Shown here in pieces: positions 1-64,000 of a stretch of 64,000 nucleotides of DNA. Origin of the DNA: an uncultured Actinomycetes bacterium (GTDB taxonomy: Bacteria > Actinomycetota > Thermoleophilia > UBA2241). How positions within the stretch are numbered: the first letter of the stretch is position 1; every line of letters starts with the position of its first letter. The stretch spans positions 224,001 through 288,000 of the forward strand of contig CAVWIH010000014.1 of assembly GCA_963755025.1 (NCBI GenBank). The letters run 5' to 3'. The notes below the pieces were generated by a model. That model was not told the DNA's origin. It was given only the letters and a program-made list of their open reading frames with translations, and did not search any database. A program made the translations under genes and the position numbers.

Positions 1-352
1 GAGGCGCAGGTTGCGCCGCGCGCTCATGTTGCCGTAGAAGGCCGGCACCTCGACGAAGCCGCCGATGTGCTTGAGCGCCTCTATCTTGTCGCGCGGCACC
101 TGGTGGTCGATCACCGTGGCGTAGCCGCTCGTCGGGTAGATCAGCCCCACGATCATGCGGATCGTGGTCGGTCTTGCCGGCGCCGTTGGGGCCCAGAAAG
201 CCGAAGACGTCGCCGCGGCGCACGGTGAGGTCGAGATGGTCGACGGCCAGCTTGCCGCCGAAGCTCTTGGTCAGGCCGTAGGTGGCCAGCACGACCGGCG
301 CGGCGCCCGCCGGCGTGGCGAGCCCGTCGGCGCGCTCCTGGGTCAAGGTCAT
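1..352 (-). CDS. ABC transporter ATP-binding protein (runs off window start; +1 frameshift near 170)
   Basis: ATG at 352 after a GAGAGG RBS; MTLTQER...[35 protein letters not shown] (Walker A). One extra G before the [15 protein letters not shown] frame resumes. Confidence 0.85.
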
Positions 353-454
353 CTTCGATGGTCCTCTCGTTGCTTTCCGTCTGAACGCGTCGCAGAAAGA
401 CGTCGCGGCGACCGCGCACGGCGCGCCCACGAACAGCACGATACCCGAGCCGTC

Positions 455-471
455 ATAAGGCCGGCGTAAAC
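455..471. promoter_or_regulatory. Candidate OmpR-family binding site (ATAAGG-N5-GTAAAC) upstream of the ABC gene
   Basis: 11-bp-period direct repeat resembling the sites at 2771-2787 and 2819-2835. Confidence 0.4.
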
Positions 472-480
472 GGCGCCCCT

Positions 481-2695
481 TTAGACTTGCGGAGCCTCGA
501 CCGGTGCGGCCGCGGGGTCCTCGAGCTCGACGGCAGGCTCGGCGTCGTCGGGCTCGTCGGGCTCGACCGAGAGGTGCGGCAGCCAGCGGTCGAGCCACGA
601 CGGCAGCCACCAGTTGCGGCGCCCGAAGAGGTGCATCGGCCGACGGCACGAGCACGGTACGTATGACCAGGGCGTCGAGGAAGACCGCCGCGGCGAGGCC
701 TATGCCGAACTCGGCGATGATGCGCTGCCCACCCAGCACGAACGCCAGGAAGACGCAGATCATGATGGCCGCGGCGGCGGTGATGACGCGCCCGGTAGTC
801 GCCTGCCCGATCGTCACCGCGCGCTCGTTGTCGCCGGTGTGCACCCACTCTTCGTGCATGCGGCTCACCAGAAAGACCTGGTAGTCCATCGACAGGCCAA
901 AGAGGATGGCCAGCATGATCACCGGCAGGAACGCTTCGACCGGCCCCGGCTTGCCCAGGCCCAGGAGCTTCGCCCCCCAGCCCCACTGGAAGAAGATGAC
1001 GAGCACGCCGAACGACGCGCCCGCGGCCAGCAGGTTCATGACGGCCGCGGTGGCCGGCACGAGCAGGCAGCGGAAGGCCACCAGCAGCAGCAGGAACCCG
1101 AGCCCCACGATCACCGTGATGAAGAGCGGCATCTTCGAGCTGATGATGCTGGCGAAGTCGTCGAAGATCGCGGTGCTGCCGCCGACGTAGACGTGCAGCG
1201 TGGTGCCCGCTTCGACGGGCGGTATGACGTCGTTGCGCAGGTGCTTGATCAGCTGCGACGTCCTGACGTCTTGCGGCGCCGTCGTGGGGAACACCTCGAC
1301 CACCATCACCTTGGCGCCGGGCTTGCCGGGCAGGGGCGCCACCGCGGCGACGCCCGGCATGGTGGAGAGGGTCTTTTCGAGGCGCCCGAGGGCCGCCTGG
1401 TCGCTGGATGAGCCGGTCTGGGCCACCAGCACCAGCGGGCCGTTGAAGCCCGGCCCGAACCCCGACGCGAGCATGTCGTAAGCCTTGCGCGCCGTCGTGC
1501 CGGCCTTGTCGTTGCCGGCGTCGGACAGGCCGAGGCGCAGCGAAAAGTAGGGGACGGCCAGCAGGCACAGCACCGCCGCCGCCGCGACCAGCAGCACGAC
1601 CGGGCGGCGCGCCACGAAGCGCGACCAGCGCGCCCAGAAGCCGATGCTGTGGCTGTCGCGCGCGCCGTGATCGTCTAAGTGCTGGCGCTCGCGGCGGCTC
1701 AGCACGCGCACGCCCATGAAGCCGAACAGCGCCGGCAACAGGGTCATGGCGGCGGCCATCGCCACGAGCACGGTGCCGGCCGAGGTGATGCTCAGGCCGT
1801 TCAGGAACGCCATGTGCAGCACGAGCAGGCCGAGCAGGGCGATGCACACGGTGCCGCCGGCGAACATCACGGCGCGCCCGGCCGTGTTCAGGGCGCGCAC
1901 CGTGGCGTCTTCGGGCGACAGGCCGGCCTTGAGGCCCTCCCGGTAGCGGGTGACGATGAAGAGCGCGTAGTCGATGCCGACGCCCAGGCCGATCAGGGCG
2001 GCCAGGGTGGGGGCGATGACGGCGACGCTCGCCACGTGGCTGAACAGGCCGATCCCGAAGATCGCCGTGCCGAGCGCCACGATGGCCGTGATGAGCGGCA
2101 GCGCCATGCCCAGCAGCGAGCCGAAGGCGATGAGGATGATGATGCCGGCGGCGACCACGCCGATCGCCTCGCTGTTGGAAGGCGGCGTCATGGTGGCCTG
2201 CTCGATGGCCTGGCCGCCGATCGCCACCTCGAGGCCCGGCTTGCCGGCCGCCTTGGTGAGGGCGATGACGTGCTCGACGTCGGGTTTGGGCAGCTGGTTG
2301 GCGAGCTTCGTGAAGAGCACCGCGGCGAAGGCGGTCTTGCCGTCGCGGCTGATCTGGGCGGCGCCCGCGGGCGAGTAGGGGCTGACGACCGCCGCGACCG
2401 ACTTCGACTTGGCGACCAGCTGCAGCAGGGCGCTGATGCGGGTGCGCACGGCCGGCGCGTCGATCGAGCCGCTCGACACGTGCCAGACGATCGAGTCGGA
2501 GTCGCCGGACTGTTTGGGCAGAGCGACGCTCAGCAGGTTGAGCGCCTTGGCGGACTGCGTGCCGGGCAGCGCGAAGTTGTTCGAGTAGGCGTTGCCCACG
2601 GTACGATCGACGCCGACCACCGTCGCCAGGATGACGATCCAGGCGATCACGACGATGAGGCGATGCCGGTAGCACCAGCGGGCGAACGAGGCCAT
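481..2695 (-). CDS. MMPL/RND family transporter (+1 frameshift near 638)
   Basis: ATG 2695 [21 protein letters not shown]...; [16 protein letters not shown] and [17 protein letters not shown] motifs. The C-terminal [12 protein letters not shown]...PQV* lies in the shifted frame and ends at TAA 481. Absent from the ORF track because the unshifted frame runs off the window. Confidence 0.9.
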
Positions 2696-2770
2696 AGTCA
2701 ACTCCTGCTGTTGGTGGGTCTGGGTGGGCGGATAGGTTTACGACGGCAAGGCACCATACCATTATCGGCG

Positions 2771-2835
2771 GTAAGGTCGCCGTAAAGGAGTTTGGGCCCG
2801 GCAGTTGCGGCCGGCAGGCCTTACGCGCCCCTTAC
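2771..2835. promoter_or_regulatory. Two oppositely oriented OmpR-type tandem boxes between the divergent MMPL and response-regulator genes
   Basis: GTAAGG-N5-GTAAAG (2771-2787) and CCTTAC-N5-CCTTAC (2819-2835), both with 11-bp period. Confidence 0.5.
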
Positions 2836-2911
2836 GGGCCGTCGGCGAGAATGGCCTGAGACGTGGCAAGCGGCCCGGCGAAGCGCCGGCCGCCGCCGGC
2901 AAGGAGCGCCC

Positions 2912-3565
2912 GTGCGCGTGCTGATCATCGAAGACGAAGAGGCGCTGGCGTCGGCGATCGCCCGCGGCCTGCGGCGCGAGGGCATGGCGGTCGACGTGGC
3001 GCTCGACGGCGCCGGCGGCCTCGAGAAGGCGCTCATCAACGCCTACGACGTCGTCGTGCTCGACCGCAACCTGCCGGGACTGCACGGCGACGAGGTCTGC
3101 CGGCGCCTGGCCGCGGCCCCGTCCCAGGCGCGCATCCTCATGCTCACCGCGGCTCGCGGCCTGCACGACAAGGTCGCCGGCCTCAACCTCGGCGCCGACG
3201 ACTACCTCGGCAAGCCGTTCGCCTTTGAGGAGCTCGTCGCCCGGCTGCACGCCCTCTCGCGGCGCACGGGGCCGCCGCGCCCGCCGGTGCTGCATCGCCG
3301 CGACCTCGAGCTCGACCCCGCCAGCCGGCGCGCCTGGCGCCGGCGCCGCGAGCTCGAGCTCACCAACAAGGAGTTCGGCGTGCTCGAGGCGCTCCTCGCG
3401 GCCGATGGCGCGGTCGTGTCCGGCGAGGAGCTGCTCGAGAAGGTCTGGGACGAGAACACCGATCCGTTCTCGAACGTGGTGCGCGTCACGATCATGACGC
3501 TGCGCAAGAAGCTCGGCGAGCCGCCCCTCATAGAGACCCTCGCGGGCGCGGGGTATCGGCTGTGA
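2912..3565 (+). CDS. OmpR/PhoB-family response regulator (CutR-like)
   Basis: GTG start after AAGGAG; VLIIEDE, VVLDRNLPG, GADDYLGKPF, winged-helix C-terminus. Confidence 0.93.
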   Translation: MRVLIIEDEEALASAIARGLRREGMAVDVALDGAGGLEKALINAYDVVVLDRNLPGLHGDEVCRRLAAAPSQARILMLTAARGLHDKVAGLNLGADDYLGKPFAFEELVARLHALSRRTGPPRPPVLHRRDLELDPASRRAWRRRRELELTNKEFGVLEALLAADGAVVSGEELLEKVWDENTDPFSNVVRVTIMTLRKKLGEPPLIETLAGAGYRL

Positions 3566-3593
3566 GGCGACGCCCAGGCCCCGGCGCTGCGCC

Positions 3594-4847
3594 GTGGCGG
3601 CTACTGCTCGCGGCACGCCGGCCGTGAGGCGACGGACCATCAGCCTGCGCCTGCGGCTCACCCTGTCGTACGGCGGCGTGTTCTTCGCGGTCGGCTTTCT
3701 GCTCGTGGCCGTGAGCTACGTGCTCATCCGCCAAGTGCTCGTGCACAACCCCGGCGAGTTCCTGGGCCGTGTCGCCGAGCATCTCGGCCTGTCGCCTGCC
3801 TTTCTCGCCTCGCGCATGCCCTCGCCGTCGGGCGGGCAGGAGACCGTGGCGGCCTTCATGCGCACCGTCCAGGACCAGGTCGTGTCGCAGCTGTCTCACG
3901 GCCTCACCTTCGTGTCGTTCATCGCCCTGGCCGTCGCCGCGATGCTCTCGGTGGCCCTGGGCTGGCTGATCGCCGGCCGCATGCTGCGCCCTCTGCAGGA
4001 GATCGCCGTGGCCGCCCGGCGCGCGTCGGCGAGCACCCTGCACGAGCGCATCGCCATGCAGGGCCCGAGCGACGAGCTGCGCGAGCTGGCCGACACCTTC
4101 GACGGCATGCTGGCGCGGCTCGAGGCGGCCTTCGAAGCGCAGCGCGACTTCGTCGCCAACGCCTCGCACGAGCTGCGCACGCCGCTCGCCATCATGCGCA
4201 CCGAGGTCGACGTCACCCTGGCCGACTCCCGGGCAAGCGGGGCCGAGCTGCGCCGCATGGCCGAGACGGTGCGCAGCGCGGTGGCGCGCAGCGAAGACGT
4301 CATCGACCGGCTCCTGGTGCTGGCCGAGAGCGAGCAGCTCACCGACACGCACGCGGTCGCTCTCGACGAGCTCACCGCCGTCGTGATCGCCCGCCGCACG
4401 CCGGCCGCGCGGGCGCGAGGACTGTCGTTTGCCGCCGACCTGGGGCCCGCCCCGGTGCGCGGCGACGCCGCCCTGCTCGAACGCCTCGTCGACAACCTGA
4501 TCGACAACGCGGTGCGCTACGCGAGCGCCGACAGCGTCGTCACCATCGCCGTGGGCGCCGACCCCGGCGGCGTGACGCTGCGCGTCGCCAACTCAGGCGA
4601 GGTGATCGCGCCCGACGAGCTCTCCCACCTCTTCGAGCGCTTCTACCGGCGTGGCACGTCGCGCAGCCGCAACGACGGCGGCGCCGGGCTGGGCCTGGCG
4701 ATCGTCGCGGCGGTGGCCGAAGCCCACGGCGGGACGGCGACGGCCGCGGGGCCGGGCGGCGGCGGCCTCACCGTCACGGTCACGCTGCCCGCGGCGGCAA
4801 GACCTGCGCCCACGGCGGCCGGAGCAGGGACTGCCTCAGGTAACTGA
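3594..4847 (+). CDS. HAMP-domain sensor histidine kinase (start uncertain)
   Basis: Two TM segments, HAMP, H-box ASHELRTPL, N-box NLIDNAVRY, GAGLGLAIV. Confidence 0.93.
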   Translation: MAATARGTPAVRRRTISLRLRLTLSYGGVFFAVGFLLVAVSYVLIRQVLVHNPGEFLGRVAEHLGLSPAFLASRMPSPSGGQETVAAFMRTVQDQVVSQLSHGLTFVSFIALAVAAMLSVALGWLIAGRMLRPLQEIAVAARRASASTLHERIAMQGPSDELRELADTFDGMLARLEAAFEAQRDFVANASHELRTPLAIMRTEVDVTLADSRASGAELRRMAETVRSAVARSEDVIDRLLVLAESEQLTDTHAVALDELTAVVIARRTPAARARGLSFAADLGPAPVRGDAALLERLVDNLIDNAVRYASADSVVTIAVGADPGGVTLRVANSGEVIAPDELSHLFERFYRRGTSRSRNDGGAGLGLAIVAAVAEAHGGTATAAGPGGGGLTVTVTLPAAARPAPTAAGAGTASGN

Positions 4848-4945
4848 TTTCATAGGCAACCATCGTGAGTATGATAGTTGCCGACGCAACTTGGGTAGAA
4901 CCATGGCGAGCAGTCGGTTCAAACGAGACCCCAAGGAGGCCCCCC

Positions 4946-5878
4946 ATGGCCGCACCTTCCGATACCTGGCCCGAGCTTCGCTACGACCAGTTCAAAGACA
5001 CCAGAGACACCCTCCACATGTACGCGCAGATCGTGGGCAAGCTGCGCCTGATGTTCACGCCGCCGCTCTCCCAGTGGGCCCATTCGCCGCTGCGACTCAG
5101 CGTCGACGGCCTGGCGACCGGCCCGCTCTGGGTGGGCGACGGCGTGCTGTCCGCCGACCTCGACCTCGTACGCCACGAAGCGCGCTTCGAGCGCAGCGAC
5201 GGTCGCCGCGTCGCCGTGCCGCTCGGCCGGGGCACCGTCGCCGACTTCTTCGGCGCCGTGCGCGGCGCCCTCGACGAGCTCGGTGTCGAGGCGACGTTCA
5301 ACACGATGCCGCAGGAGATCCCCGACCCGATCGCCTTCGACAAGGACACTACGCACGGCGCCTACGACCCGGAGCAGGCCAACCGCCTGTATCAGGCCTT
5401 CATCCGCATAGGCTCCGTCTACGAGCAGGCGCAGAGCGGCTACTGGGGCAAGCAGACGCCCGTGAGCCTCTACTGGGGCGGCTTCGACTTGGCCTTCACG
5501 CGCTACTCGGGCCGCCCGCTGCAGGCTCCCGAGGGCCTGCCGCAGATCATGACGGGCTCGCTCGACGCCGAGCTCTCCAACATCAGCTTCTACCCCGTCT
5601 TCGGGCCCGAGTCGCGACCGACGTTCCTGGCCGCCGGCTTTCCGCCGCCGCAGGGCATGGCGTCGGCCCGCGTGAGCCCCGCGCAGGCGCGCTACACCGA
5701 GGTGCCGGGCATGGGCGGCATGTTCGCGCTCGCCTACGACGACGTGCGCACCGCGCCCGACCCGCGCGCCGCCCTGCTCGAGTTCTGCCACAGCAGCTAC
5801 GAGGCCATCGCCACGCTCGGCGGCTGGGACCGCGAGCTGCTCGAGCGCAGGCCACCCAGCGTACGCAAGGCAGCCTAG
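4946..5878 (+). CDS. Conserved hypothetical protein, DUF5996-like
   Basis: AAGGAGG RBS; WPELRY..TRDTLHMYAQIVGKLRL, GKQTPVSLYWGGFDLAFTRYSGR, LLEFCHSSYEA..GWDR pattern. Confidence 0.75.
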   Translation: MAAPSDTWPELRYDQFKDTRDTLHMYAQIVGKLRLMFTPPLSQWAHSPLRLSVDGLATGPLWVGDGVLSADLDLVRHEARFERSDGRRVAVPLGRGTVADFFGAVRGALDELGVEATFNTMPQEIPDPIAFDKDTTHGAYDPEQANRLYQAFIRIGSVYEQAQSGYWGKQTPVSLYWGGFDLAFTRYSGRPLQAPEGLPQIMTGSLDAELSNISFYPVFGPESRPTFLAAGFPPPQGMASARVSPAQARYTEVPGMGGMFALAYDDVRTAPDPRAALLEFCHSSYEAIATLGGWDRELLERRPPSVRKAA

Positions 5879-5908
5879 CCGCTCTCGCACGCCGGCCACC
5901 CAGAGACC

Positions 5909-6787
5909 ATGGAGGGACAGATCGTGGACGAGGAACTGAAACCGGCCGCACCGGCGCCGACGGCCGACCTGGCCGCGGCCGCGGCGGCGGTCGCGCGGCG
6001 CGCCGGCGAGGCCCAGGTAGAGGGCCGCATGCCGGCCATCTACCTGGGGCACGGCGCGCCGCCCCTGGTCGACGACGCCCTCTGGGTGGCCGAGCTTGCC
6101 GCCTGGGCAGGCGCCCTGCCGCGCCCGACGGCCATCCTCATGGTCTCGGCGCACTGGGAGGCCGCGCCCATCACCCTGGGACCGACCGACGACGGCGTGC
6201 CGCTCGTCTACGATTTCTACGGCTTTCCCGAGCGCTACTACGAGGCGCGCTACCCGGCGCCGGCGGCGCCCGCCCTGGCCGCCCGGGTACGCGCCCTGCT
6301 GGGCGACGGACCCGTCGCCCAGCACCCGGCCCGCGGCCTCGACCACGGCGCCTACGTGCCGCTGCTCGTCATGTATCCGCAGGCCGACGTGCCGGTGCTG
6401 CAGGTCTCGCTGCCCACGCTCGAGCCGCACCGCCTGCTCGCGCTCGGCGCCCGTCTCGCGCCGCTGCGCGACGAAGGCGTGCTGCTGATCGGCAGCGGCT
6501 TTCTCACGCACGGCCTGCCGTTCCTGCGCGACTTTCGCACCGACGCGCCGCCGCCGGCCTGGTCGAGCGAGTTCGACGCCTGGGCGGCCGCGGCGCTGGC
6601 GGCCGGCGACCTCGACGCGCTGGCCGGGTTTCGCGAGGCGCCGGGCGGGCGCTACGCGCACCCCAGCGTCGAGCACTTCGTGCCGCTGTTCGTCACGCTC
6701 GGGGCCGGCGGCGCCGCGACGGCTCCCGCCACGCCCATCGAGGGCTACTACCTGGGCCTCTCGAAGCGCTCCGTGCAGATCGCCTGA
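5909..6787 (+). CDS. Class III extradiol dioxygenase (DODA/YgiD, LigB family)
   Basis: YLGHGAP, SAHWE, YDFYGFP, RGLDHGAYVPL, GSGFLTHGL, AHPSVEHFVPL. Confidence 0.9.
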   Translation: MEGQIVDEELKPAAPAPTADLAAAAAAVARRAGEAQVEGRMPAIYLGHGAPPLVDDALWVAELAAWAGALPRPTAILMVSAHWEAAPITLGPTDDGVPLVYDFYGFPERYYEARYPAPAAPALAARVRALLGDGPVAQHPARGLDHGAYVPLLVMYPQADVPVLQVSLPTLEPHRLLALGARLAPLRDEGVLLIGSGFLTHGLPFLRDFRTDAPPPAWSSEFDAWAAAALAAGDLDALAGFREAPGGRYAHPSVEHFVPLFVTLGAGGAATAPATPIEGYYLGLSKRSVQIA

Positions 6788-6845
6788 GCGCTCGGCCCGA
6801 CTCGGTCGCGCGCCCGGCGCCGCCGATCGACTGCGTCGTCGCCGC

Positions 6846-7164
6846 TCAGGCGCGCGTGACCACGTCGCGCGCCTGGTCGCGCTCCTCGCGGCAGGCGGAG
6901 CACACGCCGAAGACCTCGACGGCGTGACTCACGTCGCTGTAGCCCAGCGACGCCGCCACGTGGTCGGCCCACTCCGAGAGCTCGGGGCACTCGGTCTCGG
7001 CGCTGCGCCCGCAGAGCCGGCAGACGATGTGGTGGTGGTGGTGGTGGGCGTCGCTCGCGCAGTAGCGGTAGCGCACGTCGCCTTCGGCCTGGCGCGCGGC
7101 CGCCCGTCTGGCTCGTGGCGCCGGCCCGCGGCCGGCCCCCGTGTGAGTGATGCAGTAGGTGCAT
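6846..7164 (-). CDS. Fur/Zur-family C-terminal metal-binding domain without the winged helix (start uncertain, probable frameshift)
   Basis: RYRYC..AHHHHHHIVCRLCG...EVFGVCSAC; ATG at 7164 is out of frame by 1 nt. Confidence 0.65.
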
Positions 7165-7166
7165 GG

Positions 7167-7187
7167 CGAAATGATAACCGTTTTCAG
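7167..7187. promoter_or_regulatory. Fur/Zur-box-like site
   Basis: CGAAATGATAACCGTTTTC matches the Fur consensus GATAATGATAATCATTATC at 13 of 19 positions; an AT-rich island in GC-rich DNA next to the Fur-like gene start. Confidence 0.6.
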
Positions 7188-7332
7188 CAACCGCGACACA
7201 TCGTCCCCTCGGGCCGCGACACGACCGGGCGGCGTGAGAACGCCATGGCCCGGGAAGATTCGGCGAGCCGTTCCCGCGTGACGCGGGATCTGCCGGCGGG
7301 TGCACCTGCCGTGCAGCAAAGGGAGTGTGACC

Positions 7333-8118
7333 ATGCCAGTCGCGATTAGGGCGATCGGGGCGCCGTCCATCGGCGAGGCGCGCGCCGAGCTGCTGGCCTT
7401 CACCGTCGGCCTGCTGGTGACCTTTCTCGCGGTGCGCGTGAACACGCGCCTGATCAGGGCGAAGGTCTCGTGGTGGTTCCACGACATCACCCCCGGCGGC
7501 ACCCACATCCACCACATGGTCTTCGGGGTGATCATCATGGTGGCCGCGGGCCTCACCACGTTCGGCCTCGGCCCGGCGGGTCTGACCCTGCAGATCCTCG
7601 CCTTCATCTTCGGCGCCGGGACGGCGCTCACCCTCGACGAGTTCGCGCTCATCCTGCACCTGCAAGACGTCTACTGGCTCGAAGAGGGCCGCGTGTCGGT
7701 CGACGCGGTCGTCGTCGTGACCGCCGCCGGCGCGCTGTCGTTGCTGGTCGGCCCGCCGCTCGTAGGCTCCGACGTGGGCCGCTCTTCGCTCTGGTCGCTC
7801 ACCATCCTGGTGATCGTCAACCTGGGCTGCGCCGTGATCGCCGTCGCCAAAGGCAAGCTCTGGACCGGGTTCATCGGCGTCTGGGTGCCCTTCGTCGCCT
7901 GGATCGGGGCCGTGCGGCTGGCGCGCCCCACCTCGCCGTGGGCGCGCAAGCGCTACGCGAGCCGTCCCCACAAGCTGGCCCGCGCCCAGGCCCGCGAGGA
8001 CCGGCGACACGGCCGCCCGAGCAGGTTCAGGGACTGGTCGTACGACCTGATCGCCGGCAGGCCGTCGCTGCCGCCGGTCGGCGCCGACTCCAAGGAGCGC
8101 CGCGACCGGGAGGACTGA
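7333..8118 (+). CDS. Conserved actinobacterial integral membrane protein
   Basis: Multiple TM helices; HIHHMVFG and LTLDEFALILHLQDVYW motifs. Confidence 0.75.
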   Translation: MPVAIRAIGAPSIGEARAELLAFTVGLLVTFLAVRVNTRLIRAKVSWWFHDITPGGTHIHHMVFGVIIMVAAGLTTFGLGPAGLTLQILAFIFGAGTALTLDEFALILHLQDVYWLEEGRVSVDAVVVVTAAGALSLLVGPPLVGSDVGRSSLWSLTILVIVNLGCAVIAVAKGKLWTGFIGVWVPFVAWIGAVRLARPTSPWARKRYASRPHKLARAQAREDRRHGRPSRFRDWSYDLIAGRPSLPPVGADSKERRDRED

Positions 8119-8130
8119 GCCCCGGGTGCT

Positions 8131-8898
8131 TTAGGCCAGGCCCTGGGCTTCGAGCCAGGCGATGCTGGCGAGCGCGGGGGGTTCGTCGAGGTGCTCGAGG
8201 ATCACCGTGGCGCCGGCGGCGCGGGCCACCGCCAGCACGGGAGCCGCTTCGACCACGCCCTCGCCCAGCGGGCGGTGCGGGTCGTCGGTGTCGGTCGGCC
8301 CGAAGTTGCTGTGCAGGTGCACGTGCGCGAGGCGCGCCTGAGGATCGGTGAGAAAGGCGTCGAGCGTGCCGCTGATGGCCGCGTGGCCGCAGTCGAGCAC
8401 GAAGCCGAGCTCGCCGAGCTCGAGATCGCCGGGCGCCGTGAAATGCGATGAACCCACGCCCGGCATGTTCTCCATGGCGATGGGCACGCCGAGCTCGCGC
8501 TGCAGGTCGGCCAGGTCGGCGATGGTGCGTTGCAGCGCGTCGACGGCCGCCTGGTCGCGCGGCCCCGGCGGCTCGATGTAGTCGGGGTGAGCGACGTAGA
8601 GCAGCGCGCCGATCTCGGCGGCGGCCTCGATGTGGCGGCGGTGCAGCGCCACCGCCTGCCGGCGCACCGCTTCGTCGGGGCTGCCGGGCTGGATGTCGAA
8701 GCCGTAGGGGCCGTGCACGGTGAGGCGCAGGCCGCTCTCGACGGCGTCGCGGCGATTGCGCGGCGAGAGCACCGTGTGCATGCCGAACGAGTCGATCTCG
8801 ACGAGGCTGGTGAGCGGCGCGAGGCGCTCGAACAGCTCGACGAGCGGCAGCTCGGGGCAGATCTGGCTCGGCAGGCCGATGTCGGGCGGAAGACCCAT
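8131..8898 (-). CDS. Sugar phosphate isomerase/epimerase (AP endonuclease 2 TIM barrel)
   Basis: TVHGP, AMENMP, LDCGHA, HVHLHSN, DPHRPLGEG, ILEH metal-binding motifs. Confidence 0.85.
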   Translation of the reverse strand: MGLPPDIGLPSQICPELPLVELFERLAPLTSLVEIDSFGMHTVLSPRNRRDAVESGLRLTVHGPYGFDIQPGSPDEAVRRQAVALHRRHIEAAAEIGALLYVAHPDYIEPPGPRDQAAVDALQRTIADLADLQRELGVPIAMENMPGVGSSHFTAPGDLELGELGFVLDCGHAAISGTLDAFLTDPQARLAHVHLHSNFGPTDTDDPHRPLGEGVVEAAPVLAVARAAGATVILEHLDEPPALASIAWLEAQGLA

Positions 8899-9048
8899 GA
8901 GCAAAGCATAGCCGCCGGCAACGGTCGCCGTCACGCCGGACTGGACCCGCGAACCTTGGTTGCCGGGCCCTCCCAGGGAGTCTCGCCTGTTCCCCGTTCA
9001 GCGCCGGCGGCGCAGACTGGCCGTCGGCAGCCTCGATCTGCAGGGCCG

Positions 9049-9098
9049 GCCGGCAAAGAGGGCGGGTGGCCTAGTGGCCACCCGCCCTCTTTGCCGGC
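9049..9098. terminator. Perfect 23-bp hairpin downstream of the pilX-like gene
   Basis: GCCGGCAAAGAGGGCGGGTGGCC-TAGT-GGCCACCCGCCCTCTTTGCCGGC. Confidence 0.75.
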
Positions 9099-9132
9099 GA
9101 CCAGAGCGCGCCGCAGCGATGTACCCCCAGCG

Positions 9133-11025
9133 TCAGGTTCCCGCCAGCTCCTGCCAGGTGCCCGGAACCGGCTGGATCGTGGTCGACAGGATGCTGTTGA
9201 GCCCGATGTTGTTGATCACCGTCGGGTTGTAGCAGATGCTGGAGTTGTTCGACAGCGTGAGATCCGTTCCGCTGTCGCCACCGCCCGAGGGGCAACCTTC
9301 GAGGACGGCGCCTACTACATTGGGGTGCGTGCCGTCATTGCCGAGAGGCGTGCCCGACGGCGCGTTGGCGCTGTGCGAGTAGCCGTGACCGTCGGTCGTC
9401 GCGTATCCCGAGATGCAGCACTCGGCCTCGAACAGGATCATCAGACCGTAGTACGTGCCTTGGCTGTCCCAGCAGCAGGTGTTGTTGTAGAGACCGTCGT
9501 TGTCGCACTGCATGAAGTAGACCATCGGGCTTGCCATCGTGCCGAAGTTGACATAGCCGTTCGAGTGGGTCTGCTCCGTAGTGGCCAGGACCTTGCACAT
9601 GACGGTCGAGGCCTGCGAGGTCGACTCGTAGGGTCCTGAGAAGTTGACGGCGACGTCGCCGGTGCCGGCGTCGCCATCGATCCAGACGTCGCCGAGATTC
9701 AGGTAGGTCGGGCCGCTGCTGCCGTCGTAGTCGGTGTTGTCGGCGGTGTCGCCATCGACCATGAGGATCTTGGCGAACAGCGGGCCGGCCACGGTGGGGC
9801 TCGCCATGATCGTGCCGTTTGCGGTCGTGGTCGTGGGCGACGTCGTCGCGATCGTGACGAGAGGAGAGGTCTTGGTCGTGCCGCCCTTCCAGTTGATCGT
9901 GTGGGCACAGTAGAGCGGCCCGAACTGGTCGGTGATAGCCGTAGTGGCGCCGCTTACGATCAGGCAACCGGTAGGGCCGCCGGCGCTGTTGCCGCTCACG
10001 TAGGTCGATGTGGCGTTGAAGGTCACGTTACCCGATAGCGCGAGAGCGCCGTTCACGTACAGTTTCTGGAAGTTGTACGTGGTTCCGGCGGTGTTGAGCG
10101 TGAGCGTGGTGCTCGTGTTGTTGTACTCCAGGTCTGAGCTCGCCGTGTAGGTCTTCGTGGCGGAGTTGTAGGTCATGGCGGCAAGCAGCGCACTGGCGGT
10201 CGTGTAAGTGTGTCCCGACCCGGGGCTCAGGTCGAACAGCGACGAGATGTTGTTCTGGCAGGTCTGGGCTTCGGTCATCAGCGCGGCCTGGTGGGCCTGG
10301 TCGAAGTAGTCGCTGAGCATACCCACGCCGCCACTCGTTTTGGTGAAGGTGTGGCCGGTGGTGGTGACCGAACCATTCACCTGCAGGCCGACCGACTGTG
10401 TCTGGGTGCCATCTGCCGGCGCCGCGAGTGTCGCGCTGCTGTCGGAGGTGAAGTTCCCCCCACACTCGATCGTCGTGGCGTAGGGGGAGCCCGACGTGTC
10501 GGGGGTGCCGTCGCCGTTCACGTAGTAGATGTTGCTCGTACCGGTCAGCGTCATGTTGGTATCGGTCCAGGCCGCCGAGAAGGGGATCACCGACAACGAC
10601 TTCTTCGACTGCACAAGCTCGCGCACGGTCGTCGTGCGGCCCTGGTAAGTGGTGGTGGTCTGCACCCACACCTCACCGTCGCCGTTGGAGTCCCAGTTGA
10701 CGCCGTAGTTGACGGGCGTCAGGTTGTCGTAGACCTGGTAGGTCACGGTCGGCGCGCCGGAGATCGTGCTGTAGTCGGCGCTCATCTCGGTCGCGTTCGT
10801 GAACGGCGTCGTCAGCCAGCTGTTGTCGTTCTCGACGCCCACGACGGCGCTGTTGAGCGCTGCCTCGGCGTACGACTCCGAAGTCTTGCTGGACCGCTCC
10901 CTGGCCGTGTTCCACTGCTGGTTTGTCAGCAGCATCACCAGGGCCGCGGCAAGGATCGCCAGGGCGGCCGTGATGCCGATGAGCAAGATCAGCCCGAATC
11001 CTTCCTCTCTTTTGCGACCCGGCAT
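9133..11025 (-). CDS. Large PilX/GspK-like minor pilin with a Thr/Ser/Gly-rich, Cys-containing C-terminal domain
   Basis: MPGRKREEG|FGLILLIG class III signal lacking Glu5, then AEAALNSA; ends ...PGTWQEL; about 630 aa. Confidence 0.8.
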   Translation of the reverse strand: MPGRKREEGFGLILLIGITAALAILAAALVMLLTNQQWNTARERSSKTSESYAEAALNSAVVGVENDNSWLTTPFTNATEMSADYSTISGAPTVTYQVYDNLTPVNYGVNWDSNGDGEVWVQTTTTYQGRTTTVRELVQSKKSLSVIPFSAAWTDTNMTLTGTSNIYYVNGDGTPDTSGSPYATTIECGGNFTSDSSATLAAPADGTQTQSVGLQVNGSVTTTGHTFTKTSGGVGMLSDYFDQAHQAALMTEAQTCQNNISSLFDLSPGSGHTYTTASALLAAMTYNSATKTYTASSDLEYNNTSTTLTLNTAGTTYNFQKLYVNGALALSGNVTFNATSTYVSGNSAGGPTGCLIVSGATTAITDQFGPLYCAHTINWKGGTTKTSPLVTIATTSPTTTTANGTIMASPTVAGPLFAKILMVDGDTADNTDYDGSSGPTYLNLGDVWIDGDAGTGDVAVNFSGPYESTSQASTVMCKVLATTEQTHSNGYVNFGTMASPMVYFMQCDNDGLYNNTCCWDSQGTYYGLMILFEAECCISGYATTDGHGYSHSANAPSGTPLGNDGTHPNVVGAVLEGCPSGGGDSGTDLTLSNNSSICYNPTVINNIGLNSILSTTIQPVPGTWQELAGT

Positions 11026-11035
11026 CGCTGCTCCC

Positions 11036-11755
11036 TCAGTTCGCGCTCGCGTTACGCGGACGTATCGTCGAAACGAGATCGACGTACGTCGGCTTGCTGA
11101 GCAGGTTTGTGTCAAGAACGACTTCGATGTTCACCGCGACACACTTGGACGCGGTGGCGCTGGTGATGCTACTGGCCGTACTGTACGTGCCGTTTGTGTC
11201 AAAGACGTAGCTGAAGATCGGCCGGTTGACAGCCGTCGCGCTGTTCACGACGTTCGTGGCCAGCGTCATGACCTGATCGCCGGTATCGAACACGCCATCG
11301 TGGTTTGTGTCGTGGATCATCATCAGCTTCTTCTGAGACTGCGCTCCGGAGGTGTCGAGGTAGATCGAGGTCAGCACCGATTGGGCTTGGCCGCCAGCGC
11401 CACTCTGTGCGGCAGCGCTTGGGTTGTTGTACGGCGTATAGAACGTGCAGTCGTAACTGTCGTTCACGTAAGGGCTGGAGAGGGTGGAGCAAAAGGGGCT
11501 CGCCGTGCTGGATGCGCAGGGCTGAGCGTCGCGAAGTTCGCTCGAGACGCGGTCGAGCGCGTCTCGGCCCGCGGCCGCGGCCTGGTTCTTCTGCTCGGAG
11601 AAGTCGGCAGAGCGCTGCAGGGAGATCCAGGTGCCCACCAGCATGGTGCTCACGATCCCCATGATGAACATCGCGACGACGAGCTCGACGAGCGTGAAGC
11701 CGGCCTGGCGCCGACCGTGCCGGCCGGGCGCACTCGACCTGCCGCGCCCGCTCAC
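11036..11755 (-). CDS. Type IV minor pilin (PilW-like)
   Basis: RRQAG|FTLVELVVAMFIMGIV prepilin motif; GTGA overlap with the upstream stop. Confidence 0.88.
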   Translation of the reverse strand: MSGRGRSSAPGRHGRRQAGFTLVELVVAMFIMGIVSTMLVGTWISLQRSADFSEQKNQAAAAGRDALDRVSSELRDAQPCASSTASPFCSTLSSPYVNDSYDCTFYTPYNNPSAAAQSGAGGQAQSVLTSIYLDTSGAQSQKKLMMIHDTNHDGVFDTGDQVMTLATNVVNSATAVNRPIFSYVFDTNGTYSTASSITSATASKCVAVNIEVVLDTNLLSKPTYVDLVSTIRPRNASAN

Positions 11756-12530
11756 GATCCACCGGGGTTCGTGTCGAACTTGACCCAGCCGTTGCTCAGC
11801 ATATGGAAGTTGGGGGTGTAGAGCGCCCCGGACCAGTCGACGCTGTTGCAATAGACGGTGTACATGTAGTTCATGCCGCCGGGCAGATTGGTCCAGGTGC
11901 AGGTCGTGGCGGAAGCGCTGGGCACCTGCTTGAGCGGCGTGGCGGTCGTCGCGACATTAGGCGTCGGGCTGGTGTTCACGTAGACGACGTAGACGCCTGC
12001 CGAGCTCACCTCGGTGTAGTTCTTGAACGCGACCGTCAGCGAATAGGGCCCGTTTCCACCCGTGGGGCCGGACGTCGAGGACGTCACGATTGGATTGGGG
12101 TTCTGGATCGTGGTCTTGACACTGGTGGTGAAGCCATCGTTGGGCCTGGTGACCGACACCGTGACGTTCTTGTACGGAGCGTTCGCACTATCATCTGAAA
12201 CAGTCGTGCTGATGTTGTACGGCTGGCCCCCGGCGGGAGGCGTGTAGGTGGTGCTGATCAGGGAGGGGTTCCAGGAGCTCGAGTTTAGGTTGGCGTTTGT
12301 GATGTTGGCGTAGCTCGAGGGGCTCGCGGCCAGCACGCGTATCTTCTCCAACTGAGCCTGAGCGATGTTGGTGGCGATGACGCGACGGGAGTTGGTCGAC
12401 GTGCCCTTGAGCACGCCGACGAACATGGGCGTCATGGCCAGGAAGATGATCCCGGCAAGGAGCACGGTCACCAGCAACTCGACCAGGCTGAAACCGTCGT
12501 TTAAGCACCGAGATGTCTTAGGGCGTGCAT
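11752..12530 (-). CDS. Type IV minor pilin (PilV-like); frameshift near 12501
   Basis: NDG|FSLVELLVTVLLAGII prepilin motif; ATG 12530 (MHALRHLGA) is out of frame with it. Confidence 0.8.
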
Positions 12531-12707
12531 GGCTTGATCAACCCCCCATCCTGACGGGCTTGCAGGGCCCACAGCTGTCGCGACAGTCGTCATGGCGCAG
12601 TCGTTCGTCAACCAGTCGGCACGTTGCGCGCGACACTTTAGCGTCGTTCCCGAGAAGGTCTGGTGGGTGAGTCGAGTGCCTGGCGGACAACGTGGCTGAC
12701 TCCTGTG

Positions 12708-12821
12708 GCGCCTCGTCACGGCGAGTCGCTGTCGGCGATTCCCTTCCGGGCTTCTGTGCAGTGAATGCGCCGGGCAGGGAGTCTGTGACAGGTTTCTCTT
12801 GCCGGGGCCGTGACGAAGCGC
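12708..12821 (-). ncRNA. Candidate structured leader RNA upstream of the minor-pilin operon
   Basis: 15-bp closing stem GCGCTTCGTCACGGC / GCCGTGACGAGGCGC enclosing several sub-hairpins; no family recognised. Confidence 0.35.
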
Positions 12822-12977
12822 AGATTTGTGTAGCCGCACCTGGCGACGGAGCACGGGGCGCAAGCGGACGCAGGCTCCGCGCACGAGTGCGGGCCGTGCG
12901 GTCAGCGTAGTCTCACCGTCTCTGCCGGTCCGATCCGGCTGGCGGCGCCAAGGGCGCCGCAACCGGGCGCGCCTGTT

Positions 12978-15308
12978 TCAGGCCCACCGTTTGACGGCGG
13001 CGTCGGAGAGGCGGTCGGCGGCCTCGTTCAAGCGCAGGCCGACCACGTCGAGGCGGCGCAGCAGCTCGCGGCACTTGACGACCTCCATGGTGAGCTTGCC
13101 GCGGAACAGGCGGCCGAGCTCGATGTCGTAGAGGCGGCGGATCTCGCCGGCCGACTCCTTCGATGCCAACGCGGTCTTCACGTCTTTGGGGTCGTTGGCG
13201 ATGGCCTGCACCGCGAGCTGCAGATCGGCGATGCCGCCGGCCGTGGCGTCGAGCAGGCCCAGATACGACGTGGCCGCCTTGATCTCGTAGAGGTCCCACT
13301 CGCGAATGAAGTCGCGCAGGTTGTCGAGCACGTCGTCGATCGAGCGCGACAGGCGAAAGAGGTCTTCGCGGTCGATGGGCGCCACCAGCACGCCCGACAG
13401 GCGCGCCACGAGCTCGCCGCGCATGGTGTCGCCGCGCCGTTCCACGGCCGCCATGCGCTCGTGGGCCGTGACGCCGTCGATCGTGCCGCCGGCCACCGCG
13501 CGCGCCACGCCGCAGGCGTTGGTGGCCTCGGTGAGCTGCGCTTCGAGCGCCGACACGACCGCCAGGCGGCTGTGCAGGCAGTCCTGCACGGCCTCGTTGA
13601 CGGTCAGGAAGAAGTGGTCTTCGCCGAGCAGCTCGGTAAGGCCGCTGCGCCGGAAGACGTCGAGCACGAGCGAGCCGACGCGGGCGAAGACCAGGTCGCG
13701 GCCGCTGTCGCGCAAGTTATGGGCCAGGCGCACCAGCGTCTCGGCCGCGGTCACGTCGAGGTCGGTGGTCGACTCCATGTTCCACACCACGACGCGCGGC
13801 TTGGGCCGCGTGTCGCTCAGCAGCTGGTTGAGGCGGTCGACGGCGAAGCCCGCGTTGGCGAAGAAGAGCTGGCCGTCGAGGCGAAAGATGAGCAGGCCGG
13901 GAAAGGTCTCGTTCTCGGGGTGGCGGGCGGTGTCGCTGTAGGTCGTAGCGTCGGGCACGCGGCCCAGCTCGGCGGCGTGCGGGCGGCTCGTGCGGTAGAT
14001 CAGCACGGCCAGCGAGAGCCCCACGGCGATGCCCAGGCCGGGCAGCACACCCAGGGCCAGCACACCCACGAGGGCGGCCAGCGCGGGCACGGCGTCGACG
14101 GCGCGCACGCCGGCAAAGCGCCACAGGGCCTTCACGTCGATCAGGCCCCAGACGGCGCGCACCACGACGGCGCCGAGGATGGCTTCGGGCAGGTCGTGTC
14201 CGACCCGGGTGACCGTGAACACCGCGGCGACCATGACGGCGGCGCCGATCAGGCCGGCGAGCTGGGTGCGGGCGCCGGCGGTGTCGTTCAACGCCGACCC
14301 CGACAGGCCGCCGCTCACCACGATGCCGCCGAAGGCTCCCGAGCCGATGTTCGCCAGGCCCAGGGCGACCAGCTCCTGGTTGGAGTCGATCTCGTAGCTG
14401 TGCCGCACGGCGAACGTGCGGGCGCCGGACAGGGCCTCGGCGTAGACCACGATGGCGATGCCGGCGGCGCTGGGCAGCAGGCCGAGGGCGTCGGACAGGT
14501 GGACGTCGGGCAGATGGGGCAGCGGCAGACCGCTCGGGATGGTGCCCACCATGGCGACCCCGTGGGCGCTCAGGTGAAAGACCGCCGCGGCGACGATGCC
14601 GAGCACAAGGACGGCGAGCGCCGCCGGCACCCTGGGCCAGCGCCGCAAGACGAACAGCAGCGTCAAGGCCACGGCGCTCACCAGCGCCGTCACCAGGCTC
14701 GCGCCGCTCAGGTGGGTGAGGTCTGCCCAGACCGGCCTGAAGAAGTTGGCGTAGCTCGGCACGTGCAGCCCCAGGAGCTTGGGCACCTGGCGGGCGATGA
14801 TGGTGAGCGCGAGGCCGGTGACGTAGCCCGTGACCACCGGGCGCGACAGGAACGCCGAGATGAACCCCAGCCGCGCGATGCCGGCGAGGAGGCTGAACGA
14901 GCCGACGAGCACGGCCACCATGGCCACCAGGGCGGTCGCCTGGGCGGGGCTGGTGGCGCCGTGGGCGGCCACCACCGCCGCGGTCATGATGGCGGCGGTC
15001 GAGGTAGGCGAACAGGCGAGCTGGCGCGAGGTGCCGAAGACCGCGTAGATGACGAGGGCGGCCAGGGTCGCGTACAGGCCGGCCTGGGGCGGCACGCCGG
15101 CGATCTGCGCGTAGGCCATGCACTCGGGCAGCAGCAGGCCGATCACGGTGAGGGCGGCGACGGCATCGTAGCGCAGCCAGCGCCGCTGATACCCGGCGGT
15201 CCACTGTGTGATCGGCAGCAGGCGGTGCAGCCGCGCGTACCGCACCGCGTGGGGCGGCCCGCCCTGCTGAGACTCCTGCGGCCGTGTAGCCGAGCTAGAA
15301 GCGCTCAC
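12978..15308 (-). CDS. SulP/SLC26 anion transporter with STAS domain fused to a C-terminal DUF47 (PhoU-like) domain
   Basis: PECMAYAQIAGVPPQAGLY, DSNQELVALG, FRLDGQLFFANA (STAS), then ERRGD...PIDREDLFRLSRSIDDVLD (DUF47); single open frame. Confidence 0.85.
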   Translation of the reverse strand: MSASSSATRPQESQQGGPPHAVRYARLHRLLPITQWTAGYQRRWLRYDAVAALTVIGLLLPECMAYAQIAGVPPQAGLYATLAALVIYAVFGTSRQLACSPTSTAAIMTAAVVAAHGATSPAQATALVAMVAVLVGSFSLLAGIARLGFISAFLSRPVVTGYVTGLALTIIARQVPKLLGLHVPSYANFFRPVWADLTHLSGASLVTALVSAVALTLLFVLRRWPRVPAALAVLVLGIVAAAVFHLSAHGVAMVGTIPSGLPLPHLPDVHLSDALGLLPSAAGIAIVVYAEALSGARTFAVRHSYEIDSNQELVALGLANIGSGAFGGIVVSGGLSGSALNDTAGARTQLAGLIGAAVMVAAVFTVTRVGHDLPEAILGAVVVRAVWGLIDVKALWRFAGVRAVDAVPALAALVGVLALGVLPGLGIAVGLSLAVLIYRTSRPHAAELGRVPDATTYSDTARHPENETFPGLLIFRLDGQLFFANAGFAVDRLNQLLSDTRPKPRVVVWNMESTTDLDVTAAETLVRLAHNLRDSGRDLVFARVGSLVLDVFRRSGLTELLGEDHFFLTVNEAVQDCLHSRLAVVSALEAQLTEATNACGVARAVAGGTIDGVTAHERMAAVERRGDTMRGELVARLSGVLVAPIDREDLFRLSRSIDDVLDNLRDFIREWDLYEIKAATSYLGLLDATAGGIADLQLAVQAIANDPKDVKTALASKESAGEIRRLYDIELGRLFRGKLTMEVVKCRELLRRLDVVGLRLNEAADRLSDAAVKRWA

Positions 15309-15542
15309 TCGCCCTGATCTTCCGTTCGCTGCCGTCCTGCTTATGATAGAGCGGGAGCGCCGCGAGGCGTAGCCCCCCAAGACAGAAGAACGAACGATCG
15401 CGCGCTTACAGCGACCCTGTAGCGAGACCCGCGACGATGGTCTTGAGCGCGCGGAGCCTGCGCGCCGACGGGGCGAGGGGGCGCCCCGCCCCTCGCCGCC
15501 CCGCCCCTCGCCGCGTCACCCGACGTCAGCCAAGCCGGCGGC

Positions 15543-15938
15543 TTACATCTGCGGCGGCTTGTGCACGCCTATGCGGTTGCCCTCCGAGTCGATGAACGCG
15601 CCGATCGTGCCCACCATCTGTCCCATATCGGTGGCGGGCATGTCGATGCGGCCGCCTGCGTCGGCGGCGCGCTGCAGCATGCCTTCGGGGTCGTCGTGGC
15701 TGTTCAGGTAGATCGTGGGGCCTTCTGCGCTGGGCTTGCGGTCTGTGACGACCATCAGGTCGAAGGCGACCGGGAACTGTGGCTGACCGTCCTGCGAGTC
15801 GGCCTCCGGCGCCGGCAGGCCGATACCGTCCATGCCCTCGACGGTGACGAACGGATGCTGCAGCACGGCGCCGTAGAACTTCATGGCGCGATCCAGATCG
15901 CTGACCGGGATGTCGGCCCAAACCACCATGTTCTCCAC
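15543..15938 (-). CDS. VOC/glyoxalase family protein
   Basis: GGAGG RBS and GTG start; WADIPVSDLDRAMKFY...FIDSEGNRIGVH. Confidence 0.88.
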   Translation of the reverse strand: MENMVVWADIPVSDLDRAMKFYGAVLQHPFVTVEGMDGIGLPAPEADSQDGQPQFPVAFDLMVVTDRKPSAEGPTIYLNSHDDPEGMLQRAADAGGRIDMPATDMGQMVGTIGAFIDSEGNRIGVHKPPQM

Positions 15939-16093
15939 CGGTGTCCCTCCTGCCTCGAGGTGCGGAAAAAGAGGGAGGCAGCCCGACGAGAGCGGTCCGC
16001 TGTCGAACGTCCTTCCCTGCGAGACTGCCGCCACAGGCAGCTTGCCCCTTCGGGCGGCGTCTCTATGCCGCTGGCGATGCCGCCGACCCGTCG

Positions 16094-16161
16094 GGGCGCC
16101 GCGAGCGCTCCGGGCGCCGCGAGCGCGCCGGGCGTCGCGAGCGCTCCGGGCGCCGCCAGCG
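16094..16161. repeat. Intergenic 18-bp tandem repeat (about 3.8 copies)
   Basis: GGGCGCCGCGAGCGCTCC unit with small variants. Confidence 0.8.
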
Positions 16162-16201
16162 TGCCGCGAAGCGGCCGCCGCGCTGCGTTGCGGCCGCCCC
16201 C

Positions 16202-17883
16202 CTACACGCGCGGCAGGATCGTCGTCGTCTTGGAGTCGATACCCGTCGCGCCCGAGGGGAACTCGGGGTTCTCGGCGGCGTCCTGCACGATCCCCTGGCC
16301 GTCGTAGGCGCGCACCGCGAAGACGTGCACGCCCTCGCTGAACGGCCACTCGTAGCGCCAGATCACCCAGGTCAGGCCCGACAGCGGCGCACGCAGCTCC
16401 GCCGCCTGCCACGGGCCCTGGTCGACCCTCACCTCGACCTTCGAGATGCCGCGGTCGCCGGCGTGGGCGATGCCGCCCACCGGCACGAAGACGGCGCCGC
16501 CACGCTGCACGAGGTCCTCGGTCGCCACCGTGTCGACGACCGAGGTGGTGCGCATGCGGGCCACCGCGTCCCAGCCGCGCCGCACCCAGTACCCCTGTGT
16601 GGCGTCGGCCGCGAGCACGATGTCGGTGATCCACTTGGGCTGCTTCATGCCGTAGCGACCGGGCCGGTAGATGCGCAGCGGAAAGCCGTGCTCGGCCGGC
16701 AGCGGCTGGCCGTTCCAGGAATGAGCCAACACGATGCGCGGGTCGGCGCGCACGTCGGCGAGCTCGACCACCTCGTCGAAGCCGTCCTTGGCCAGCAGGT
16801 GGACGTAGGCGGCCGCCGGTCGCGGGGCCGCGTCGGCGAGCACGTCGCGCAGCGGCGGGCCGCTCCACAGGGTGGTGCCGATCAGCGGTCCGCCCACCGG
16901 GTTGGAGATGCACGACAGGGTGATGAACTGGTCGCTCGCGCGATAGGCGGTCTTCAGCTGCGCGAGCGTCAGGCTCAGGGGCTGCGCCACCAGGCCGGCG
17001 ATGCGCAGCCGGTACGACGCACCGTTGATCGACGGCGGCGAGAAGTCGATGTCGACGCGGTAGTGGTCGGCGACGGCGGTGTACTCGGGCCGCGTGCCGG
17101 GGACCGGTTTCACGGGCGAATCAGCGTTGGGGAACGGGATCGGCGCCTTCACGATCGCCGGCACCGCCGGGCCGCCCTCGACGCTCAGCAACTCGGCGAC
17201 CTCGGCGCCGACGAAGACCACGGTGGCGACCAGGCCGCCGACCCTGACGAGAAAGCGGCGGCGGTCGAGCCGCGTCACGTCGTCGGCCGTGGGCGCCGGA
17301 GGAGCCTCCACGGCGGCGGGCGCCTCGACGGCGGCGGGCGCCTCCACAGCGGCGGGAGCCTCGACAGCGGCGGGAGCCGTGCGCAGGCAGGCGACGGCCA
17401 GGCCCCAGCCCCACAGCTGAAAGAGCCCCAGGATCCAGAGGGCGTGACAAAATCGGCGGCCGCGCCGGCCGGAGGCTGTTCGATGAAGGTGACGACGAGC
17501 GAGAAGAGGCCGATCACGGCGCCCACCGCGCGGCCGTAGCGCGACACGCGCAGCGGCTCGCGCGAGCGCACCACGCTGAAGAAGAGCAGGCCGACGAGGC
17601 AGCCGGCCACGAACAGGCCGCTGAGCGCCAGCGCCTCCTCGGCCGTCTTGGCCGTGTTCTTGATGTTCAAGCCGAGGTCGGTGAGGACCCGCAGCGTGGT
17701 CTCCAGACCGAAGATCACCAGGCGGCCCGGGAGCACCCGGATCAGCCACTCGAAGACGGTCAGACCGACCGACGGCAGGCTCAGCCGGCCGCCCAGCGCA
17801 AAGGCGCCCAGCAGCACCGCCGTGAGCAGCGCTCCCGCCGCGAGTCCGGTGAGCGCCCGGCCGATCCTGTGTGTGCGTTCCAC
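16202..17883 (-). CDS. Membrane-anchored sulfite-oxidase-family molybdopterin oxidoreductase (frameshift near 17445)
   Basis: N-terminal TM helices, (APAAVE)n linker, RRRFL segment, ITLSCISNPVGG, EHGFPLRIYRPGRYGMKQPKW, GYWVRRGW, dimerisation domain. Confidence 0.88.
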
Positions 17884-17895
17884 CTGCGCCCCCCG

Positions 17896-18013
17896 CCCTC
17901 GTCCGGACGCTCGCGGTCGTGCCGCGCCAGTCCCGATGCCCTGGGTCGTGTCGCGCCCCTCGTCCGGACGCAGGAGTCGTGCCCCATCGTGCCGACGCAG
18001 GGGTTGTGCCCCC
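17896..18013. repeat. Four imperfect 27-31-bp tandem units upstream of the molybdoenzyme gene
   Basis: GT(C/T)GTG cores at 17916, 17945, 17976 and 18003, each preceded by C(C/G)GA(C/T)GC. Confidence 0.55.
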
Positions 18014-18110
18014 GCGTCGCGCCCCGCTAGCCGCGTTTTTGCGGCCAACGCGGGCGACGGCGCCGGGCCGGGGAATACCGCCGACGTCGCCCTAACCCGA
18101 GGAGGACTCG

Positions 18111-18491
18111 ATGCTCACCCACAGTCACGCGTTCAGCGGCTTCTCGTCGAACGACATCGCCAAGGCTCAGGAGTTCTACGCGACCACCCTGGGGATCGAG
18201 GTGACCGAGGCCAACGGCTTGCTCACCCTGCAGTTCGCGGGCGGCGCGCGGACCATCATCTACCCCAAGGCCGACCACGAGCCGGCGACGTTCACGGTGC
18301 TGAACTTCCCGGTCGACGACATCGACGCCGCCGTCGCCGAGCTCACCAGGGCCGGCGTGCGCTTCGAGCGCTACGAGGGCATGCCCCAGGAAGAGAGCGG
18401 CATCATGCGCCACTCAGCCACGCAGCCCGGCCCTTCGATCGCCTGGTTCAAAGACCCCGCCGGTAACATCCTGTCCGTGCTCGAGGACTAG
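18111..18491 (+). CDS. VOC/glyoxalase family protein
   Basis: GAGGAGG RBS; [17 protein letters not shown]...[13 protein letters not shown]. Confidence 0.9.
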
Positions 18492-18652
18492 GCCGGCGCC
18501 CGCCGCCCGGGCGACGGCACCGCGGCGGAACGCGGCGGCGCGTTGCGGCGCTGCGTCGTCAGCCGCACCCCCGGGCGACGACGCCCGACGCCTGAGGTAG
18601 GCTGAGCGCCCAGCCAGAAGGCGCCGCGGCGGTGCCTCGAAGGGAGTCGCGC

Positions 18653-19696
18653 ATGAAGGCCTACCAGCTCGTCGAGTGGGCGAGACCGCCCGAGCTGCGC
18701 GACGTGCCGGTGCCCGAGCCGGGCCCCGGCGAGGTGCTGCTCAAGGTGGGCGGCTGCGGGGCCTGCCACACCGACCTGCACCTCATGGACCGGCCGATGC
18801 ACGACGACCCCTACGAGCGGCCGCCGTTCACCCTGGGGCACGAGAGCGCGGGCTGGGTGGCGGCGCTGGGCGCGGACGTGAGCGGCTGGCGGGTCGGCGA
18901 CCCGGCCGCCGTGTACGGCGCCTGGGGCTGCGGCCGCTGCGCGCCCTGCCTGCAGGGTCGCGAGATGCTCTGCGAACGCATCGCCGATGTCGGCTCGTGG
19001 GGCGGCGGCCTGGGTCGCGACGGCGGCATGGCCGAGTACCTGCTCGTGCCGAGCGCCAGGCTGCTGGTGCCGCTCGGCGGCCTCGATCCGCGCGACGCCG
19101 CCCCACTGACCGACGCGGCGCTCACGCCTTACCACGCCATCAAGTCGACCCTGCCGCTGCTCGGCCCCGACACGTGGGCGCTCGTCGTCGGCGTCGGCGG
19201 TCTCGGTCACCTGGCCGTCCAGTTGCTGCGCGCCGTCTCTCCGGCTCGCGTGGTCGCCGTCGACGTCGGGGCAGGCCGGCTCGCGCTGGCGCGCCGCAGC
19301 GGCGCCGAGGCGACGGTCGTGGCCGGCCCTTCGGCGGCAGCCGAGGTCCGCGAGCTCACCGACGGCCTCGGCGCGATGGTCGTGCTCGACTGCGTCGGCT
19401 CCGACCAGACCATGAGCCTCGCCGCGGCGGCGGCTCGCGCCGGCGGTGCGGTGCAGGTCATCGGTCTCGGCGGCGGCGCGCTGCACCTCAGCCTCGGCGT
19501 GCTGCCGTTCGACTGCAGCCTGACCATGCCCTACTGGGGCAGCCTCGGCGAGCTCGCCGAGGTGATCGCGCTGGCCGACGCCGGGGCCATCCACGCGCAC
19601 ACCGAGCGCTTCGCCTTGAGCGAGGTCGCCGAGGCCTATGCCCGGCTGCGGGCCGGCGCCGTGCAGGGCCGCGCGGTGATCACCCCGCACGGATAG
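18653..19696 (+). CDS. Zinc-dependent NAD(P) alcohol dehydrogenase (MDR family)
   Basis: CHTDLH, LGHESAG, CGRCAPC..C, GVGGLG. Confidence 0.93.
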   Translation: MKAYQLVEWARPPELRDVPVPEPGPGEVLLKVGGCGACHTDLHLMDRPMHDDPYERPPFTLGHESAGWVAALGADVSGWRVGDPAAVYGAWGCGRCAPCLQGREMLCERIADVGSWGGGLGRDGGMAEYLLVPSARLLVPLGGLDPRDAAPLTDAALTPYHAIKSTLPLLGPDTWALVVGVGGLGHLAVQLLRAVSPARVVAVDVGAGRLALARRSGAEATVVAGPSAAAEVRELTDGLGAMVVLDCVGSDQTMSLAAAAARAGGAVQVIGLGGGALHLSLGVLPFDCSLTMPYWGSLGELAEVIALADAGAIHAHTERFALSEVAEAYARLRAGAVQGRAVITPHG

Positions 19697-19783
19697 GGCC
19701 CGGCGCCGCGAGCGGCGCGCCTCGCTCAGCACGCTCGCGCTCCCGTCGCGCCGCCGGGCGCCCCTGCGAAGGGCGGCGGGCGC

Positions 19784-21458
19784 TCACTCGCCCTTCAGGT
19801 CGCGCCGCGCAAAGGCCGCGCCGCCGAGCGCGGCCGCGACGATGCCGATGGCGACCATGATGGCTGCGCTCTCCCAGTCGGGCGCGACCGCCGGAGCGGC
19901 CGCCATCTCGTGGAACAGCGAGGTGTCGAGCAGCCAGTGGCTGATCACGACCGTGCCGCCCAGCACCTCGATCAGCAGCGACCACGCCAGCACGACGTAC
20001 ACGGCGGCGCTCGCCGCGCGCGGCCGTACGCCCAGCACCAGCACGCCGATGCCCAGCAGGCAGAGCGCGGGGGCCGCCAGGTTGAGGCCGGCGGCGATCA
20101 TGGTCCCAAAGCCCACGCCGGCGTTCTGGCTGGCCGCGCCGAGCCAGGCGCAAACGCCGGCCAGCAGGCCGCCGGTGACCACCGCGGCGGCGGCCACCGC
20201 GACCCTGCCCGACAGCCACGCCCAGCGCGAGACGGGCCGCACGAGCAGGTGCTCGAGGCGCCCCTCGGCCTCTTCGGCGCGCGCGGCGCCCACCTGTCCG
20301 GCGGCGATCACGCCGACGAGCACCGCCATCATAAGGAAGGTCACCCCGAGATAGGCCGCGGCGCCCGTGCCGGGTGCGCCGAGGCGCGTGAAGGCCTGCT
20401 TGATGCCCGGCGAGCTCGTGATCGCCCCCTCGGCCGACGAGGCGACCACGCCGACCAGCAGACCGAAGGCGACGATCGCCACGCCCCAGCCCGCGAAGGC
20501 GCCGCGCACCAGGCGCAGGGCCAGGCCGAACGGCCCAAAGAGCAGGCGCGTGTGCGGCCGCGCGCTGCTGCGGTCGGGCAGGGTGGCGGCGCCGAGGTCG
20601 CGCCGGCCGGCCAGAACGACGGTCAGCCCGGCGAGCACCGCGACGAAGGCGGCGATGGGCAGCAGCGCCAGCGGGTGCGACCCGGTGAGCGGCCGCAGCT
20701 CCTCGATCCAGCCGAGGGGAGTCGCCCAGCGCAGCCAGTCGAGGCCCACTCCGGAGTCGGCCACCATGCGCAGCGCGTAGCTCGCCCCCAGGACGGCGCC
20801 GGCATAGGCGGCCGCCTGGCGGCGGGTGGCGGCGAGCTGCCCGGCGAGGGCGCCCACGGCGAGGAACATGACGGCGCTCGACACCAGGGCGAGCGCGAAG
20901 AACAGGGCGGCGCTCACTCCGATGCCGACCCTCGCCGACTCCCCGACGACCGCGATGATGAGCGCGGTCAGCACCCACAGCACGGCGGCGCCGGCGGCCA
21001 GGCCGGCGAGCGCCTGGGCGGCCGCCGCCCGGCGGGTCGTCTGGCCGGCCAGCAGCAGCTCCCAGCGTCCGGCGTCTTCTTCGCCGCGCAGCAACTTTGT
21101 GCCAGCCAGCAGTCCCCATGTCGCGCCAATCAGATTGACGAAGGCGAGGTACTTCCAGGCGGTGAAGCCGGCGACCGTCTGCAGCCCGTGGGCCGGCCCC
21201 ACGAGCGCGCTCAGGCCCACGTTCGAACCGAAGAGCTTCGTCAGGTGGGCGCGCTGCGCGGCCGTCTTGTAGCTCGACGCGTAGGTGTAGGCCCCCACCG
21301 CCACGTAGGCGCCGAAGACGTAGCCCCACAACACGGCGCCGCGCACGGCGCGCCGCGCCGTGCGCCGCGCGATCAGCGTGGCCGGCGCGCCGCCGGCCGA
21401 CGCCGGCGCCGGGGCGACGGTCGGCGCCGCCGCTCGCCACGACCGCGTCAGTCTGCAT
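19784..21458 (-). CDS. ABC-2 type exporter permease (frameshift near 21440)
   Basis: Many TM helices, RGEEDAGRWELLLA and RAEEAEGRLEHLL; ATG 21458 overlaps the upstream stop but is out of frame by 1. Confidence 0.85.
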
Positions 21459-22542
21459 GGCCCGGCCGGTCGCCCGTCGTTTCGCCGAGGGGCGCGCCCG
21501 GCCGGTCGCCCGTCGTTTCTCCCGCGCGCGGCGCGCCCGGCGCCGCGCCAGCCGTTTCTCCCGCGCGCGGCGCGCCCGGCGCCGCGCCACCCGCAGCCGG
21601 ATCGCCCGGCGCCGCGCCGCCCGGAGAGGGCCCGTCGGCGGGCGCGGCGCCCGCGGGCGCGCCCCCGCCGTAGTGCGCGAGGAACAGCTCCTCGAGCGAG
21701 GGCTCACGGCTGAGCAGCTCGTGGACACCCGCAGCAGCCAGCACCTTGAGCAGGGGCTCGACGCTGCCCCGCACCTGCAGGCGCACGACCCTGCCGTCGG
21801 GCTCGACCGCGCTCACGCCGGGCACTGCGGAGAGGTCGGGCGCGTCGCCGTCGAAGGTGGCTTCGACCGTGAGCGCCGCGAGGTGGCGCATCTGGGCCAG
21901 CGTGCCCATCTCGACCAGCACGCCTTCGCGCAGTATGCCCACGCGGTCGCACAGCGCTTCGACCTCGCTCAGGATATGCGACGACAGAAAGACCGTCTGG
22001 CCACGCTCTCGCGCCTCGCCGATGCAGTGGCGAAAGGCCTGCTCCATGAGCGGGTCGAGCCCGCTGGTGGGTTCGTCGAGCAGGAGCAAGTCGGGCCGGG
22101 TCATGAGGGCGCCGATCAGGATGAGCTTCTGGCGGTTGCCCTTGGAGTAGGCCCGCACCTTCTTGGAGGGATCGAGCTCGAAGCGCGCGATCAGCTCGTC
22201 GCGGTAGGCGGTATCGACCCGGCCCTGGATGCGGCCGAGCAGATGCAGGGTCTCGGCGCCGGTGAGCGAGGGCCACAGGTTGGCCTCGCCGGCCACGTAG
22301 GCGAGACGGCGGTGCGCCGCCACGGTCTGACGCTGACAGTCGAGGCCGAAGATCTCGGCGCGCCCTCTGGTCGGGCGGATGAGGCCGAGCAGCAGGCGGA
22401 TCGTCGTGGTCTTGCCGGCGCCGTTGGGGCCTAGACAGCCCACGACCTCGCCCTGGGCCAGCTCGAGGTCGAGGTCGCGCAACGCGTCGACCGCCCCGTA
22501 GCGCTTGGACAGGCCCTCTGTGCGGATGGCTGTCTCTCCCAC
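21448..22542 (-). CDS. ABC transporter ATP-binding protein with an Ala/Gly/Pro repeat tail
   Basis: [27 protein letters not shown]; C-terminal GET(A/T)G...PGAP repeats. Confidence 0.93.
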   Translation of the reverse strand: MGETAIRTEGLSKRYGAVDALRDLDLELAQGEVVGCLGPNGAGKTTTIRLLLGLIRPTRGRAEIFGLDCQRQTVAAHRRLAYVAGEANLWPSLTGAETLHLLGRIQGRVDTAYRDELIARFELDPSKKVRAYSKGNRQKLILIGALMTRPDLLLLDEPTSGLDPLMEQAFRHCIGEARERGQTVFLSSHILSEVEALCDRVGILREGVLVEMGTLAQMRHLAALTVEATFDGDAPDLSAVPGVSAVEPDGRVVRLQVRGSVEPLLKVLAAAGVHELLSREPSLEELFLAHYGGGAPAGAAPADGPSPGGAAPGDPAAGGAAPGAPRAGETAGAAPGAPRAGETTGDRPGAPLGETTGDRPGHAD

Positions 22543-22615
22543 CGTGCTTACGTCCTTTCGCAGTAGCAGGTCACGCCGAAGACGTGTCTGCGAGCCGCCC
22601 GCGCGCACTCGGGAC

Positions 22616-23350
22616 TCACCGGCGCGCCGCCGGCAGCGCCCGCTCGGCGGGCGCCTGCAAGGCGGCGACCAGGGTCACCAGGTACTCCCGCAGCTCGGCG
22701 TAGTCGTACAGGCGCAGCGAGCCTTCGGCCGCGCCCAGGATGCGTTCGCAGGCAAGCTCGCTGGCGCGCGTGGCCTCGAGCAGGTCGTCGATGGTGGCCT
22801 CGCTCGCGGCCGGGGCGACCAGGCGCGGCATCATCCACTCGCCGAGCCCGGCCCACAGCCACATCACGGCCCGGCTGGCCCCGGCCGGGTCGCCGACGGC
22901 AAAGAGGCCCTCGGCCCGGCCCTGCGCCACGATCCGGGTGAAGAGCGGGTGGAACTCGGTGAGCGAATCCTGGAGCCGCAGCCGCAAGGCCTGGTTCTCG
23001 TCGCTGTAGAGCACGCGGGAGTAGCTCTCGGCGAGCTCCGGGTTGTCGCGCTTCCAGCCCCACAGCAGGGCGATCACGGCGCGCAGGCGCGCGACCGCGT
23101 CGCCGGGCGTGGCGGCGAGCGTGCGTTCCGCGGTGGCGAGCAGACCGCCGACCTGGCGTCGGCAGGCTTCGGCCAGCAGCTCGGCCTTGGAGTCGAAGTA
23201 GTGGTAGAAGGTGCCCTTGGCGACGCCCACGGCGTCGGTCACGTCTTGCACCGCGACCCGCTCGTAGCCGTCCGTGAGGAACAGGCGCAGGGCCGTGTCG
23301 AGCAGTTCGTTGCGGCGATCTGCGGCGCTTTTGACGACGCGAGTGCGCAT
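22616..23350 (-). CDS. TetR/AcrR-family regulator
   Basis: GVAKGTFYHYFDSKAELL helix-turn-helix. Confidence 0.92.
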   Translation of the reverse strand: MRTRVVKSAADRRNELLDTALRLFLTDGYERVAVQDVTDAVGVAKGTFYHYFDSKAELLAEACRRQVGGLLATAERTLAATPGDAVARLRAVIALLWGWKRDNPELAESYSRVLYSDENQALRLRLQDSLTEFHPLFTRIVAQGRAEGLFAVGDPAGASRAVMWLWAGLGEWMMPRLVAPAASEATIDDLLEATRASELACERILGAAEGSLRLYDYAELREYLVTLVAALQAPAERALPAARR

Positions 23351-23376
23351 GGCGGCGAGCCTCCGTGCCGGCGTAG

Positions 23377-23411
23377 ACGACTGGAGTCGGTCACCGACCG
23401 ACCGTCAGTCA
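23377..23411. promoter_or_regulatory. Candidate TetR operator
   Basis: GACCGAC-C-GTCAGTC near-palindrome (23396-23410) plus an adjacent similar half-site just upstream of tetR. Confidence 0.5.
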
Positions 23412-23628
23412 TTTTGCCACACGGCGGGCCGAATGCAACTACGAAACGGGCGCCTCGCCGACCGCGACGCGGTTCTTGCCGAGCCGCTTGGCGTTGGACC
23501 ACCCGCGGCGACCACGCGACGACCTCCGGAGCGCTCGTCACCTGGCGGCGACGTCCTCGTCTCTCCGGGCCGAGACCATCGCCTGCGCGACCCGGCGAGG
23601 GACGTGCGAAAGACCGCCCGCAGCGCGC

Positions 23629-25971
23629 TCAGCGACCGCGGCGCGACAGCCACGTCTCCTGCGACACGAGACGGTCGCGGAACGACAGCACGCGGTCGCG
23701 ACCGGCGCGCTTGGCCGCGTACATCGCCCAGTCCGCCTTGTCGAGCAGCTCGTCTTTGGCCGAGGCGTCGTCGGGGAACGTCGCGATGCCGATGCTCACG
23801 CTCAGCGGGCAGCCGCCCTGGGCGGACACCACCTCGGAGCGTATGCGCTCGGCCACGGTAAGGGCGCCTGCGGTGTCGGTGTCGACCAGCACGAGCACGA
23901 ACTCCTCGCCGCCGTAGCGCGCCGCCAGGTCGACCCGCCGGCTGCACGACTCGACGATGCGCGCGATGCGCGACAGGGCGGCATCGCCGGCCTTGTGCCC
24001 GTGGTCGTCGTTGTAGACCTTGAACTCGTCGCAATCGCAGAACAGCAGGCTCACCCGCGTCTCACGACGGCGGGCGCGCTCGAGCTCCTCTTCGAGGCGT
24101 TCGTGCAGGTAGCGGTGGTTGTAGAGGCCGGTGAGGCCGTCGGTGATGGCCTCGACCTCGGCGCGGCTGAAACGGATGGCGGCGGTCTGCAGCATGGCGG
24201 CCAGGGTGCGGGAGCGATCGGCTTCGAGCCGCTGACCGAGCGACTCGTGTGCCGGCGCGTCGACCGTGACCGCCCCCACGACGCTGCCGGCCGCGTCGCG
24301 CAGCGGCGCGATGCCGGAGACCCAGACGCCGAAGTCGTCGGCGTCCAGGATGTTGGAGTCCAGGCTTTCGCCGCGCAGCACGCGGGCGAGCTCGTCGTCG
24401 GGCAGCCAGGGGTCGCCCACGTGCGACGACTCGTGGTCGGTCTCGCCGGTGTCGAGCACGGTGATGCAGCCGTCGCCCACGAGCGCGTAGCTCGTGACGT
24501 AGCGCACCGGCGGGTGCTCGTCGCGCAGGCGGCGCAACGCGGCCACGGCCGCGCGGTAGCCTTCGCTCGCCTCGTCGGCGCGGCTGCGCCAGCGCCCGTG
24601 CTCGACCGGATCGATGAGCGCCACGGCGCGCCGGGCTAGGTCGGCCACGCGCGCGCGACGCTCCTGAAGGCGCTGCAGCGCGCGCAGGAAGACGGTGACC
24701 ATGCCGGGGTCGAACTGGACCCCCGCACAGCGCCGCAGCTCGGCGAGGCACTGGCCGTAGCTGAGCGCCGGGCGGTAGGGTCGCCGGCACGACATGGCGT
24801 CGTAGCAGTCGACCACACACATGGCGCGGGCGATCAGCGGGATCTCCTCGCCGGCGAGGCCGTCGGGGTAGCCGCCGCCGTCGAACCGTTCGTGGTGGTG
24901 ACGCACGCCCCTGACGAGCTCGTCGTCGAACATGGGACGCACGATCTCGGCACTAATGCCCGGGTGCTGGCGCATGAGCTCCCACTCTTCAGAGGTGAGC
25001 GGACCGCCCTTGAGCAGCACGCGGTCGGACACGCCGATCTTGCCGATGTCGTGGCAGAAGGCGACGTCCTGCACCGCCTGCAGGCGGTCGGTGGGCCAGC
25101 CCAGCTCGGTGCCCAGCATGGTCATGTAGGCGGCCACCCGGTTGGCGTGTCCCAGCGTGTAGTGGTCCTTGGCCGACAGCGCCGAGCTCAGCGCGCGCAG
25201 GTTGCCCAGGTGCAGGCTCTTGACCTCTTCGTAGAGCTCGACGTGCTCGAAGGCCAGGGCCACCAGGCGCCCGACGGCCTCGGCGGTGTCGATCTCCTCG
25301 GCGGTGAACTGCCGCTCGACGCGATCGAGCAGGTCGACCACGCCGACCACCTTGTCGCGCGCCACCAGGGGCAGCGACACGCAACTGCGTTCGCCGTAGC
25401 GCCGCATGGTCTCGCGGTCGGCCGGGCCCAGGCGCGGGTCGTCGAGGCTGGGGATGGTGACCGCGTGGCGCGCCCCGACGGCCAGACGGGCGCAGTTCCA
25501 GTCGGAGAGGCGCAGGCGCTGGCCCACCCAGTCGGCGTCGCAGACACCGTCGATGGTCGACGTCAGGCAGACGAGGTGCTCGTCGCCTTCGAGCCGGTAG
25601 ATGTCGCAATCGGGGATCTTGAGGACCGAGCTCAGACGCCGCGCGGCGGACTGCAGTATCTCGCCCAGGTCGAAGGTCGACGCCAGCTCGAGGCTCGTGT
25701 CGAGCACGAGCTGGTAACGCTCTTCGGCGCGCTGGCGCCGCGTGGCGTCGCCACGCTCGCGCCCTGTGGCGTCGGCGCGCTCGTGCGGGGAGGCCGCGCT
25801 CAGGTAGCGCCCCAAGTCGTCGGCCAGAAACCGGCGCTGGCCGCTCGGTGTGCGCCGGCAGGCGAGAGCGCCGGAGTCGGCCCACCGGCGCACGCTGGTA
25901 GCGCTGACGCCGAGCACATCGGCCGCCTGCTGCACCCGCAGCCATTGAGAGCCCGAACCGGTGGGTGTCAT
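23629..25971 (-). CDS. MerR/excisionase-type HTH + GAF + HD-GYP + Cache-like + GGDEF protein
   Basis: AADVLGVSATSVRRWADSG..RTPSGQRRF; HDIGK; HHERFDGGGYP; DDFGVWVSGIAPLRD; RRVD..RYGGEEF. Confidence 0.9.
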   Translation of the reverse strand: MTPTGSGSQWLRVQQAADVLGVSATSVRRWADSGALACRRTPSGQRRFLADDLGRYLSAASPHERADATGRERGDATRRQRAEERYQLVLDTSLELASTFDLGEILQSAARRLSSVLKIPDCDIYRLEGDEHLVCLTSTIDGVCDADWVGQRLRLSDWNCARLAVGARHAVTIPSLDDPRLGPADRETMRRYGERSCVSLPLVARDKVVGVVDLLDRVERQFTAEEIDTAEAVGRLVALAFEHVELYEEVKSLHLGNLRALSSALSAKDHYTLGHANRVAAYMTMLGTELGWPTDRLQAVQDVAFCHDIGKIGVSDRVLLKGGPLTSEEWELMRQHPGISAEIVRPMFDDELVRGVRHHHERFDGGGYPDGLAGEEIPLIARAMCVVDCYDAMSCRRPYRPALSYGQCLAELRRCAGVQFDPGMVTVFLRALQRLQERRARVADLARRAVALIDPVEHGRWRSRADEASEGYRAAVAALRRLRDEHPPVRYVTSYALVGDGCITVLDTGETDHESSHVGDPWLPDDELARVLRGESLDSNILDADDFGVWVSGIAPLRDAAGSVVGAVTVDAPAHESLGQRLEADRSRTLAAMLQTAAIRFSRAEVEAITDGLTGLYNHRYLHERLEEELERARRRETRVSLLFCDCDEFKVYNDDHGHKAGDAALSRIARIVESCSRRVDLAARYGGEEFVLVLVDTDTAGALTVAERIRSEVVSAQGGCPLSVSIGIATFPDDASAKDELLDKADWAMYAAKRAGRDRVLSFRDRLVSQETWLSRRGR

Positions 25972-26112
25972 GAGAGTAGTATCGGTCGATTTCGGGGCTT
26001 TCTTGACCAGCTCTTCCACCGCGGCGAGCGCTCGCCGCATGCGCCGACCGCCTCGATGGCCCGGCGGGTCCGCTCCGGTCGCAGGCAGGACCGGCGCCTC
26101 GCCGCGATCGCG

Positions 26113-27273
26113 TCAGTGCATGCCGGTCGCCGCCTGCAGCAGCAGGCTGCTGATGCCGACCGTCGCCCACAGGATGGCGCCGAGCGCCAGCGGGCGCAGC
26201 CCGGCGCTGCGCAGGGCCAGGGGACGCGTGGCCAGCCCGATGCCGCTCAGCGCCATGGTGATCAGGAACAGCGACAGCGTCGACAGCGGCGAGTGGGCGC
26301 CGTGCGGCACGGCGCCCAGGCTGTTGAGCGCGGCCGCGACCAGGAACCCGACCAGGAACCAGGGTACGAGCTGCCAGACCCGCAGGCGGCCCACAGGGCG
26401 ATCGCCGCGGCGTGTGCCGGTGGCCGGCGCGGCGCCGGGGCCTGCGCTCGGAGCGCCGGCGGCCGCCGCGGCCTCGACCGCCGCATTCGCGGCGGCCTTC
26501 GTCTCGCGACGTCTGACCATGACGCTCAGGGCGATGGTGATGGGAATGATCATGAGCGTGCGCGTGAGCTTCACGACGACGGCATAGTCGCCCGCTGCGT
26601 GGCCGTAGGTGTAGGCCGCCGCGATCACCGAGCTCGTGTCGTTGATGGCCGTGCCCGACCACAGACCGAAGGCGTGTTGCGAGAGGCCGAGAAGGTGGCC
26701 CAGCGTCGGGTAGGTCAGCACCGCGATCACGTTGAAGGCGAAGATCGTGCTGATGGCGTACGCGACGTCGGCCTCGGCCGCGCCGATCACCGCCGTGGTG
26801 GCGGCGATCGCCGAGGCCCCGCAGATACCGGTGCCCACGCCGATCAGGGTGCGCAGGTCGCCGTCGATGCCCAGCAGACGCCCGACCCCCCAGGCGGCCA
26901 GCAAGGCGAGAGACAGCGTGCCCAGGAGCACGGGGAGCGACGACCAGCCGGTCTTGGCGATCTGGGCGAGCGAGAGGCCCGTGCCCAGTACGACGATGGC
27001 GAGCTGCAGCACGACGCGGCTGGCGAACGACACGCCGGGCTTCAGGGGCGCATCGAGACCGCGCTTGCGCACCACGACGCCGAGCCCGACGCCGAAGACG
27101 ATGCCGCAGACCGGGGCGCCGACGACGGGCACGAGGCGCCCCACGGCCGTCGCCACCGCGGCGATGGCCGCACACGCCAGCAAGCCCGGCGCCAGCGCCA
27201 GCCCGCGCCGGCTGGGCGGCGGGGGTGGGACGGGCCAGATCTCGAGGGCGTCGGGATCGATGACTGAGGTCAC
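26113..27273 (-). CDS. yeiH: YeiH/UPF0324 putative sulfate exporter
   Basis: LIGVGTGICGASAIAA, GTAINDTSSV, VVVKLTRTL, VPWFLVGF. Confidence 0.88.
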   Translation of the reverse strand: MTSVIDPDALEIWPVPPPPPSRRGLALAPGLLACAAIAAVATAVGRLVPVVGAPVCGIVFGVGLGVVVRKRGLDAPLKPGVSFASRVVLQLAIVVLGTGLSLAQIAKTGWSSLPVLLGTLSLALLAAWGVGRLLGIDGDLRTLIGVGTGICGASAIAATTAVIGAAEADVAYAISTIFAFNVIAVLTYPTLGHLLGLSQHAFGLWSGTAINDTSSVIAAAYTYGHAAGDYAVVVKLTRTLMIIPITIALSVMVRRRETKAAANAAVEAAAAAGAPSAGPGAAPATGTRRGDRPVGRLRVWQLVPWFLVGFLVAAALNSLGAVPHGAHSPLSTLSLFLITMALSGIGLATRPLALRSAGLRPLALGAILWATVGISSLLLQAATGMH

Positions 27274-27465
27274 GGCGACGGCTTTCCTTGGGCCGGCGTG
27301 CTCGCCGGCGAACGCCGTCGTCGGCAGGGCACGGATTTGCCCCGGCGCGGCCGCCTTGGCCTTACGTCGCCGGGCCTGTCGAGTCTACTCGCTCTCGCGG
27401 TCGGGCCTGCGTGTCGCGGCCCCAGGAGGTCGGTTCGTGAATGACAACGCCGGCGTTGGCCGAAG

Positions 27466-27481
27466 ATACCCATAGGGGTAT
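27466..27481. promoter_or_regulatory. CsoR/CstR/RcnR-family operator
   Basis: ATACCC-ATAG-GGGTAT. Confidence 0.75.
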
Positions 27482-27521
27482 ATTGGTGGCCATCTTGGAG
27501 GCCGACCGCACGGAGTCCCGC

Positions 27522-27707
27522 ATGATCGTCGTCGACGACCGCTATTGTCCGCAGAACCACGCCTGTCCCGCCGTGGCCGCCTGTCCCGAAGGCGCCATGA
27601 CGCAGGACGGTGTCTCTGCCGCGCCGCGCATCGACCACGACCTCTGCACCGAGTGCGGGGTGTGCACGGGCCTCTGTCGCGTCTTTTCGCTGGTGCGCGA
27701 CGAATAG
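27522..27707 (+). CDS. Small 4Fe-4S ferredoxin
   Basis: CPQNHACPAVAACP and CTECGVCTGLC. Confidence 0.85.
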   Translation: MIVVDDRYCPQNHACPAVAACPEGAMTQDGVSAAPRIDHDLCTECGVCTGLCRVFSLVRDE

Positions 27708-27724
27708 GAGCGCGACCGCGCCCC
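27707..27724 (-). promoter_or_regulatory. Putative SECIS hairpin of zinc-ribbon gene 1
   Basis: GGGGCGC-GGTC-GCGCTCC; loop begins 20 nt after the UGA at 27740-27738. Confidence 0.65.
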
Positions 27725-27728
27725 GAGG

Positions 27729-27935
27729 TCAGCGACCTCAGCCGTAGCCGCCCGTCGGTACCGCACCACAGGTCGGCGCCGACAGAGGTCCGTTGCTGAG
27801 GAAGCTGCCCACCGTCTGGCGGACGTCGCTCGAGCCGCACTTGGGGCAGCGCTTCTGGCGGTCCTTGATCGCTCCGGCCGTCTCTACGACGAAGCCGTGG
27901 TCGCACGCCTTGCAGACCAGCTTGATAATCGCCAC
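27729..27935 (-). CDS. FmdB-family zinc-ribbon protein, probable selenoprotein (UGA at 27740-27738)
   Basis: CKACDH...CPKCGS...CGAVPTGGYG-TGA-GGT-CGC-TGA. Family call is firm; Sec readthrough is inferred. Confidence 0.75.
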
Positions 27936-27961
27936 GGCATCCCTCCTGAGAATGACGTCAT

Positions 27962-27977
27962 ATACCCTAGGGGGTAT
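27962..27977. promoter_or_regulatory. CsoR/CstR/RcnR-family operator
   Basis: ATACCC-TAGG-GGGTAT, 26 nt upstream of zinc-ribbon gene 1. Confidence 0.8.
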
Positions 27978-28180
27978 CATAGTCCAAGGCGCCTTCGCCC
28001 TGCAACATCGCCCGCGCATCCGCGCGGGGCACAAGCGGCCGTCGGCGCCGGCGCGCCACGCACGGTGGCGCGCGCCGGCGCGCCACGTCACGGTGGCGCG
28101 CGATACCGCCGGGGTGTAGTCTCGCCCATCCAAAAGTCGACCGGCCCGCCAAACCGGGCCACCGAATCGGAGCGTGGGCC

Positions 28181-28507
28181 ATGAAGGGCACAGCAGACGT
28201 GCAGGCCGGCATCTGCGGGCACCACACGACCGTCGAGGCGCAGAGCGGCGATGCCCGTCGCGTGACGTTCACGATCGAGACGACCTGCGACAACATCGAG
28301 CGCTTCACGGCGCAGGTCGCGGCGGTCGTGCCCGTCGACGCCTACAAGGAGATCAACCCGAAGGCGTCGAGCGACGTGCTCGACTGCGGGCGCGAGGCCC
28401 ACATCTGCACCGACTGCATCGTGCCGGCGTCGGCGCTCAAGGCGTTGCGCATAGCGACCGGCCTGGCGCTGCCGGGCGACGCGGCCATCGCCATCGCCAA
28501 AGGCTGA
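28181..28507 (+). CDS. Small Cys-rich conserved protein (DUF6951-like)
   Basis: AGICGH, ETTCDNI, HICTDCIVP, GLALP pattern. Confidence 0.6.
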   Translation: MKGTADVQAGICGHHTTVEAQSGDARRVTFTIETTCDNIERFTAQVAAVVPVDAYKEINPKASSDVLDCGREAHICTDCIVPASALKALRIATGLALPGDAAIAIAKG

Positions 28508-28511
28508 CGCT

Positions 28512-29717
28512 TCAGGGCAGCTGCACCAGGCCGTTCTTCATCTTCGTCATGTAGTAGCGCTCGAAGCCCAGCTTGGCCCAATGCGACCAGGGCCCGGGGA
28601 TCATGATCTCGAACTTGCGCGGCTTGAAGACGCGGTCGAGGCCGATGATCATGCCCTGCGTGCCGGCGTCCATGATGCACAGCGGGCGGATGTCGCCGAA
28701 GGGCTTGACGATGGGCTCGGCCCCGGTGATGGCGGCGGCGATGTTGTGGGCCGTCACTTTGGCCATGACCTCGGCCATCCAGCCCGTCTTGGGCACGCCG
28801 GTCGGCACCTCGGTCGGGTGCGGCGGCTTGACCTGCACCGCGACCCCGGCGGCGTAGACATTGGCGAAGTCCAGATGCCGGTAGCCGTCGTCGACGGGCA
28901 CAAAGCCACGGGCGTCGCCGAGGCCGTCGGAGTCGAGGATGGCCTGCACGCCGGTGAACGGCGGAATGACGATGGCGTACTTGTGCTCGAGCACGCGCCC
29001 GTCGGACAGCGTGATGGCGCCCTTGCTCACGGCGCTCGTCGAGACGTTGGCGATCGCCTGCACGCCGAGCATCTTGAAGTAGCCCTTGAGCATGGCCTCG
29101 CCGCCGCGCATGCCGCCGATGCCGAAGTGGCCCAGGAAGGGCTCGGCGGTGAAGAAGGTGAGCGGCGCCTCGCGGCGGATCTTCGCCTGGCGCAACGCGC
29201 GGTCGATGTTGAAAGCCACCTCGTACTCGGCGCCGAAGCAGCTCGCCCCCTGGGTCGAGCCGATCACCACCGGACCGGGGTCCTGCACGAAGTCGAGCCA
29301 GGCCTTGGCGGCCTCCATGGCGTGGGGCAGGTTGCAGACCGACCAGGTGGTGCCGTCGGCCGGACCAAAGCCGGGCACGACGGCCCAGTCGTACTTGGGG
29401 CCGGTGGCGATCAGCAGGTAGTCGTAGCCGATCTCGCCCTGGTCTGTGATCACCTTGTTCTCGGCCGGCAGGATGCGCTCGGCCGTCGCGAGCGTGAAGT
29501 CGATGCCGCGGCGGCGCAGAGCCGGCTCGAGGGCGAAGCTGATCTGCCCGGGCTTGCGCCACCCGGGCACCACCCAGATGAGCGAGGGAATGAAGACGAA
29601 GCGCGGGTCGCGCGAGACGACGGTGACCTCGGCGCGGCCGTCGAGGTCGCGCTTGAGCTTGAAGGCGGCGCTCAGGCCGGCGAAGCTCCCCCCAAGGACG
29701 ACGATCCGTGGCGCCAT
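28512..29717 (-). CDS. sqr: Sulfide:quinone oxidoreductase (type I-like)
   Basis: FAD-binding GGSFAG; three Cys in type I positions (WSVCNLPHA, GASCFG, LCIMDAG); VPKTG motif; AKLGFERYY C-terminal helix. Confidence 0.88.
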   Translation of the reverse strand: MAPRIVVLGGSFAGLSAAFKLKRDLDGRAEVTVVSRDPRFVFIPSLIWVVPGWRKPGQISFALEPALRRRGIDFTLATAERILPAENKVITDQGEIGYDYLLIATGPKYDWAVVPGFGPADGTTWSVCNLPHAMEAAKAWLDFVQDPGPVVIGSTQGASCFGAEYEVAFNIDRALRQAKIRREAPLTFFTAEPFLGHFGIGGMRGGEAMLKGYFKMLGVQAIANVSTSAVSKGAITLSDGRVLEHKYAIVIPPFTGVQAILDSDGLGDARGFVPVDDGYRHLDFANVYAAGVAVQVKPPHPTEVPTGVPKTGWMAEVMAKVTAHNIAAAITGAEPIVKPFGDIRPLCIMDAGTQGMIIGLDRVFKPRKFEIMIPGPWSHWAKLGFERYYMTKMKNGLVQLP

Positions 29718-29854
29718 GGCTACTCCCCTCGATCGCGATTCGACTGTGACAAATCGTGCGGGCGGTTCCTACCCGACAAGCCTCGCCGCCAGCCCTTTCG
29801 TATCATCACCCGAACGGCATGCCGGACGGTCGCGGGACCAGGTCGACCGCGGCC

Positions 29855-30061
29855 TCAGCCCTGCCTTGTCGTGTCGAAGCCCAGCGGACGGTAGAGCTGG
29901 CACGAGCCCGTTGCGGCCGTGAACAGGAGTACCGTGCCCACGAGGCCCGCACCGAGGCCCAGCGGCCTCCTGGCCTTCAGGCCGGCGGCGAGAGCGAGGA
30001 GGCCGGCGCCAAGGATCGCCCTTGCCATGCGGTCGACGGCGCCTTCGTTGCGAGGGAACAT
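29855..30061 (-). CDS. DUF2892 (YgaP-like) small membrane protein
   Basis: RNEGAVDRMARAILG...TAATGSCQLYRPLGFDT. Confidence 0.85.
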   Translation of the reverse strand: MFPRNEGAVDRMARAILGAGLLALAAGLKARRPLGLGAGLVGTVLLFTAATGSCQLYRPLGFDTTRQG

Positions 30062-30067
30062 GACTGC

Positions 30068-30394
30068 CTACCTTTCCGGTTCGAGAGCCCGTGCGCGGAG
30101 CGTGAGCTCGCGCCCGAGGATCTCGTCGATCAAGGCGCAGGCTTGCGCCAGGCGTGGGTCGACGACGCCCCACGACACGCGGCCGCCCTCGCGGGTGCGC
30201 CGCACCAGCCCCTCGCGCTGCAGCACGGCGAGGTGCTGCGACACGTTGGGCCGGCTGACCCCCAGGAGCTCCGCGAGCTCGCTCGGCGTACGGGGGCCGT
30301 CGCACAGGTGGTGCATGAGCTCGTGGCGCGTGGGGTTGGCGAGGGCCGCGAACACGGCGGCGTGGATGGCGTAGCGTTGTCGTTCATCGTCCAT
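30068..30394 (-). CDS. ArsR/SmtB-family regulator, BigR/SqrR-like
   Basis: ALANPTRH, VSQHLAVL; Cys pair in HHLC and AQAC. Confidence 0.85.
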   Translation of the reverse strand: MDDERQRYAIHAAVFAALANPTRHELMHHLCDGPRTPSELAELLGVSRPNVSQHLAVLQREGLVRRTREGGRVSWGVVDPRLAQACALIDEILGRELTLRARALEPER

Positions 30395-30403
30395 GACCGC
30401 GTT

Positions 30404-30437
30404 ATTGCCAAGTTTCGCAATCCTGCAACATGGCAAT
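30404..30437. promoter_or_regulatory. Inverted-repeat operator between the divergent arsR and osmC genes
   Basis: ATTGC-N8-GCAAT (30404-30421) within a larger ATTGCCA...TGGCAAT inverted repeat. Confidence 0.55.
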
Positions 30438-30484
30438 TCTTCTGGCAGTCAGGTCAGACAAGGCATGAAGAAAGGGCCCGAGTC

Positions 30485-30880
30485 ATGGATATGCAGATCT
30501 ACTTCCCCGGCGGCAAGCGCGTCTTCGCCGGTTACGGCGAGTTCACCGTCGAGACCGATCAACCCGCGCAGGGCGGAGGCGACGGTTCTGCTCCGGCTCC
30601 CTTCGATCTGTTCCTGGCCTCGATCGGCACCTGCGCCGGCATCTACGCGCTCGGCTTCATGCAACAGAGGGACCTCGACCCGACCGACGCAAAGATCACC
30701 ATGCGCACCCATCGCGATCCGGCAAGCGGGCTCGTCAGCAAGATCGATCTTGAGCTGCAGCTTCCGGCGGACTTCCCCGACAAGTACCGCGACGCCGTGG
30801 TCAACGCGATGAACCTCTGCACCGTCAAGAAGCACCTGCACCAGCCACCGGCCTTTGAGATCACCACGGTGGCCGGCTGA
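30485..30880 (+). CDS. OsmC-family protein
   Basis: TDQP..GG..SAPAPFDLFLASIGTCAG...NLCTVKKHL. Confidence 0.9.
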   Translation: MDMQIYFPGGKRVFAGYGEFTVETDQPAQGGGDGSAPAPFDLFLASIGTCAGIYALGFMQQRDLDPTDAKITMRTHRDPASGLVSKIDLELQLPADFPDKYRDAVVNAMNLCTVKKHLHQPPAFEITTVAG

Positions 30881-31464
30881 TGGCCGACGCCTTCGACCCC
30901 CAGCACGCGGGGCGCTTCGAAGACCCGGCCCGCCTCGCCGCCCTGCCGCAGGCCGCGGTCGTGTCGCTGCTGCGCCTTGGTGGCGGCGAGACAGTGGTCG
31001 ACTACGGGGCGGGTACCGGCACCTACACGATCGGCGTGGCCGAGGCCGTCCCCGACGGCCGCGTCATCGCCGTCGAGGCGTTACCGCGCCTGGCCGAGAT
31101 GCTGCGCGCCAAGCTCACCCCAGAGCTCATCGACCGACTCGAGGTCGTCGAGACCGACTCCAACTCCGTGCCGGCACCCGATGGAGTCGCCGACCGCGTC
31201 GTCATGATCGACGTACTGCACCATCTGTACGACCAGCCCGAAGCGCTTGCGGAGGTCACGCGGCTGCTGCGTCCTGGAGGCCTCTTTGTCGTCGTGGACT
31301 GGGGCGACCGCGAGAGGCCTGTGGGCCCACCGCTTGACCACGTACTGGGGCTGCTAGCCGCGGTGCGCGAGTTGGTCTCGGGCATGGGCCTCTACGAGAT
31401 CGAGGGGCACGAGCCGGGCACGCTACTGCCCTGCCATCTCGCCGTGGTAGCCGGCAAGGCCTGA
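30880..31464 (+). CDS. Class I SAM-dependent methyltransferase
   Basis: VVDYGAGTG, VLHH, LLRPGG, DW..GPP. Confidence 0.88.
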   Translation: MADAFDPQHAGRFEDPARLAALPQAAVVSLLRLGGGETVVDYGAGTGTYTIGVAEAVPDGRVIAVEALPRLAEMLRAKLTPELIDRLEVVETDSNSVPAPDGVADRVVMIDVLHHLYDQPEALAEVTRLLRPGGLFVVVDWGDRERPVGPPLDHVLGLLAAVRELVSGMGLYEIEGHEPGTLLPCHLAVVAGKA

Positions 31465-31588
31465 GCAGCCCGGTCCTGCCGCCTTGGCCGAGCGCCCGTA
31501 GGCGGGCGGAAGACGTGATGAAGAACGAGGGAGCCGCCGCGCCGCCCGGGTTCGAGGGGCGCGGCGACCTCCTCGTTGCGCGGAGACC

Positions 31589-31999
31589 CTAGAGGACCTG
31601 AACGACGTCGGCTTCTTCGCAGCCCGCGATGTACTGGGCGATCCCGACGATGTCGTCGACGACGTCGACGAAGTCTTCGAGCGCGCCGGCGCCCCAGATC
31701 TTGCCCGCCGTGCCGCAACAGTGGATCTTGACCTTGCCCTCGGCCTTGAGGCTCCGCAGGTTGTCGAGCGGCGCGGGCACGCTGTTGTCGGCCATGCCGC
31801 TCAGCAGCTCCGCGTGAAGCTCCGGTCGATCGGCGTAGGCGCCGCCGCCGGCAACGTCCTTGCGAAAGGCGTAGGCGCCGCCGAGCAGCAGGTAGATGTC
31901 GACCTCCATATCGAGCGCCACGGCGCCGCCGGTGAGCGTGCTGGCGACGAGCAGCTTCTCGATGCTGCCGCTCGCCAGGCCGATGATCATCGAACTCAT
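31589..31999 (-). CDS. DsrE-family sulfur carrier protein
   Basis: ASGSIEKL, KIHCCGTA, DIVGIAQYI; last gene of the hdr operon. Confidence 0.75.
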   Translation of the reverse strand: MSSMIIGLASGSIEKLLVASTLTGGAVALDMEVDIYLLLGGAYAFRKDVAGGGAYADRPELHAELLSGMADNSVPAPLDNLRSLKAEGKVKIHCCGTAGKIWGAGALEDFVDVVDDIVGIAQYIAGCEEADVVQVL

Positions 32000-32061
32000 T
32001 GACTCCTCCTTCGAGCTCGCACGCACGCGGTCCGCGCCGGCTCTAGCCGGCGTCGGCCCTG

Positions 32062-32592
32062 TCAGATGAACAGGTTGACGTTAGCCTCGTCGGCCTCGCC
32101 CAGGTACGAGCCCACGCCGGCGAACTCGAGGCCGTCCATGAGCTCCTCTTCGCGCAGGCCCATGACGTCCATCGACATGGTGCAGGCGACCATCTTGATG
32201 CCCTGTTCCCTGGCGCTCTCGATGAGCTCGTCGAGGGTCATGACGTTGTTGTCCTTCATGACCTTCTTCATGAGGGGCGCGCCCATGCCGGCGAAGTTCA
32301 TCTTCGACAGGCCGAGCTTGTTGGCGCCCCGCGGCATCATCTTGCCGAACATCGCCTGCAGCGCCGACTTCTTCTTGCCGACCTGCACCTTCTCCGCCTT
32401 GCGCAGGGCGTTCAGGCCCCAGAAGGTGAAGAACATGGTGACGTCGTCGCCCATGGCCGCGGCGCCGTTGGCGATGATGAAGGCGGCCATCATCTTGTCG
32501 AAGTCGCCGCTGAACACGATGATCGTCTTCTTCGTGGTGCGCACGTCGACCGAGTCGGCGCTCTCCATGACGGCTTGTGTCTGGTCGTCCAT
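32062..32592 (-). CDS. DsrE/DsrF/DrsH-like sulfurtransferase (DsrE_2 type)
   Basis: FSGDFDK, AFIIANGAAAMG, FFTFWGL, VACTMSMDVMG. Confidence 0.9.
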   Translation of the reverse strand: MDDQTQAVMESADSVDVRTTKKTIIVFSGDFDKMMAAFIIANGAAAMGDDVTMFFTFWGLNALRKAEKVQVGKKKSALQAMFGKMMPRGANKLGLSKMNFAGMGAPLMKKVMKDNNVMTLDELIESAREQGIKMVACTMSMDVMGLREEELMDGLEFAGVGSYLGEADEANVNLFI

Positions 32593-32605
32593 CAAGTGCT
32601 CTCCT

Positions 32606-33583
32606 TCAAGATGCGTAGGCTGCGCGCAGGTACTGCGAGATGTCCTTGAAGCGCATGGTGTCGCCGGCCGCGTTGCTCAGGTTCACGAAGCACATGGGGC
32701 ACATGGTGACCGCGTCGGGCGCGGCCTCGCGGAGCTGCGCGACGCGCTTCTCCGCGTTGGCGATCGCCTTGGCCGGGTAGAGCGACTCGACGGGGCCGCC
32801 GCAGCACCAGGTCTGGCGGCCCGAGTTCTCGGGGTCGCGGACGGTCAGGCCGGCCGCGGCGAGCAGCTCGCGCGGCTCGTCGACGATGCCCTCGTAGCGG
32901 GCAAAGACGCAGGAGTCGTGCACCACGATCTCGCCCGAGAGCGCCCTGGCGGTGTGGCCGTTCGCGCCGAAGCCCTTCTCGACCAGCACCTCGAGGTAGC
33001 TCTTCACCTCGACGTCGTAGCCGCTCAGGATCTTGGGATAGACGCTGCGCAGCATGGTCGTGGTGTGCGGGTCGATGGTGATCACGGTCTTCACGCCGCG
33101 CGCTTTGAACGCGGCGTGGACCTTCTTGGCGTGCTCGACCACGACCTCGTCGAGGCCCAGGTCGTAGGCCAGGGCGCCCGAGTAGAGGTCGTCCTCGTAC
33201 AGGGCTCCGAACTGCACGCCGGCCTTGCGCAACAGGTGGACGACGTTGACCGGCACCTGGTCGTAGACGGCGCGCTCCGCTGCCGAGGGCCGTGCCATGA
33301 ACGCGGAGATGTTGAGCATGCGGTTCACGCGACGGCCCAGGCCGGTGTACTTGCCGAGCCACGAGTCGCCGAACTTGATCTCCGCCTTCACGAGGCCCTC
33401 GATGTACGGGATGAGCTGGTACATCAGCCCCGTATAGAGCACGGTCTCCCCGCCGCGCGGCAGGTCGAGGCCCTCGGTCCACTTGGTAGCCACCCGGGTC
33501 GACAGGGGAAGCACCGACTTTCGCAGGCGCAGGTTGTCGCCCAGGATGCCGATCACGTCACCGGTAGGAAGAGGCATCGTCAT
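32606..33583 (-). CDS. HdrB/HdrD-like CCG-domain Fe-S protein
   Basis: C-terminal HDSC, WCCGGP and TMCPMC intact; N-terminal CCG repeat lacks Cys (YTGLMY, DLYSG, TIDPHT). Confidence 0.82.
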   Translation of the reverse strand: MTMPLPTGDVIGILGDNLRLRKSVLPLSTRVATKWTEGLDLPRGGETVLYTGLMYQLIPYIEGLVKAEIKFGDSWLGKYTGLGRRVNRMLNISAFMARPSAAERAVYDQVPVNVVHLLRKAGVQFGALYEDDLYSGALAYDLGLDEVVVEHAKKVHAAFKARGVKTVITIDPHTTTMLRSVYPKILSGYDVEVKSYLEVLVEKGFGANGHTARALSGEIVVHDSCVFARYEGIVDEPRELLAAAGLTVRDPENSGRQTWCCGGPVESLYPAKAIANAEKRVAQLREAAPDAVTMCPMCFVNLSNAAGDTMRFKDISQYLRAAYAS

Positions 33584-33894
33584 CCCTCCCCAAGGCCGTA
33601 GCTGGTTCGCACGATGTGGTGCCGCAGCGTGCGCACGTTCTCGGCGATGTGCACGCCCGCGGGGCAGTTCTCTTCACACATCTTGCAGAGCAGGCAGGAG
33701 AAGACGCTTTCGGTCTCCGCCCTGACCCTGGTCTCCATGCCGAGGAGCACGTACCGGAACAGTTTGCGCACCTCGGCGTCGACGCCCATCGGACAGATGG
33801 CGGAGCACACCCCGCAGTTCATGCAGGCGTCGGCGTTGAACTCGTCGGAGCGCGCCAGCTCCATCGCCAGCCCGGGGTTCACGAGAGCCGTCAT
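33580..33894 (-). CDS. HdrC-like 2x[4Fe-4S] protein
   Basis: CMNCGVCSAICP and CLLCKMCEENCP. Confidence 0.85.
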   Translation of the reverse strand: MTALVNPGLAMELARSDEFNADACMNCGVCSAICPMGVDAEVRKLFRYVLLGMETRVRAETESVFSCLLCKMCEENCPAGVHIAENVRTLRHHIVRTSYGLGEG

Positions 33895-34190
33895 GAGCCC
33901 TCCCTCTCCACCACTTGGTAGCGGTAGTAGCCTTCGTCGTTGACTTCTTTGATCTCGGCCAGCCAGCCGTACTTGCGTAGGCCCATGACCCAGAACATCG
34001 CTTCGTGGGCCGGCCGCTCGATGGCCGCCGCGATCTCGGGCACCGTGAGGGGCCCGTCGGCGAGCACGGCCAGGATGCGGCGTCGCATGACCTGCTCGTC
34101 GCGCACGATCTCGCGTACGTCGCGCTGGCCCGGCGCGGCGTCCCTGATCACAGGGCGGACCGTCGTGATCGCCTTCTCGTCAGGCGTCAT
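33891..34190 (-). CDS. Small winged-helix-like protein inside the hdr operon
   Basis: RRILAVLADGPLTVPEIAAAI...LRKYG...EGYYRY; ATGA overlaps at both ends. Confidence 0.7.
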   Translation of the reverse strand: MTPDEKAITTVRPVIRDAAPGQRDVREIVRDEQVMRRRILAVLADGPLTVPEIAAAIERPAHEAMFWVMGLRKYGWLAEIKEVNDEGYYRYQVVEREGS

Positions 34191-35926
34191 GAGCAGGTCA
34201 CCTCCAGGAGGCCGTCGATCATGGACCTGATCTGGGCATCGGTGTAGCCCTGCAGGTCGACAGCGTCGCTGGCGCACACGGGCACGCAGCCGCCGCAGCC
34301 CTTGCAGGCCGTTCTGATGACCTGGGCAATCTGCCTGCCGTCGGCTTCGACCTGCTCGATCGCGTCGTAGGGGCAGGCCTCCTGGCACTTGCCGCACCAG
34401 GTGCAGGCCTCGGCGGCGACCAGCGCCACCATGGGGTCGAGCTCGGCGAAGCCGCGCTTGAGCATGGCGCCGCTCTGCGTGACGGCCGCAAGGCCGCTGG
34501 CGACGCTCTCGGCTGAGTTCTTGGGCGCCTGGCACGCGCCGCAGATGAGCACGCCGTCGACGATCGTCTCGACGGGTCGCAGCTTGGGGTGGATCTCGTT
34601 GTAGAAGCCGTCGTTGCCCACCGGAAGCTTGAGGACGCCGGTGAGCTCGGCGTTCTCGCGCGGCACCATGCCGGTGACGAGCACGACGAGGTCGGCCGGA
34701 ATGGCCACCTCTTCCCCGCCGGTCAGCAGGTCGTTCGTGGTGACCTTGAGACCGCCGGAGGAGAGTCTCTCGACCGCCGGCGGCTCGTCGTCGGGCACCC
34801 GCAGGTAGAGCGAGCCCTTCTCGCGCGACTCGCTCCACAGCAGCTCGTACTTGCCGTAGGTGCGCATGTCGCGGTAGAGGTGGTACTGACGCAGCCCGGG
34901 GTCGCCCTTGGCGGCCGCCTCGAGCGCGGTGTGCACCGCAGACGTGCAGCAGTAGCGCGAGCAGTAGGTGTGAGCGCCGTCTAAGCTCTCGTCCTGACGG
35001 CTGCCGACGCAGTAGACGTAGGCGATGGTCTTCACCGGCCGGCCGTTGTACTGCAGCGGGCCGTCCGCTGCGTCGACCATCGTCTTGAACTGCGGCAGCG
35101 TCACCACGCCGTCCAGGCCGTAACCGAACTCGCCGGCCGTCGGCTCGTAGTCGTCGAAGCCGGTGGCGGCGACGATCGAGCCGACGTCGAGCTGGATCGT
35201 CTCGAGCTGGTCGCCGTGAATGGCGATAGTCACCTGGTTGTTGCCAAAGCTGCCGCTCTTGGCCATCAGCTCGGCATTGGTGAACACGGTGATCGCCGGG
35301 TTGGCGCGCACCCTCTCCTCGAGCGTGGCCACCAGGTCAGAGCCCTTGCGGCCTTGCGGGAACATGGGGCCGTACGCGGCCACACGGCCGCCGAGCCGGG
35401 CCTCTTTCTCGACCAGGAAGACGGTGAGGCCGATCTCCGCCAGCCCCAGCGCCGCACGCAGGCCGGCGATGCCGCCGCCCACGACGAGGCTCTTGGGCGT
35501 CGTCTCGACGACGATCGGTTCGAGCGGTTCGGTGAGGCGCGTGCGGTTGATGCCGGCGCGCACAAGGCGCACCGCCTTTTCGGTGGCGCCGGTCTTGTCG
35601 TCGGTGTGCGTCCAGGAGCACTGCTCGCGCACGTTCACCTGCGTGTACTGGAAGGGGTTCATGCCGGCGCGCTTGGCGACGTCGCGGAACGTCAGCGTGT
35701 GCAGCTTGGGAGAACAGGAGGCCACGACGAGGGCGTCGAGGCCCTGCTCCTGGGCATCCTGCACGATCTCCTGCTGGGTCGCGTCGGAGCAGGTGAACAT
35801 CGCGGAGCGGGCGACCACGACGTCGTCGTCCCCCTTGATCTCGGCGACGACCTTGTCGACGTCGACGTAGTCGCCGATGTTGCCGCCGCACTGGCAGACG
35901 TACACGCCGATCTTGCGGCCGCTCAT
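34187..35926 (-). CDS. hdrA: HdrA-family flavoprotein with C-terminal ferredoxin
   Basis: CQCGGNI, SCSP, REQCSW, GGGIAG, CVGSR..CSRYCC, HPKLRPVET, two CxxCxxCxxxC. Confidence 0.92.
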   Translation of the reverse strand: MSGRKIGVYVCQCGGNIGDYVDVDKVVAEIKGDDDVVVARSAMFTCSDATQQEIVQDAQEQGLDALVVASCSPKLHTLTFRDVAKRAGMNPFQYTQVNVREQCSWTHTDDKTGATEKAVRLVRAGINRTRLTEPLEPIVVETTPKSLVVGGGIAGLRAALGLAEIGLTVFLVEKEARLGGRVAAYGPMFPQGRKGSDLVATLEERVRANPAITVFTNAELMAKSGSFGNNQVTIAIHGDQLETIQLDVGSIVAATGFDDYEPTAGEFGYGLDGVVTLPQFKTMVDAADGPLQYNGRPVKTIAYVYCVGSRQDESLDGAHTYCSRYCCTSAVHTALEAAAKGDPGLRQYHLYRDMRTYGKYELLWSESREKGSLYLRVPDDEPPAVERLSSGGLKVTTNDLLTGGEEVAIPADLVVLVTGMVPRENAELTGVLKLPVGNDGFYNEIHPKLRPVETIVDGVLICGACQAPKNSAESVASGLAAVTQSGAMLKRGFAELDPMVALVAAEACTWCGKCQEACPYDAIEQVEADGRQIAQVIRTACKGCGGCVPVCASDAVDLQGYTDAQIRSMIDGLLEVTCS

Positions 35927-38646
35927 GACGCCACCTTCGCTTTCGCCGCTTCGCTCACGTGCGCTCGCTCCAGGTGGGCTGCGGCCTGTGCGACCGCGGC
36001 GCCCGCGTGGAGGATCGAGTCGGGGATGTCCTTGGCCCCGGCGGCCGCGCCGGCGACGAATACGCCGGGGAGGTTGGTGCGACCGGGGTCGAGGTCTTCG
36101 TCGGCCTCGCCGACGTAGAAGTAGTCGTCGAGCGCGAGGGCGCCGTCGCCGTCGCCGAACAGTTCGGCGACCCCGAGGCTGGGCTGCACGCCGACCGCGA
36201 GGACGACCATGTCGTGCTCGGTCTCGGCGAGCGTGCCGCCGTTCTCGATGTCTTCGTAGCGCAGCACGAGGTTGCCCTCGCCCGTCTCGGTGATGCCCGA
36301 GACACGGCCCTTCACGAAGTTGGCGCCCATGTCTTTGGCCTGCTGGTAGAACTCGTCGTAGCCCTTGCCGACCGAGCGCACGTCGATGTAGTAGACGGTG
36401 ACGTCGGCGAGGGGCAAGGCGCCCATGATGAGCTGGTTCTGCTTGACCGAGTACATGCAGCAGATCTTGGAGCACAGCGGGTTGTCGACGGTCTCGTCGC
36501 GCGACCCGGTGCACATGACGTAGGCGATGTTGTCCGGCACCTTGCCGTCGCTGGGGCGCAGCACCGCGTTGTAGGGCCGCGTCGGCGCCAGCAGGCGGTC
36601 CATCTGCATGCCGGTGATCACGTTCTTGTACCGGCCGTACCCGTACTGCGGCTTGGCGTCGGCCGGGAAGAGCCTGAAGCCGGTGGCCAGCACCACGGTG
36701 CCGACCTCGGCCTCGAACTCGCGCTCGCGGTCGTCGAGGTTGATGGCGTCGGCGGGACAGACGTCGACGCAGGCGTGGCACTCCGAGCAGACGCCGCAGT
36801 CGAGGCAGCGGGCGGCGCCGAGGAACGCTTCGTCCTCGGTCAGTGTGGCCTCGGTCTCGGCGAAGTCGCTCGGCGAGGCGCTCATGGCGGCGCTCGACTC
36901 GAGCGGCTCGCGCCGGTCGTAGACGTCTTGCCGGCGAAGCACCGTGTCCTTGTCGACGACGGCCAGAGCCTCGTCGAAGGCGTCCGCGTCCATCGCGGCG
37001 CCCTGCAGGTAACGGTCGATCATGAAGGCGGCGCGGCGGCCGTGGCCGACGGCGCTGTTGATCATCGTGGGGCCGGTGACCACGTCGCCGGCGGCAAAGA
37101 CGTGCGGCACGGCGGTCTGCAGCGTGGCGGGGTCGGCCTTGAGGGTGTGGTTGCCGTTGGTCTCGAGGCCGAACGCCGCCGTGTCGGCGCCCATGCCGGC
37201 GGCGACGATCACGACGTCGCACTCAAGGGACTTGTGCTGACTCTCGTCGTACTCGGGCCTGAAACGGCCGTCGGGGTCGAAGACGCAGGTGCAGACCTTG
37301 AGGTCGGCGCCCTGCACGTGGCCCTCGCCGGTGAAGTGATCGATGCCCCAGCCGTCGTGCAGGGTGATGCCCTCGGCCCTGGCCTCTGCGACTTCGAAGT
37401 CGTGGGCCGGCATCTCTTCGCAGCATTCCAGGCTGACCTGGTCGACCGACGCGGCGTCGAGGCGGCGCGCCGTGCGCGCCGCGTCGATGGCGACGTTGCC
37501 GCCGCCGACCACCAGCACGCGTTTGCCGGCCACGTCGACGGCTTCGCCGAGCTTGACGGCGCGCAGGAACTCGAGCGCGGTCTGCACGCCGGCGAGCTCC
37601 TCGCCCGGCACGCGCAGACTCACGGACTTGTGGGTGCCCGTCGCCACAAGGACGGCGTCGAAGCCGTCGTTCTTGAGACCCGCGACGTCGTCGACCCGCG
37701 TGGCGGTCGCGATCTCGACACCGATCGCGGTGACGTTGGCGATGTCGTCGTCGATCACGTCGTTGGGCAGCCGGTATGCGGGGATGCCGAGGCGCAGCAT
37801 GCCGCCGGCCTGCGGGGCTGATTCAAAGATCTTGACGCCGTAACCCTTGCGCGCAAGCTGCCAGGCGGCGGTCAGGCCGGCCGGACCCGAGCCCACGACG
37901 GCGACCTTCTTGCCGTTCTGCTCGGGCTGCTCGAGAGGCTTCAGCTCTGCCTGCCCGTAGTGCCGGTCGGCGATGAAGCGCTTGAGCCGGCGAATGGGCA
38001 GCGGGCCCTCGAGCTCGCCGCGCGTGCACTGCTCTTCGCAGGGCGCGTAGCAGGCGCGCCCAAGCGAGCCGACCAGCGGCGTCGTCTCGAGCACCAGGCC
38101 AAAGGCCTCTTCGTATTCGCCGCTGCGCACGCGGGCCACGTAGCCGTGCGCCTTGATGCCCGCGGGGCACTCGTAGGTGCACGGCGAGACGCCGGCGCGG
38201 TCGATGACCGCCTTCTTGGGCACCGCCTGCGGAAAGGCGATGTAGGCGGCGCGGCGCGACACCATGTCGGCGTTGAACTCGTCGGGTACCGCCACGTTGC
38301 AGGCCATCTCGCACAGCCGGCAGCCGGTGCAGGCGGCCTCGTCGATGAACTTGGGCTTCTGGCGGATGGTGGCATGGTAGCCGCCGTTGCCGTCGGCGCG
38401 GATGCCGTCGACCTCGGCGTAGGTGAGCACGTCGATGTTGGGGTGGTGGACGGTGGCGGCCATCTTCGGGGTGGAGATGCAGCTCGCGCAGTCGAGCGTT
38501 GGAAAGACCTTGCTGAGCAGGATCATCTTGCCGCCCACGCTGGCCTGCTTTTCGACGACGAGCACCTTGTAGCCCATGTCGCCGAGCTTGAGGGCCGACT
38601 CCATGCCGCCGATGCCGCTGCCTACTACAAGAGCGTCGTACTTCAT
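35923..38646 (-). CDS. hdrA: HdrA with an inserted GltD/NfnB-like NAD(P)H module (HdrL-type)
   Basis: GSGIGG, KVFPTLDCASC, CTGCRLCEMAC; insert CTYECP, GRACYAPCEEQC, GSGPAG, GGGNVAID, AAGDVVTGP; then CLDCGVCSECHAC and CTGSRD..CSKICC. Confidence 0.9.
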   Translation of the reverse strand: MKYDALVVGSGIGGMESALKLGDMGYKVLVVEKQASVGGKMILLSKVFPTLDCASCISTPKMAATVHHPNIDVLTYAEVDGIRADGNGGYHATIRQKPKFIDEAACTGCRLCEMACNVAVPDEFNADMVSRRAAYIAFPQAVPKKAVIDRAGVSPCTYECPAGIKAHGYVARVRSGEYEEAFGLVLETTPLVGSLGRACYAPCEEQCTRGELEGPLPIRRLKRFIADRHYGQAELKPLEQPEQNGKKVAVVGSGPAGLTAAWQLARKGYGVKIFESAPQAGGMLRLGIPAYRLPNDVIDDDIANVTAIGVEIATATRVDDVAGLKNDGFDAVLVATGTHKSVSLRVPGEELAGVQTALEFLRAVKLGEAVDVAGKRVLVVGGGNVAIDAARTARRLDAASVDQVSLECCEEMPAHDFEVAEARAEGITLHDGWGIDHFTGEGHVQGADLKVCTCVFDPDGRFRPEYDESQHKSLECDVVIVAAGMGADTAAFGLETNGNHTLKADPATLQTAVPHVFAAGDVVTGPTMINSAVGHGRRAAFMIDRYLQGAAMDADAFDEALAVVDKDTVLRRQDVYDRREPLESSAAMSASPSDFAETEATLTEDEAFLGAARCLDCGVCSECHACVDVCPADAINLDDREREFEAEVGTVVLATGFRLFPADAKPQYGYGRYKNVITGMQMDRLLAPTRPYNAVLRPSDGKVPDNIAYVMCTGSRDETVDNPLCSKICCMYSVKQNQLIMGALPLADVTVYYIDVRSVGKGYDEFYQQAKDMGANFVKGRVSGITETGEGNLVLRYEDIENGGTLAETEHDMVVLAVGVQPSLGVAELFGDGDGALALDDYFYVGEADEDLDPGRTNLPGVFVAGAAAGAKDIPDSILHAGAAVAQAAAHLERAHVSEAAKAKVAS

Positions 38647-39113
38647 GCTGCCGATGCCTTTCGCGACGGGCCCAGCTTGGTCAGGACCGCGGAGAACTCG
38701 TGCATGTAGTTGGTGAAGGGCTCCGCGCAGACCGAGCAGATGGCCGCCATGCGCAGGCGTTGCGGCTCGTAACCGTGGTCGACGAGCAGCGTCTGGGCGG
38801 CGGCCATGATCTGCGAGGTGCGTTCGCTGCAGTCGGACAGGTAGGCGCACTCGTCGCCGTCGGCGGCGACGAAGACGCCGTCGAAGCCCTGCTGCACGGC
38901 GTAGAGCGCCCAGCTCGGCTTGATGCCGCTCGTGCAGGGCACGCTGATCACCATGACGTTGGGCGAGTAGTGCATGTGCGAGCTGCCCGCCAGGTCGATC
39001 CCCGGGTCGGAGATGTTGTTGGTGGACAGCACCAGGATACGGGGCACGAAGCTGTCGTCCCCGCCGTGCGCCGACGCAGCCGCGTCGACCGCCGTTGCGG
39101 CATCGGGCGCCAC
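38643..39113 (-). CDS. mvhD: MvhD/FlpD-like iron-sulfur subunit with an altered Cys set
   Basis: GIDLAG..HMHY, VPCTSG, GFDGVFV, ECAY, PQRLRMAAICSVC..F. Confidence 0.82.
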   Translation of the reverse strand: MAPDAATAVDAAASAHGGDDSFVPRILVLSTNNISDPGIDLAGSSHMHYSPNVMVISVPCTSGIKPSWALYAVQQGFDGVFVAADGDECAYLSDCSERTSQIMAAAQTLLVDHGYEPQRLRMAAICSVCAEPFTNYMHEFSAVLTKLGPSRKASAA

Positions 39114-39364
39114 TACTTCATCTTCCTGACGTAGAGCTTCATGAAGCCGGGCTCTTCGACGGTGCCGAGGAACTCGTGGCCCATCTTCTTGCACCACGCC
39201 GGGAGGTCTTTCTGCGTGCCCGTGTCGGTGGCCATGACCTCCATGACGCCACCCACGGAGACGCTGGGAATGCCCTTCTTGGCGGCCAGGATGGGGCCTG
39301 GGCACGAGGTGCCTCTGGCGTCGACTACCTTCTCGGCCTGGATCGTGGTCAGGTCTTCTGTCAT
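39113..39364 (-). CDS. tusA: TusA-family sulfurtransferase
   Basis: VDARGTSCPGP, ATDTG, WCKKMGHE; AAGGAGG RBS. Confidence 0.92.
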   Translation of the reverse strand: MTEDLTTIQAEKVVDARGTSCPGPILAAKKGIPSVSVGGVMEVMATDTGTQKDLPAWCKKMGHEFLGTVEEPGFMKLYVRKMK

Positions 39365-39487
39365 GACGGCTCCTCCTTGAGGGACGACTGCTTGTGCTTG
39401 TGCCTTCATTCGCAAAGTGGCAGGAATCCTCGGCCTGTCCCGTGCGGTCTCGAGTGGGCTTGCCCGGCGGCCCGGCAGGCGCGCCGG

Positions 39488-39865
39488 CTAGGGCGCCGGC
39501 GGCAACGGCAGGTGCTGGACCGCCTCGAGCACGCCGGGAGCGAGCAACGACTCGCCCAGCTCGCGGTGCTGCTCGATCAGGGCCTGACGAATGAGGGTGC
39601 AGCCCTGGATGAACTTGGGGTTGGTCATCGAGTAATAGACCGTCTGCGCGTCTTTACGCGGCTTGACGAGCATCTGGTCCTTGAGGACGCGCAGGTGCTG
39701 CGAGACGTTGTGCACGGAGATCCCCAGGGCCTCGGCGAGGTCGCCGACGCACAGCTCCTGCTGGCTCAGGGCGTACAAGATGCCGAGCCGGTGAGGGTTC
39801 GCCAGGGCCCTGCAGAGCTCCGCGTGCATCCTGAAGAGGGGCTCCAGGTCGGCGGCCTGCGGCAT
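39488..39865 (-). CDS. ArsR/SmtB-family regulator (alternative start 39892)
   Basis: AELCRALANPHRL, ELCVGDL, VSQHLRVL, IQGC. Confidence 0.88.
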   Translation of the reverse strand: MPQAADLEPLFRMHAELCRALANPHRLGILYALSQQELCVGDLAEALGISVHNVSQHLRVLKDQMLVKPRKDAQTVYYSMTNPKFIQGCTLIRQALIEQHRELGESLLAPGVLEAVQHLPLPPAP

Positions 39866-40017
39866 GGTGTGATTGTCGTTCCGTATTTGCATAGTTTCAT
39901 ATATACGCTTTACCGCAGTCACGGTCAAGCAGTTGGTCGTCGCGGCACCCCGAGCTCCGTGCACCGAGTTCGAACGGCGGCCCGCTTTGCACAAGACTCT
40001 GCGGGAACTATACTGAC

Positions 40018-40033
40018 ATACCCTAGGGGGTAT
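40018..40033. promoter_or_regulatory. CsoR/CstR/RcnR-family operator
   Basis: ATACCC-TAGG-GGGTAT, identical to 27962-27977. Confidence 0.8.
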
Positions 40034-40106
40034 ATAGGTGCCAGGTAGGCGAGGGGCTTTCGGTCACTCGAGCCGCCCTCGGCACAGAAGCGAGAAGTGA
40101 GGGATC

Positions 40107-40316
40107 GTGGCGCTGTACGACTTTGTCTGTGGCGACTGCGACCACACCTTTGAGGTGTTCTCGATCGGCTTTCTCAAAGCCGAGCAGGAGGAGTGCCCGC
40201 AGTGTGGCTCGCACAACGTTCGTCAGAAGTTCTCGAGCTTCCTGACCGCAGGTTCCGGCTCCGGCTCCGCCTCGGGCTGCGACGCGCCGTCGGGCAGCCC
40301 GTTCGGCTGAGGCTGA
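40107..40316 (+). CDS. FmdB-family zinc-ribbon protein, probable selenoprotein (UGA at 40308-40310)
   Basis: LYDFVCGDCDHTFE...CPQCGS...CDAPSGSPFG-TGA-GGC-TGA. Family call is firm; Sec readthrough is inferred. Confidence 0.78.
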
Positions 40317-40322
40317 GACCGG

Positions 40323-40340
40323 GCGGCGCGGTCGCGCCGC
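40323..40340 (+). promoter_or_regulatory. Putative SECIS hairpin of zinc-ribbon gene 2
   Basis: GCGGCGC-GGTC-GCGCCGC; loop begins 19 nt after the UGA; possible lower stem GGCT/AGCC. Confidence 0.68.
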
Positions 40341-40415
40341 AAAGGGAGCCGACCAGAGGCGGATGCGAGTCCGTGGTCTGATCCACAAGGATCACTCCAG
40401 ACAGCGAAGGGGACC

Positions 40416-40505
40416 ATGGCTACAGTGACCATCCATGCGAAGAGCCGACCGTTCGTCGGTTGCGACCGGCGGCGTCTCGCCGCGGCCCCCGGCGCCGGGA
40501 GGTAG
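40416..40505 (+). pseudogene. 29-aa ORF resembling a glutaredoxin with its centre deleted
   Basis: GAAGGGG RBS; MATVTIHAKS-RPFVGCDRRRLAAAPGAGR resembles Grx/NrdH N- and C-termini without CxxC. Confidence 0.35.
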
Positions 40506-40509
40506 CGCG

Positions 40510-40865
40510 ATGTGGCCGTTTCGCCGTGCGCCCCGCGCACCTGCTTCGGCGCCCACCACGATCGACGTCCGTGAGGCGTGGGCCAGAACGCGCAAGGGCG
40601 CGCGGCTGGTCGATGTGCGCTCGGGGCGCGAGTTCGCCGGGGGCCACCCCAAGGGCGCGCGCAACCTGCCGCCGGCGCGCATAAAGTCCGGCGAGACCGG
40701 CCTGGCGCTGGAAGACGAGATCCTCGTCATCTGCCTGAGCGGGCATCGCAGCCCCCGGCAGGCCAGAAAGCTGGCGGCCATGGGATACGTCAACGTCGCC
40801 AACGTGAGCGGCGGCCTGCTCGCCTGGAACGCGCCGGTCTGCCGGTCAAGGGGTCGCGCCGATAG
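40510..40865 (+). CDS. Rhodanese-domain sulfurtransferase (-1 frameshift near 40826)
   Basis: GGAGGT RBS; LVDVRS, GGHPKGA, active loop ICLSGHRS, VSGGLLAW then ERAGLPV in the shifted frame. Confidence 0.88.
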
Positions 40866-41037
40866 CCCTTTCACGCACGGCCCGGTGATCGCCGGGCACG
40901 ACATCGATCTCTGCCTTGGTTCTCCGGTCTGAACAGCTCCGGATAAGGCGGCCACGCCGGGGCCATCAGCACGGCGATCCCAAAGCGATGACGACGAGAG
41001 CCGGCGCGCGAATAACTCGAACGAGGAGGGTCAAGGG

Positions 41038-42409
41038 ATGAAGGTGCTGGTGCTCGGCGGGGGTCCCGCCGGCTACGTGGCCGCGGGCCGTGCCGCACAA
41101 CTCGGCGCCGAGGTGACCGTCGTCGAGGCGCGCGAGGTCGGCGGCATCTGCCTTAACCGCGGCTGCGTTCCGACCAAGGCGATGGTCGCGGGCGCCCAAC
41201 GCTTAGACCAGGCGCGGCGGGCGGCCGAGTACGGCGTCACCACCGGCGAGGTGAGCCTCGATTTCGCCTCGTTCATGTCCCGCAAAGACGCCGTCACCGC
41301 GCAGCTGCGCGACGGTGTCGCGCGGCTGCTCAAGGCGCGGCACGTCGAGGTCGTGGCGGCTCGCGGCCGCCTGGCGGGGCCGGGCAAGGTGGCGCTCGAC
41401 GACGGAACCGAGCTCACGGGCGACGCCGTCATCCTGGCGAGCGGCTCCGACCCGGTGCGCCTGTCGCTCTTCGATTTCGCAGACCCGCGCGTGATGACGA
41501 GCGACGAACTGCTCGTCGTCGACCATGTTCCGGCCAGCCTCGCCATCGTGGGCGGCGGCGTGATCGGCTGCGAGTTCGCCTCGATCTTCGCCCGGCTGGG
41601 CAGCAAGGTGACCGTGATCGAGATGCTCGACCAGCTCCTGCCCGGCGAAGACAAACGTGCCGGTCGCACCCTGCAGACGGCGTTCACAAAAGCCGGCATC
41701 GGGGTCGTCGTCAAAGCCGGCGTGGACAGCGTGGACCAGACCGACCCCTCAGGCGTGAGACTGCGCCTGGCCAACGGCAGCGAGCTCGTCGCCGAAGCCG
41801 TGCTGGTCGCCGTCGGACGCCGACCGCTCAGCCGTGGGCTGGGCTACGAAGAGGCGGGCGTCGAGGTCGGCCCTCAGGGCTTCGTCGTCACCGACGAGAC
41901 GATGCGCACGAAAGTCGCGGGGGTGTTCGCGGCGCGCGACGTGGCCGGCGCTCCGCTGCTCGCCCACTGGGCCTACCACCAGGGCGCGATCGCCGCCGAG
42001 AACGCCGTGACCGGCTCCCGCATCGCCTACGATCGGCGCATCGTCCCCTCGTGCGTGTTCAGCTCACCAGAGGTGGCGAGCTTCGGCCTGAGCGAGGACC
42101 GCGCCGCGGCCGAGGGCCGCGAGGTGCCAGATCGCCCACGCGCGTTTCAACGGCAGCTCCAAGGCCGTGGTCGACGGCGACGCCGACGGCTACGTGCGCA
42201 TCTGCTGCGAGCCGGGCGGCGGCGCCATTCTGGGTGCCAGCCTGGTGGGGCCGCACGTCAGCGACCTGGTGCACGAGCTCGCCCTGGCGGCGCAGGCCGG
42301 CTTGACCCTCAGCCAGGTGACGGAGACCATCCACGCCCACCCCACGCTGAGCGAGGCGATCGGTGAGGCGGCGCTGAGCGGCTTGGGACGCGGGATGCAC
42401 AGCCTGTGA
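41038..42409 (+). CDS. lpdA: Dihydrolipoamide dehydrogenase-like flavoprotein (+1 frameshift near 42127)
   Basis: GGGPAG, GGICLNRGCVPTK redox disulfide, GGGVIGCE; IHAHPTLSEA in the shifted frame. Confidence 0.85.
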
Positions 42410-42462
42410 GGCCGGGCGGACCGCTACCAGAGCCGACCGGCCGCGAGTCGCGCGTCTGACGC

Positions 42463-43284
42463 TCACACCTCGGTCCGGTCACCGCGAGTGCGGGCAAGGA
42501 CGGCGATGGCTTGGGGAGCGCCCTGCGGGGCGAGGCCATAGTTGGCGGCAAACGACACGCCCAGCACCGCTGCGCCCGCGACGACGTCAAGGATGTAGTG
42601 ATTGCCGGTGATGATGATGGCGGCAAACACGAACAGAGGGTAGACGGCGGCCAGCGTCCGCGCCAGGCGATTGGTAGTGAGCAGGCAGACGGCCAGCGTC
42701 AGGAAGAGCGCGTACCCGATGTGGAGACTGGGAAACGCCGCGTACTGATCGGTCACGAACGACAGGACGCCGGAACGATAGTTCGTCGTCGAGTACAGGA
42801 AGAGCGTGTCGACGACCCCCGACGTAGGGACGAGCCGAGGCGGCGCGACCGGGAAGACGGCGAAGATCGTCATGGCGATCGCGTTCATGGTGAGAAAGAC
42901 GTTGCGAAAGAAGCCGAAGGTCTCGTGGCGGTAGAGGTAGATCCACACGAGAGTGAGGACTGTCGCCGGCAGGTGGACGTTGGCGTAGAACCAGTCCATG
43001 AACTCGATCACCACGTGGATATGGCTGGCCGCCGTCTGGATGGCGGGCTCCAGGTAGAGCCGCAGGCCTTTCTCGACGTTGATGATGCCCTGGGCGTTGG
43101 CCATGGCCGCCGCCCCACGGCCGCGCACGACGATGCGGGCGACGTCGTAGGTCGCGTAGCACAGGACCAGCAGCACGACCTGACGCAGTGCGTCGCGGCC
43201 CCCCGCCGGCAACGCTCCGCGCCATGAGCGCGGCGATCCGACCTCCAGGTACTGCTGCTGCTTTGGCTTACGCGTCACCGTCAC
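42463..43284 (-). CDS. PAP2-superfamily (AUR1/IPC-synthase-like) membrane protein
   Basis: FPVAPPRL, AAFPSLHIGY, TGNHYILD. Confidence 0.88.
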   Translation of the reverse strand: MTVTRKPKQQQYLEVGSPRSWRGALPAGGRDALRQVVLLVLCYATYDVARIVVRGRGAAAMANAQGIINVEKGLRLYLEPAIQTAASHIHVVIEFMDWFYANVHLPATVLTLVWIYLYRHETFGFFRNVFLTMNAIAMTIFAVFPVAPPRLVPTSGVVDTLFLYSTTNYRSGVLSFVTDQYAAFPSLHIGYALFLTLAVCLLTTNRLARTLAAVYPLFVFAAIIITGNHYILDVVAGAAVLGVSFAANYGLAPQGAPQAIAVLARTRGDRTEV

Positions 43285-43315
43285 CCCTTCTCCGCTCCGT
43301 TCGGCCTGCGACGAC

Positions 43316-43693
43316 TCAGGCAGTGGCCACGACAAGGATCATCGTGGCCACTGCCAAGGCGAGGCTCAGGGCCAACATCAGGACGGCCGCCCTGCCCCTC
43401 GAGGGGACCGGGCGATCGGTAGCGAGGGCACGGTCGATCTGCCTGGCGCGAACAAGGGCGTAGCCGATCATGCAGGCACCGAGGACGGCGTAGCCGATGC
43501 CGAGGGCGGCGTAGGCGACGCGAGGACCGCCGAGCAGGGCGGGGATCGCGCGGCCCACGACGAGGGCGCCCGCGATCGCTCCCAAGCCCGTGCAGAACCA
43601 AGCCAGGTACGCGCGCTCGCTGCTCAGCCGTGTGCGCCGCGAGGCGCCTTCGCCGCTGTGGTCTGCCCCGTCGTCGCGCGACCGTGCGTTCAA
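43316..43693 (-). CDS. DUF202/YidH-like membrane protein (start uncertain)
   Basis: RTRLSSERAYLAWFCTGL followed by three TM helices. Confidence 0.75.
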   Translation of the reverse strand: MNARSRDDGADHSGEGASRRTRLSSERAYLAWFCTGLGAIAGALVVGRAIPALLGGPRVAYAALGIGYAVLGACMIGYALVRARQIDRALATDRPVPSRGRAAVLMLALSLALAVATMILVVATA

Positions 43694-43871
43694 TGCTGAC
43701 TGCCTGATGGTCTGCCTCCTCGGGCCGAGCCGTCGATCAGCGCCAGTAAGTGCCGCGCCGCAAAGACCGAATGTTTCCCTGATTTGCAGCAATTCTTGCT
43801 GGAGACTCGGCTCAGCGTATGCTTGCTGCCGTGCGGAGATCTCAGAGAGAGACGAGCGGGGCCTGCGGACC

Positions 43872-44249
43872 GTGGAGGCCCGACGGCACGCCGCGCTCAC
43901 GCTGATCAAGGTCGTCCACACCCTGGCCTGGTTCTCTATCGAATCGTGCATGGCGTACCTGCTCTACGCGGGACTCGCCAAACGCTCAGACCGACGGGCG
44001 GCCGTCGCAGCCGCGGTCGTGACCGGCGAGGGCCTGATCTTTGCCGCCAACCGCTGGCGCTGTCCGCTTACTCGACTGGCCGAGCGTCTCGGCGCCCGCC
44101 GGGGGTCGGTCACCGATCTCTACCTGCCCGAATGGTTCGCCCGCAGCCTGCCGGCCGTCCATGTCCCGCTCGTCGGCTTCGCCGCTGTGCTGCACGCGCG
44201 GAACCTTGTTTCTAGCGAGCCGAGGCGACCCCCGGGGCCGCGGCCATAG
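43872..44249 (+). CDS. Small membrane protein (DUF2784-like)
   Basis: IKVVHTLAW...WRCPLT.LAE...DLYLP.W. Confidence 0.65.
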   Translation: MEARRHAALTLIKVVHTLAWFSIESCMAYLLYAGLAKRSDRRAAVAAAVVTGEGLIFAANRWRCPLTRLAERLGARRGSVTDLYLPEWFARSLPAVHVPLVGFAAVLHARNLVSSEPRRPPGPRP

Positions 44250-45720
44250 ACGACCGGCCCCGAGTGGCCGCCACGACACCGGCGACCACGGAAGCCGAGG
44301 CCAGGAAGATCATGGCGAACCGCAGTCCGTCCTGGGGCGTCGCCGCGAGGCCGTAGATCAACCCCGTGAAGGCGAGACCGAGCGAGGTTCCCATGCCTCG
44401 CGTCATGTTGAGCACGCCAGAGGCGACGCCGGACTGGTGCTTTGGCGCCGACGCCATGATCGCCGCGTTGTTGGGCGGCGTGAACAACCCGAGTCCGACG
44501 CCCACCAGAGCCAGGGCGACGAGGAGCATCGCCTGGCCGGGCCGCGACAGCGCCAGCACGGCCAGGGTCGCGGCGACGATCGCCATGCCGCTGACGGTGA
44601 GCGGTCGCGCGCCCCAGCGATCGGCCAGTCGCCCGGCCAACGGCGCGGCCAGGCCGAGAAAGACCGGCATGACGGTGAGCTCAAGTCCCGCTTCCCCCGC
44701 TCCGAGGTGCAGCCCCCGCTCCAGGTAGAACGGCGTGACGAAGAGCACGCCGAACATGACGAGGTACGAAAGCAGACCGCTGACCACGCCGGCCGAGAAC
44801 GCGCTCCGCTGAAACAGGGTGAGGTCGATCATGGGGTCCGCGGTGCGCCGCTCGCGCATGACAAAGCCGACCCCCAGCACCACAGCTGCTGCCAGCAGGC
44901 CGAGGATCGCCGGCGAGACCCAGCCGAGCCTGTTGCCGAAGGTCACCGCGACCATGAGGCCGACGACGGCCGGAAAGAACAGCCCGAGGCCGGCCCAGTC
45001 GAAGGGCACCCTGCCGACGAGGTGCCGGCTGCGCGGAATGAACAGGATACCGGCCACCATCCCGATCAGCCCGGCGGGCACGTTGACGAAAAAGACGAGG
45101 CGCCAGCCGCCGGCGGCCAGCAGCAGGCCACCCACCGCCGGCCCGAGGGCAAGACCGAGCGCCTGGGCGGCGCCCTGGATGCCGATGCTGCGCCCGAGCG
45201 ACTTGCGCGGCACAGCCAGATAGATGATGGCCACGCTGTTGGCCTGCAGCATGGCCGCGCCCACGGCCTGGAAAGCGCGGAAGGCGTCGAGCGCGGCGAG
45301 GCTGGGCGCGAGGCCGCACAGGATCGAACCCAGGATGAAGACACCGAAGCCATAGGTGTAGAGCAGTTTGCGCCCGACCATGTCGGCGAAGCGGCCCACG
45401 GCGGTGACCGTGGCCACCAGCACCAGCAGGTAGCTGAGGCCGACCCAGGTGACCGCCGCTACGTCGGCGTGAAAGACGTGCTGCAACGTGGGCAGGGCCA
45501 TGGTGACGATGCTGGCGTCGAGTTGCCCCATGAAGGCGCCGACGCACACGGTCGCCACCACGAACCAGGCGGCGCCACGGTGCCCCACCACCCAGCGAGG
45601 CCGGGGCGGTTCGACGAGCAGTCGCCGCCACCCGCGAGCGCGTTCCCGACTCGCCGGCGGAGCGTCGTCTACCGCTTCCTCTCGCCGAGGATCTTCACTC
45701 GTCATCGCCATCGCACTCAT
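44212..45720 (-). CDS. MFS drug efflux transporter (DHA2)
   Basis: GAFMGQLDASIV, GRFADMVGRK, GPAVGG; about 14 TM helices. Confidence 0.92.
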   Translation of the reverse strand: MSAMAMTSEDPRREEAVDDAPPASRERARGWRRLLVEPPRPRWVVGHRGAAWFVVATVCVGAFMGQLDASIVTMALPTLQHVFHADVAAVTWVGLSYLLVLVATVTAVGRFADMVGRKLLYTYGFGVFILGSILCGLAPSLAALDAFRAFQAVGAAMLQANSVAIIYLAVPRKSLGRSIGIQGAAQALGLALGPAVGGLLLAAGGWRLVFFVNVPAGLIGMVAGILFIPRSRHLVGRVPFDWAGLGLFFPAVVGLMVAVTFGNRLGWVSPAILGLLAAAVVLGVGFVMRERRTADPMIDLTLFQRSAFSAGVVSGLLSYLVMFGVLFVTPFYLERGLHLGAGEAGLELTVMPVFLGLAAPLAGRLADRWGARPLTVSGMAIVAATLAVLALSRPGQAMLLVALALVGVGLGLFTPPNNAAIMASAPKHQSGVASGVLNMTRGMGTSLGLAFTGLIYGLAATPQDGLRFAMIFLASASVVAGVVAATRGRSSMAAAPGVASAR

Positions 45721-45782
45721 CGTCGGACCTGCAGTTCCATAAGTCGAATACAGGTGTGAGCTAAGAGCTATATGATTCGCCA

Positions 45783-46667
45783 ATGGACCTGCGGCATCTG
45801 ACCTACCTGCTCGCCGTTGCCGACCACGGTGGCTTTACCCGTGCGTCAAAAGCCATATTCGTGTCCCAACCCGCGCTCTCGCTGGCCGTCAAAGAGCTCG
45901 AAGACGAGCTTGGCGTCGAGCTGCTCTACCGGCTCGGGCGAGGAGTCCGTCTGACTCCCGCCGGCGCCGCACTCGTGGGCCCGGCTCGTCAGGTGCTGCG
46001 CGACATCGAGACCGCCGGGGCGGAAGTCGCTTCCATCGCGGGTCTCGAGGGTGGCTCGCTTGCCTTGGGCTCGTTGCCGACTCTGGCAGCCGACCCGCTG
46101 GCCGGTCTCGTCGGCCGGTTCCGTGCCGCACATCCGGGTGTGGTCGTCGACCTCGCCGCCCCCGATGACACCGCCGATCTGGTGACCCTGCTGCAGCACG
46201 GTCAATGCGAGCTTGCGCTCCTCGAAGGGAGCCTTCTGCCTGACTCGTTGACGACCCACGACCTCGCTATCCAGAGTCTGTCGGTGGTGCTGCCGCCCGG
46301 CACCGTCCGCCCCTCGAACCGCCTTTCCGTCGAGGATCTTGAGCGCGTGCCCTTTATCGCCGCCCCTAAGGGGACGTCGAGCCGCCGGCTCCTCGACGAG
46401 GCCTTCGCGGCGGTGGGCCTCACGCCGCTGGTCGTCGTGGTGGCGGCGCAACGCGAGTCGATCCTGCCGCTCGTGCTCGCCGGCGCCGGCGCGGCATTGG
46501 TCCCCGACTCGCTTGCCCGGCAGGCAGCCGGGCTCGGCGCGGTCGTGGCCCACCCGCGCTCCGCGATCACCCGCCGCGTCGTCCTCGCGCACCGACCAGG
46601 GCCCCTCGCGCCGGCCGCGCGACGCTTCCTCGAGCTGGCGCTCGAAGGCGTTACGCCCGGCACCTGA
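45783..46667 (+). CDS. LysR-family regulator divergent from the MFS gene
   Basis: GGFTRAS..VSQPALSLAVKELEDELGVELL. Confidence 0.93.
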   Translation: MDLRHLTYLLAVADHGGFTRASKAIFVSQPALSLAVKELEDELGVELLYRLGRGVRLTPAGAALVGPARQVLRDIETAGAEVASIAGLEGGSLALGSLPTLAADPLAGLVGRFRAAHPGVVVDLAAPDDTADLVTLLQHGQCELALLEGSLLPDSLTTHDLAIQSLSVVLPPGTVRPSNRLSVEDLERVPFIAAPKGTSSRRLLDEAFAAVGLTPLVVVVAAQRESILPLVLAGAGAALVPDSLARQAAGLGAVVAHPRSAITRRVVLAHRPGPLAPAARRFLELALEGVTPGT

Positions 46668-46695
46668 CCCGCGTTCTGGTCCGACGCCGCCGGGT

Positions 46696-46740
46696 TTGCA
46701 CTCGGGGTCCGCACGTAGGTAATATGGGCATGTGCTCATA
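46696..46740 (+). promoter_or_regulatory. Sigma70-type promoter overlapped by a palindromic operator
   Basis: TTGCAC-18 nt-TAATAT; TATGGGCATGTGCTCATA (46723-46740) has 7 of 9 Watson-Crick pairs. Confidence 0.6.
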
Positions 46741-46851
46741 ATGAGCATCGGCGTGATGAGCTTGGTGGCAGCGTTTGCGGAGTTCGGCGACGGCCCGCAT
46801 CCGCCCGCCGCGACGGCGATGACGCCGACCTGCCGACCGAGAGGGAGATGC

Positions 46852-47397
46852 GTGGCGCGCCCGCCGATCGAACGTTCCGTCGAAGGAATCCCGCACATCA
46901 CGCTCTTCAAGCCGGCCGGCGTGCCGGCGCGCGAGCTCGAGCAGCTTCAGCTGACCGTCGACGAGCTCGAAGCCATCCGCCTCGTCGACCTCGAGGCGCT
47001 CAGTCACGAGCAGGCCGCCGAGGCCATGGGAGTCTCTCGCCAGACCGTGGGTCGCGTGCTCGAGCGTGGCCGTGCCAAGGTCGCCGAGGCCCTTGTCGGC
47101 GGCAAGGCCATCCTCATCGGCGGCGGCCAGTACCGGGTGCTGCCACGTATGCGCTGTTTCGCCTGCCAGAGCCTCTGGGTCGCAGATGCCGAAGTTCCGG
47201 GCCGCGTGACCTCATGCCCCAGATGCGGCTCCACCGATGTGGGCGCGTGCTGGGGCCCCGGTGCGCGCCGCGGCTGCCGGCAAGGCCGCGACGACCCCCG
47301 AGGACCCGGCTGCGGCCGCGGGGGCCAGCGACGTTCTCTGCAGCAACCAGTAACAAATCGACGAACCGATGAATCGACGACCGAGAGTGAGAACCAC
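46852..47397 (+). CDS. DUF134 (UPF0251) HTH protein with a C-terminal zinc ribbon; reads in frame into the next gene
   Basis: FKPAGVP, DELEAIRLVD, AMGVSRQT, KVAEALVGGKAILIGGG, CFAC..CPRCGS; no stop before ATG 47398. Confidence 0.8.
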
Positions 47398-47781
47398 ATG
47401 AGCGACCAGACCAGCACGACGATCCGCATCGCCATTCCCTCCGAGGCGCCCGGCGGCCTCGAAGCCCGCCGCTCAGGCCACTTCGGCCGCTGTGAGTGCT
47501 TCACGATGGTCGACGTGACCGACGGCGCAGTGGGTGAGGTCGAGATCCTCGAAAACGCGCCGCACACCGAGGGCGGCTGCCTGGGCCCAGTCACGCTGCT
47601 CGCCGAGCACAACGTCGACGCCATCGTCGTCGACGGCATCGGCGGCCGCCCGTTGATGGGCTTCAACCAGGTGGGCATCGCCGTGCACGCCGGTATCGGC
47701 GGCGACGTGCAGTCCGCCGTCTCCGCCTACCTTCAGGGCGGCCTGCCGGTCGTTGGACTCGAAGGCTCCTGCCAGCACTGA
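47398..47781 (+). CDS. NifB/NifX-family (Nitro_FeMo-Co) protein
   Basis: RIAIP, SGHFGRC, HTEGGC, DGIGGRP. Confidence 0.85.
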   Translation: MSDQTSTTIRIAIPSEAPGGLEARRSGHFGRCECFTMVDVTDGAVGEVEILENAPHTEGGCLGPVTLLAEHNVDAIVVDGIGGRPLMGFNQVGIAVHAGIGGDVQSAVSAYLQGGLPVVGLEGSCQH

Positions 47782-47866
47782 TCGGCGAGCGAAGAAGCCC
47801 GTCGCTAACCCGAACGGGTCAGAGGGTGCCGCCACGAACGCAGGCAACGAACCGGGAGTCAAGCTC

Positions 47867-48304
47867 ATGAAGAAGATAGGCATCATCATCTGCGATCGCT
47901 ATCACACGTGCGCCGGGGGCAAATGCCTGCGCGCCATGCGAGAGCGCGACGGCGCATTCGCCGTCTACGGGAACGAAGAGATCGAGCTGGTCGGGTTCAC
48001 CACCTGCGGCGGCTGCCCCGGGGGCAACGTGGAGTACGCTCCCGCGGAGATGAAGAAGAACGGCGCCGAGGTGATCCACCTGGCTACCGGCCTGGTGGTC
48101 GGCTATCCGCCCTGCCCGAGGATCGATGCGTTCGGCGAGTTCATCCCTGCCAAGTACGGCCTGGACGTCGTCGTGGGTACCCACCCCATCCCCGAAAACT
48201 ACTATCAGACGCATGAAGCCCTGGGGACCTGGAGCTCGGCCGACTGGCAGCGTCGTATCGAGCACATCGTGACGGACCCCGAGACGCGCCGGGCATACGA
48301 CTGA
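47867..48304 (+). CDS. CGGC-domain protein
   Basis: ICDRYHTCAGGKC, TCGGCPG, IHLATG, PPCP, VGTH. Confidence 0.88.
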   Translation: MKKIGIIICDRYHTCAGGKCLRAMRERDGAFAVYGNEEIELVGFTTCGGCPGGNVEYAPAEMKKNGAEVIHLATGLVVGYPPCPRIDAFGEFIPAKYGLDVVVGTHPIPENYYQTHEALGTWSSADWQRRIEHIVTDPETRRAYD

Positions 48305-48311
48305 CCCTGGC

Positions 48312-48357
48312 CGGGAGAGGGGCAGAGGCCGGTCGGCCGGCCTCTGCCCCTCTCCCG
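48312..48357. terminator. Perfect 21-bp hairpin between convergent units
   Basis: CGGGAGAGGGGCAGAGGCCGG-TCGG-CCGGCCTCTGCCCCTCTCCCG. Confidence 0.75.
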
Positions 48358-48564
48358 ACATTCACGCGAGGAGTGGCGCCGGCCGAGTGCGCCGCCGGTG
48401 GCTGCCCGCGGTCCGCCACCGCCCAGACAACGACCGGCAACGGCGGCTACCGTCGCGGCGGTCGCGATGAGCTTCCACCTCATGCGCCAACCTCTCGTCG
48501 CCGGTGTGTCTTGCTTGGGTCGATCGCCGTGCGGTGCGTCCGCTTGGCCGCGCACGACGGCGCC

Positions 48565-49083
48565 TCAGAGACCGAGCTCGATCAGGCTCTGCCGGTTCCG
48601 GGCCGAGTCGCGCAGCATCAGCGGCGGACAATCGTCAAGGCTCTTTTCGCCCTCGATGAGCGCGACGGCATAGGCCATGCACGACGGGACCCCACAATCG
48701 CCGCAGTTGGCGCGAGGCAGGAGCCTGAAGACCTCGAGAGCCTTCGGCTTTGAGCGGAGGGAGAAGTCGGGTGTCAGGTGTTCGCGCGAGTCCCAGGGCT
48801 GATTGAGGAACCGGACGAGCTTCTCGACCTCGCGCTCGGCATGGTCTCTATCGCTCAAGTTGCTGATGCCGAACTGGCGCGACCTCAGGAAGACCTTGTG
48901 GGCTCCCTTTCTCCACACCAGCGTCGGAACGCTCGGGCTGAACTCGCCCTTCTCGACGGCACCGTTGACGTAGGGCATCAGCTCGCTCAGCTCCACAATG
49001 GTGTCGACCGTCGCCGCCCAGGCCTCGGCCCCCGGGTGGCAGGCCGGGCAATACAGGTCTATCTCGTAACTGTCGATCAACAT
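48565..49083 (-). CDS. Fe-S-binding protein with a C-terminal RnfB/AcsC-type FeS domain
   Basis: PACHPG, ELMPYVN, LLPRANCGDCGVPSCMAYA...CPPL. Confidence 0.82.
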   Translation of the reverse strand: MLIDSYEIDLYCPACHPGAEAWAATVDTIVELSELMPYVNGAVEKGEFSPSVPTLVWRKGAHKVFLRSRQFGISNLSDRDHAEREVEKLVRFLNQPWDSREHLTPDFSLRSKPKALEVFRLLPRANCGDCGVPSCMAYAVALIEGEKSLDDCPPLMLRDSARNRQSLIELGL

Positions 49084-49308
49084 GAGCGCGACACCCCTCC
49101 GTGCGGTACCGTACCCAGCGACACCATGCTCGGCCGGATACGCGTGCAACGGCCTGCTCCAGGGAGGCGCCATGAATGCCGGCAGCGATTCGACCAGAGA
49201 CCACGACCTCGACGGGTTACCGGCACACCTCGCACGATCGCGCGGTACTCCGCCGACGCGCGTCGCCAGCTCCGCCCGTACGGTCAGGGCCGCAGATCGC
49301 GCGGCGTC

Positions 49309-49833
49309 ATGGCAGTAGACAGCTTCGAGGGACGGATGCCTCTGATCGGCGCAGGGACGTGGGTCCATCCCCCGGCCGAGGTCTTCGGCGACGTCCGCAT
49401 CGGAGAGCGCTGCTGGATCGGACCGGGCGCGCGACTCCGCGGTGACTACGGTACGATCGTGCTGGGCGACTGCTGTGCCGTCGAAGACAACTGCGTGATC
49501 CATGCCCGCCCGGGCGAGACCTGCACGCTCGGCTCGTGGGTGACGCTCGGCCATGGCTGCGTGGTGCACAACGTAGCGCTTCTCGGTGACTACGCCGTCG
49601 TCGGCATGGGATCTGTCGTCAGCGACTGGGCCGACGTCGGCGAGTGGGCCGTCGTCGCCGAGGGAGCCGTCGTAAGGCAACGGTTCGTGGTGCCTCCTGC
49701 GACGATCGCCGCAGGCGTGCCGGCGCGCTTGCTCGAGAGGCCCGTCGACGACGAGTTCCGCGCCGCGTGGCTCGGTTTCAAGCAGCTCTACGTCGATCTC
49801 TGCGAGCGATATCGCGCCGGCTATGGCCGATAA
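49309..49833 (+). CDS. Gamma-class carbonic anhydrase family protein
   Basis: RLRGDYG, EDNCVIH, LGHGCVVH hexapeptide repeats. Confidence 0.88.
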   Translation: MAVDSFEGRMPLIGAGTWVHPPAEVFGDVRIGERCWIGPGARLRGDYGTIVLGDCCAVEDNCVIHARPGETCTLGSWVTLGHGCVVHNVALLGDYAVVGMGSVVSDWADVGEWAVVAEGAVVRQRFVVPPATIAAGVPARLLERPVDDEFRAAWLGFKQLYVDLCERYRAGYGR

Positions 49834-49912
49834 AGGCGACCGTGTGAGTCCCGCCTTCGGGGCCACCGCCGGCGTTCCCCGCTCCGCTCCAAGCTGAACG
49901 CCGGCGCTGGCC

Positions 49913-50308
49913 TCAGCCCAGGGCGGCGACGACGCGCGTGAAGCGCTGCTTCACCTCGGCGGCGATCTGGTCGAGCACGGGGTTGGCGATCTGGCCGAGC
50001 ATGCCGGCCGGGTCGACCGCGCTCACGTGCGTGCCGTCGGCCGCCTCGTAGACGACGACGTTACAGGGCAGGAACACGCCCAAGTCGGGTTCGGCCTCGA
50101 GCGCCTGGTGGGCGAGCCGCGGGTTGCAGGCGCCGATGATGAGGTAGCGACCGCGCTCGATGCCGAGCTTCTCCTTGAGCGCGCCCCGCACGTCGATCTC
50201 GCTCAGTACGCCGAAGCCCTCATCCTTAAGCGCTTCTTTGACGCGCGGCACGACCTCGTCGTAGGGCGCGGCGAGCGTCGTGCCGATCGCATAAGCAGGT
50301 ACGTCCAT
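49913..50308 (-). CDS. DUF302-domain protein
   Basis: EGFGVLSEID, IIGACNP, FLPCNVVV. Confidence 0.9.
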   Translation of the reverse strand: MDVPAYAIGTTLAAPYDEVVPRVKEALKDEGFGVLSEIDVRGALKEKLGIERGRYLIIGACNPRLAHQALEAEPDLGVFLPCNVVVYEAADGTHVSAVDPAGMLGQIANPVLDQIAAEVKQRFTRVVAALG

Positions 50309-50343
50309 GGCTCCCCCTTCGATTCCGACTCCGTGCACCACGG

Positions 50344-50359
50344 ATACCCACCAGGGTAT
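50344..50359. promoter_or_regulatory. CsoR/CstR/RcnR-family operator
   Basis: ATACCC-ACCA-GGGTAT, 35 nt upstream of the DUF302 gene. Confidence 0.75.
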
Positions 50360-50558
50360 AAGCGCAACCTCAGGTCCAGGACCAGCCTGGTCAGACGCAC
50401 CGGGTAGACGACACCGCCCAGACCGCGCACACTAAGAGGCGAGCGCGACTCGCCGCCGCGGCCACGACGCTGAGCGCCACAGCCACGCAGGCGGCCGCGA
50501 ACGGCGCGGCAGGCGCACGCGGAAGGAGCCGACCATCGACAGGCAGACGCCCCAGGGC

Positions 50559-51275
50559 ATGTCCTCCATGACCGACTGCGGGGTGTGTGGCCGGCCGCTG
50601 GTCTACGCGGCCACGGCCGCCGAGCGCACCTGCGATGGCTGCGGAGCGACGCAGACCACCATGATCTGGTGCCCCGCGGGCCATTTCGTGTGCGACGCCT
50701 GCCACGGGGCCACTGCCGCGGAGAGCGTGCGCCGCCTGCTGGCGGCGACGACCTCGCCCGACCCCGGCGCCATCCTCGAACAGCTCATGGCGCTCCCCGG
50801 CCTGCCCATGCACGGCCCCGAGCACCACGCCATCGTACCCGGCGTCATCGTGGCGGCCGCGCGCAACGCCGGCGCGGCAGTGCCCGAGGGCGCCCTCGAG
50901 AGCGCGCTCGCGCGGGGCGCCAAGGTGCCGGGCGGCTGGTGCGGCTACTACGGCGCCTGCGGGGCCGCCCTCGGCGTCGGCGTTGCGGTGAGCGTGCTGA
51001 GCGCGGCGACGCCGCTCACCGGCAGGGAGCGCTCGCTCGCCCTGGGCGCCACCTCGTTTGCCTTGGCGCGCATGGTCGACGACCAGCCGCGCTGCTGCAA
51101 GCGAGCCTCGCGGCTGGCCGTCGAAGCGGCGGTCGAGTACCTGCGCGACCACCTCGACATCGGCCTGCCGGCCGGCGACCGGGCGCGCTGCGCTTCGTCG
51201 GGCCGCAACGCGCAGTGCGCGGGGCCGGCCTGCGCGTTCCACCCACGACACGTCGAGGGCGTGCGCGAGAGCTAG
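50559..51275 (+). CDS. Cys-rich DUF5714-like protein
   Basis: CGVCG, CDGCG, CPAGHFVCDACH, MHGPEHH, CGYYGACG, PRCCKR. Confidence 0.78.
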   Translation: MSSMTDCGVCGRPLVYAATAAERTCDGCGATQTTMIWCPAGHFVCDACHGATAAESVRRLLAATTSPDPGAILEQLMALPGLPMHGPEHHAIVPGVIVAAARNAGAAVPEGALESALARGAKVPGGWCGYYGACGAALGVGVAVSVLSAATPLTGRERSLALGATSFALARMVDDQPRCCKRASRLAVEAAVEYLRDHLDIGLPAGDRARCASSGRNAQCAGPACAFHPRHVEGVRES

Positions 51276-52108
51276 GCCGCCCTGGTCGAGTCCGACGCGC
51301 TGTCGGCCCGCTTGCGCTCAAGCTCTTCGAAGAACTCCACGAGCACCGGTGCGACGATCTGCGGGTTCACGCTGTGCGTCTGGCCCTCGAGCTCGCGGTA
51401 GCGCGCCCCGGGGATGGCCTGGGCCAGCGCCAGCGCCACGGTGCGCATGGGCGCCGCCGCCGCGCCGCCGTTCATGACGAGCGTCGGCACGGTCAGGGCC
51501 GCGGCTCGCGCGGTGGGCGCCAGACGGTCCTCACCGACGACGCGGTTGTCGTAGGCGAGCGTCGGGGCGATGGCCTTCATGGTCTGCGCCGTGGGGCTGC
51601 CGCGCATCGCGTCGATCTGCTCGGCCGGCACGCCGACCAGCGTCATGAACAGCTCTACGGCGTCGCCCCGGCGGTCGGCGGCCAGGAGCCCGTCGAGCCT
51701 CACCGTGTACTCGCGGCGCTGCTCGGCGGCAGCGGCGTCGGCCACATACGGCGCCTCGTACATGGCCAGGCCCGTCACCTTGCCGGTGAGCTTGAGGGCG
51801 GTCTCAAGGCCCAGCGCCGCGCCCGAGGAATGACCGTACAGGAACGCCGCGCCGCCGACCTCATCCAGGAGGGCATCGATGTCGTCGATCTCGCGGTCGA
51901 CCGCGTAGGGCGGCGTGTCGCCGCTGTCGCCGCGACCGCGACGGTCGTACCCGACGACGCTGAAGCGCTCCGAGAGGAGCGCCGCCAAGGGCGGCATGGG
52001 GCCGAACGCCCGCGAGCTGAGCGCGCCGTAGACAAGGATCACCGGCGGTCCTTCACCAGACCTGTCGTAGGCGATCCGCGTACCGTCGCGCGAAGTCACG
52101 TCCTCCAT
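51272..52108 (-). CDS. Alpha/beta hydrolase
   Basis: SRDGTRIAY, YDRRGRGDS, GHSSG nucleophile elbow. Confidence 0.9.
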   Translation of the reverse strand: MEDVTSRDGTRIAYDRSGEGPPVILVYGALSSRAFGPMPPLAALLSERFSVVGYDRRGRGDSGDTPPYAVDREIDDIDALLDEVGGAAFLYGHSSGAALGLETALKLTGKVTGLAMYEAPYVADAAAAEQRREYTVRLDGLLAADRRGDAVELFMTLVGVPAEQIDAMRGSPTAQTMKAIAPTLAYDNRVVGEDRLAPTARAAALTVPTLVMNGGAAAAPMRTVALALAQAIPGARYRELEGQTHSVNPQIVAPVLVEFFEELERKRADSASDSTRAA

Positions 52109-52294
52109 GGCGCCTGCCCTTCTCTCGCTTAGCAGCTGTCGCAGAAGTGGTTTCCGGGCGGCGCGCACCGAAACCATGAGAGCACCTCGTGAGTGAGGAC
52201 GATCGGCGCGGCGCGCGCCGCCGGCGCGTGCGCTGCCGCCGGCAAGTGCGCCACCGCCACGCGCGTGCCTGCCGCGCGTGGCAGGCGCCCGCCG

Positions 52295-53029
52295 TCAGTC
52301 GACGTCGCGGCGGACCGTGAGGGCGGTGCCCACCGCGAATAGCGCGCCCGTCCAGGCGATCAGCACGAGGCCGCCGACGGCCGGCGTCAACAGATGGTTC
52401 GCCGTAAGACCGGTGAGCGCGTTCGAGGCCTGCTCCGGCCCGAAACGGCCGACCGACGGGGCGAAGGCGAACACCAGGTTCTCGACGACGAAGCCCCAGG
52501 CGAGCAAGGCGATCACGCCGGCGACCTGGTTGCGCACGATGGCTCCCAGTCCGACCCCGAGCCCGCCCCACAGGACCACCCCGGCGACCGTGCCGCCCAG
52601 CAGCAGCGCGGTCTGCCCGCCGTTGAAGGCATACGGCACGCCGCGACCCACCAGGATGACGTAGCCGACGCCAAAGCCGAGCAGCTCGCCCACGACGCCG
52701 AAAGCCAGGCCGGTGAGCATGCTGGCGACCAGCTTGGCGCCCAGCACGCGCGACCAGCGCGGCGTGAAGAGAAAGGTCGGCCGTACGGTGCCGTGGCGGT
52801 ACTCGCTCGTCACCGCGAGCAGGCCGGCGAGGGCCGCGAACAGCCCCGCGACCCCGCCGAAGCCCAGCAGGTCGCCCTGCGTGCTCTTGCCGGCGAGGAG
52901 GTCGGCCGAGCTGAGCAGCCCGGTCAGCAAGACGAAGAGCAGCACGAGGGCGATCATGCCGGCCACGAGACCGAGCATGGTGCGGGTCGAGCGGATCTTG
53001 AGGAGCTCTGCTTTCACCTGGGCGTTCAT
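52295..53029 (-). CDS. ABC-2 transporter permease
   Basis: AELLKIRSTR, TSEYRHGT, about six TM helices. Confidence 0.88.
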   Translation of the reverse strand: MNAQVKAELLKIRSTRTMLGLVAGMIALVLLFVLLTGLLSSADLLAGKSTQGDLLGFGGVAGLFAALAGLLAVTSEYRHGTVRPTFLFTPRWSRVLGAKLVASMLTGLAFGVVGELLGFGVGYVILVGRGVPYAFNGGQTALLLGGTVAGVVLWGGLGVGLGAIVRNQVAGVIALLAWGFVVENLVFAFAPSVGRFGPEQASNALTGLTANHLLTPAVGGLVLIAWTGALFAVGTALTVRRDVD

Positions 53030-53922
53030 GGCTGGACCTCCGCCGTGAGATCGAGAAAGACTTCTTCGAGCGAGGAGCCCTCGGTGACGAGCTCGTGCAG
53101 CGGGATGCCGGCGGCGCAGGCGATGTCGCCGACACGAGCCGCCGCGGCGCCGTGCACGAGCAGGGCGTGCTCGTTGCTGGTCGTGACGGCGATGCCCTCG
53201 CGCTGCAGCGCCTCTGCCAGCCGCGCCTGCTGCGGGCTGCGCACGCGCACCGCGTCGCCGATGCGCGCGGTGAGCTCGTCGAGCGGCGACTCGGCGACGA
53301 GCCGTCCGTGACTCACGATCAGGACCTGATCGACCGTCTGGGCGACCTCGGCCAGCACGTGGCTCGAGACCAGCACCGTGTGGCCCTGTGCCGCGAAGGC
53401 ACGCAGAAAGTCGCGCAGCCAGCGCACGCCCTCGGGGTCGAGGCCGTTGGCGGGCTCGTCAAGCACCAGCAGCTCGGGGTCGCCGAGCAGCGCCGCCGCC
53501 AGGCCCAGCCGCTGACGCATGCCCAACGAGTAGCCCTTGACCCGCCGCCCGGCCGCGTCGTGCAGCTCGACCAGGCGCAGCACCTCGTCGGTGCGCGAAT
53601 CGGGGAGCCCGACGGCGCAGGCCAGCGAGCGCAGGTGGTCGCGGCCCGAGCGTCCGGGGTGAAAGTCGGTGGCCTCGAGCACGGCGCCCACGCGCAGGGG
53701 GGCCCGCTCCAGCTCGGCGTAGGGCTTGCCGAAGATCAACGCCCGCCCACTGGTGGGCGCCGCCAGACCGAGCAGCATGCGCAAGGTCGTCGTCTTGCCG
53801 GCGCCGTTGGGCCCGAGAAAGCCGGTGATGGTGCCGGCTTCGAGGGCGAACGAAAGGTCGTCGACCGCGGTCAGACGACCGAACCGCTTGGTCAGCGACT
53901 CAGCTACGACAACTGGGGCCAC
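53026..53922 (-). CDS. ABC transporter ATP-binding protein
   Basis: [26 protein letters not shown]. Confidence 0.93.
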   Translation of the reverse strand: MAPVVVAESLTKRFGRLTAVDDLSFALEAGTITGFLGPNGAGKTTTLRMLLGLAAPTSGRALIFGKPYAELERAPLRVGAVLEATDFHPGRSGRDHLRSLACAVGLPDSRTDEVLRLVELHDAAGRRVKGYSLGMRQRLGLAAALLGDPELLVLDEPANGLDPEGVRWLRDFLRAFAAQGHTVLVSSHVLAEVAQTVDQVLIVSHGRLVAESPLDELTARIGDAVRVRSPQQARLAEALQREGIAVTTSNEHALLVHGAAAARVGDIACAAGIPLHELVTEGSSLEEVFLDLTAEVQP

Positions 53923-53966
53923 GTGGTCACCGCCATTTCCTTCGCTACAGAGGTCGATGGGACGAA

Positions 53967-54617
53967 TCAGAGGCCGAGCAGGCGGCCGCGCGCCGCAGCG
54001 CGGTCGACTCCAAGACCGGCAAACAGCTCGGCCGCGGGATCGGGAGGCTCGAGCTCGAGAAGCGCGGCCAGCACGTGCTGCGGGCCGAGGTGCCGGCCGC
54101 CGACGCGGCGCATCTCTTTGCTGGAGTCGCGCAGGAGAGCCTTGGCCGCGGGCGTGAGCGGCAGGCGGCCCTCCAGGACGTCTTTGAACTTGGGCCGCCG
54201 CGCGCGGCCGGCGGGCGGAGCGTCGGCGGGCGGGACGTCGGCGGGCGGGGCGTCGGCGGGCGGGGCGTCGGCGGGCGGGGCGTCGCTGAGCGGCGCTTCG
54301 CCGGGCAGCGTTCCCGCAGCCTGCCCGGGTGTGTCGGAGGCGAGCGCGAACGGCGCGGCGCCGGTGAGCACGACGCCCACGGCGCCCAGGGCGTCGCGGT
54401 CGAGCGCCTCGAGCTGCGCCCTGGCGCTCGCCAGGTCGGCGCCGAGCGCGCCCGCCAGGGCCGGCTCCATAAGCAGGGCCAGCACGAGATGCTCGGTGCC
54501 GACCTTGTGGTCGCCGCGACGCCGCGCCTCGTGGCGCGCGGCTATGTACGTGGTCCAGGGGTGATAGTCGTCGGCGGGCGGGCGATTGCGGCGGGTGTGC
54601 TCGATCACGGGGCTCAC
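53967..54617 (-). CDS. Standalone Clp N-terminal domain protein with an internal (DAPPA)n repeat
   Basis: EARRRGDHKVGTEHLVLALL and LTPAAK...HLGPQHVLAALL; 15-bp tandem repeat at about 54212-54285. Confidence 0.82.
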   Translation of the reverse strand: MSPVIEHTRRNRPPADDYHPWTTYIAARHEARRRGDHKVGTEHLVLALLMEPALAGALGADLASARAQLEALDRDALGAVGVVLTGAAPFALASDTPGQAAGTLPGEAPLSDAPPADAPPADAPPADVPPADAPPAGRARRPKFKDVLEGRLPLTPAAKALLRDSSKEMRRVGGRHLGPQHVLAALLELEPPDPAAELFAGLGVDRAAARGRLLGL

Positions 54618-54817
54618 TTGCCGTACTTCGCGTGCACCGACTGGCGCGTGACGCCCAGGGCGTCGCCGATCTCCTGCCACGTCCAGCCCTGGCGCCGGGC
54701 CACGGCGACGCGCTCGGCCTCGAGGCGCTCGGCCAGGCGGCGCAGGGCGAGCACCGCGCGCAGGCCCTTGGCCGGGTCGTCGGGCGATCCGTCGATCGGA
54801 GGCAGGTCGTCGTCCAC
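54614..54817 (-). CDS. Small HTH protein translationally coupled to the ClpN gene
   Basis: ARRQGWTWQEIGDALGVTRQSVHAKY. Confidence 0.82.
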   Translation of the reverse strand: MDDDLPPIDGSPDDPAKGLRAVLALRRLAERLEAERVAVARRQGWTWQEIGDALGVTRQSVHAKYGK

Positions 54818-54820
54818 GCT

Positions 54821-54865
54821 TGTCAATCTACATTGACGAAGGAGGGCTGTCAAACGAGATTGACA
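54821..54865. promoter_or_regulatory. Two TGTCAA-N6-TTGAC(A/G) palindromic operators
   Basis: TGTCAATCTACATTGACG (54821-54838) and TGTCAAACGAGATTGACA (54848-54865), directly before the HTH start. Confidence 0.7.
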
Positions 54866-54950
54866 CCTGAGGAGCAACGCCTGCACCGGCGCGACAGCGG
54901 CCGGGTCGCGCTGTATCGTGTCGTCCATGAAGAGAAGGCGCGGCGAGAAC

Positions 54951-55547
54951 ATGCGATCGGAGCCGGCCGGCACCGATCGCCACAGGGTGATCGTCGCCGT
55001 GGCGCTGGCCGTGGCGTTCGGCGCGACGATGTCGGTCGTCAAGGGCAACGGCAGCGGCGTGCGCGACGCCGTGGGCAACGTCAGCGCACCCTGGGTGCTG
55101 CTGCCGTTCTTCGCCGGGGCCTTCGCAGGCCGGCGGAGCGTCGGCCGTGCCGCGGTCGTCGGCTGCGCCGTATCGCTCGCCGCGCTCGCCGGCTTTTACG
55201 TGGCGAATGCCTTCGTGCTCGACTTCGGGCCGCACCCGTGGCTGCACGATCTTCGCCTGGCGGTGCTGAGCGGCCGGCTCTACTTCGAGTACGGCGTCGT
55301 GAGCGGACCGCTCTTCGGGGCGCTCGGCGGCTGGTGGCAGCGACGGCGCGCCACGCTGGTCGGCGTACTGGTGACCGCGCTCCTGCTCTTCGAACCGCTG
55401 GCCTGGCTTGCTTATGCGCACGCGCACCACATGCCGGCGTCGACGCTCGCCTATTTCGCCAACCCCGTCGTGTGGGGCCTCGAGGTCGCGGCCGGCATCG
55501 CGGCCTGCACGGTGGCGGCCACGGTGGCGCGGCCGGCCGAGCCGTAA
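54951..55547 (+). CDS. Membrane protein (DUF6518-like)
   Basis: GNVSAPWVLLPFFAG, GPLFGALGGWW; multiple TM helices. Confidence 0.65.
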   Translation: MRSEPAGTDRHRVIVAVALAVAFGATMSVVKGNGSGVRDAVGNVSAPWVLLPFFAGAFAGRRSVGRAAVVGCAVSLAALAGFYVANAFVLDFGPHPWLHDLRLAVLSGRLYFEYGVVSGPLFGALGGWWQRRRATLVGVLVTALLLFEPLAWLAYAHAHHMPASTLAYFANPVVWGLEVAAGIAACTVAATVARPAEP

Positions 55548-55579
55548 CGCCCGGGGAGCCGCTCGCCGGGCGCGTCTCG

Positions 55580-58500
55580 TCAGAGCGCCGCAGCGACCCC
55601 GGCGCCCTGCGAGAAGCAGACGCAGCGGTCGCGTCCGCCGCGCTTGGCGCTGTACATGGCGCGCTCGGCGCGGTCGAGGAGCGCCTCTTTGGTGCGGCCG
55701 TCGTGCGGCAAGGTGACCACGCCGACGCTCACCGTGAGCGCCTGCCCGTCGGGCCTCAGCCGCGCCCCGGCGATCGTCGTCCGCAGGCGCTCCGCCACCT
55801 CGAGGGCGCCCTCGCGGCCGGTGCCGGCCAGCACGATGGCGAACTCGTCGCCACCGTAGCGCGCAGCCAGGTCGGTCTGGCGGATGGCGTGGCTCGCGAT
55901 GTCGGCCACCCGCTTGAGCACCTCGTCGCCCTCGGCGTGACCGAAGCGGTCGTTCAGCTCCTTGAACTGGTCGATGTCGAAGAACAGCAACGACAACTCC
56001 ACGTTGTCGCCCAGGGCGGCCCACACGCGGTCGGTGAGCTCCTGCTGCAGGTGGCGGTGATTGTAGAGGCCGGTGAGGGCGTCGGTCATGGCGTCGATCT
56101 CGGCGCGCGTGAAGCGCTCCGCCGCGGAGCGTGTGAGCTCGGCGAAGGCAGCGGCGGCGTCGCTGCGCAGGCCGGAGAACGGCATCGCTTCGGCCGGCGC
56201 CATCCTGGCGCCGACGAGGCCGACGATCGCGCCGTCCACACCGCGGATGGCGGCCACGCCGGAGACCCACATGCCGTCTCCGTCGACCAGGATCACGTTG
56301 GAGTGCGGCGTGCGGTCGGCCAGGACGTCGAGCTCTTCGTCTTCAGCGAAGACGACCTTGCCGGTGAGCAGGGCGGCCTCGGAGTCGGGACCGGAATCGA
56401 CGACGACCAGGCAGCGCTGCTCGTCGACGGGCGCCTCGGTCACCAGGGTCTTCACCTGCGGGTGCGCCGCCAGCACGTCGCGTAGCGCATCGCGGACGCG
56501 CGCATACGCGGCGGTCCGGGCATGGTCGGCGCCGGCCGCCTGGAGCAGCAGCGCGTGGTCGCAAGGGTCGATCCGCGCGGCCGCCGCGGAGGCGGCGGCG
56601 CGCGTCACCACAGCGGCCGCCTGGAGCCTGCCCAGGACGCGGGCGAAGGCGGCCGTCATGTCGGCGTCGAACTGCTTGCCTTGGCACCGCGCCAGCTCGG
56701 CGAGACACTCGTCGTAGCTGAGGGCGGGCCGGTACGTGCGCTTGGAAGACATGGCGTCGTAACTGTCGACCACGCAGAGCAGGCGGGCTGTCTTGGGAAT
56801 GGCCGTGCCGGCGAGCCCGTCGGGGTAGCCGCTGCCGTCGTAGCGCTCGTGGTGATGGCGGATGCCGGCGACCAGCTCGCCCTCCAGGAGCGGCGCGACG
56901 ATCTCGGCGCTGACCACCGGGTGCTGCCGCATGAGCGCCCACTCCTCGGCGGTCAGGATGCCCGGCTTGAGCAGGATGCGGTCTGACACGGCGATCTTGC
57001 CGATGTCGTGCAGGTAGGCGATCTCTTCGATCTCCTGGATGGCGGCGCGCGACCAGCCGAGCTCCATCGCCAGCAGGACAGCGTAGGCGGCCACCCGGGC
57101 GGAGTGACCGATGGTGTAGTGGTCTTTGGCGCTGAGCGCCGAGCTCAGGGCCTTGAGGTTGCCCAGGTGCAGCCGCCTGATGCTGTCGAACAACCCCGCG
57201 TTCTTGACGGCCAGCGAGAGATGCGCGCTCAAACCTTCGAGAAGGCGCAGATCGCGCACCGAGAACGAGCCGTCCCTCGTCCTGCTCAGCACCAGCGCCC
57301 CGATCAGCTCGCGGTCGTCGAGCAGGCCGACTACGACCGCCGAGCGCAGGCCCTCGACGACCGGGTGCCCGGCGGCCAGCGGCAGATCGTCGGGCAGGCT
57401 GAGGGCCACGACCCGGTCGCGCCGCAAGGCCGCCAGGAACCGCCGGTCGATGCCGGCGATGGGGGTGTGGTGCAGCCGACTGGGGTTCTCGGTCGTGAAG
57501 GCGGCGTGCAGGGCGCCGTCGCTTTCCGCCAGGAGCAGGCCGGCGCGGTCGAACTCGATGAGGCCGGCGACGCTGTCTGTCACGGCGGCGGCGATCTCGG
57601 GCACGTTCAAGCTGGCTGAGGCGGCGCGGGCGATGTCGTTGAGCAGTTCGGTCTCGAGGGTCCGCAGCCGAAGGCTGTCGAACTGGCGCGCGTTGTGCAG
57701 GGCGATGGCTGCCTGCTCGCTCAGGCCGCGCAGGAGCGCGAGCTCGCCCGACGTGAACGCACGCTCGCGCTCGGTCTCGATCAGCACGAGGACGCCCAGC
57801 GGCTCGTCGCCGAAGTAGAGCGGGACGTTGACGCAGGTCTTCTCGCCCCACCGCTCCATGGAGTCGCGCACCTCGCGCGAGAGCTCGGCGTCGCCGAGCG
57901 TCTCCACGGTGATCAGGCGACCCTCGAGCAGCGCCCGGTCAGAGGGCGAGTCGGCGAGCGAGCACGACTTGCCCAGGTCCTGGTAGCCGGTCGGTCGTCT
58001 CTGATAGAGCGCCTTGGAGGTGAGCGCGTCGGCGCCCGCGTCGTAGTCGTAGATGATGCACTCGGCCGCGCCCAGGGCCCCGGCGACGCCGCTTGCGATG
58101 GTGGGCAGCAGCTCGTCGGGAGCGCCCACGGCGGTGATCGCGCGACCGACCTCGAGCAGCGCCGTCAGGCGGTGCGCGTGCTCCTCTTGCCGGCGGTACA
58201 GGCGGGCGTTGTGGATGGCGACGGCGGCCTGCTTGCCGAGCGCCTCGAGGGCCCCCACCTCGGCCGCGCTGAAGCGCCGCTCGGCGACCGTCTCGATCAC
58301 GACGAGCAGCCCCATGGGCTCGTCGCCAAAGCGCAGCGGCACGGTGAGGCAGGTCTTCTCGCCGCAGGCCTCCATCGACGCGTGGCTGGCCGGGTGGATG
58401 TGTGGGTCGGAGATGTGCTCGAGCACCGAGCGGCCGTCGAACAGCAGGGCGGCCTCGGCCGGCCTCTCGCGGAGCGGCACCGGCTCGCTCGTCGCATACT

Positions 58501-60019
58501 CGGGGTGCTCACAGACGATGGCGCGCGCTATGAGCGCCTCGAGCACCGGGTCGTACTCCCAGATCACGCACTCCGGTGAGCCCAGCATCTGCCCTGCGGA
58601 GTGCGCCACCTGATCGAGCACCTCCTCGAGCACGACCGACGCCGAGACGGCCTGCGTGGCTTCGAGCAGGCCGGCGAGGCTCCGGGAGCGCTCGCTCAGG
58701 TCGCGATTCGTGCGGTCGAGACGTTCGAGCAGCCGCGCCTTGTCGCACGAGCCGCCGACGAGCTGGCCCACGCGGCGGAGAAAGTCGAGCGACTCGGCGA
58801 AGTCGCGCGGCCGGTCGTCGAAGAGCTCGACCAGGCCGACCACCTCGTCGCCGGAGAGCAGCGGCACGCAGACCTCGCTCTGGAAGCCGCACCTCTCGTA
58901 GACGACGAGGTCGGCGGCGGTGAGCAGGGGGTCGCCGGGGCCGGCCACGACGACGATCTCCTTGGAGCGCACCGCCCGGGCGTTCGGGCCGTAGCGTTCG
59001 ACATCGAGGGCCTCGCCGACCGGGTCGTCTGCCGACGCCTCGCGGTCCCGGCTCACCAGACAGGTCAGCCGCCGGCCGCCGTCGAGCGTGAAGATGTCGC
59101 AATCGGCCGCGCCGGTCACCGCGAGCAGCCGGTCGGCCACGCCGGCCAGGAAGGTGTCGAGGTCGAGTGTCTGCGAGGCAAGCTCGCCCATCTCGGCAAG
59201 CTCGCGCATCTCGGCGGCGTGCCGATCGACCTGGTCGAGCAGCAACGCGGTCTCGAGGGCGCCGGCCACCATCTGCGCGACGTTCGTCGTCATGTTGATG
59301 ATCTCGGCGTAGTCGCGCGGCTTGTCGTCGTGTATGTCGATGGCGCCCACAACGTGGCCGCGGTTGGCTAAGGGGATCCAGAGCTCGCTCGCCAGGCCCT
59401 GCCGGATGAGCTGGCCGCGCTCGTAGTCGGTCAGCCGCGGATCGTCGGGGCTGGCGATCACGAGCACCTCGCGGCGCGCGAGCGCGTCGGCGCAGAGCGG
59501 GTAGTCGGCCAGCGACACCGGCGTATCGAGACTGAGCTCGTCGTACCCGGCGGCGTCGAACGAAGCGGCGTAGAGCAGGCGCGGGCCGTCGCCCACGAAG
59601 ATGGCGCATTCGCGCACGCCGAGCAGGCTCTTCAGGCGCTCGGCGACGGTCTGCGCGAACCGGGTGACGTCTTGCCGGCAGGTGATCGTGCCCGCCAGGC
59701 CAAGCAGCTCCGTGAGGACCTGGGTGCGCCGCTCGGTGTCGAGCCGGCGGCGCGCGCGTCCGCCGGGTCGCCGGCCGTCGCCGTCGGCGACGTCGGCCGC
59801 CTCGGGCCGGCGGCGGTCGCGGCGGGCCGACCCGTTCAGCAGAAGGTCGATGTCGGCGCTACGAAAGCGCCGCTGCCCCCCTGCCGTGCGGTAGCAGGCG
59901 AGGCGGCCGGTGTCGCACCAGCGGCGCACGGTGCTCGCGCTCACGCCGAGCAGCTCGGCCGTCACGGCCAGACGCAACCAGTGCTCGCGCGTGCCCGTGG
60001 CCGTGAGAGGTTCTTCCAT
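55580..60019 (-). CDS. MerR/excisionase-type HTH + about 5 GAF + HD-GYP + Cache-like + GGDEF protein
   Basis: AELLGVSASTVRRWCDTG..RTAGGQRRF; repeated GAF units; HDIGK; HHERYDGSGYP; DGDGMWVSGVAAIR; RQTD..RYGGDEF. Confidence 0.9.
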   Translation of the reverse strand: MEEPLTATGTREHWLRLAVTAELLGVSASTVRRWCDTGRLACYRTAGGQRRFRSADIDLLLNGSARRDRRRPEAADVADGDGRRPGGRARRRLDTERRTQVLTELLGLAGTITCRQDVTRFAQTVAERLKSLLGVRECAIFVGDGPRLLYAASFDAAGYDELSLDTPVSLADYPLCADALARREVLVIASPDDPRLTDYERGQLIRQGLASELWIPLANRGHVVGAIDIHDDKPRDYAEIINMTTNVAQMVAGALETALLLDQVDRHAAEMRELAEMGELASQTLDLDTFLAGVADRLLAVTGAADCDIFTLDGGRRLTCLVSRDREASADDPVGEALDVERYGPNARAVRSKEIVVVAGPGDPLLTAADLVVYERCGFQSEVCVPLLSGDEVVGLVELFDDRPRDFAESLDFLRRVGQLVGGSCDKARLLERLDRTNRDLSERSRSLAGLLEATQAVSASVVLEEVLDQVAHSAGQMLGSPECVIWEYDPVLEALIARAIVCEHPEYATSEPVPLRERPAEAALLFDGRSVLEHISDPHIHPASHASMEACGEKTCLTVPLRFGDEPMGLLVVIETVAERRFSAAEVGALEALGKQAAVAIHNARLYRRQEEHAHRLTALLEVGRAITAVGAPDELLPTIASGVAGALGAAECIIYDYDAGADALTSKALYQRRPTGYQDLGKSCSLADSPSDRALLEGRLITVETLGDAELSREVRDSMERWGEKTCVNVPLYFGDEPLGVLVLIETERERAFTSGELALLRGLSEQAAIALHNARQFDSLRLRTLETELLNDIARAASASLNVPEIAAAVTDSVAGLIEFDRAGLLLAESDGALHAAFTTENPSRLHHTPIAGIDRRFLAALRRDRVVALSLPDDLPLAAGHPVVEGLRSAVVVGLLDDRELIGALVLSRTRDGSFSVRDLRLLEGLSAHLSLAVKNAGLFDSIRRLHLGNLKALSSALSAKDHYTIGHSARVAAYAVLLAMELGWSRAAIQEIEEIAYLHDIGKIAVSDRILLKPGILTAEEWALMRQHPVVSAEIVAPLLEGELVAGIRHHHERYDGSGYPDGLAGTAIPKTARLLCVVDSYDAMSSKRTYRPALSYDECLAELARCQGKQFDADMTAAFARVLGRLQAAAVVTRAAASAAAARIDPCDHALLLQAAGADHARTAAYARVRDALRDVLAAHPQVKTLVTEAPVDEQRCLVVVDSGPDSEAALLTGKVVFAEDEELDVLADRTPHSNVILVDGDGMWVSGVAAIRGVDGAIVGLVGARMAPAEAMPFSGLRSDAAAAFAELTRSAAERFTRAEIDAMTDALTGLYNHRHLQQELTDRVWAALGDNVELSLLFFDIDQFKELNDRFGHAEGDEVLKRVADIASHAIRQTDLAARYGGDEFAIVLAGTGREGALEVAERLRTTIAGARLRPDGQALTVSVGVVTLPHDGRTKEALLDRAERAMYSAKRGGRDRCVCFSQGAGVAAAL

Positions 60020-60159
60020 CGTACTGGGGAGCATCGGAGCAGGAGGCCGCGAACTTAAGCAACTCCACCATTCCGAACTCGCGGGGCGTCTTAGGGCGCT
60101 GCGCCGACGGCCGGATGCCTTACGGCCTGGGCCAGGGTGAGTACCGGAGGGCTGCCACG

Positions 60160-60399
60160 ACGTAGAGACGGCGAACAGGACCAGCGCGCCCAGAAAGGTG
60201 CGCAGGGCGGCGAACGTGAACGGCTGCGAGTAGCGCAGCCCGACCTTCATGACCACCCAGTTGTAGCCCCAGACCAGCGCCAGGACGCGTCGAGGGCGCG
60301 CTACCGCGCCGGCTGGGCCGGAGCGCCAAAACGGTTACCGCCGGCGGTGGCGGCGGTAGATGGAGCAACCGGTCCCGGCGCCGGCGAGCGGGACGGCAT
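60160..60399 (-). pseudogene. EamA/DMT transporter 5' remnant
   Basis: VLALVWGYNWVVMKVGLRYSQPFTFAALRTFLG, then homology ends; the likely ATG at 60399 is out of frame. Confidence 0.65.
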
Positions 60400-60536
60400 C
60401 CGCTGCCCGCCGGGCGCATGGGCGAAAGGACGCGCGTGCACCCGTCGCACCCGGCAGCGAGAACGAGCGGCACGAAGATCGCCCCAACCTGGCCGCCCGC
60501 TTGAGACCCTTGGACTGCTGAACCGATGGAGGAGAC

Positions 60537-61148
60537 ATGAGCAACGTGGTGGTGTCGCAGTTCGTCACTCTCGACGGCGTCTTTCAGGACCCCGGCGGCA
60601 GCGGCGAGTTCGACCGCGGCGGCTGGTCGTTCAAGTTCGACCGCGGTCCCGAAGGCGACCGCTTCAAGTTGGACGAGCTCACGGCGGCCGGCGCCCTGCT
60701 GCTCGGCCGGGTGACCTACGAGGGGTTCGCCGCGGCCTGGCCTTCGATGAAGGACGCCGCCGGTTTCGCCGACAAGATGAACGCCATGCCCAAGTACGTG
60801 GTGTCGACGTCGCTGGCGCGGGCCGACTGGAACAACACGACCGTGATCCGCGGCAGGGTCGCCGACGAGGTCGAGGCCCTCAAGAAGAAGATCGCGGGCG
60901 ATATCCTGGTCTACGGCAGCGGGCGGCTCGTGCAGACGCTCATGCGCCACGACCTGGTCGACGAGTACCGCCTCATGGTCTACCCCATCGTGCTCGGCGG
61001 CGGCAAGCGCCTGTTCGGCGACTTGGACAGGTCACAGCGGTTGCGCCTGACCGGCTCACGCCAGGCCGGCGAATCGCTGATCCTCACCTACCGGGCCGAT
61101 CGCGCCGCGGTGCAGAGCACGAGCGACGAAGCGCGTCAGGCGGCCTAA
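60537..61148 (+). CDS. Dihydrofolate-reductase-like (RibD C-terminal) protein
   Basis: VTLDGV, LLGRVTY, GSGRLV, VDEYRL, LGGGKRLF. Confidence 0.9.
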   Translation: MSNVVVSQFVTLDGVFQDPGGSGEFDRGGWSFKFDRGPEGDRFKLDELTAAGALLLGRVTYEGFAAAWPSMKDAAGFADKMNAMPKYVVSTSLARADWNNTTVIRGRVADEVEALKKKIAGDILVYGSGRLVQTLMRHDLVDEYRLMVYPIVLGGGKRLFGDLDRSQRLRLTGSRQAGESLILTYRADRAAVQSTSDEARQAA

Positions 61149-61215
61149 CGACGGGGCTGCGCCGTCTCGGCCGTGCGCCGTCTCGGCCGGCCTGCTACCA
61201 AGGAGTGACGACCCG

Positions 61216-61587
61216 ATGGACATGAAACTCGAGCTCGTGCCGGTGCCGGTCTCAGACGTCGACCGCGCCAAGGCCTTCTACCTGCAGATCGGCTTCGGCG
61301 ACCTGCACGACGTGCAGGTGAGCGACGCCATGCGAGTCGTGCAGTTCACCCCGCCCGGCTCGGCCTGCGCCATCGTCTTCGGCACCGGCATGGGCGAGCT
61401 CACCGCCATGAAGCCGGGCTCGGTCAAAGGCCTGCACCTGGTCGTCGCCGACATCGAGCAGGCGCGCGCCGAGCTCGTGGGGCGGGGCGCCGAGGTGGGC
61501 GAGGTCACCGACATGGGCGGCGTCAAGTACGCGGGCTTCAACGACCCCGACGGCAATCTCTGGCTGCTGCAGCAGTGGCCGCACTGA
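61216..61587 (+). CDS. VOC/glyoxalase family protein
   Basis: VPVSDVDRAKAFY, QFTPPGSAC, FNDPDGNLW. Confidence 0.9.
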   Translation: MDMKLELVPVPVSDVDRAKAFYLQIGFGDLHDVQVSDAMRVVQFTPPGSACAIVFGTGMGELTAMKPGSVKGLHLVVADIEQARAELVGRGAEVGEVTDMGGVKYAGFNDPDGNLWLLQQWPH

Positions 61588-61687
61588 GCGGCGCCGCGCA
61601 GCGGGCGCCGGGCGAGCGGCGCGGGCACCGGCCGGGCGTCGCCGCATGGCGGCGCCCCAGCTGAGCGTCGCCGCGTAGCCGCGCCGC

Positions 61688-63964
61688 CTAAGCGGCGCGT
61701 TCCCTGTCGGCCTGCGGGTCGCGCGCGGCGGCGGCCGCGAGGCCCTGGCGCCCGCTCCCCTCGCCCGGCAGCGGCAGGGGGGCGCTCTCTATGGTCAGGT
61801 GCGGCAGCCAGGCGAGCCAGTGCGGCAGGTACCAGTTCCTCGTGCCGAAGAGCTCCATGGCCGAGGGCACGAGCAGCATGCGCACCACCGTGGCGTCGAG
61901 CAGGATGGCGACGCCCAGGCCAAAGCCCATCTGCTCGAACATCACGAGCTTGCCGCTGGCAAAGCCGGCGAACACGGCGATCATGATGAGCGCGGCGCCG
62001 GTGATGATGCCGGCGGTCATGCCAATGCCCTGGCTGACCGCGTGCTTGTTGTCGCCGCTGCGGTCGTACTCCTCTTTGATGCGCGACAGCAGGAAGACCT
62101 GGTAGTCCATGGACAAACCGAACAGCACCGAGAACAGGAACAGCGGCACCCACTGCTCGATCACCGGCACCTTCTGAAAGCCGGTGATGCCGCTCGCGAC
62201 GCCGTGCTGGAAGGCGAGTGTCATGAGGCCGTAGGCCGCCCCCACGCTCAAGAGGTTCATGGCGATCGCCGTGGCCGGCACGACCACCGAGCGGAAGGCC
62301 AGCATGAGCAGCACGAAGCTGAGCGCCAGCACGATGCCTATGACGAACGGAAAGTACGAGTTGACGATATCGATGTAGTCGACGTTGAAGGCGGTGTCCC
62401 CGGTCACGTAGACCTTGGCGGGACTGCCGCTGAAGGCCCGGGGCACGTAGGTGTCACGCAGCTCGCGCACCTTGCCGAGGGCCAGGCTGCTGGTTGATGC
62501 GCCGCCGATCGGCACGGTGAGCAGGGTCAGGTCGCCGGCCTTGTCGGTCTGCGCCTGCACCGGCCCGAACGCCTGGTCGGCGGCCAGCGTCGCGCGCAGC
62601 CGCGAGATGGCGGCCTGCACCTGCGGCGAGGCCGCCGGCCCGTCGACGACGATCTGCGTGGGGCTCGTCAGGCCGGCCGAGAACTGACTGCTGAGCAGCT
62701 CGAAGGCCCGCTTCGACTGAAAGCTGTTGGGCAGCGTGTTGACGCCAGAGACGCCCGTCTTCATGCCGATCAGGGGCGCGGCGAACGCCAGCATCACGGC
62801 GACCCCGACGCAGAGCGAGAGCACCGGCCGCCGCATGGCGCCCCGCGCCGCGCGCGCCATCAGCGAGGGCTTGCCGGCGGCGCGCGCATCCATGAGGCGC
62901 CGCCCCAGCCATGGCAGTTTGAGGCTGTTGACGCGCGCGCCGAGCAGGCTGAGCACCGCCGGCAGCAGCGTGAGGGCGGCACACACGGCGACCGCGACCA
63001 CGAGGATGGCGCCGGCGCCGAGGCTCACGAAGATGTTGTTGGGCACGAGCAGCAGGGCGCACAGGGCGAGCACCACCGTCATGCCGCTGAAGAACACGGC
63101 GCGTGCGGCCGTGCCGCCGGCGACCGCCACCGCGTCGATCTTGGAGCGCCCGTGGGACAGCTCTTCGCGAAACCGCGAGACGATGAACAGCGAGTAGTCG
63201 ATGCCCACCGCCAGGCCGATCAGGGTGATCATGTTCACGGCGAACGTCGACACGCTGAACAGGTGTGCGAGGATCGCGGTGAGCGCCACCGCGAGGGTGA
63301 TGGAGATGAGCGCCAGCACGACGGGCAGCGCGGCGGCCACGACCGTGCCGAAGACGATCAGCAAGATGATGAGCGCGATGGGCAAGCCGATGCCCTCGCC
63401 CTTGCGCAGGTCGGCGGTCGCCTGGTGGCTGAAGTCGGAGTTGATGGTGGCGGTCCCCGTGATCAGCGCCTGAAAGCCGCCCCTGCCGTTGGCGGCGTCG
63501 ACCACGGCGCGCACCTTGTCGATGTTCTTGCCGGCCTGCACGACGTCGCCGGCCATGACGATGGGGATGATGGCGTAGTGGCCGTTCGCCGAGATCATGG
63601 CGGCGGGACTGCCGCCGCGGAAGGGGCTCACCACGCTGTCGACGACCCTTGACCCCAGGGCCGCGATCCCGCCCTGCAGGCCGAGCACCTCCGCGCGAAA
63701 GGCTGGGCTCGTCGCCACCCGGCTCGGCGAGCTCACCACCACGACCTCGTGCGCCTTCTGCGGCATGCCCATGCGCTGCGAGAGCAGGTCGGCGCCGACC
63801 TTCGACTGCGGACTGCCGAGAAAGCTCGCCTGGGTGGTCAGCGCACCCGACAGCAGGGCGCTGATGAGCGCGAAGGCGCCGAACAGGAGCACGACCCAGA
63901 CGCCGATGGTGCGCCATGGGTGGAGCGCGCCGGCGCGCGCGACGGTCTGCGGAGAGATCTTCAT
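61688..63964 (-). CDS. MMPL/RND family transporter
   Basis: [41 protein letters not shown]. Confidence 0.92.
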   Translation of the reverse strand: MKISPQTVARAGALHPWRTIGVWVVLLFGAFALISALLSGALTTQASFLGSPQSKVGADLLSQRMGMPQKAHEVVVVSSPSRVATSPAFRAEVLGLQGGIAALGSRVVDSVVSPFRGGSPAAMISANGHYAIIPIVMAGDVVQAGKNIDKVRAVVDAANGRGGFQALITGTATINSDFSHQATADLRKGEGIGLPIALIILLIVFGTVVAAALPVVLALISITLAVALTAILAHLFSVSTFAVNMITLIGLAVGIDYSLFIVSRFREELSHGRSKIDAVAVAGGTAARAVFFSGMTVVLALCALLLVPNNIFVSLGAGAILVVAVAVCAALTLLPAVLSLLGARVNSLKLPWLGRRLMDARAAGKPSLMARAARGAMRRPVLSLCVGVAVMLAFAAPLIGMKTGVSGVNTLPNSFQSKRAFELLSSQFSAGLTSPTQIVVDGPAASPQVQAAISRLRATLAADQAFGPVQAQTDKAGDLTLLTVPIGGASTSSLALGKVRELRDTYVPRAFSGSPAKVYVTGDTAFNVDYIDIVNSYFPFVIGIVLALSFVLLMLAFRSVVVPATAIAMNLLSVGAAYGLMTLAFQHGVASGITGFQKVPVIEQWVPLFLFSVLFGLSMDYQVFLLSRIKEEYDRSGDNKHAVSQGIGMTAGIITGAALIMIAVFAGFASGKLVMFEQMGFGLGVAILLDATVVRMLLVPSAMELFGTRNWYLPHWLAWLPHLTIESAPLPLPGEGSGRQGLAAAAARDPQADRERAA

Positions 63965-64000
63965 AGGTCCGGCTCCTCGGTGGCGGCCCACGGACACCGA

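Follow-up and report, generated by a model that had tools for sequence, protein, structure and literature searches.

A widely conserved operon of sulfur-carrier and Hdr genes within a lineage-specific sulfane-sulfur gene neighbourhood of a peat-soil actinobacterium

Introduction

Do the sulfur-related genes that crowd into 16 kb of the genome of a peat-soil actinobacterium form one system, and what would such a system do? The genes lie at positions 26113-42409 of a 64-kb stretch of DNA, here called the window. A preliminary description had listed them as one integrated unit, and all of the listed genes were found where it had placed them. The 16-kb range consists of two layers, a conserved core operon and a lineage-specific shell. 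In other words, it is a lineage-specific sulfane-sulfur gene neighbourhood around a widely conserved arsR2-tusA-mvhD-hdrL-hdrA-wHTH-hdrC-hdrB-dsrE2 operon. The conservation of this operon is almost certain. As an explanation of operon function, zinc ribbons, and regulon together, this account is the best available, with odds slightly better than even. Claims of absence are weak because the completeness of the metagenome-assembled genome (MAG) is 84% and its contamination 5%.

The core operon and its spread

The core operon lies on the minus strand. Downstream of arsR2 is the gene for the sulfur carrier TusA (39113..39364; PF01206 3e-20, 72.3 bits), followed by that for an MvhD/FlpD [2Fe-2S] subunit (38643..39047; PF02662 3.2e-27), whose start is uncertain (39032 or 39047). 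The next protein, HdrL (35923..38646), is an HdrA that carries a GltD/NfnB-like NAD(P)-binding domain as an insert (Pyr_redox_2 7.7e-40, Fer4_20 1.9e-16); its residues 142-648 match PRK12771 at 452 bits, and it matches the HdrA2 model at 440 bits. The name HdrL follows the available text of PMC12142623. Behind it come a long methanogen-type HdrA (34187..35926; NF040770 442 bits) and a conserved, Cys-free, winged-helix-like protein of 99 aa, referred to as wHTH (33891..34190; weak HTH_20 match). The wHTH gene sits within the operon, its start and stop overlapping the adjoining genes. Profile matches identify an HdrC-like 2x[4Fe-4S] subunit (33580..33894), which precedes an HdrB-like subunit with a single CCG domain (32606..33583). 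The only invariant Cys in 17 aligned HdrB-like sequences (alignment A2) are C225, C260, C261, C295, and C298, and these five form a single CCG motif. The operon ends with a DsrE2-type sulfur carrier of the DrsE_2 family (32062..32595; PF13686 6.6e-64, 215 bits), which scores 91.6 bits against NF047629, below the cut-off of 210. Beyond it lies a weak DsrE-like protein (31589..31999, minus strand) whose PF13686 match of 2.1e-4 is below cut-off. TusA, DsrE2, the HdrB-like gene, Sqr, and YeiH are each single-copy in the genome.

Evidence for conservation comes from 72 loci retrieved with the HdrB-like query, 66 of which have an HdrB identity of at least 50%. Conservation was counted in the 44 loci with full 10-kb flanks, which belong to Thermoleophilia, Acidimicrobiales, Dormibacteria, Chloroflexia, and Bacillota MAGs; a gene was scored as present at ≥40% identity and half coverage. 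HdrC, HdrA, and TusA were each present in 43 of the 44, wHTH and MvhD in 42, HdrL in 39, ArsR2 in 26, and DsrE2 in 21; most of the remaining loci hold a DsrE2 at 32-39% identity. The weak DsrE-like protein was found in 7. When open reading frames of 52 hdr loci were clustered, no further gene family occurred in more than 11. Among the 301 genomes sampled from the class, the HdrB-like gene occurs in 42. One related genome, G231, has an operon without hdrC and hdrB; hence the complex may be able to dispense with the disulfide-reductase module, or G231 may be losing the operon. The co-occurrence of components in other genomes, on which the preliminary description had staked its reading, thus holds for the core. 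It does not extend to the 16 kb as one integrated unit, as Sqr, rhodanese, and the Lpd-like protein were found in 0/44 full-flank loci, YeiH in 1/44, and the zinc ribbon ZnR2 in 6/44.

The lineage-specific shell

The shell comprises Sqr, YeiH, rhodanese, the Lpd-like protein, OsmC, a methyltransferase, a ferredoxin, and zinc ribbons, and its linkage to the core is confined to this genus and close kin. In these relatives, the shell genes cluster again with their order shuffled. For example, sqr lies directly upstream of arsR2-tusA-mvhD-hdrL-hdrA in G231, and in G166 and G156 the zinc ribbon, ferredoxin, ArsR1-OsmC-methyltransferase, and YeiH genes are grouped again around the operon. The YeiH-type membrane transporter (26113..27273, minus; PF03601 4.3e-70) is near the hdr operon in G231 and G156. 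A small ferredoxin-like gene of 61 aa (27522..27707, plus; weak Fer4 matches) has orthologues of 63-67% identity that adjoin zinc-ribbon genes in five other loci (L086, L088, L098, L139, L140). The Cys-rich small protein DUF6951 (28181..28507, plus; PF22263 1.1e-22) is again clustered with island genes in G231 and G104. Sulfide:quinone oxidoreductase (SQR; 28512..29717, minus) has a Pyr_redox_2 match in Pfam and matches over its full length 3sz0, the A. ferrooxidans SQR (1.2e-82), and 3hyv (8.7e-72). Next to it are a YgaP-like transmembrane domain protein (29855..30061, minus; PF11127 5.9e-17), the two-Cys regulator ArsR1 (30068..30394, minus; HTH_5 3.5e-15, NF033788 77.7 bits), an OsmC-like protein (30485..30880, plus; PF02566 3.1e-15), and a SAM methyltransferase (30880..31464, plus; profile match), a paralogue of which adjoins the csoR-like gene on another contig (C1).

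On the other side of the core lie a single-domain rhodanese (40510..40932, plus; PF00581 5.8e-15), in which an indel at 40829/40830 distorts the 3' end, and an Lpd-like flavoprotein disulfide reductase (41038..42409, plus; TIGR01350 373 bits over the first 371 aa). An apparent frameshift in the latter is not a true gene split but an assembly error of one base at 42126; contigs from three independent runs lack this base, which puts both frames in register.

Type of Hdr

Is the Hdr of the core operon the sulfur-oxidizing sHdr? Very likely it is not. Its HdrA matches sHdrA (6tjr) at only 1.6e-30, as against 2.4e-108 for 5odc_A. Unlike sHdr, the operon combines a long methanogen-type HdrA with an NAD(P)-binding HdrL, MvhD, one HdrCB pair, and a single CCG domain, and has no LbpA. 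Neither lbpA/gcvH nor a second hdrCB pair is present in the 64-kb window. A tblastn search with GcvH matched none of the 66 orthologous loci, its sole match being in a distant locus of 27% identity. The genome's only GcvH belongs to a gcvH-gcvPA-gcvPB-lpd-lipA cluster on another contig, and canonical sHdr and lbpA were not found elsewhere in the 84%-complete MAG. The suggestion of a distinct, LbpA-free Hdr linked to sulfur carriers is therefore borne out, and this Hdr is conserved in other genomes. The operon encodes an Fe-S flavoprotein complex that is soluble and of the methanogen HdrABC-MvhD kind. An operon that joins sulfur carriers to such an NAD(P)H-linked complex is conserved and previously undescribed.

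Proposed function and direction

What would the complex do? The best reading of the sequences is that it is NAD(P)H/ferredoxin-linked and acts on sulfane sulfur bound to TusA/DsrE2; carrier-bound sulfane sulfur is a reasonably likely substrate. The sulfur context includes CoA-disulfide-reductase/rhodanese fusions, which lie near the operon in 5 of the 52 clustered loci. TusA/DsrE2 would be loaded with sulfane sulfur, which in this genus could arise from sulfide via the adjoining SQR and be relayed by rhodanese. HdrB would then receive the sulfur at its single non-cubane cluster, where it would be reduced to sulfide, with electrons passing from NAD(P)H to HdrL, HdrA-FAD, and HdrC. MvhD and ferredoxin may form a second, low-potential branch. 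By literature values of redox potentials, the reduction of persulfide by NAD(P)H would leave little energy over for reducing ferredoxin, so the term bifurcating is an analogy only.

The preliminary description held that the sequence does not tell whether the system oxidises or reduces, and this is agreed. The reductive direction is favoured at about even odds. Its rival is a complex that works oxidatively on sulfane sulfur: with SQR adjoining, reduction back to sulfide looks futile, which speaks for this rival. The gene neighbours in other lineages point to a role other than detoxification, the provision of sulfur for cofactors. Among the 52 loci, the repeated neighbours are MoaE (11), Mrp/NUBPL (11), SufC (10), and cysteine desulfurase (7).

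Operators and regulators

The window was scanned for the operator pattern ATACCCnnnGGGGTAT with up to 2 mismatches. It gave 8 strand-matches against 0.19 expected, a number that none of 100 shuffles reached. The three CsoR/CstR-type operators already described are real. The first (27466..27481) overlaps a promoter-like site of the ferredoxin gene (-10-like box within 27456-27484), the second (27962..27977) lies between ZnR1 and DUF6951, and the third (40018..40033) lies just downstream of a promoter-like site (39986-40014) facing ZnR2. A fourth (50344..50359), outside the 16-kb range, is upstream of a DUF302-like gene (49913-50308, minus) whose orthologue in G231 lies inside the island. Elsewhere in the genome, further sites precede ZnR3 and a rhodanese paralogue (G000:C14:309122). 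These operators belong to the zinc-ribbon and ferredoxin genes and not to the hdr system, as they are upstream of 27 of 30 zinc-ribbon genes (L085-L114) but of only 5 of 46 hdr loci.

ZnR1, ZnR2, ZnR3, the ferredoxin, the rhodanese paralogue, and the DUF302 gene would together be controlled by a CstR-like (x-C-x-C) repressor. This regulon probably senses persulfide, not copper. At the position of the ligand His in the copper sensors 4m1p and 4adz, the one CsoR-family protein of the genome has Lys. In the available text of PMC8643695, candidate persulfide sensors are recognised by the motif x-C-x-C, and the palindrome at the core of the S. mitis cst operator is almost identical to that of the operator here. 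Alternatively, the CsoR-like protein may answer to copper or another metal.

The operon itself would be derepressed when the Cys-bearing ArsR2 reacts with persulfides. ArsR2 (39488..39892, minus; profile matches) has three conserved Cys, kept in 29, 29, and 30 of 30 orthologues, and scores 50 bits against the BigR model (cut-off 155). In other phyla, a His-less CsoR-family protein might take its role; CsoR-family genes with Gly replacing the copper-ligand His adjoin the operon in four loci (L060, L066, L068, L075).

Zinc ribbons as selenoproteins

The zinc ribbons had been proposed to contain selenocysteine (Sec), and this is very probable. ZnR1 (27729..27935, minus) has a candidate Sec codon at 27738-27740 and a stop at 27729-27731, and ZnR2 (40107..40316, plus) has them at 40308-40310 and 40314-40316. 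In both, the in-frame TGA is followed by 1-2 codons and a second TGA. ZnR2 matches Zn_ribbon_8 at 50.4 bits, and ZnR1 at 26.9 bits, below the cut-off of 34.4. A third paralogue, ZnR3, lies elsewhere in the genome, and all three share the ending [FY][GT]-TGA-G-(x)-TGA within a tail of the form C-x8-10-[FY][GT]-UGA-Gly-(x)-stop, behind which lies a hairpin consistent with the model of bacterial SECIS elements. The hairpins of ZnR1 (27707..27724, minus) and ZnR2 (40323..40340, plus) each have a 7-bp stem and a GGUC loop, and the ZnR hairpins agree with the rules published for bSECIS elements (3-9 nt in the loop, a G within its first two positions, spacing of 16-37 nt). Independent Illumina contigs (X2 run) covering 27135-27770 (ZnR1) and 40089-40899 (ZnR2) confirm the TGAs.

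Further evidence comes from homologues. Exactly one in-frame TGA is present in each of 30 fetched ZnR loci, and among 44 distinct homologous 3' ends the true stop after the Sec codon is TGA, TAA, or TAG. The hairpins show covariation: 84.0% of cells are paired against 76.6 ± 1.1 in shuffles (reached by 0/500), with 14 double-change cells against 3.0 (0/500); slid controls gave 18.8-65.6%. The genome carries tRNA-Sec (72.8 bits, anticodon TCA), selA, and selB, and of the 30 genomes with TGA-type ZnR loci, 26 have SelA; the four without a match are 76-93% complete. Database ZnR proteins all end at ...PFG. Other observations count against Sec. For its G+C content, the hairpin folding energy is unexceptional (z -2.6 to +0.1), and Rfam gave no matching SECIS family. 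The ZnR1 hairpin, with convergent genes on either side, could serve as a transcription terminator as well. A Cys-for-Sec ending ([FY]G-C-G) was found in 0 of the best 150 representatives. The Cys...Sec-Gly tail form is absent from the 2026 selenoprotein catalogue. Very probably, the ZnR proteins are selenoproteins that have gone unrecognised. They would carry a flexible Cys...Sec-Gly tail at the C terminus, its Sec being decoded via a SECIS hairpin placed behind the stop codon.

Do they serve the Hdr? The preliminary description saw small selenoproteins as its possible redox carriers. The ZnR proteins would rather be fast selenol/thiol acceptors or reductants of persulfides generally, not Hdr subunits. 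One family (f6) has Sec-type ZnR genes and HdrB matches in 0 of 24. ZnR relatives occur in 222 of the 301 sampled class genomes, as against 42 for the HdrB-like gene, and being far more widespread than the operon, they are unlikely to be its dedicated carriers.

A conserved hdr operon in changing surroundings

Pfam and NCBIfam scans confirmed every gene that the preliminary description of the window had named. The sulfur carriers are a weak DsrE-like gene, a DrsE_2 gene (dsrE2), and tusA, and the Hdr genes encode an HdrB-like protein, an HdrC-like protein, a 99-aa winged-helix-like protein (wHTH), HdrA, an HdrA with a GltD insert (HdrL), and MvhD. The window also carries genes for a rhodanese, an Lpd-like reductase, YeiH (PF03601), a 61-aa ferredoxin-like protein, two zinc ribbons of the Zn_ribbon_8 family (ZnR1 and ZnR2), a DUF6951 protein, a YgaP-like membrane domain, two ArsR-type regulators, OsmC, and a methyltransferase. 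The SQR is similar over its full length to solved SQRs (3sz0, 1.2e-82 over residues 4-397; 3hyv, 8.7e-72), and its catalytic Cys positions were read by eye. The genome has one copy each of the genes for TusA, DsrE2, this type of HdrB, wHTH, Sqr, and YeiH.

Do these genes belong together? The HdrB-like protein was used as a query against one genome per species and retrieved 72 loci. HdrB was at least 50% identical in 66 of them, and 44 of these had full 10-kb flanks. With a gene counted as present at ≥40% identity and half coverage, HdrC, HdrA, and TusA each occurred in 43 of the 44 loci, wHTH and MvhD in 42, HdrL in 39, and the regulator ArsR2 in 26. DsrE2 was counted in 21 loci and was found at 32-39% identity in most of the others. 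ZnR1 and ZnR2 were present in 6 loci each, OsmC in 5, the ferredoxin and the methyltransferase in 4 each, YeiH in 1, and Sqr, the rhodanese, and Lpd in none. In other words, the core genes stay together in other genomes, but the proposal that the whole 16 kb (26113-42409) forms one integrated sulfane-sulfur island does not hold, because the remaining shell genes are linked to the core only within the genus and its close kin. When the ORFs of 52 loci of at least 13 kb were clustered, no other gene family was found in more than 11 loci. The recurrent neighbors were MoaE (11 loci), an Mrp/NUBPL protein (11), SufC (10), a hexapeptide protein (10), and DUF1847 (8), and rarer ones were TrmO (7), a class-V cysteine desulfurase (7), a nitroreductase (6), and a CoA-disulfide-reductase/rhodanese fusion (5). 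A CGGC-motif protein (47753-48304) and a Cys-rich Fe-S-like protein (48565-49866), assigned by eye, are encoded between the island and the operator of a DUF302-like gene; similar ORFs are near the operon in 4 of the 52 loci.

Within the genus, the shell genes accompany the core, but their order is shuffled. A single contig of genome G231 carries ZnR1-YgaP-ArsR1, OsmC-DUF302-MTase-DUF6951, YeiH, and dsrE2-wHTH-hdrA-hdrL-mvhD-tusA-arsR2-sqr (L138, G231:C3:566000-585999). This operon lacks hdrC and hdrB, and the gene immediately upstream of its arsR2 is sqr. The G231 operon is either a natural deletion variant or another use of the HdrA/HdrL/MvhD part. Genome G166 has ZnR2-ZnR1-Fd-ArsR1 and OsmC-MTase, then the full operon, and genome G156 has ZnR-Fd followed by the operon, with YeiH 3 kb further on. 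Across the class, the HdrB-like gene was present in just 42 of 301 sampled genomes (22/55 in family f1, 14/55 in f4, 5/52 in f3, and none in the other families). Because of this patchy distribution, the operon is regarded as an accessory unit. Three more clusters of HdrA-like, HdrL-like, MvhD, and CCG genes, without TusA or DsrE, are located elsewhere in the genome (C16:600-4400, C20:98300-105800, and C27:23100-32600). The organism appears to have many HdrA-type flavoproteins, and it has aerobic oxidases as well.

Type of the Hdr complex and its relation to known systems

HdrA (579 aa) matched the methanogen HdrA 5odc_A at 2.4e-108, over two stretches, versus 1.6e-30 for the short sHdrA 6tjr (about 340 aa). 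It is long, with N-terminal and ferredoxin domains, and is accompanied by MvhD, as in the methanogen type. In HdrL (907 aa), an NAD(P)-binding module of the GltD/NfnB type splits the HdrA sequence: PRK12771 matched residues 142-648 with 452 bits, and matches to the HdrA2 model were found on both sides. The name HdrL is in use for an HdrA with such an insert (PMC12142623, in excerpt). The HdrB-like protein has one Pfam CCG domain (residues 220-302), versus two, for two non-cubane clusters, in HdrB of the methanogen type. Only five Cys are invariant among 17 aligned orthologs; they are confined to the C-terminal half and have the spacing of one CCG motif, and the N-terminal CCG cysteines have been lost. 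Catalytic subunits with a single CCG domain, such as DsrK, act on protein-bound sulfur. The window and the related loci have one hdrC and one hdrB each, versus the two pairs (C1B1, C2B2) of sHdr. Carriers of the TusA and DsrE type are linked to these genes. DsrE2 reached the Pfam family level (DrsE_2, 215 bits) and scored 91.6 bits on NCBIfam NF047629, under the cut-off of 210.

A search with PF01597 for LbpA (GcvH-like) gave one match in the genome, which is 84% complete, and this match was inside a gcvH-gcvPA-gcvPB-lpd-lipA cluster. No LbpA/GcvH-like gene was found by tblastn in the 66 orthologous loci, and lipoate-ligase genes were absent from these loci and from the genome. A hydrogenase or formate dehydrogenase module was found neither in the window's operon nor among families recurring in more than 11 of the 52 loci. 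With a long HdrA, one HdrCB pair, and no linked LbpA, the statement that neither the sHdrC1B1AHC2B2 set nor lbpA/gcvH is present here is borne out. What survives of the first interpretation is a distinct Hdr without LbpA that is tied to sulfur carriers; what does not is the single integrated island.

The operon resembles several known systems in part. The sHdr-LbpA system of Hyphomicrobium denitrificans, Acidithiobacillus, and others (PMC6067878, in excerpt) is likewise cytoplasmic, and it shares genes for Hdr-like Fe-S flavoproteins flanked by tusA/dsrE-type genes and a small protein gene between hdrA and hdrC-hdrB. The window operon differs in having a long methanogen-type HdrA together with an extra NAD(P)-binding HdrL and MvhD, one HdrCB pair rather than two, and one CCG domain, and in lacking LbpA and lipoate ligase. 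The MvhADG-HdrABC and HdrA2B2C2 complexes of methanogens (PDB 5odc, 8rvv, 7bkb) share the HdrA domain set, MvhD, HdrC, and a CCG-type HdrB, and methanogen HdrA showed the highest sequence similarity found for the window HdrA. However, the window operon has no hydrogenase or formate dehydrogenase partner, its predicted NAD(P)H input being through HdrL instead; it has two unlike HdrA copies and an HdrB minus the N-terminal CCG cysteines; and it occurs in a sulfur-carrier context in an actinobacterium without CoM/CoB. Sulfate reducers and sulfur disproportionators have HdrL/MvhD modules (HdrL as named in PMC12142623, in excerpt) and FlxABCD-HdrABC modules. Common to these and the window operon is an HdrA that carries an additional NAD(P)/FAD domain and is encoded next to MvhD; a coupling of NAD(P)H to the redox couple of protein-bound sulfur has been proposed for such modules. 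The proposed partner of the HdrL/MvhD and Flx modules is DsrC/DsrAB or formate dehydrogenase, whereas TusA and DsrE2 are found here, with no NIR_SIR domain.

To our knowledge, the Hdr-like complexes with sulfur carriers described so far are the LbpA-dependent sHdr of sulfur oxidizers and the DsrC-linked modules of sulfate reducers. TusA/DsrE2 together with HdrL, HdrA, MvhD, and a single-CCG HdrB would constitute a third Hdr architecture tied to sulfur carriers, and judged from its genes the operon appears to be a new, widely conserved Hdr variant joined to such carriers. No description of a tusA-mvhD-hdrL-hdrA-hdrCB-dsrE2 operon turned up in the open-access literature searched.

Proposed direction of the sulfur chemistry

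How might the complex act on sulfur? In the proposed mechanism, TusA and DsrE2 would bring sulfane sulfur to the single-cluster HdrB, HdrL would connect the complex to NAD(P)(H), and MvhD and a ferredoxin would form its low-potential branch. Persulfide stress would induce the operon. Reduction of sulfane sulfur to sulfide is the favored direction, because, by known redox potentials, NAD(P)H could drive it whereas NAD(P)+ could not serve as the acceptor for an oxidation to sulfite, and because CoA-persulfide-reductase-like genes are occasional neighbors. Since the adjacency of SQR in the genus argues against reduction, we give this direction about an even chance, with the remainder left to the oxidative direction and to other roles.

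The oxidative direction, which is unlikely, would make the operon a lipoate-independent analog of sHdr. Sulfane sulfur produced by SQR would travel via the rhodanese, TusA, and DsrE2 to HdrB and be oxidized to sulfite. Electrons would flow through HdrC, HdrA, and HdrL to NAD(P)+, so that HdrL stands in for LbpA and Lpd, and YeiH would export the oxyanion. The arrangement hdrA-small protein-hdrC-hdrB, with tusA and dsrE on its flanks, is similar to one half of the sHdr gene set, whose layout the preliminary description also names. SQR is in or beside the operon in the genus, and YeiH is within reach in the present genome, G231, and G156. The genome encodes both a heme-copper and a bd oxidase, which makes sulfide oxidation through quinone feasible, and oxidation would avoid a futile cycle between SQR and a reductase. 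However, HdrA is of the long methanogen type rather than sHdrA, there is only one HdrCB pair with one CCG domain, and LbpA is absent. Outside the close kin, Sqr was found in none and YeiH in one of the 44 loci. No sulfite-handling enzyme was seen, and a domain search of the genome, which covered NIR_SIR, gave no match to it. The oxidation of sulfane sulfur to sulfite with NAD(P)+ as the acceptor is also strongly uphill.

Operators and regulators

The palindrome ATACCCnnnGGGGTAT is found at 27466, 27962, 40018, and 50344, which gives eight strand-matches against 0.19 expected; none of 100 shuffles reached eight. The first three are the CsoR-type operators reported previously, which are real, and the fourth adds to them. 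Of the four promoter-like sites in 26000-42600, three overlap an operator or are immediately next to one, compared with 1.0 ± 1.0 such sites in shuffles. Genome-wide, the pattern has eight matches, including the four in the window, one before ZnR3 (a zinc-ribbon paralog), and one before a rhodanese paralog (C14:309122). This paralog (G000:C14:309090-309565; L135:5091-5565) is 74% identical to the island rhodanese, and the operator is ~30 nt before its ORF. The operator at 50344 (window 49913-50359) is directly upstream of a 131-aa gene, DUF302-like by eye and without an NCBIfam match, whose ortholog in G231 (70% identity) is located in the island between OsmC and the methyltransferase. An operator was also present upstream of 27 of 30 ZnR genes (L085-L114), mostly at a fixed distance, and of none of the 14 in a second batch. 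Control of the hdr operon by a CsoR operator was considered and rejected, as an operator in the 1.5 kb preceding tusA was seen at just 5 of 46 hdr loci. For the same reason, the third operator of the window is assigned to ZnR2.

An imperfect copy of the operator precedes the only CsoR-family gene of the genome (L012, G000:C1:19875-23105). This gene has a DedA-like membrane gene (by eye) before it and, after it, a methyltransferase 44% identical to that of the island, which suggests a repressor-methyltransferase pair. The operators could mark a copper or other metal regulon in which the Cys/Sec tails of the zinc ribbons bind Cu(I), and the link to sulfur genes would then be coincidental. Cys/Sec pairs do bind soft metals, the CsoR-family operators of copper and persulfide sensors look alike, and the repressor's best match in the PDB is InrS, a nickel sensor (5fmn, 5.2e-14). 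A metal regulon is nevertheless quite improbable. The copper-ligand His of 4m1p and 4adz is replaced by Lys in the repressor, giving an x-C-x-C motif, and this motif has been assigned to candidate persulfide sensors (PMC8643695, in excerpt). The regulon members seen are the rhodanese, the ferredoxin, DUF302, and the ZnRs, and no copper ATPase or chaperone was seen beside any of the eight genome-wide matches. The core of the cst operator of S. mitis is nearly the same palindrome (PMC8643695, in excerpt). The cst regulons of Firmicutes (CstR, SQR, rhodaneses, and CoA persulfide reductase; same source and extent) share with this genome an x-C-x-C CsoR-family repressor, a near-identical operator, and rhodanese and SQR among the neighboring or regulated genes. 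They differ from the regulon of this genome, to which a ferredoxin, DUF302, and three Sec zinc ribbons belong; a persulfide dioxygenase was not seen here, and the hdr operon has its own ArsR-type repressor.

This repressor, ArsR2, has three Cys that are kept in 29, 29, and 30 of 30 orthologs. It scored 50.2 bits on the BigR model NF040642 (cut-off 155), and its Cys may be equivalent to the SqrR/BigR Cys pair. In four loci from Dormibacteria, Chloroflexia, and Acidimicrobiales (L060, L066, L075, and L068), a CsoR-family gene with Gly at the ligand-His position is located 1.4-2.3 kb upstream of tusA, where this His-less gene either replaces ArsR2 or adds to it. Known persulfide sensors belong to both families, ArsR and CsoR (PMC8643695, in excerpt). 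An operator-like palindrome ~1.4 kb upstream of tusA was noted in L062, L063, L064, and L068.

A role for the operon that is still less probable than the oxidative one is the mobilization of sulfur for cofactors, in which a cysteine desulfurase would load TusA and DsrE2 with persulfides and Hdr would release the sulfur reductively for Fe-S, molybdopterin, and thionucleoside synthesis. TusA is a known sulfur donor for cofactor and thionucleoside pathways, and MoaE, the Mrp/NUBPL Fe-S carrier ATPase, SufC, TrmO, and the class-V cysteine desulfurase (11, 11, 10, 7, and 7 of the 52 loci) would fit such a role. However, none of these neighbors exceeds 11 of the 52 loci, the patchy occurrence of the operon (42/301 in the class, 22/55 in the family) suits an accessory function better than a housekeeping one, the regulators are of the stress-sensor kind, and the neighbors in the genus are SQR, rhodanese, and OsmC.

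Probable zinc-ribbon selenoproteins

The genome encodes the machinery for Sec: tRNA-Sec (72.8 bits, anticodon TCA), SelA, and SelB. ZnR1 (27729..27935, minus strand), ZnR2 (40107..40316, plus strand), and ZnR3 share a common ending that consists of a Cys, 8-10 residues, [FY][GT], TGA, a Gly codon, an optional codon, and a stop. ZnR3 (G000:C14:92541-92780; L136:4545-4790) is solitary and far from the island, with its imperfect operator 40 nt upstream. ZnR2 scored above the cut-offs of Zn_ribbon_8 (50.4 versus 34.4 bits) and TIGR02605 (49.3 versus 31.3), and ZnR1 below them (26.9 and 29.3 bits, respectively); the only NCBIfam match of the ZnRs is the generic TIGR02605. A ZnR relative was found in 222 of 301 genomes of the class. 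Exactly one in-frame TGA was present in all 30 fetched loci, and a pattern search retrieved the Sec-type ending from 29 of them but failed on L095. Further families came from a second batch of 20 loci, which brought the distinct 3' ends to 44. All 44 have a second in-frame stop 1-2 codons after the Sec TGA. The residue after the Sec codon is always Gly or Ala, sometimes followed by one more, and the second stop is TGA, TAA, or TAG.

Behind the ZnR genes is a G+C-rich hairpin of 6-7 bp with a 4-nt loop, 16-17 nt after the U of UGA. The hairpins of ZnR1 and ZnR2 (7-bp stem, GGUC loop, 19-20 nt spacing) and of ZnR3 (6-bp stem, CGUG loop, 16 nt spacing) conform to published bacterial SECIS rules. 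Across 37 aligned ends, 84.0% of cells were paired versus 76.6 ± 1.1% after shuffling, and double changes occurred in 14 cells versus 3.0; none of 500 shuffles reached either value, and both are lowered by the misalignment of some divergent rows. Registers slid as a control were 18.8-65.6% paired. The hairpin sequence varies between families while the pairing, the distance to UGA, and the G-rich loop start are kept, with compensatory changes. The folding energies of eight hairpin stretches were unexceptional compared with shuffles, so the case for a SECIS rests on conservation and not on energy. A genome-wide scan for a GGUC-loop hairpin behind an in-frame TGA gave nine matches, with coding-like composition in ZnR1 and ZnR2 only. 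SelA was detected in 26 of the 30 genomes behind the first 30 ZnR loci; the other four are 76-93% complete.

Database relatives of the ZnRs appear to be clipped. All 13 found in a word-indexed search cover at most 97% of the query, and the ten that were read all end in ...FG. Among the best 150 of 532 representative clusters, 46 were truncated in the same way, 22 had classical Cys-rich FmdB tails, and none had a Cys aligned to Sec ([FY]G-C-G ending). That the TGAs are ordinary stops of plain FmdB-type zinc ribbons ending in ...FG and the hairpins transcription terminators would fit the annotation of all database entries, the lack of a Cys-for-Sec homolog, the chance-level Rfam matches around ZnR2 with no SECIS family among them, the folding energies, and the position of the ZnR1 hairpin between convergent genes, but this is highly improbable given the 44 of 44 second stops of variable type with Gly or Ala between, the conserved hairpin distance and loop start with compensatory changes, the absence of a U-tract, the location of the ZnR2 hairpin inside an apparent ZnR2-rhodanese-Lpd transcription unit, and the Sec machinery in 26 of 30 carrier genomes.

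As selenoproteins, the ZnRs would differ from known ones in the position of Sec. Animal thioredoxin reductase, which ends in Gly-Cys-Sec-Gly, is similar to them in that its flexible C-terminal tail combines a Cys with a penultimate Sec and a final Gly; ZnR2 also adjoins an Lpd-like flavoprotein disulfide reductase. However, 8-10 residues separate Cys and Sec in the ZnRs, whose tail belongs to a protein of its own (7 kDa), and the Lpd-like neighbor is not conserved. A conserved ZnR2-rhodanese-Lpd operon was rejected, as rhodanese and Lpd follow ZnR2 in none of 29 other loci, and the 3-kb loci of ZnR2 orthologs showed no interpretable conserved neighbors. The FmdB selenoproteins of the GOS paper belong to the same zinc-ribbon family (TIGR02605/PF09723) and also use Sec, but in place of a ribbon Cys: the motif is given as CxxU (PMC2398784, in excerpt), and Table 1 of a 2026 catalogue of 119 prokaryotic selenoprotein families has Sec in FmdB only within the ribbon motif, as UxxU (PMC13188914, in excerpt). 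The ZnRs keep the four ribbon Cys; their Sec comes after a conserved Cys and one or two positions before the C-terminus, and the SECIS is behind the stop codon. No description of a C-terminal Sec form of FmdB was found in the open-access literature searched. A Sec-bearing FmdB zinc ribbon with a SECIS behind the stop codon is, on these sequence features, probably a new form, and the ZnRs are best seen as putative general persulfide-reactive selenol/thiol proteins of a CstR-like regulon. They would add a family or subfamily missing from the 119-entry catalogue and offer a clean natural case of a bacterial SECIS located behind the stop codon. Of the 150 best ZnR clusters at 50% identity, at least 46 would then be clipped by current annotation and lack the residues that matter.

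Occurrence and assembly

The window is part of contig C14 in a 3.37-Mb, 39-contig MAG (completeness 84%, contamination 5%) and has a G+C content of ~70%. At least part of the stretch was found in 20 DNA runs, which belong to 14 studies. No RNA run was listed as holding the stretch, and the single RNA run listed has next to none of its words. The host lineages of the operon are uncultured and common in peat, soil, and wetland metagenomes. Turnover of sulfane sulfur with NAD(P)H and ferredoxin, if true, would bear on how they tolerate sulfide, or on how they live off the hidden sulfur cycle, a competitor of methanogenesis. A joint reading, rather unlikely as a whole, is that peat and soil Actinomycetota, Dormibacteria, and Chloroflexia share an unrecognized lipoate-independent Hdr machine that would couple sulfane sulfur on carrier proteins directly to NAD(P)(H) and ferredoxin via the single-cluster HdrB, maybe in either direction, as the cytoplasmic engine of a cryptic sulfur cycle in wetlands. 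The large family of 7-kDa zinc ribbons, with a trans-acting Cys...Sec-Gly tail and under CstR control, would then be the first selenoproteins dedicated to persulfide chemistry.

Gene starts and ends in the window were checked by translation, and Rfam gave nothing at gathering score over the whole window. The Lpd-like gene has an apparent frameshift near 42126. Contigs from three independent peat or soil runs (X1, X3, and X4) have one base fewer exactly there, which joins both frames and rules out a real pseudogene. The 3' end of the rhodanese has an indel at 40829/40830 relative to independent contigs. Contigs of a further run (X2) span 40089-40899 and 27135-27770, with one substitution and one indel each, none of them at the TGA codons of ZnR2 or ZnR1. 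Another single-base difference between the assembly and independent contigs is at 27516, and the gcv-linked lpd (G000:C28:106685-108078) is likewise broken into two frames. Because independent contigs differ at the breaks in the Lpd-like gene and the rhodanese, and the lpd on C28 is split alike, the breaks are taken as assembly errors. The assembly seems prone to indels, and its apparent frameshifts should not count as pseudogenes. The region around this lpd (L137, G000:C28:98000-117999) holds gcvH-gcvPA-gcvPB-lpd-lipA, a SelD-like gene, selA, and selB, all within 16 kb. The usual N-terminal Cys/Sec loop is missing from the start of the SelD-like ORF, whose true start may be upstream of an in-frame TGA.

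What the first reader, a model, noticed from the sequence alone, without database searches (positions are those of the whole stretch)
27707..40340. Two hidden selenoproteins: FmdB zinc ribbons ending C-x8-G-U-G with a shared SECIS-like hairpin
Seen: two diverged paralogues on opposite strands end CGAVPTGGYG-TGA-GGT-CGC-TGA (27740-27729) and CDAPSGSPFG-TGA-GGC-TGA (40308-40316). Both have Cys exactly 10 codons before the TGA, aromatic-Gly before it, Gly after it, and a second stop within two codons. Both carry a 7-bp hairpin with the identical core GCGC-GGTC-GCGC, whose GG-led loop starts 19-20 nt after the UGA, while the outer stem pairs differ yet still pair. Known: bacterial SECIS elements lie just 3' of UGA with a G in the apical loop, and Sec-containing FmdB-family members have been predicted computationally without a known function. 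Inference: UGA is read as Sec, giving a flexible C-terminal selenol arm, and the hairpin is this lineage's SECIS. Both genes share one operator and bracket the Sqr-Hdr cluster.
Basis: partly seen in the sequence, partly recalled or inferred. Interest (0 to 1): 0.88.

Follow-up and report, generated by a model that had tools for sequence, protein, structure and literature searches.

The report
Hidden selenocysteine tails on zinc-ribbon proteins
Two small zinc-ribbon genes in a sulfur-oxidation cluster most likely read their first UGA as selenocysteine and end one or two codons later, and they belong to a widespread group of tiny selenoproteins that gene callers cut short by two or three residues.

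Summary
Both FmdB-type genes end C-x8-[FY]-G-TGA-GGN-(x)-TGA. Each is followed by a 7-bp hairpin whose GGUC loop starts 23-24 nt from the U of UGA.

The genome has selD (itself with an in-frame UGA), selA, selB and tRNA-Sec. Its fdhA-like gene carries a GGUCU loop at nt 22-26.

I examined 99 related zinc-ribbon ORFs from 81 genomes. In 53, TGA is followed by a second in-frame stop within 3 codons. Of those 53, 47 carry a hairpin of at least 6 bp at the SECIS distance, against 12 of 46 other ORFs. In the 51 kept as Sec-type, the codon after TGA is Gly in 42, using all four Gly codons, and the second stop is TAA or TAG in 15. Genomes where selA was not found mostly carry Cys-rich tails with ordinary stops.

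Selenocysteine decoding is therefore very likely (about 0.85), but no protein evidence exists.

The published FmdB-family selenoprotein has Sec inside the CxxC motif, so this C-terminal Sec-Gly form is a different, unlisted variant. Function is inferred only: a flexible selenol arm in persulfide or thiol redox handling.

One 97%-complete genome (G185) has the gene, but selA and selB were not found there.

The parts
27729..27935 (-). FmdB1 coding sequence read with Sec: GTG 27935, zinc ribbon CxxC...CxxC, tail C-x8-Y-G, UGA (Sec) 27740-27738, Gly 27737-27735, Arg 27734-27732, stop TGA 27731-27729. The product is 68 residues.
   Evidence: Pfam Zn_ribbon_8 E 3.3e-7, 30.6 bits, below the 34.4 cut-off. 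TIGR02605 26.4 bits, below the 31.3 cut-off.
27707..27724 (-). SECIS-like hairpin of FmdB1: a 7-bp stem with one G-U pair, and loop GGUC at nt 24-27 from the U of UGA. Its last base overlaps the stop of a convergent ferredoxin-like ORF (27441-27707, +).
   Evidence: Covariance model R1 hit 27691-27740(-), 39 bits, E 7.9e-8. No terminator-like site was called here.
27962..27977 (.). Operator-like palindrome ATACCC-N4-GGGTAT upstream of FmdB1.
   Evidence: one of 6 sites in the genome; the same motif lies upstream of 24 of 51 Sec-type homologues and 0 of 48 other zinc-ribbon ORFs.
40107..40316 (+). FmdB2 coding sequence read with Sec: GTG 40107, zinc ribbon, Gly/Ser linker, C-x8-F-G, UGA (Sec) 40308-40310, Gly 40311-40313, stop TGA 40314-40316. 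The product is 69 residues.
   Evidence: Pfam Zn_ribbon_8 50.4 bits against a 34.4 cut-off. TIGR02605 45.2 bits against a 31.3 cut-off. AlphaFold2: residues 1-45 at pLDDT about 73-92, and 46-69 at 45-58.
40323..40340 (+). SECIS-like hairpin of FmdB2: a perfect 7-bp stem with loop GGUC at nt 23-26 from the U of UGA. It lies wholly 3' of the real stop, and 12 nt separate UGA from the base of the stem.
   Evidence: R1 hit 40308-40356, 54.8 bits. No terminator-like site was called.
40018..40033 (.). Operator-like palindrome ATACCC-N4-GGGTAT. It sits just downstream of a sigma-70-like promoter (39986-40014), between the divergent ArsR-family gene (39488-39994, -) and FmdB2.
40435..40932 (+). Rhodanese-domain gene 118 nt downstream of FmdB2, probably co-transcribed. 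Context, not part of the recoding signal.
   Evidence: Pfam Rhodanese E 4.1e-15. No terminator was called between the two genes.

Best explanation
FmdB1 and FmdB2, plus a third paralogue outside the window, are selenoprotein genes.

Recoding. The first in-frame UGA is decoded as selenocysteine by SelB and Sec-tRNA. SelB would be recruited by a hairpin that starts 10-13 nt after the UGA and presents a G-rich loop (GGUC or CGUG) at nt 20-27. Because the true stop comes only one or two codons later, this SECIS lies entirely in the 3' untranslated region.

Product. The protein is about 68 residues. It has a four-Cys zinc ribbon, a disordered Gly/Ser-rich linker, and a C-terminal motif C-x8-[FY]-G-Sec-Gly(-x).

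What is shown here: the sequence anatomy, the Sec machinery, conservation of the whole arrangement across many genomes, the association with selA, and coding-type variation after the UGA.

What is inferred:
- that Sec is actually inserted;
- that the tail Cys and Sec form a selenenylsulfide on a mobile arm;
- that the arm shuttles reducing equivalents or sulfane sulfur.

The functional inference rests on gene context. In this genome the genes sit under a CsoR/CstR-like operator beside SQR, rhodanese, TusA, DsrE and Hdr-like genes. In relatives they sit beside CcdA/DsbD-type and thioredoxin genes.
For: 1. Sec machinery in the genome.
- selD-selA-selB lie together on C28, at 351.9, 517.7 and 330.1 bits, all above cut-off. 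selD has one in-frame TGA.
- tRNA-Sec is on C24.

2. The genome's other Sec genes carry the same kind of element.
- The fdhA-like gene reads ...HCART-U-HAP, with loop GGUCU at nt 22-26.
- selD has loop CGUGU at nt 20-24.

3. Conservation across 99 distinct zinc-ribbon ORFs (92 loci, 81 genomes).
- In 53 ORFs, TGA is followed by an in-frame stop within 3 codons.
- The 20 other TGA-ending ORFs, mostly with Cys-rich tails, have their next stop 4 to more than 39 codons away.

4. Coding signature after the UGA, in the 51 ORFs kept as Sec-type (two chance cases dropped).
- The next codon is Gly in 42 (GGC 21, GGA 14, GGG 4, GGT 3), Ala in 5, Arg in 2, Cys in 1 and Ser in 1.
- The extension is always 1 codon (30) or 2 codons (21).
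- The second stop is TGA in 36, TAG in 9 and TAA in 6.

5. Hairpin.
- A stem of at least 6 bp with loop start at nt 15-30 is present in 47 of 53 Sec-type ORFs, against 12 of 46 others.
- There are 31 different stem sequences. Loops are GGTC 25, GTC 5, GGC 5, GGA 3 and others; the loop starts at nt 17-27, most often 22.
- In a MAFFT alignment of 25 GGUC-type sequences, 98.9% of cells pair and 3 of 7 pairs show changes on both sides. 0 of 500 shuffles reach the covariation score.

6. Link to the Sec trait.
- The gene with a hairpin of at least 6 bp occurs in 40 of 68 genomes with selA and in 2 of 13 where selA was not found (selA).
- One of those 2, G021, is 51% complete and has a tRNA-Sec hit over threshold.
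- selA was found in 0 of 5 genomes of family f2. Its orthologues end in Cys-rich tails such as ...CCGGSCGCGG followed by TAG or TAA.
- One database homologue reads ...Y-T-F-G-C-G-G... (P0086).

7. The same tail occurs in distant lineages.
- Low-GC families of the phylum have ...G-F-R-U-G-TAA and ...C-S-T-G-G-U-G-F-TAG.
- Metagenome contigs at 34-42% GC have it in L125, L126, L143, L161 and L167.

8. Annotation. 11 of 11 close database relatives stop exactly at the UGA position. 56 of 147 short representatives end C-x(3-12)-[FYW][GSTRK].

9. Feasibility. A C-terminal Sec-Gly-stop followed by a bacterial-type SECIS is expressed in E. coli as the engineered 'Sel-tag' (passages of PMC3411630).
Against: - There is no protein-level evidence of any kind.
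- G185 is 97% complete and has a typical gene with hairpin. No selA, selB or selD above cut-off was found there, only a tRNA-Sec-like hit at 47.3 bits against a gathering score of 47.
- No homologue set places Cys in exactly the aligned column. The Cys-type tails carry their Cys residues a few residues further on, and only one sequence (P0086) shows F-G-C-G.
- 5 of 51 Sec-type tails lack the tail Cys, so a Cys-Sec pair is not universal.
- The hairpin energy alone is not exceptional in this 70% GC genome.
- The loci were chosen as the best matches to FmdB2, and related genomes are not independent, so the counts overstate the number of independent events.
- The functional inference rests on gene neighbourhood only. 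The immediate neighbours differ between lineages.
Confidence: 0.82

Rival explanations
1. The first TGA is an ordinary stop. The hairpin is an RNA stability, processing or termination element. The second stop is a back-up tandem stop, and the proteins simply end ...[FY]-G.
For: - All public gene calls end there.
- GC-rich hairpins are common in this genome: 130 GGTC tetraloops of at least 6 bp.
- G185 has the gene, but selA and selB were not found.
- FmdB1's hairpin lies between convergent genes.
Against: - No T-run follows either hairpin, and neither is called terminator-like.
- Untranslated sequence would not keep Gly through all four synonymous codons, nor keep the next stop in frame at exactly +2 or +3 codons in 51 genes.
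- The background for a second stop at that distance is 25 of 1159 TGA-ending ORFs in this genome.
- Among Cys-type FmdB genes ending in TGA, the next stop is at least 4 codons away in 20 of 20.
- The arrangement tracks selA.
- Loop sequence and distance match the genome's own fdhA-like SECIS.
Confidence: 0.1
2. The genes are real selenoproteins, but the Cys/Sec tail binds or senses a soft metal such as Cu(I), Hg or Zn, acting as a chaperone, buffer or sensor rather than carrying sulfur or electrons.
For: - The conserved upstream operator resembles those of CsoR-family metal repressors (a resemblance I recall, not tested).
- The genome has one PF02583 gene.
- The 2026 review states that Sec in C-terminal 'star' families may act as a metal ligand (passage of PMC13188914).
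- Several relatives have no sulfur genes next door.
Against: - In this window the operator-controlled genes are SQR, rhodanese, TusA, DsrE and Hdr-like genes, not metal pumps.
- The CsoR-family protein has Lys, not His, four residues before its second Cys. As I recall, that residue is the Cu(I) ligand of CsoR and is missing in the persulfide sensor CstR.
- Neighbours in relatives are thiol-redox proteins: CcdA/DsbD 12, thioredoxin 6 and AhpC 2 of 55 flanking ORFs.
Confidence: 0.2
3. The tail is a ribosomal-peptide (bacteriocin-like) precursor region, and Sec is a substrate for modification rather than a redox residue.
For: - 'Selenobacteriocin' TIGR04081 is listed with an SGUG motif (Table 1 of PMC13188914).
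- As I recall, the TIGR02605 description likens FmdB tails to bacteriocin precursors.
Against: - No modification enzyme, protease or exporter genes were seen among the 55 flanking ORFs or in the window.
- The zinc ribbon is the most conserved part.
- The gene is single-copy, or present in a few copies, under a stress-type operator.
Confidence: 0.03

Closest known systems
FmdB-family selenoprotein predicted from ocean metagenomes (Zhang and Gladyshev 2008; listed under TIGR02605 in the 2022 and 2026 reviews)
   Same: The same domain family (a small CxxC...CxxC zinc ribbon). Both are predicted selenoproteins of unknown function.
   Different: There, Sec replaces a Cys of the CxxC motif (CxxU, U/CxxU or UxxU; passages). 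Only 2 sequences were reported. Here all four ribbon Cys are Cys. Sec is the last-but-one or last-but-two residue, and the SECIS is in the 3' UTR.
Bacterial 'star' selenoproteins (KCU-star NF033934, UXX-star families NF041114 and NF041211, SaoC)
   Same: Sec lies within 1-3 residues of the C-terminus, so the SECIS must sit after the stop and gene callers truncate the protein.
   Different: These are unrelated folds. NF041211 is glutaredoxin-like and in this genome hits other loci, below cut-off. The NCBIfam scan of both proteins returned TIGR02605 as the only selenoprotein-related family.
NF041197 CxxC_Se_CxxC (dual CXXC motif small selenoprotein)
   Same: A small two-CxxC protein that contains Sec.
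   Different: Its Sec lies between the two CxxC motifs. The model finds nothing at these genes: the best hits in the genome score 12.4 bits, elsewhere.
C-terminal Gly-Cys-Sec-Gly of animal thioredoxin reductase, and the engineered 'Sel-tag' with a bacterial-type SECIS
   Same: A penultimate Sec followed by Gly on a flexible C-terminal arm. In the Sel-tag the SECIS lies after the stop and works in E. coli (passages of PMC3411630).
   Different: There the partner Cys is adjacent, whereas here it is usually 10 residues away. TrxR is a large flavoenzyme. The Sel-tag is man-made, while this would be a natural counterpart.
Eukaryotic selenoprotein S (and selenoprotein K, recalled)
   Same: A disordered Gly-rich tail with a penultimate Sec and a Cys some 14 residues upstream, proposed to form a selenosulfide (abstract of PMC3628699, as listed).
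   Different: These are eukaryotic membrane proteins with a eukaryotic SECIS, and there is no zinc ribbon. The resemblance is one of design only.
E. coli fdhF-type bacterial SECIS
   Same: A hairpin about 11-13 nt after UGA with a GGUC(U) apical loop whose G and U sit near nt 23-24. That detail is recalled. The same loop is seen in this genome's fdhA-like gene.
   Different: The FmdB element is untranslated, and its stem is a short perfect 7-bp helix with no obvious bulged U.

Membership tests
Bacterial selenoprotein gene (SelB/SECIS-dependent UGA recoding) | An in-frame UGA with coding sequence continuing beyond it | tested here: met
   One or two sense codons and then a stop follow the UGA. 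Gly follows it in 42 of 51 homologues, using four synonymous codons, and the extension is always 1 or 2 codons.
Bacterial selenoprotein gene (SelB/SECIS-dependent UGA recoding) | A stem-loop just 3' of UGA with G (and U) in the apical loop at about 16-37 nt | tested here: met
   GGUC loops at nt 23-26 and 24-27. A hairpin of at least 6 bp in 47 of 53 homologues against 12 of 46 controls. Compensatory changes are present. bSECISearch itself was not available.
Bacterial selenoprotein gene (SelB/SECIS-dependent UGA recoding) | selA, selB, selC and selD in the genome | tested here: met
Bacterial selenoprotein gene (SelB/SECIS-dependent UGA recoding) | Homologues with Cys aligned to the UGA | tested here: inconclusive
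   Orthologues in genomes where selA was not found have Cys-rich tails (...CCGGSCGCGG) a few residues after the G-F-G motif. One homologue reads F-G-C-G-G (P0086). No clean column of Cys was obtained.
Bacterial selenoprotein gene (SelB/SECIS-dependent UGA recoding) | Selenium found in the protein | not testable with these tools
   Needs 75Se labelling or mass spectrometry.
FmdB family zinc ribbon (TIGR02605 / Pfam PF09723) | Score over the curated cut-off, and two CxxC motifs about 17 residues apart at the N-terminus | tested here: met
   FmdB2: 45.2 bits against 31.3, and 50.4 against 34.4. FmdB1 has the motifs but scores below both cut-offs: 26.4 against 31.3, and 30.6 against 34.4. It is a diverged member.
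Published FmdB-family selenoprotein (CxxU/UxxU) | Sec inside a CxxC motif of the ribbon | tested here: not met
   All four ribbon positions are Cys codons in both genes. The only TGA codons are at the C-terminus.
NF041197 CxxC_Se_CxxC | HMM score over 40 bits | tested here: not met
   The best hit in the genome scores 12.4 bits, at other loci. The family was not reported in the scan of either protein.
[quoted passage not shown] | HMM score over 100 bits; glutaredoxin-like fold | tested here: not met
   The only hits are C19:47036 (32.9 bits) and C21 (16.7 bits), neither at the FmdB genes.
Intrinsic terminator | A GC-rich hairpin followed by a T-run | tested here: not met
   No terminator-like site was called at either hairpin. 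The sequences after the stems read CTATTCG and AAAGGGA.

The most novel reading that the evidence does not exclude
These genes represent a large, still unannotated selenoprotein family: FmdB zinc ribbons carrying a natural 'Sel-tag', that is a disordered tail ending [FY]-G-Sec-Gly with the SECIS wholly in the 3' UTR.

The family is spread through several families of this phylum and into unrelated low-GC lineages. Gene callers and Cys/Sec-pair searches miss it because only 2-3 residues are lost.

In the window's own family the genes are core members of a CsoR/CstR-type regulon. There the selenolate arm would carry sulfane sulfur or electrons between rhodanese, TusA or DsrE and the Hdr-like complex, or to thioredoxin or CcdA in relatives.
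Probability: 0.35. Interest if true: 0.8.

Novelty: new variant of a known kind. Interest (0 to 1): 0.66.

Why it matters
If confirmed, this adds a widespread small selenoprotein family and exposes a blind spot in how such genes are found.

The blind spot. Current searches look for long ORF extensions beyond UGA, or for a Cys aligned with the UGA. A Sec one or two residues from the end gives neither signal, so public records simply end at the UGA. That was the case for 11 of 11 close relatives, and 56 of 147 short representatives have tails of this type.

SECIS placement. It would also be a natural example of a bacterial SECIS acting entirely from the 3' UTR, so far best known from engineered constructs.

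A testable link to sulfur biology. The genes sit under a very specific operator, with 6 sites in the genome, 3 of them at the three Sec genes. The operator is conserved upstream of 24 of 51 homologues. In this genome the genes lie beside sulfide- and persulfide-handling genes, so selenium use and sulfane-sulfur or thiol stress can be tested together.

The recoding mechanism itself is ordinary. The novelty lies in the protein family, the position of Sec, and its distribution.

Tried and rejected
Steps that led nowhere or were set aside.

- Hairpin stability alone. The z-scores are weak and GGTC hairpins are common, so I did not use stability as evidence on its own.
- Rfam. No family reached the gathering score in the window. 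Only noise appeared around both sites.
- Terminator reading. Rejected, because no terminator-like site was called.
- NF041197 and NF041211. Tested as possible existing homes for these genes and rejected.
- Genome-wide scan for in-frame TGA flanked by coding-like sequence. It gave 50 candidates, almost all gene junctions. Only the fdhA-like site was recognisable. The scan is therefore no census of the selenoproteome.
- Covariance model R1.
  - It recovered the GGUC-type sites but not the low-GC hairpins.
  - It gave two extra window hits: 52194-52237 at 24.9 bits and 50989-51031 at 18.1 bits.
  - Neither hit has a zinc-ribbon ORF or matching tail, so I read them as GC-rich chance matches.
  - Alignment A4 from that search mixes true and reverse-strand hits and was not used for counts.
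- MAFFT alignment A2 of all 51 sites. It misaligns hairpins with 3-nt loops, so pair counting was done only on the 25 GGUC-type rows (A3).
- Synteny with the window's own sulfur genes. It is not conserved in 37 related loci; only ferredoxin-like and ArsR matches appeared, in a few. The sulfur-relay role is therefore not supported by conserved neighbourhood.
- The search for related loci in genome contigs with FmdB2. It returned only two Amaricoccus loci, matching residues 3-35, which was uninformative.
- Complex prediction, fold search, sequencing-run tools and the protein-atlas search were not used. I make no binding claim.
- Papers.
  - Searches for FmdB, zinc ribbon, zinc-ribbon, TIGR02605, PF09723, COG2331, Zn_ribbon_8 and IPR013429 together with selenoprotein or selenocysteine terms found no description of a C-terminal Sec form.
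  - Haft and Tolstoy 2025 (PMC12013261) is not held.
  - Supplementary tables are closed. The family lists in the supplements of BSepDB, deep-Sep and the groundwater selenoproteome paper could hold such an entry that I could not see.

Unpublished genomes. The tallies include eight genomes flagged unpublished: G061, G077, G105, G143, G172, G196, G262 and G273. No sequence or locus from them is used. Only the counts 50 of 251 and 170 of 251 rest partly on them.

Full report
**What is in the window**

- FmdB1 is on the minus strand. It starts at GTG 27935 behind an AGGAGGG ribosome-binding site. Read with TGA as Sec it gives VAIIKLVCKACDH...CPKCGS...SAPTCGAVPTGGYG-U-G-R-stop.
- FmdB2 is on the plus strand, starting at GTG 40107. 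It reads VALYDFVCGDCDH...CPQCGS...GSGSGSASGCDAPSGSPFG-U-G-stop.
- Both are FmdB-type zinc ribbons. FmdB2 passes the cut-offs of Pfam PF09723 and TIGR02605. FmdB1 matches both but below cut-off.
- An AlphaFold2 model of FmdB2, built with 29 relatives, gives a confident three-stranded ribbon for residues 1-45. Residues 46-69 come out as a low-confidence, unstructured tail.
- The hairpins lie at 27724-27707 (minus strand) and 40323-40340. They share the core GCGC-GGUC-GCGC, differ in the outer pairs, and place the loop at nt 24-27 and 23-26 counted from the U of UGA.

**Is it more than chance?**

The hairpin alone is not remarkable. The 70% GC genome holds 130 GGTC-tetraloop hairpins of at least 6 bp. 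Folding energies are only 0.4-2.2 sd better than shuffles.

The combination is rare. Of 1159 coding-like ORFs of the genome that end in TGA, 25 have a second in-frame stop two or three codons later. Six of those also have a hairpin of at least 6 bp with its loop at nt 17-27, and FmdB2 is one of the six. The filter of that script did not pick up FmdB1 or the third paralogue.

Neither hairpin is terminator-like. No Rfam family matches.

**The genome can make selenoproteins**

- selD, selA and selB lie together on contig C28, all above their curated cut-offs. selD itself has one in-frame TGA.
- ARAGORN finds tRNA-Sec on C24.
- A formate-dehydrogenase-alpha-like gene on C30 has an in-frame TGA in the motif ...SIDHCART-U-HAPTVAG.
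- Its downstream hairpin presents GGUCU at nt 22-26. The selD hairpin presents CGUGU at nt 20-24.

The FmdB hairpins therefore look like the SECIS elements this organism already uses. As I recall, they also look like the E. coli fdhF element, whose GGUC loop carries the G23 and U24 that SelB reads.

**A third copy**

The genome holds a third gene of the same kind at C14:92547-92741, outside the window.

- It ends ...GCADCAQGSSGGFT-U-G-S-stop.
- Its hairpin is CGGGCG-CGUG-CGCCCG, with the loop at nt 20-23.
- The same operator lies upstream.

A fourth FmdB gene, on C19, has a classical Cys-rich tail (...CGGSSCGTCH-TGA). It has no second stop for at least 24 codons and no comparable hairpin.

**Relatives**

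In 61 related genomes, 52 have an FmdB-like match, including all 36 other genomes of the window's family.

I fetched the best-matching loci from that search, from a 251-genome sample of the phylum, and from extra regions. I then classified every zinc-ribbon ORF mechanically. The result was 99 distinct ORFs in 92 loci of 81 genomes.

| Class | ORFs | With hairpin of at least 6 bp, loop start nt 15-30 |
|---|---|---|
| TGA, then an in-frame stop within 3 codons | 53 | 47 |
| TGA, next stop 4 to more than 39 codons away | 20 | 4 |
| Ends in TAA or TAG | 26 | 8 |

Two of the 53 are chance cases and were dropped: L053 and L086. Both have Cys-type tails, stems of 3 and 5 bp, and come from genomes where selA was not found.

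In the remaining 51:

- The residue before Sec is G 32, T 9, S 6, R 4.
- The residue before that is F 43, Y 4, other 4.
- The codon after Sec is Gly 42 (GGC 21, GGA 14, GGG 4, GGT 3), Ala 5, Arg 2, Cys 1, Ser 1.
- The extension is one codon in 30 and two codons in 21.
- The real stop is TGA 36, TAG 9, TAA 6.
- The last Cys lies 4-11 residues before Sec in 46, and exactly 10 residues before in 26. It is missing from the tail in 5.

Synonymous variation at the Gly codon, and a stop that is always in frame, are what translation predicts. An untranslated spacer does not predict them.

**The hairpin co-varies**

Among the Sec-type genes there are 31 different stem sequences. Loops nearly always begin with G: GGUC 25, GUC 5, GGC 5, GGA 3, and others. 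The loop starts at nt 17-27, most often at 22.

In an alignment not fitted to the structure (25 GGUC-type sequences):

- 98.9% of cells pair.
- 3 of 7 pairs show changes on both sides.
- No shuffle of 500 reaches the covariation score.
- Sliding the partner strand drops pairing to 17-70%.

**Link to the Sec trait**

- selA was found in 48 of 61 relatives and in 170 of 251 genomes of the phylum sample.
- The gene with a hairpin of at least 6 bp occurs in 40 of 68 genomes with selA and in 2 of 13 where selA was not found.
- Of those two, G021 is only 51% complete and has a tRNA-Sec hit over threshold.
- G185 is 97% complete. No selA, selB or selD above cut-off was found, and its tRNA-Sec-like hit is borderline at 47.3 bits against 47. 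This is a real exception that I cannot explain.
- G012, where selA was also not found, has a selD with an in-frame TGA.
- selA was found in 0 of 5 genomes of family f2. It has clear orthologues (same N-terminal PTYDLxC...FEVFRQGFLRDEDRxCP) that end ...GFGGGGGGCCGGSCGCGG...GGCGCGGH or ...CCGGACGGH before TAG or TAA.

So where Sec is unavailable, the tail carries a cluster of Cys instead. This is close to the classical Cys/Sec pair, but not a clean aligned one. One database homologue reads ...YTFG-C-GG... (P0086).

**Spread**

- Low-GC families of the same phylum have ...GCGTGGFR-U-G-TAA...CSTGG-U-G-F-TAG and ...GCGTGSFG-U-G-TAA. Their hairpins are such as CGAGCC-GGU-GGCUUG.
- Metagenome contigs of 34-42% GC have ...SCSPFG-U-G-F-TAA and ...CSTTSGGG-U-G-I-TAA, with 7-10-bp hairpins at nt 21-22 (L125, L126, L143, L161, L167). 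That is 5 clear cases and 2 possible ones among 55 distinct ORFs.
- In a HMMER search of 1.84 billion representatives, 431 proteins match at E of 0.001 or better.
- Of the best 150, 147 are shorter than 130 residues. Of these, 56 end C-x(3-12)-[FYW][GSTRK], 21 have Cys-rich ends and 70 end otherwise, many as ...CAPSGG.
- All 11 close relatives in the 5.8-billion-protein collection end at the UGA position. I could not see the DNA behind those records.

**Context and function (inference)**

The two window genes bracket a sulfur cluster. It contains a PF03601 membrane protein, a ferredoxin-like ORF, DUF6951, a sulfide:quinone-reductase-like flavoprotein, a YgaP-like membrane protein, two ArsR-family regulators, a methyltransferase, two DsrE-family proteins, HdrB/C-like and large HdrA-like flavoproteins, TusA, rhodanese, and a pyridine-nucleotide disulfide oxidoreductase.

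The palindrome ATACCC-N4-GGGTAT occurs only six times in the genome, all on this contig.

- Three sites are in front of the three Sec genes.
- One is at window 27466-27481.
- One is at 50344-50359, between DUF302 and DUF5714 genes.
- One is at C14:309090.

The same motif lies 27-104 nt upstream of 24 of 51 Sec-type homologues (19 strict, 5 loose matches) and of 0 of 48 other zinc-ribbon ORFs. The regulatory link is therefore conserved across the family.

The genome's single CsoR-family protein has Lys where, as I recall, copper-sensing CsoR has its His ligand. That would fit a persulfide-sensing CstR-like repressor, but this is untested.

In relatives the immediate neighbours are different. 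Of 55 flanking ORFs:

| Neighbour | Count |
|---|---|
| CcdA/DsbD-type membrane thiol-disulfide transporters | 12 |
| NAD-dependent epimerases | 10 |
| Thioredoxins | 6 |
| Flavin reductases | 5 |
| ECF sigma factors | 2 |
| AhpC/TSA peroxiredoxins | 2 |

The window's own sulfur genes are not conserved next to the gene. The third paralogue also has an epimerase downstream.

The common thread is thiol, disulfide and persulfide chemistry. I therefore propose a mobile Cys...Sec redox arm on a zinc-ribbon handle. By design it is comparable to the Gly-Cys-Sec-Gly end of thioredoxin reductase, to the engineered Sel-tag, and to selenoprotein S (abstract listed). Which partner it serves is open. A soft-metal role is the main functional rival.

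**Comparison with what is known**

- The 2026 review's table of 119 prokaryotic selenoprotein families lists one FmdB entry, with Sec in the CxxC motif (UxxU). It also lists NF041197, with Sec between the two CxxC motifs. Nothing in the table has a C-terminal Sec on a zinc ribbon (sections read).
- NCBIfam release 20.0 gives only TIGR02605 for both proteins. NF041197 and NF041211 do not hit these genes.
- Text searches found no paper describing this form.

**Verdict**

- The Sec interpretation is strongly supported by comparative evidence but unproven at the protein level (about 0.85).
- The recoding mechanism is standard.
- The protein family variant and its breadth appear to be undescribed.
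- Function is inferred with low to moderate confidence.

Noticed in passing
G000:C14:92547-92741 (locus L014:1498-1737), outside the window: A third Sec-type FmdB paralogue. It ends ...GGFT-U-G-S-stop, has hairpin loop CGUG at nt 20-23, and has the same operator upstream. An NAD-dependent epimerase lies downstream and a double zinc-ribbon ORF upstream.
   Followed up: yes
window 27466-27481, 27962-27977, 40018-40033, 50344-50359; also C14:92490 and C14:309090: ATACCC-N4-GGGTAT occurs only six times in the 3.37-Mb genome, all on this contig. It defines a small regulon that includes the three Sec genes. The motif is conserved upstream of 24 of 51 Sec-type homologues in relatives.
   Followed up: partly
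window 49913-50341 (-) and 50559-51272 (+): DUF302 and DUF5714 genes diverge from the operator at 50344-50359. DUF5714 has a Cys-rich N-terminus and a ...GGWCGYYGACGAALG... stretch.
   Followed up: partly
window 27739-27725 (-): FmdB1 alone has a second small hairpin, GAGGUC-GCU-GACCUC. It includes the GA of the Sec codon and the real stop codon, and could influence decoding. It is not seen in FmdB2.
   Followed up: no
G000:C30:102262-102888 (-) and G000:C28:111226-112143 (+): Two further selenoprotein genes of the genome: an fdhA-like gene (TGA at C30:102588) and selD (one in-frame TGA). The crude genome scan is no complete census.
   Followed up: partly
locus L090 (G185): A 97%-complete, low-GC genome has a typical gene (...CSTGG-U-G-F-TAG) with an 8-bp hairpin. 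No selA, selB or selD above cut-off was found. It may be a relic, or an assembly gap.
   Followed up: partly
locus L031 (G017), minus strand near 60-275: One copy has an aberrant tail, ...GFGGGF-TGA-S-R-G..., with no nearby second stop and the GGUC hairpin only 15 nt from the TGA. A short deletion or an assembly error could explain it. The same short contig carries two more hits to the hairpin model.
   Followed up: no
G000:C1:21375-21605 (L071:1378-1776): This is the only CsoR/RcnR-family (PF02583) gene of the genome. It has Lys, not His, four residues before its second Cys, which I recall as typical of persulfide-sensing CstR rather than copper-sensing CsoR. It is not linked to the cluster.
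   Followed up: partly
window 52194-52237 (+) and 50989-51031 (+): Weak matches to the hairpin model R1 (24.9 and 18.1 bits). Neither has a zinc-ribbon ORF or matching tail. I read them as GC-rich chance palindromes.
   Followed up: yes
whole genome: Among coding-like ORFs picked by a crude GC3 filter, TAG (1282) is as frequent as TGA (1159) as the terminal codon, and TAA is rare (209). That is unusual for a 70% GC genome if it holds for real gene calls.
   Followed up: no
loci L125, L126, L143, L161, L167 (metagenome contigs, 34-42% GC): The same C-terminal arrangement appears in unrelated low-GC organisms: Sec, then one or two codons, then TAA or TAG, plus a 7-10-bp hairpin at nt 21-22.
   Followed up: partly
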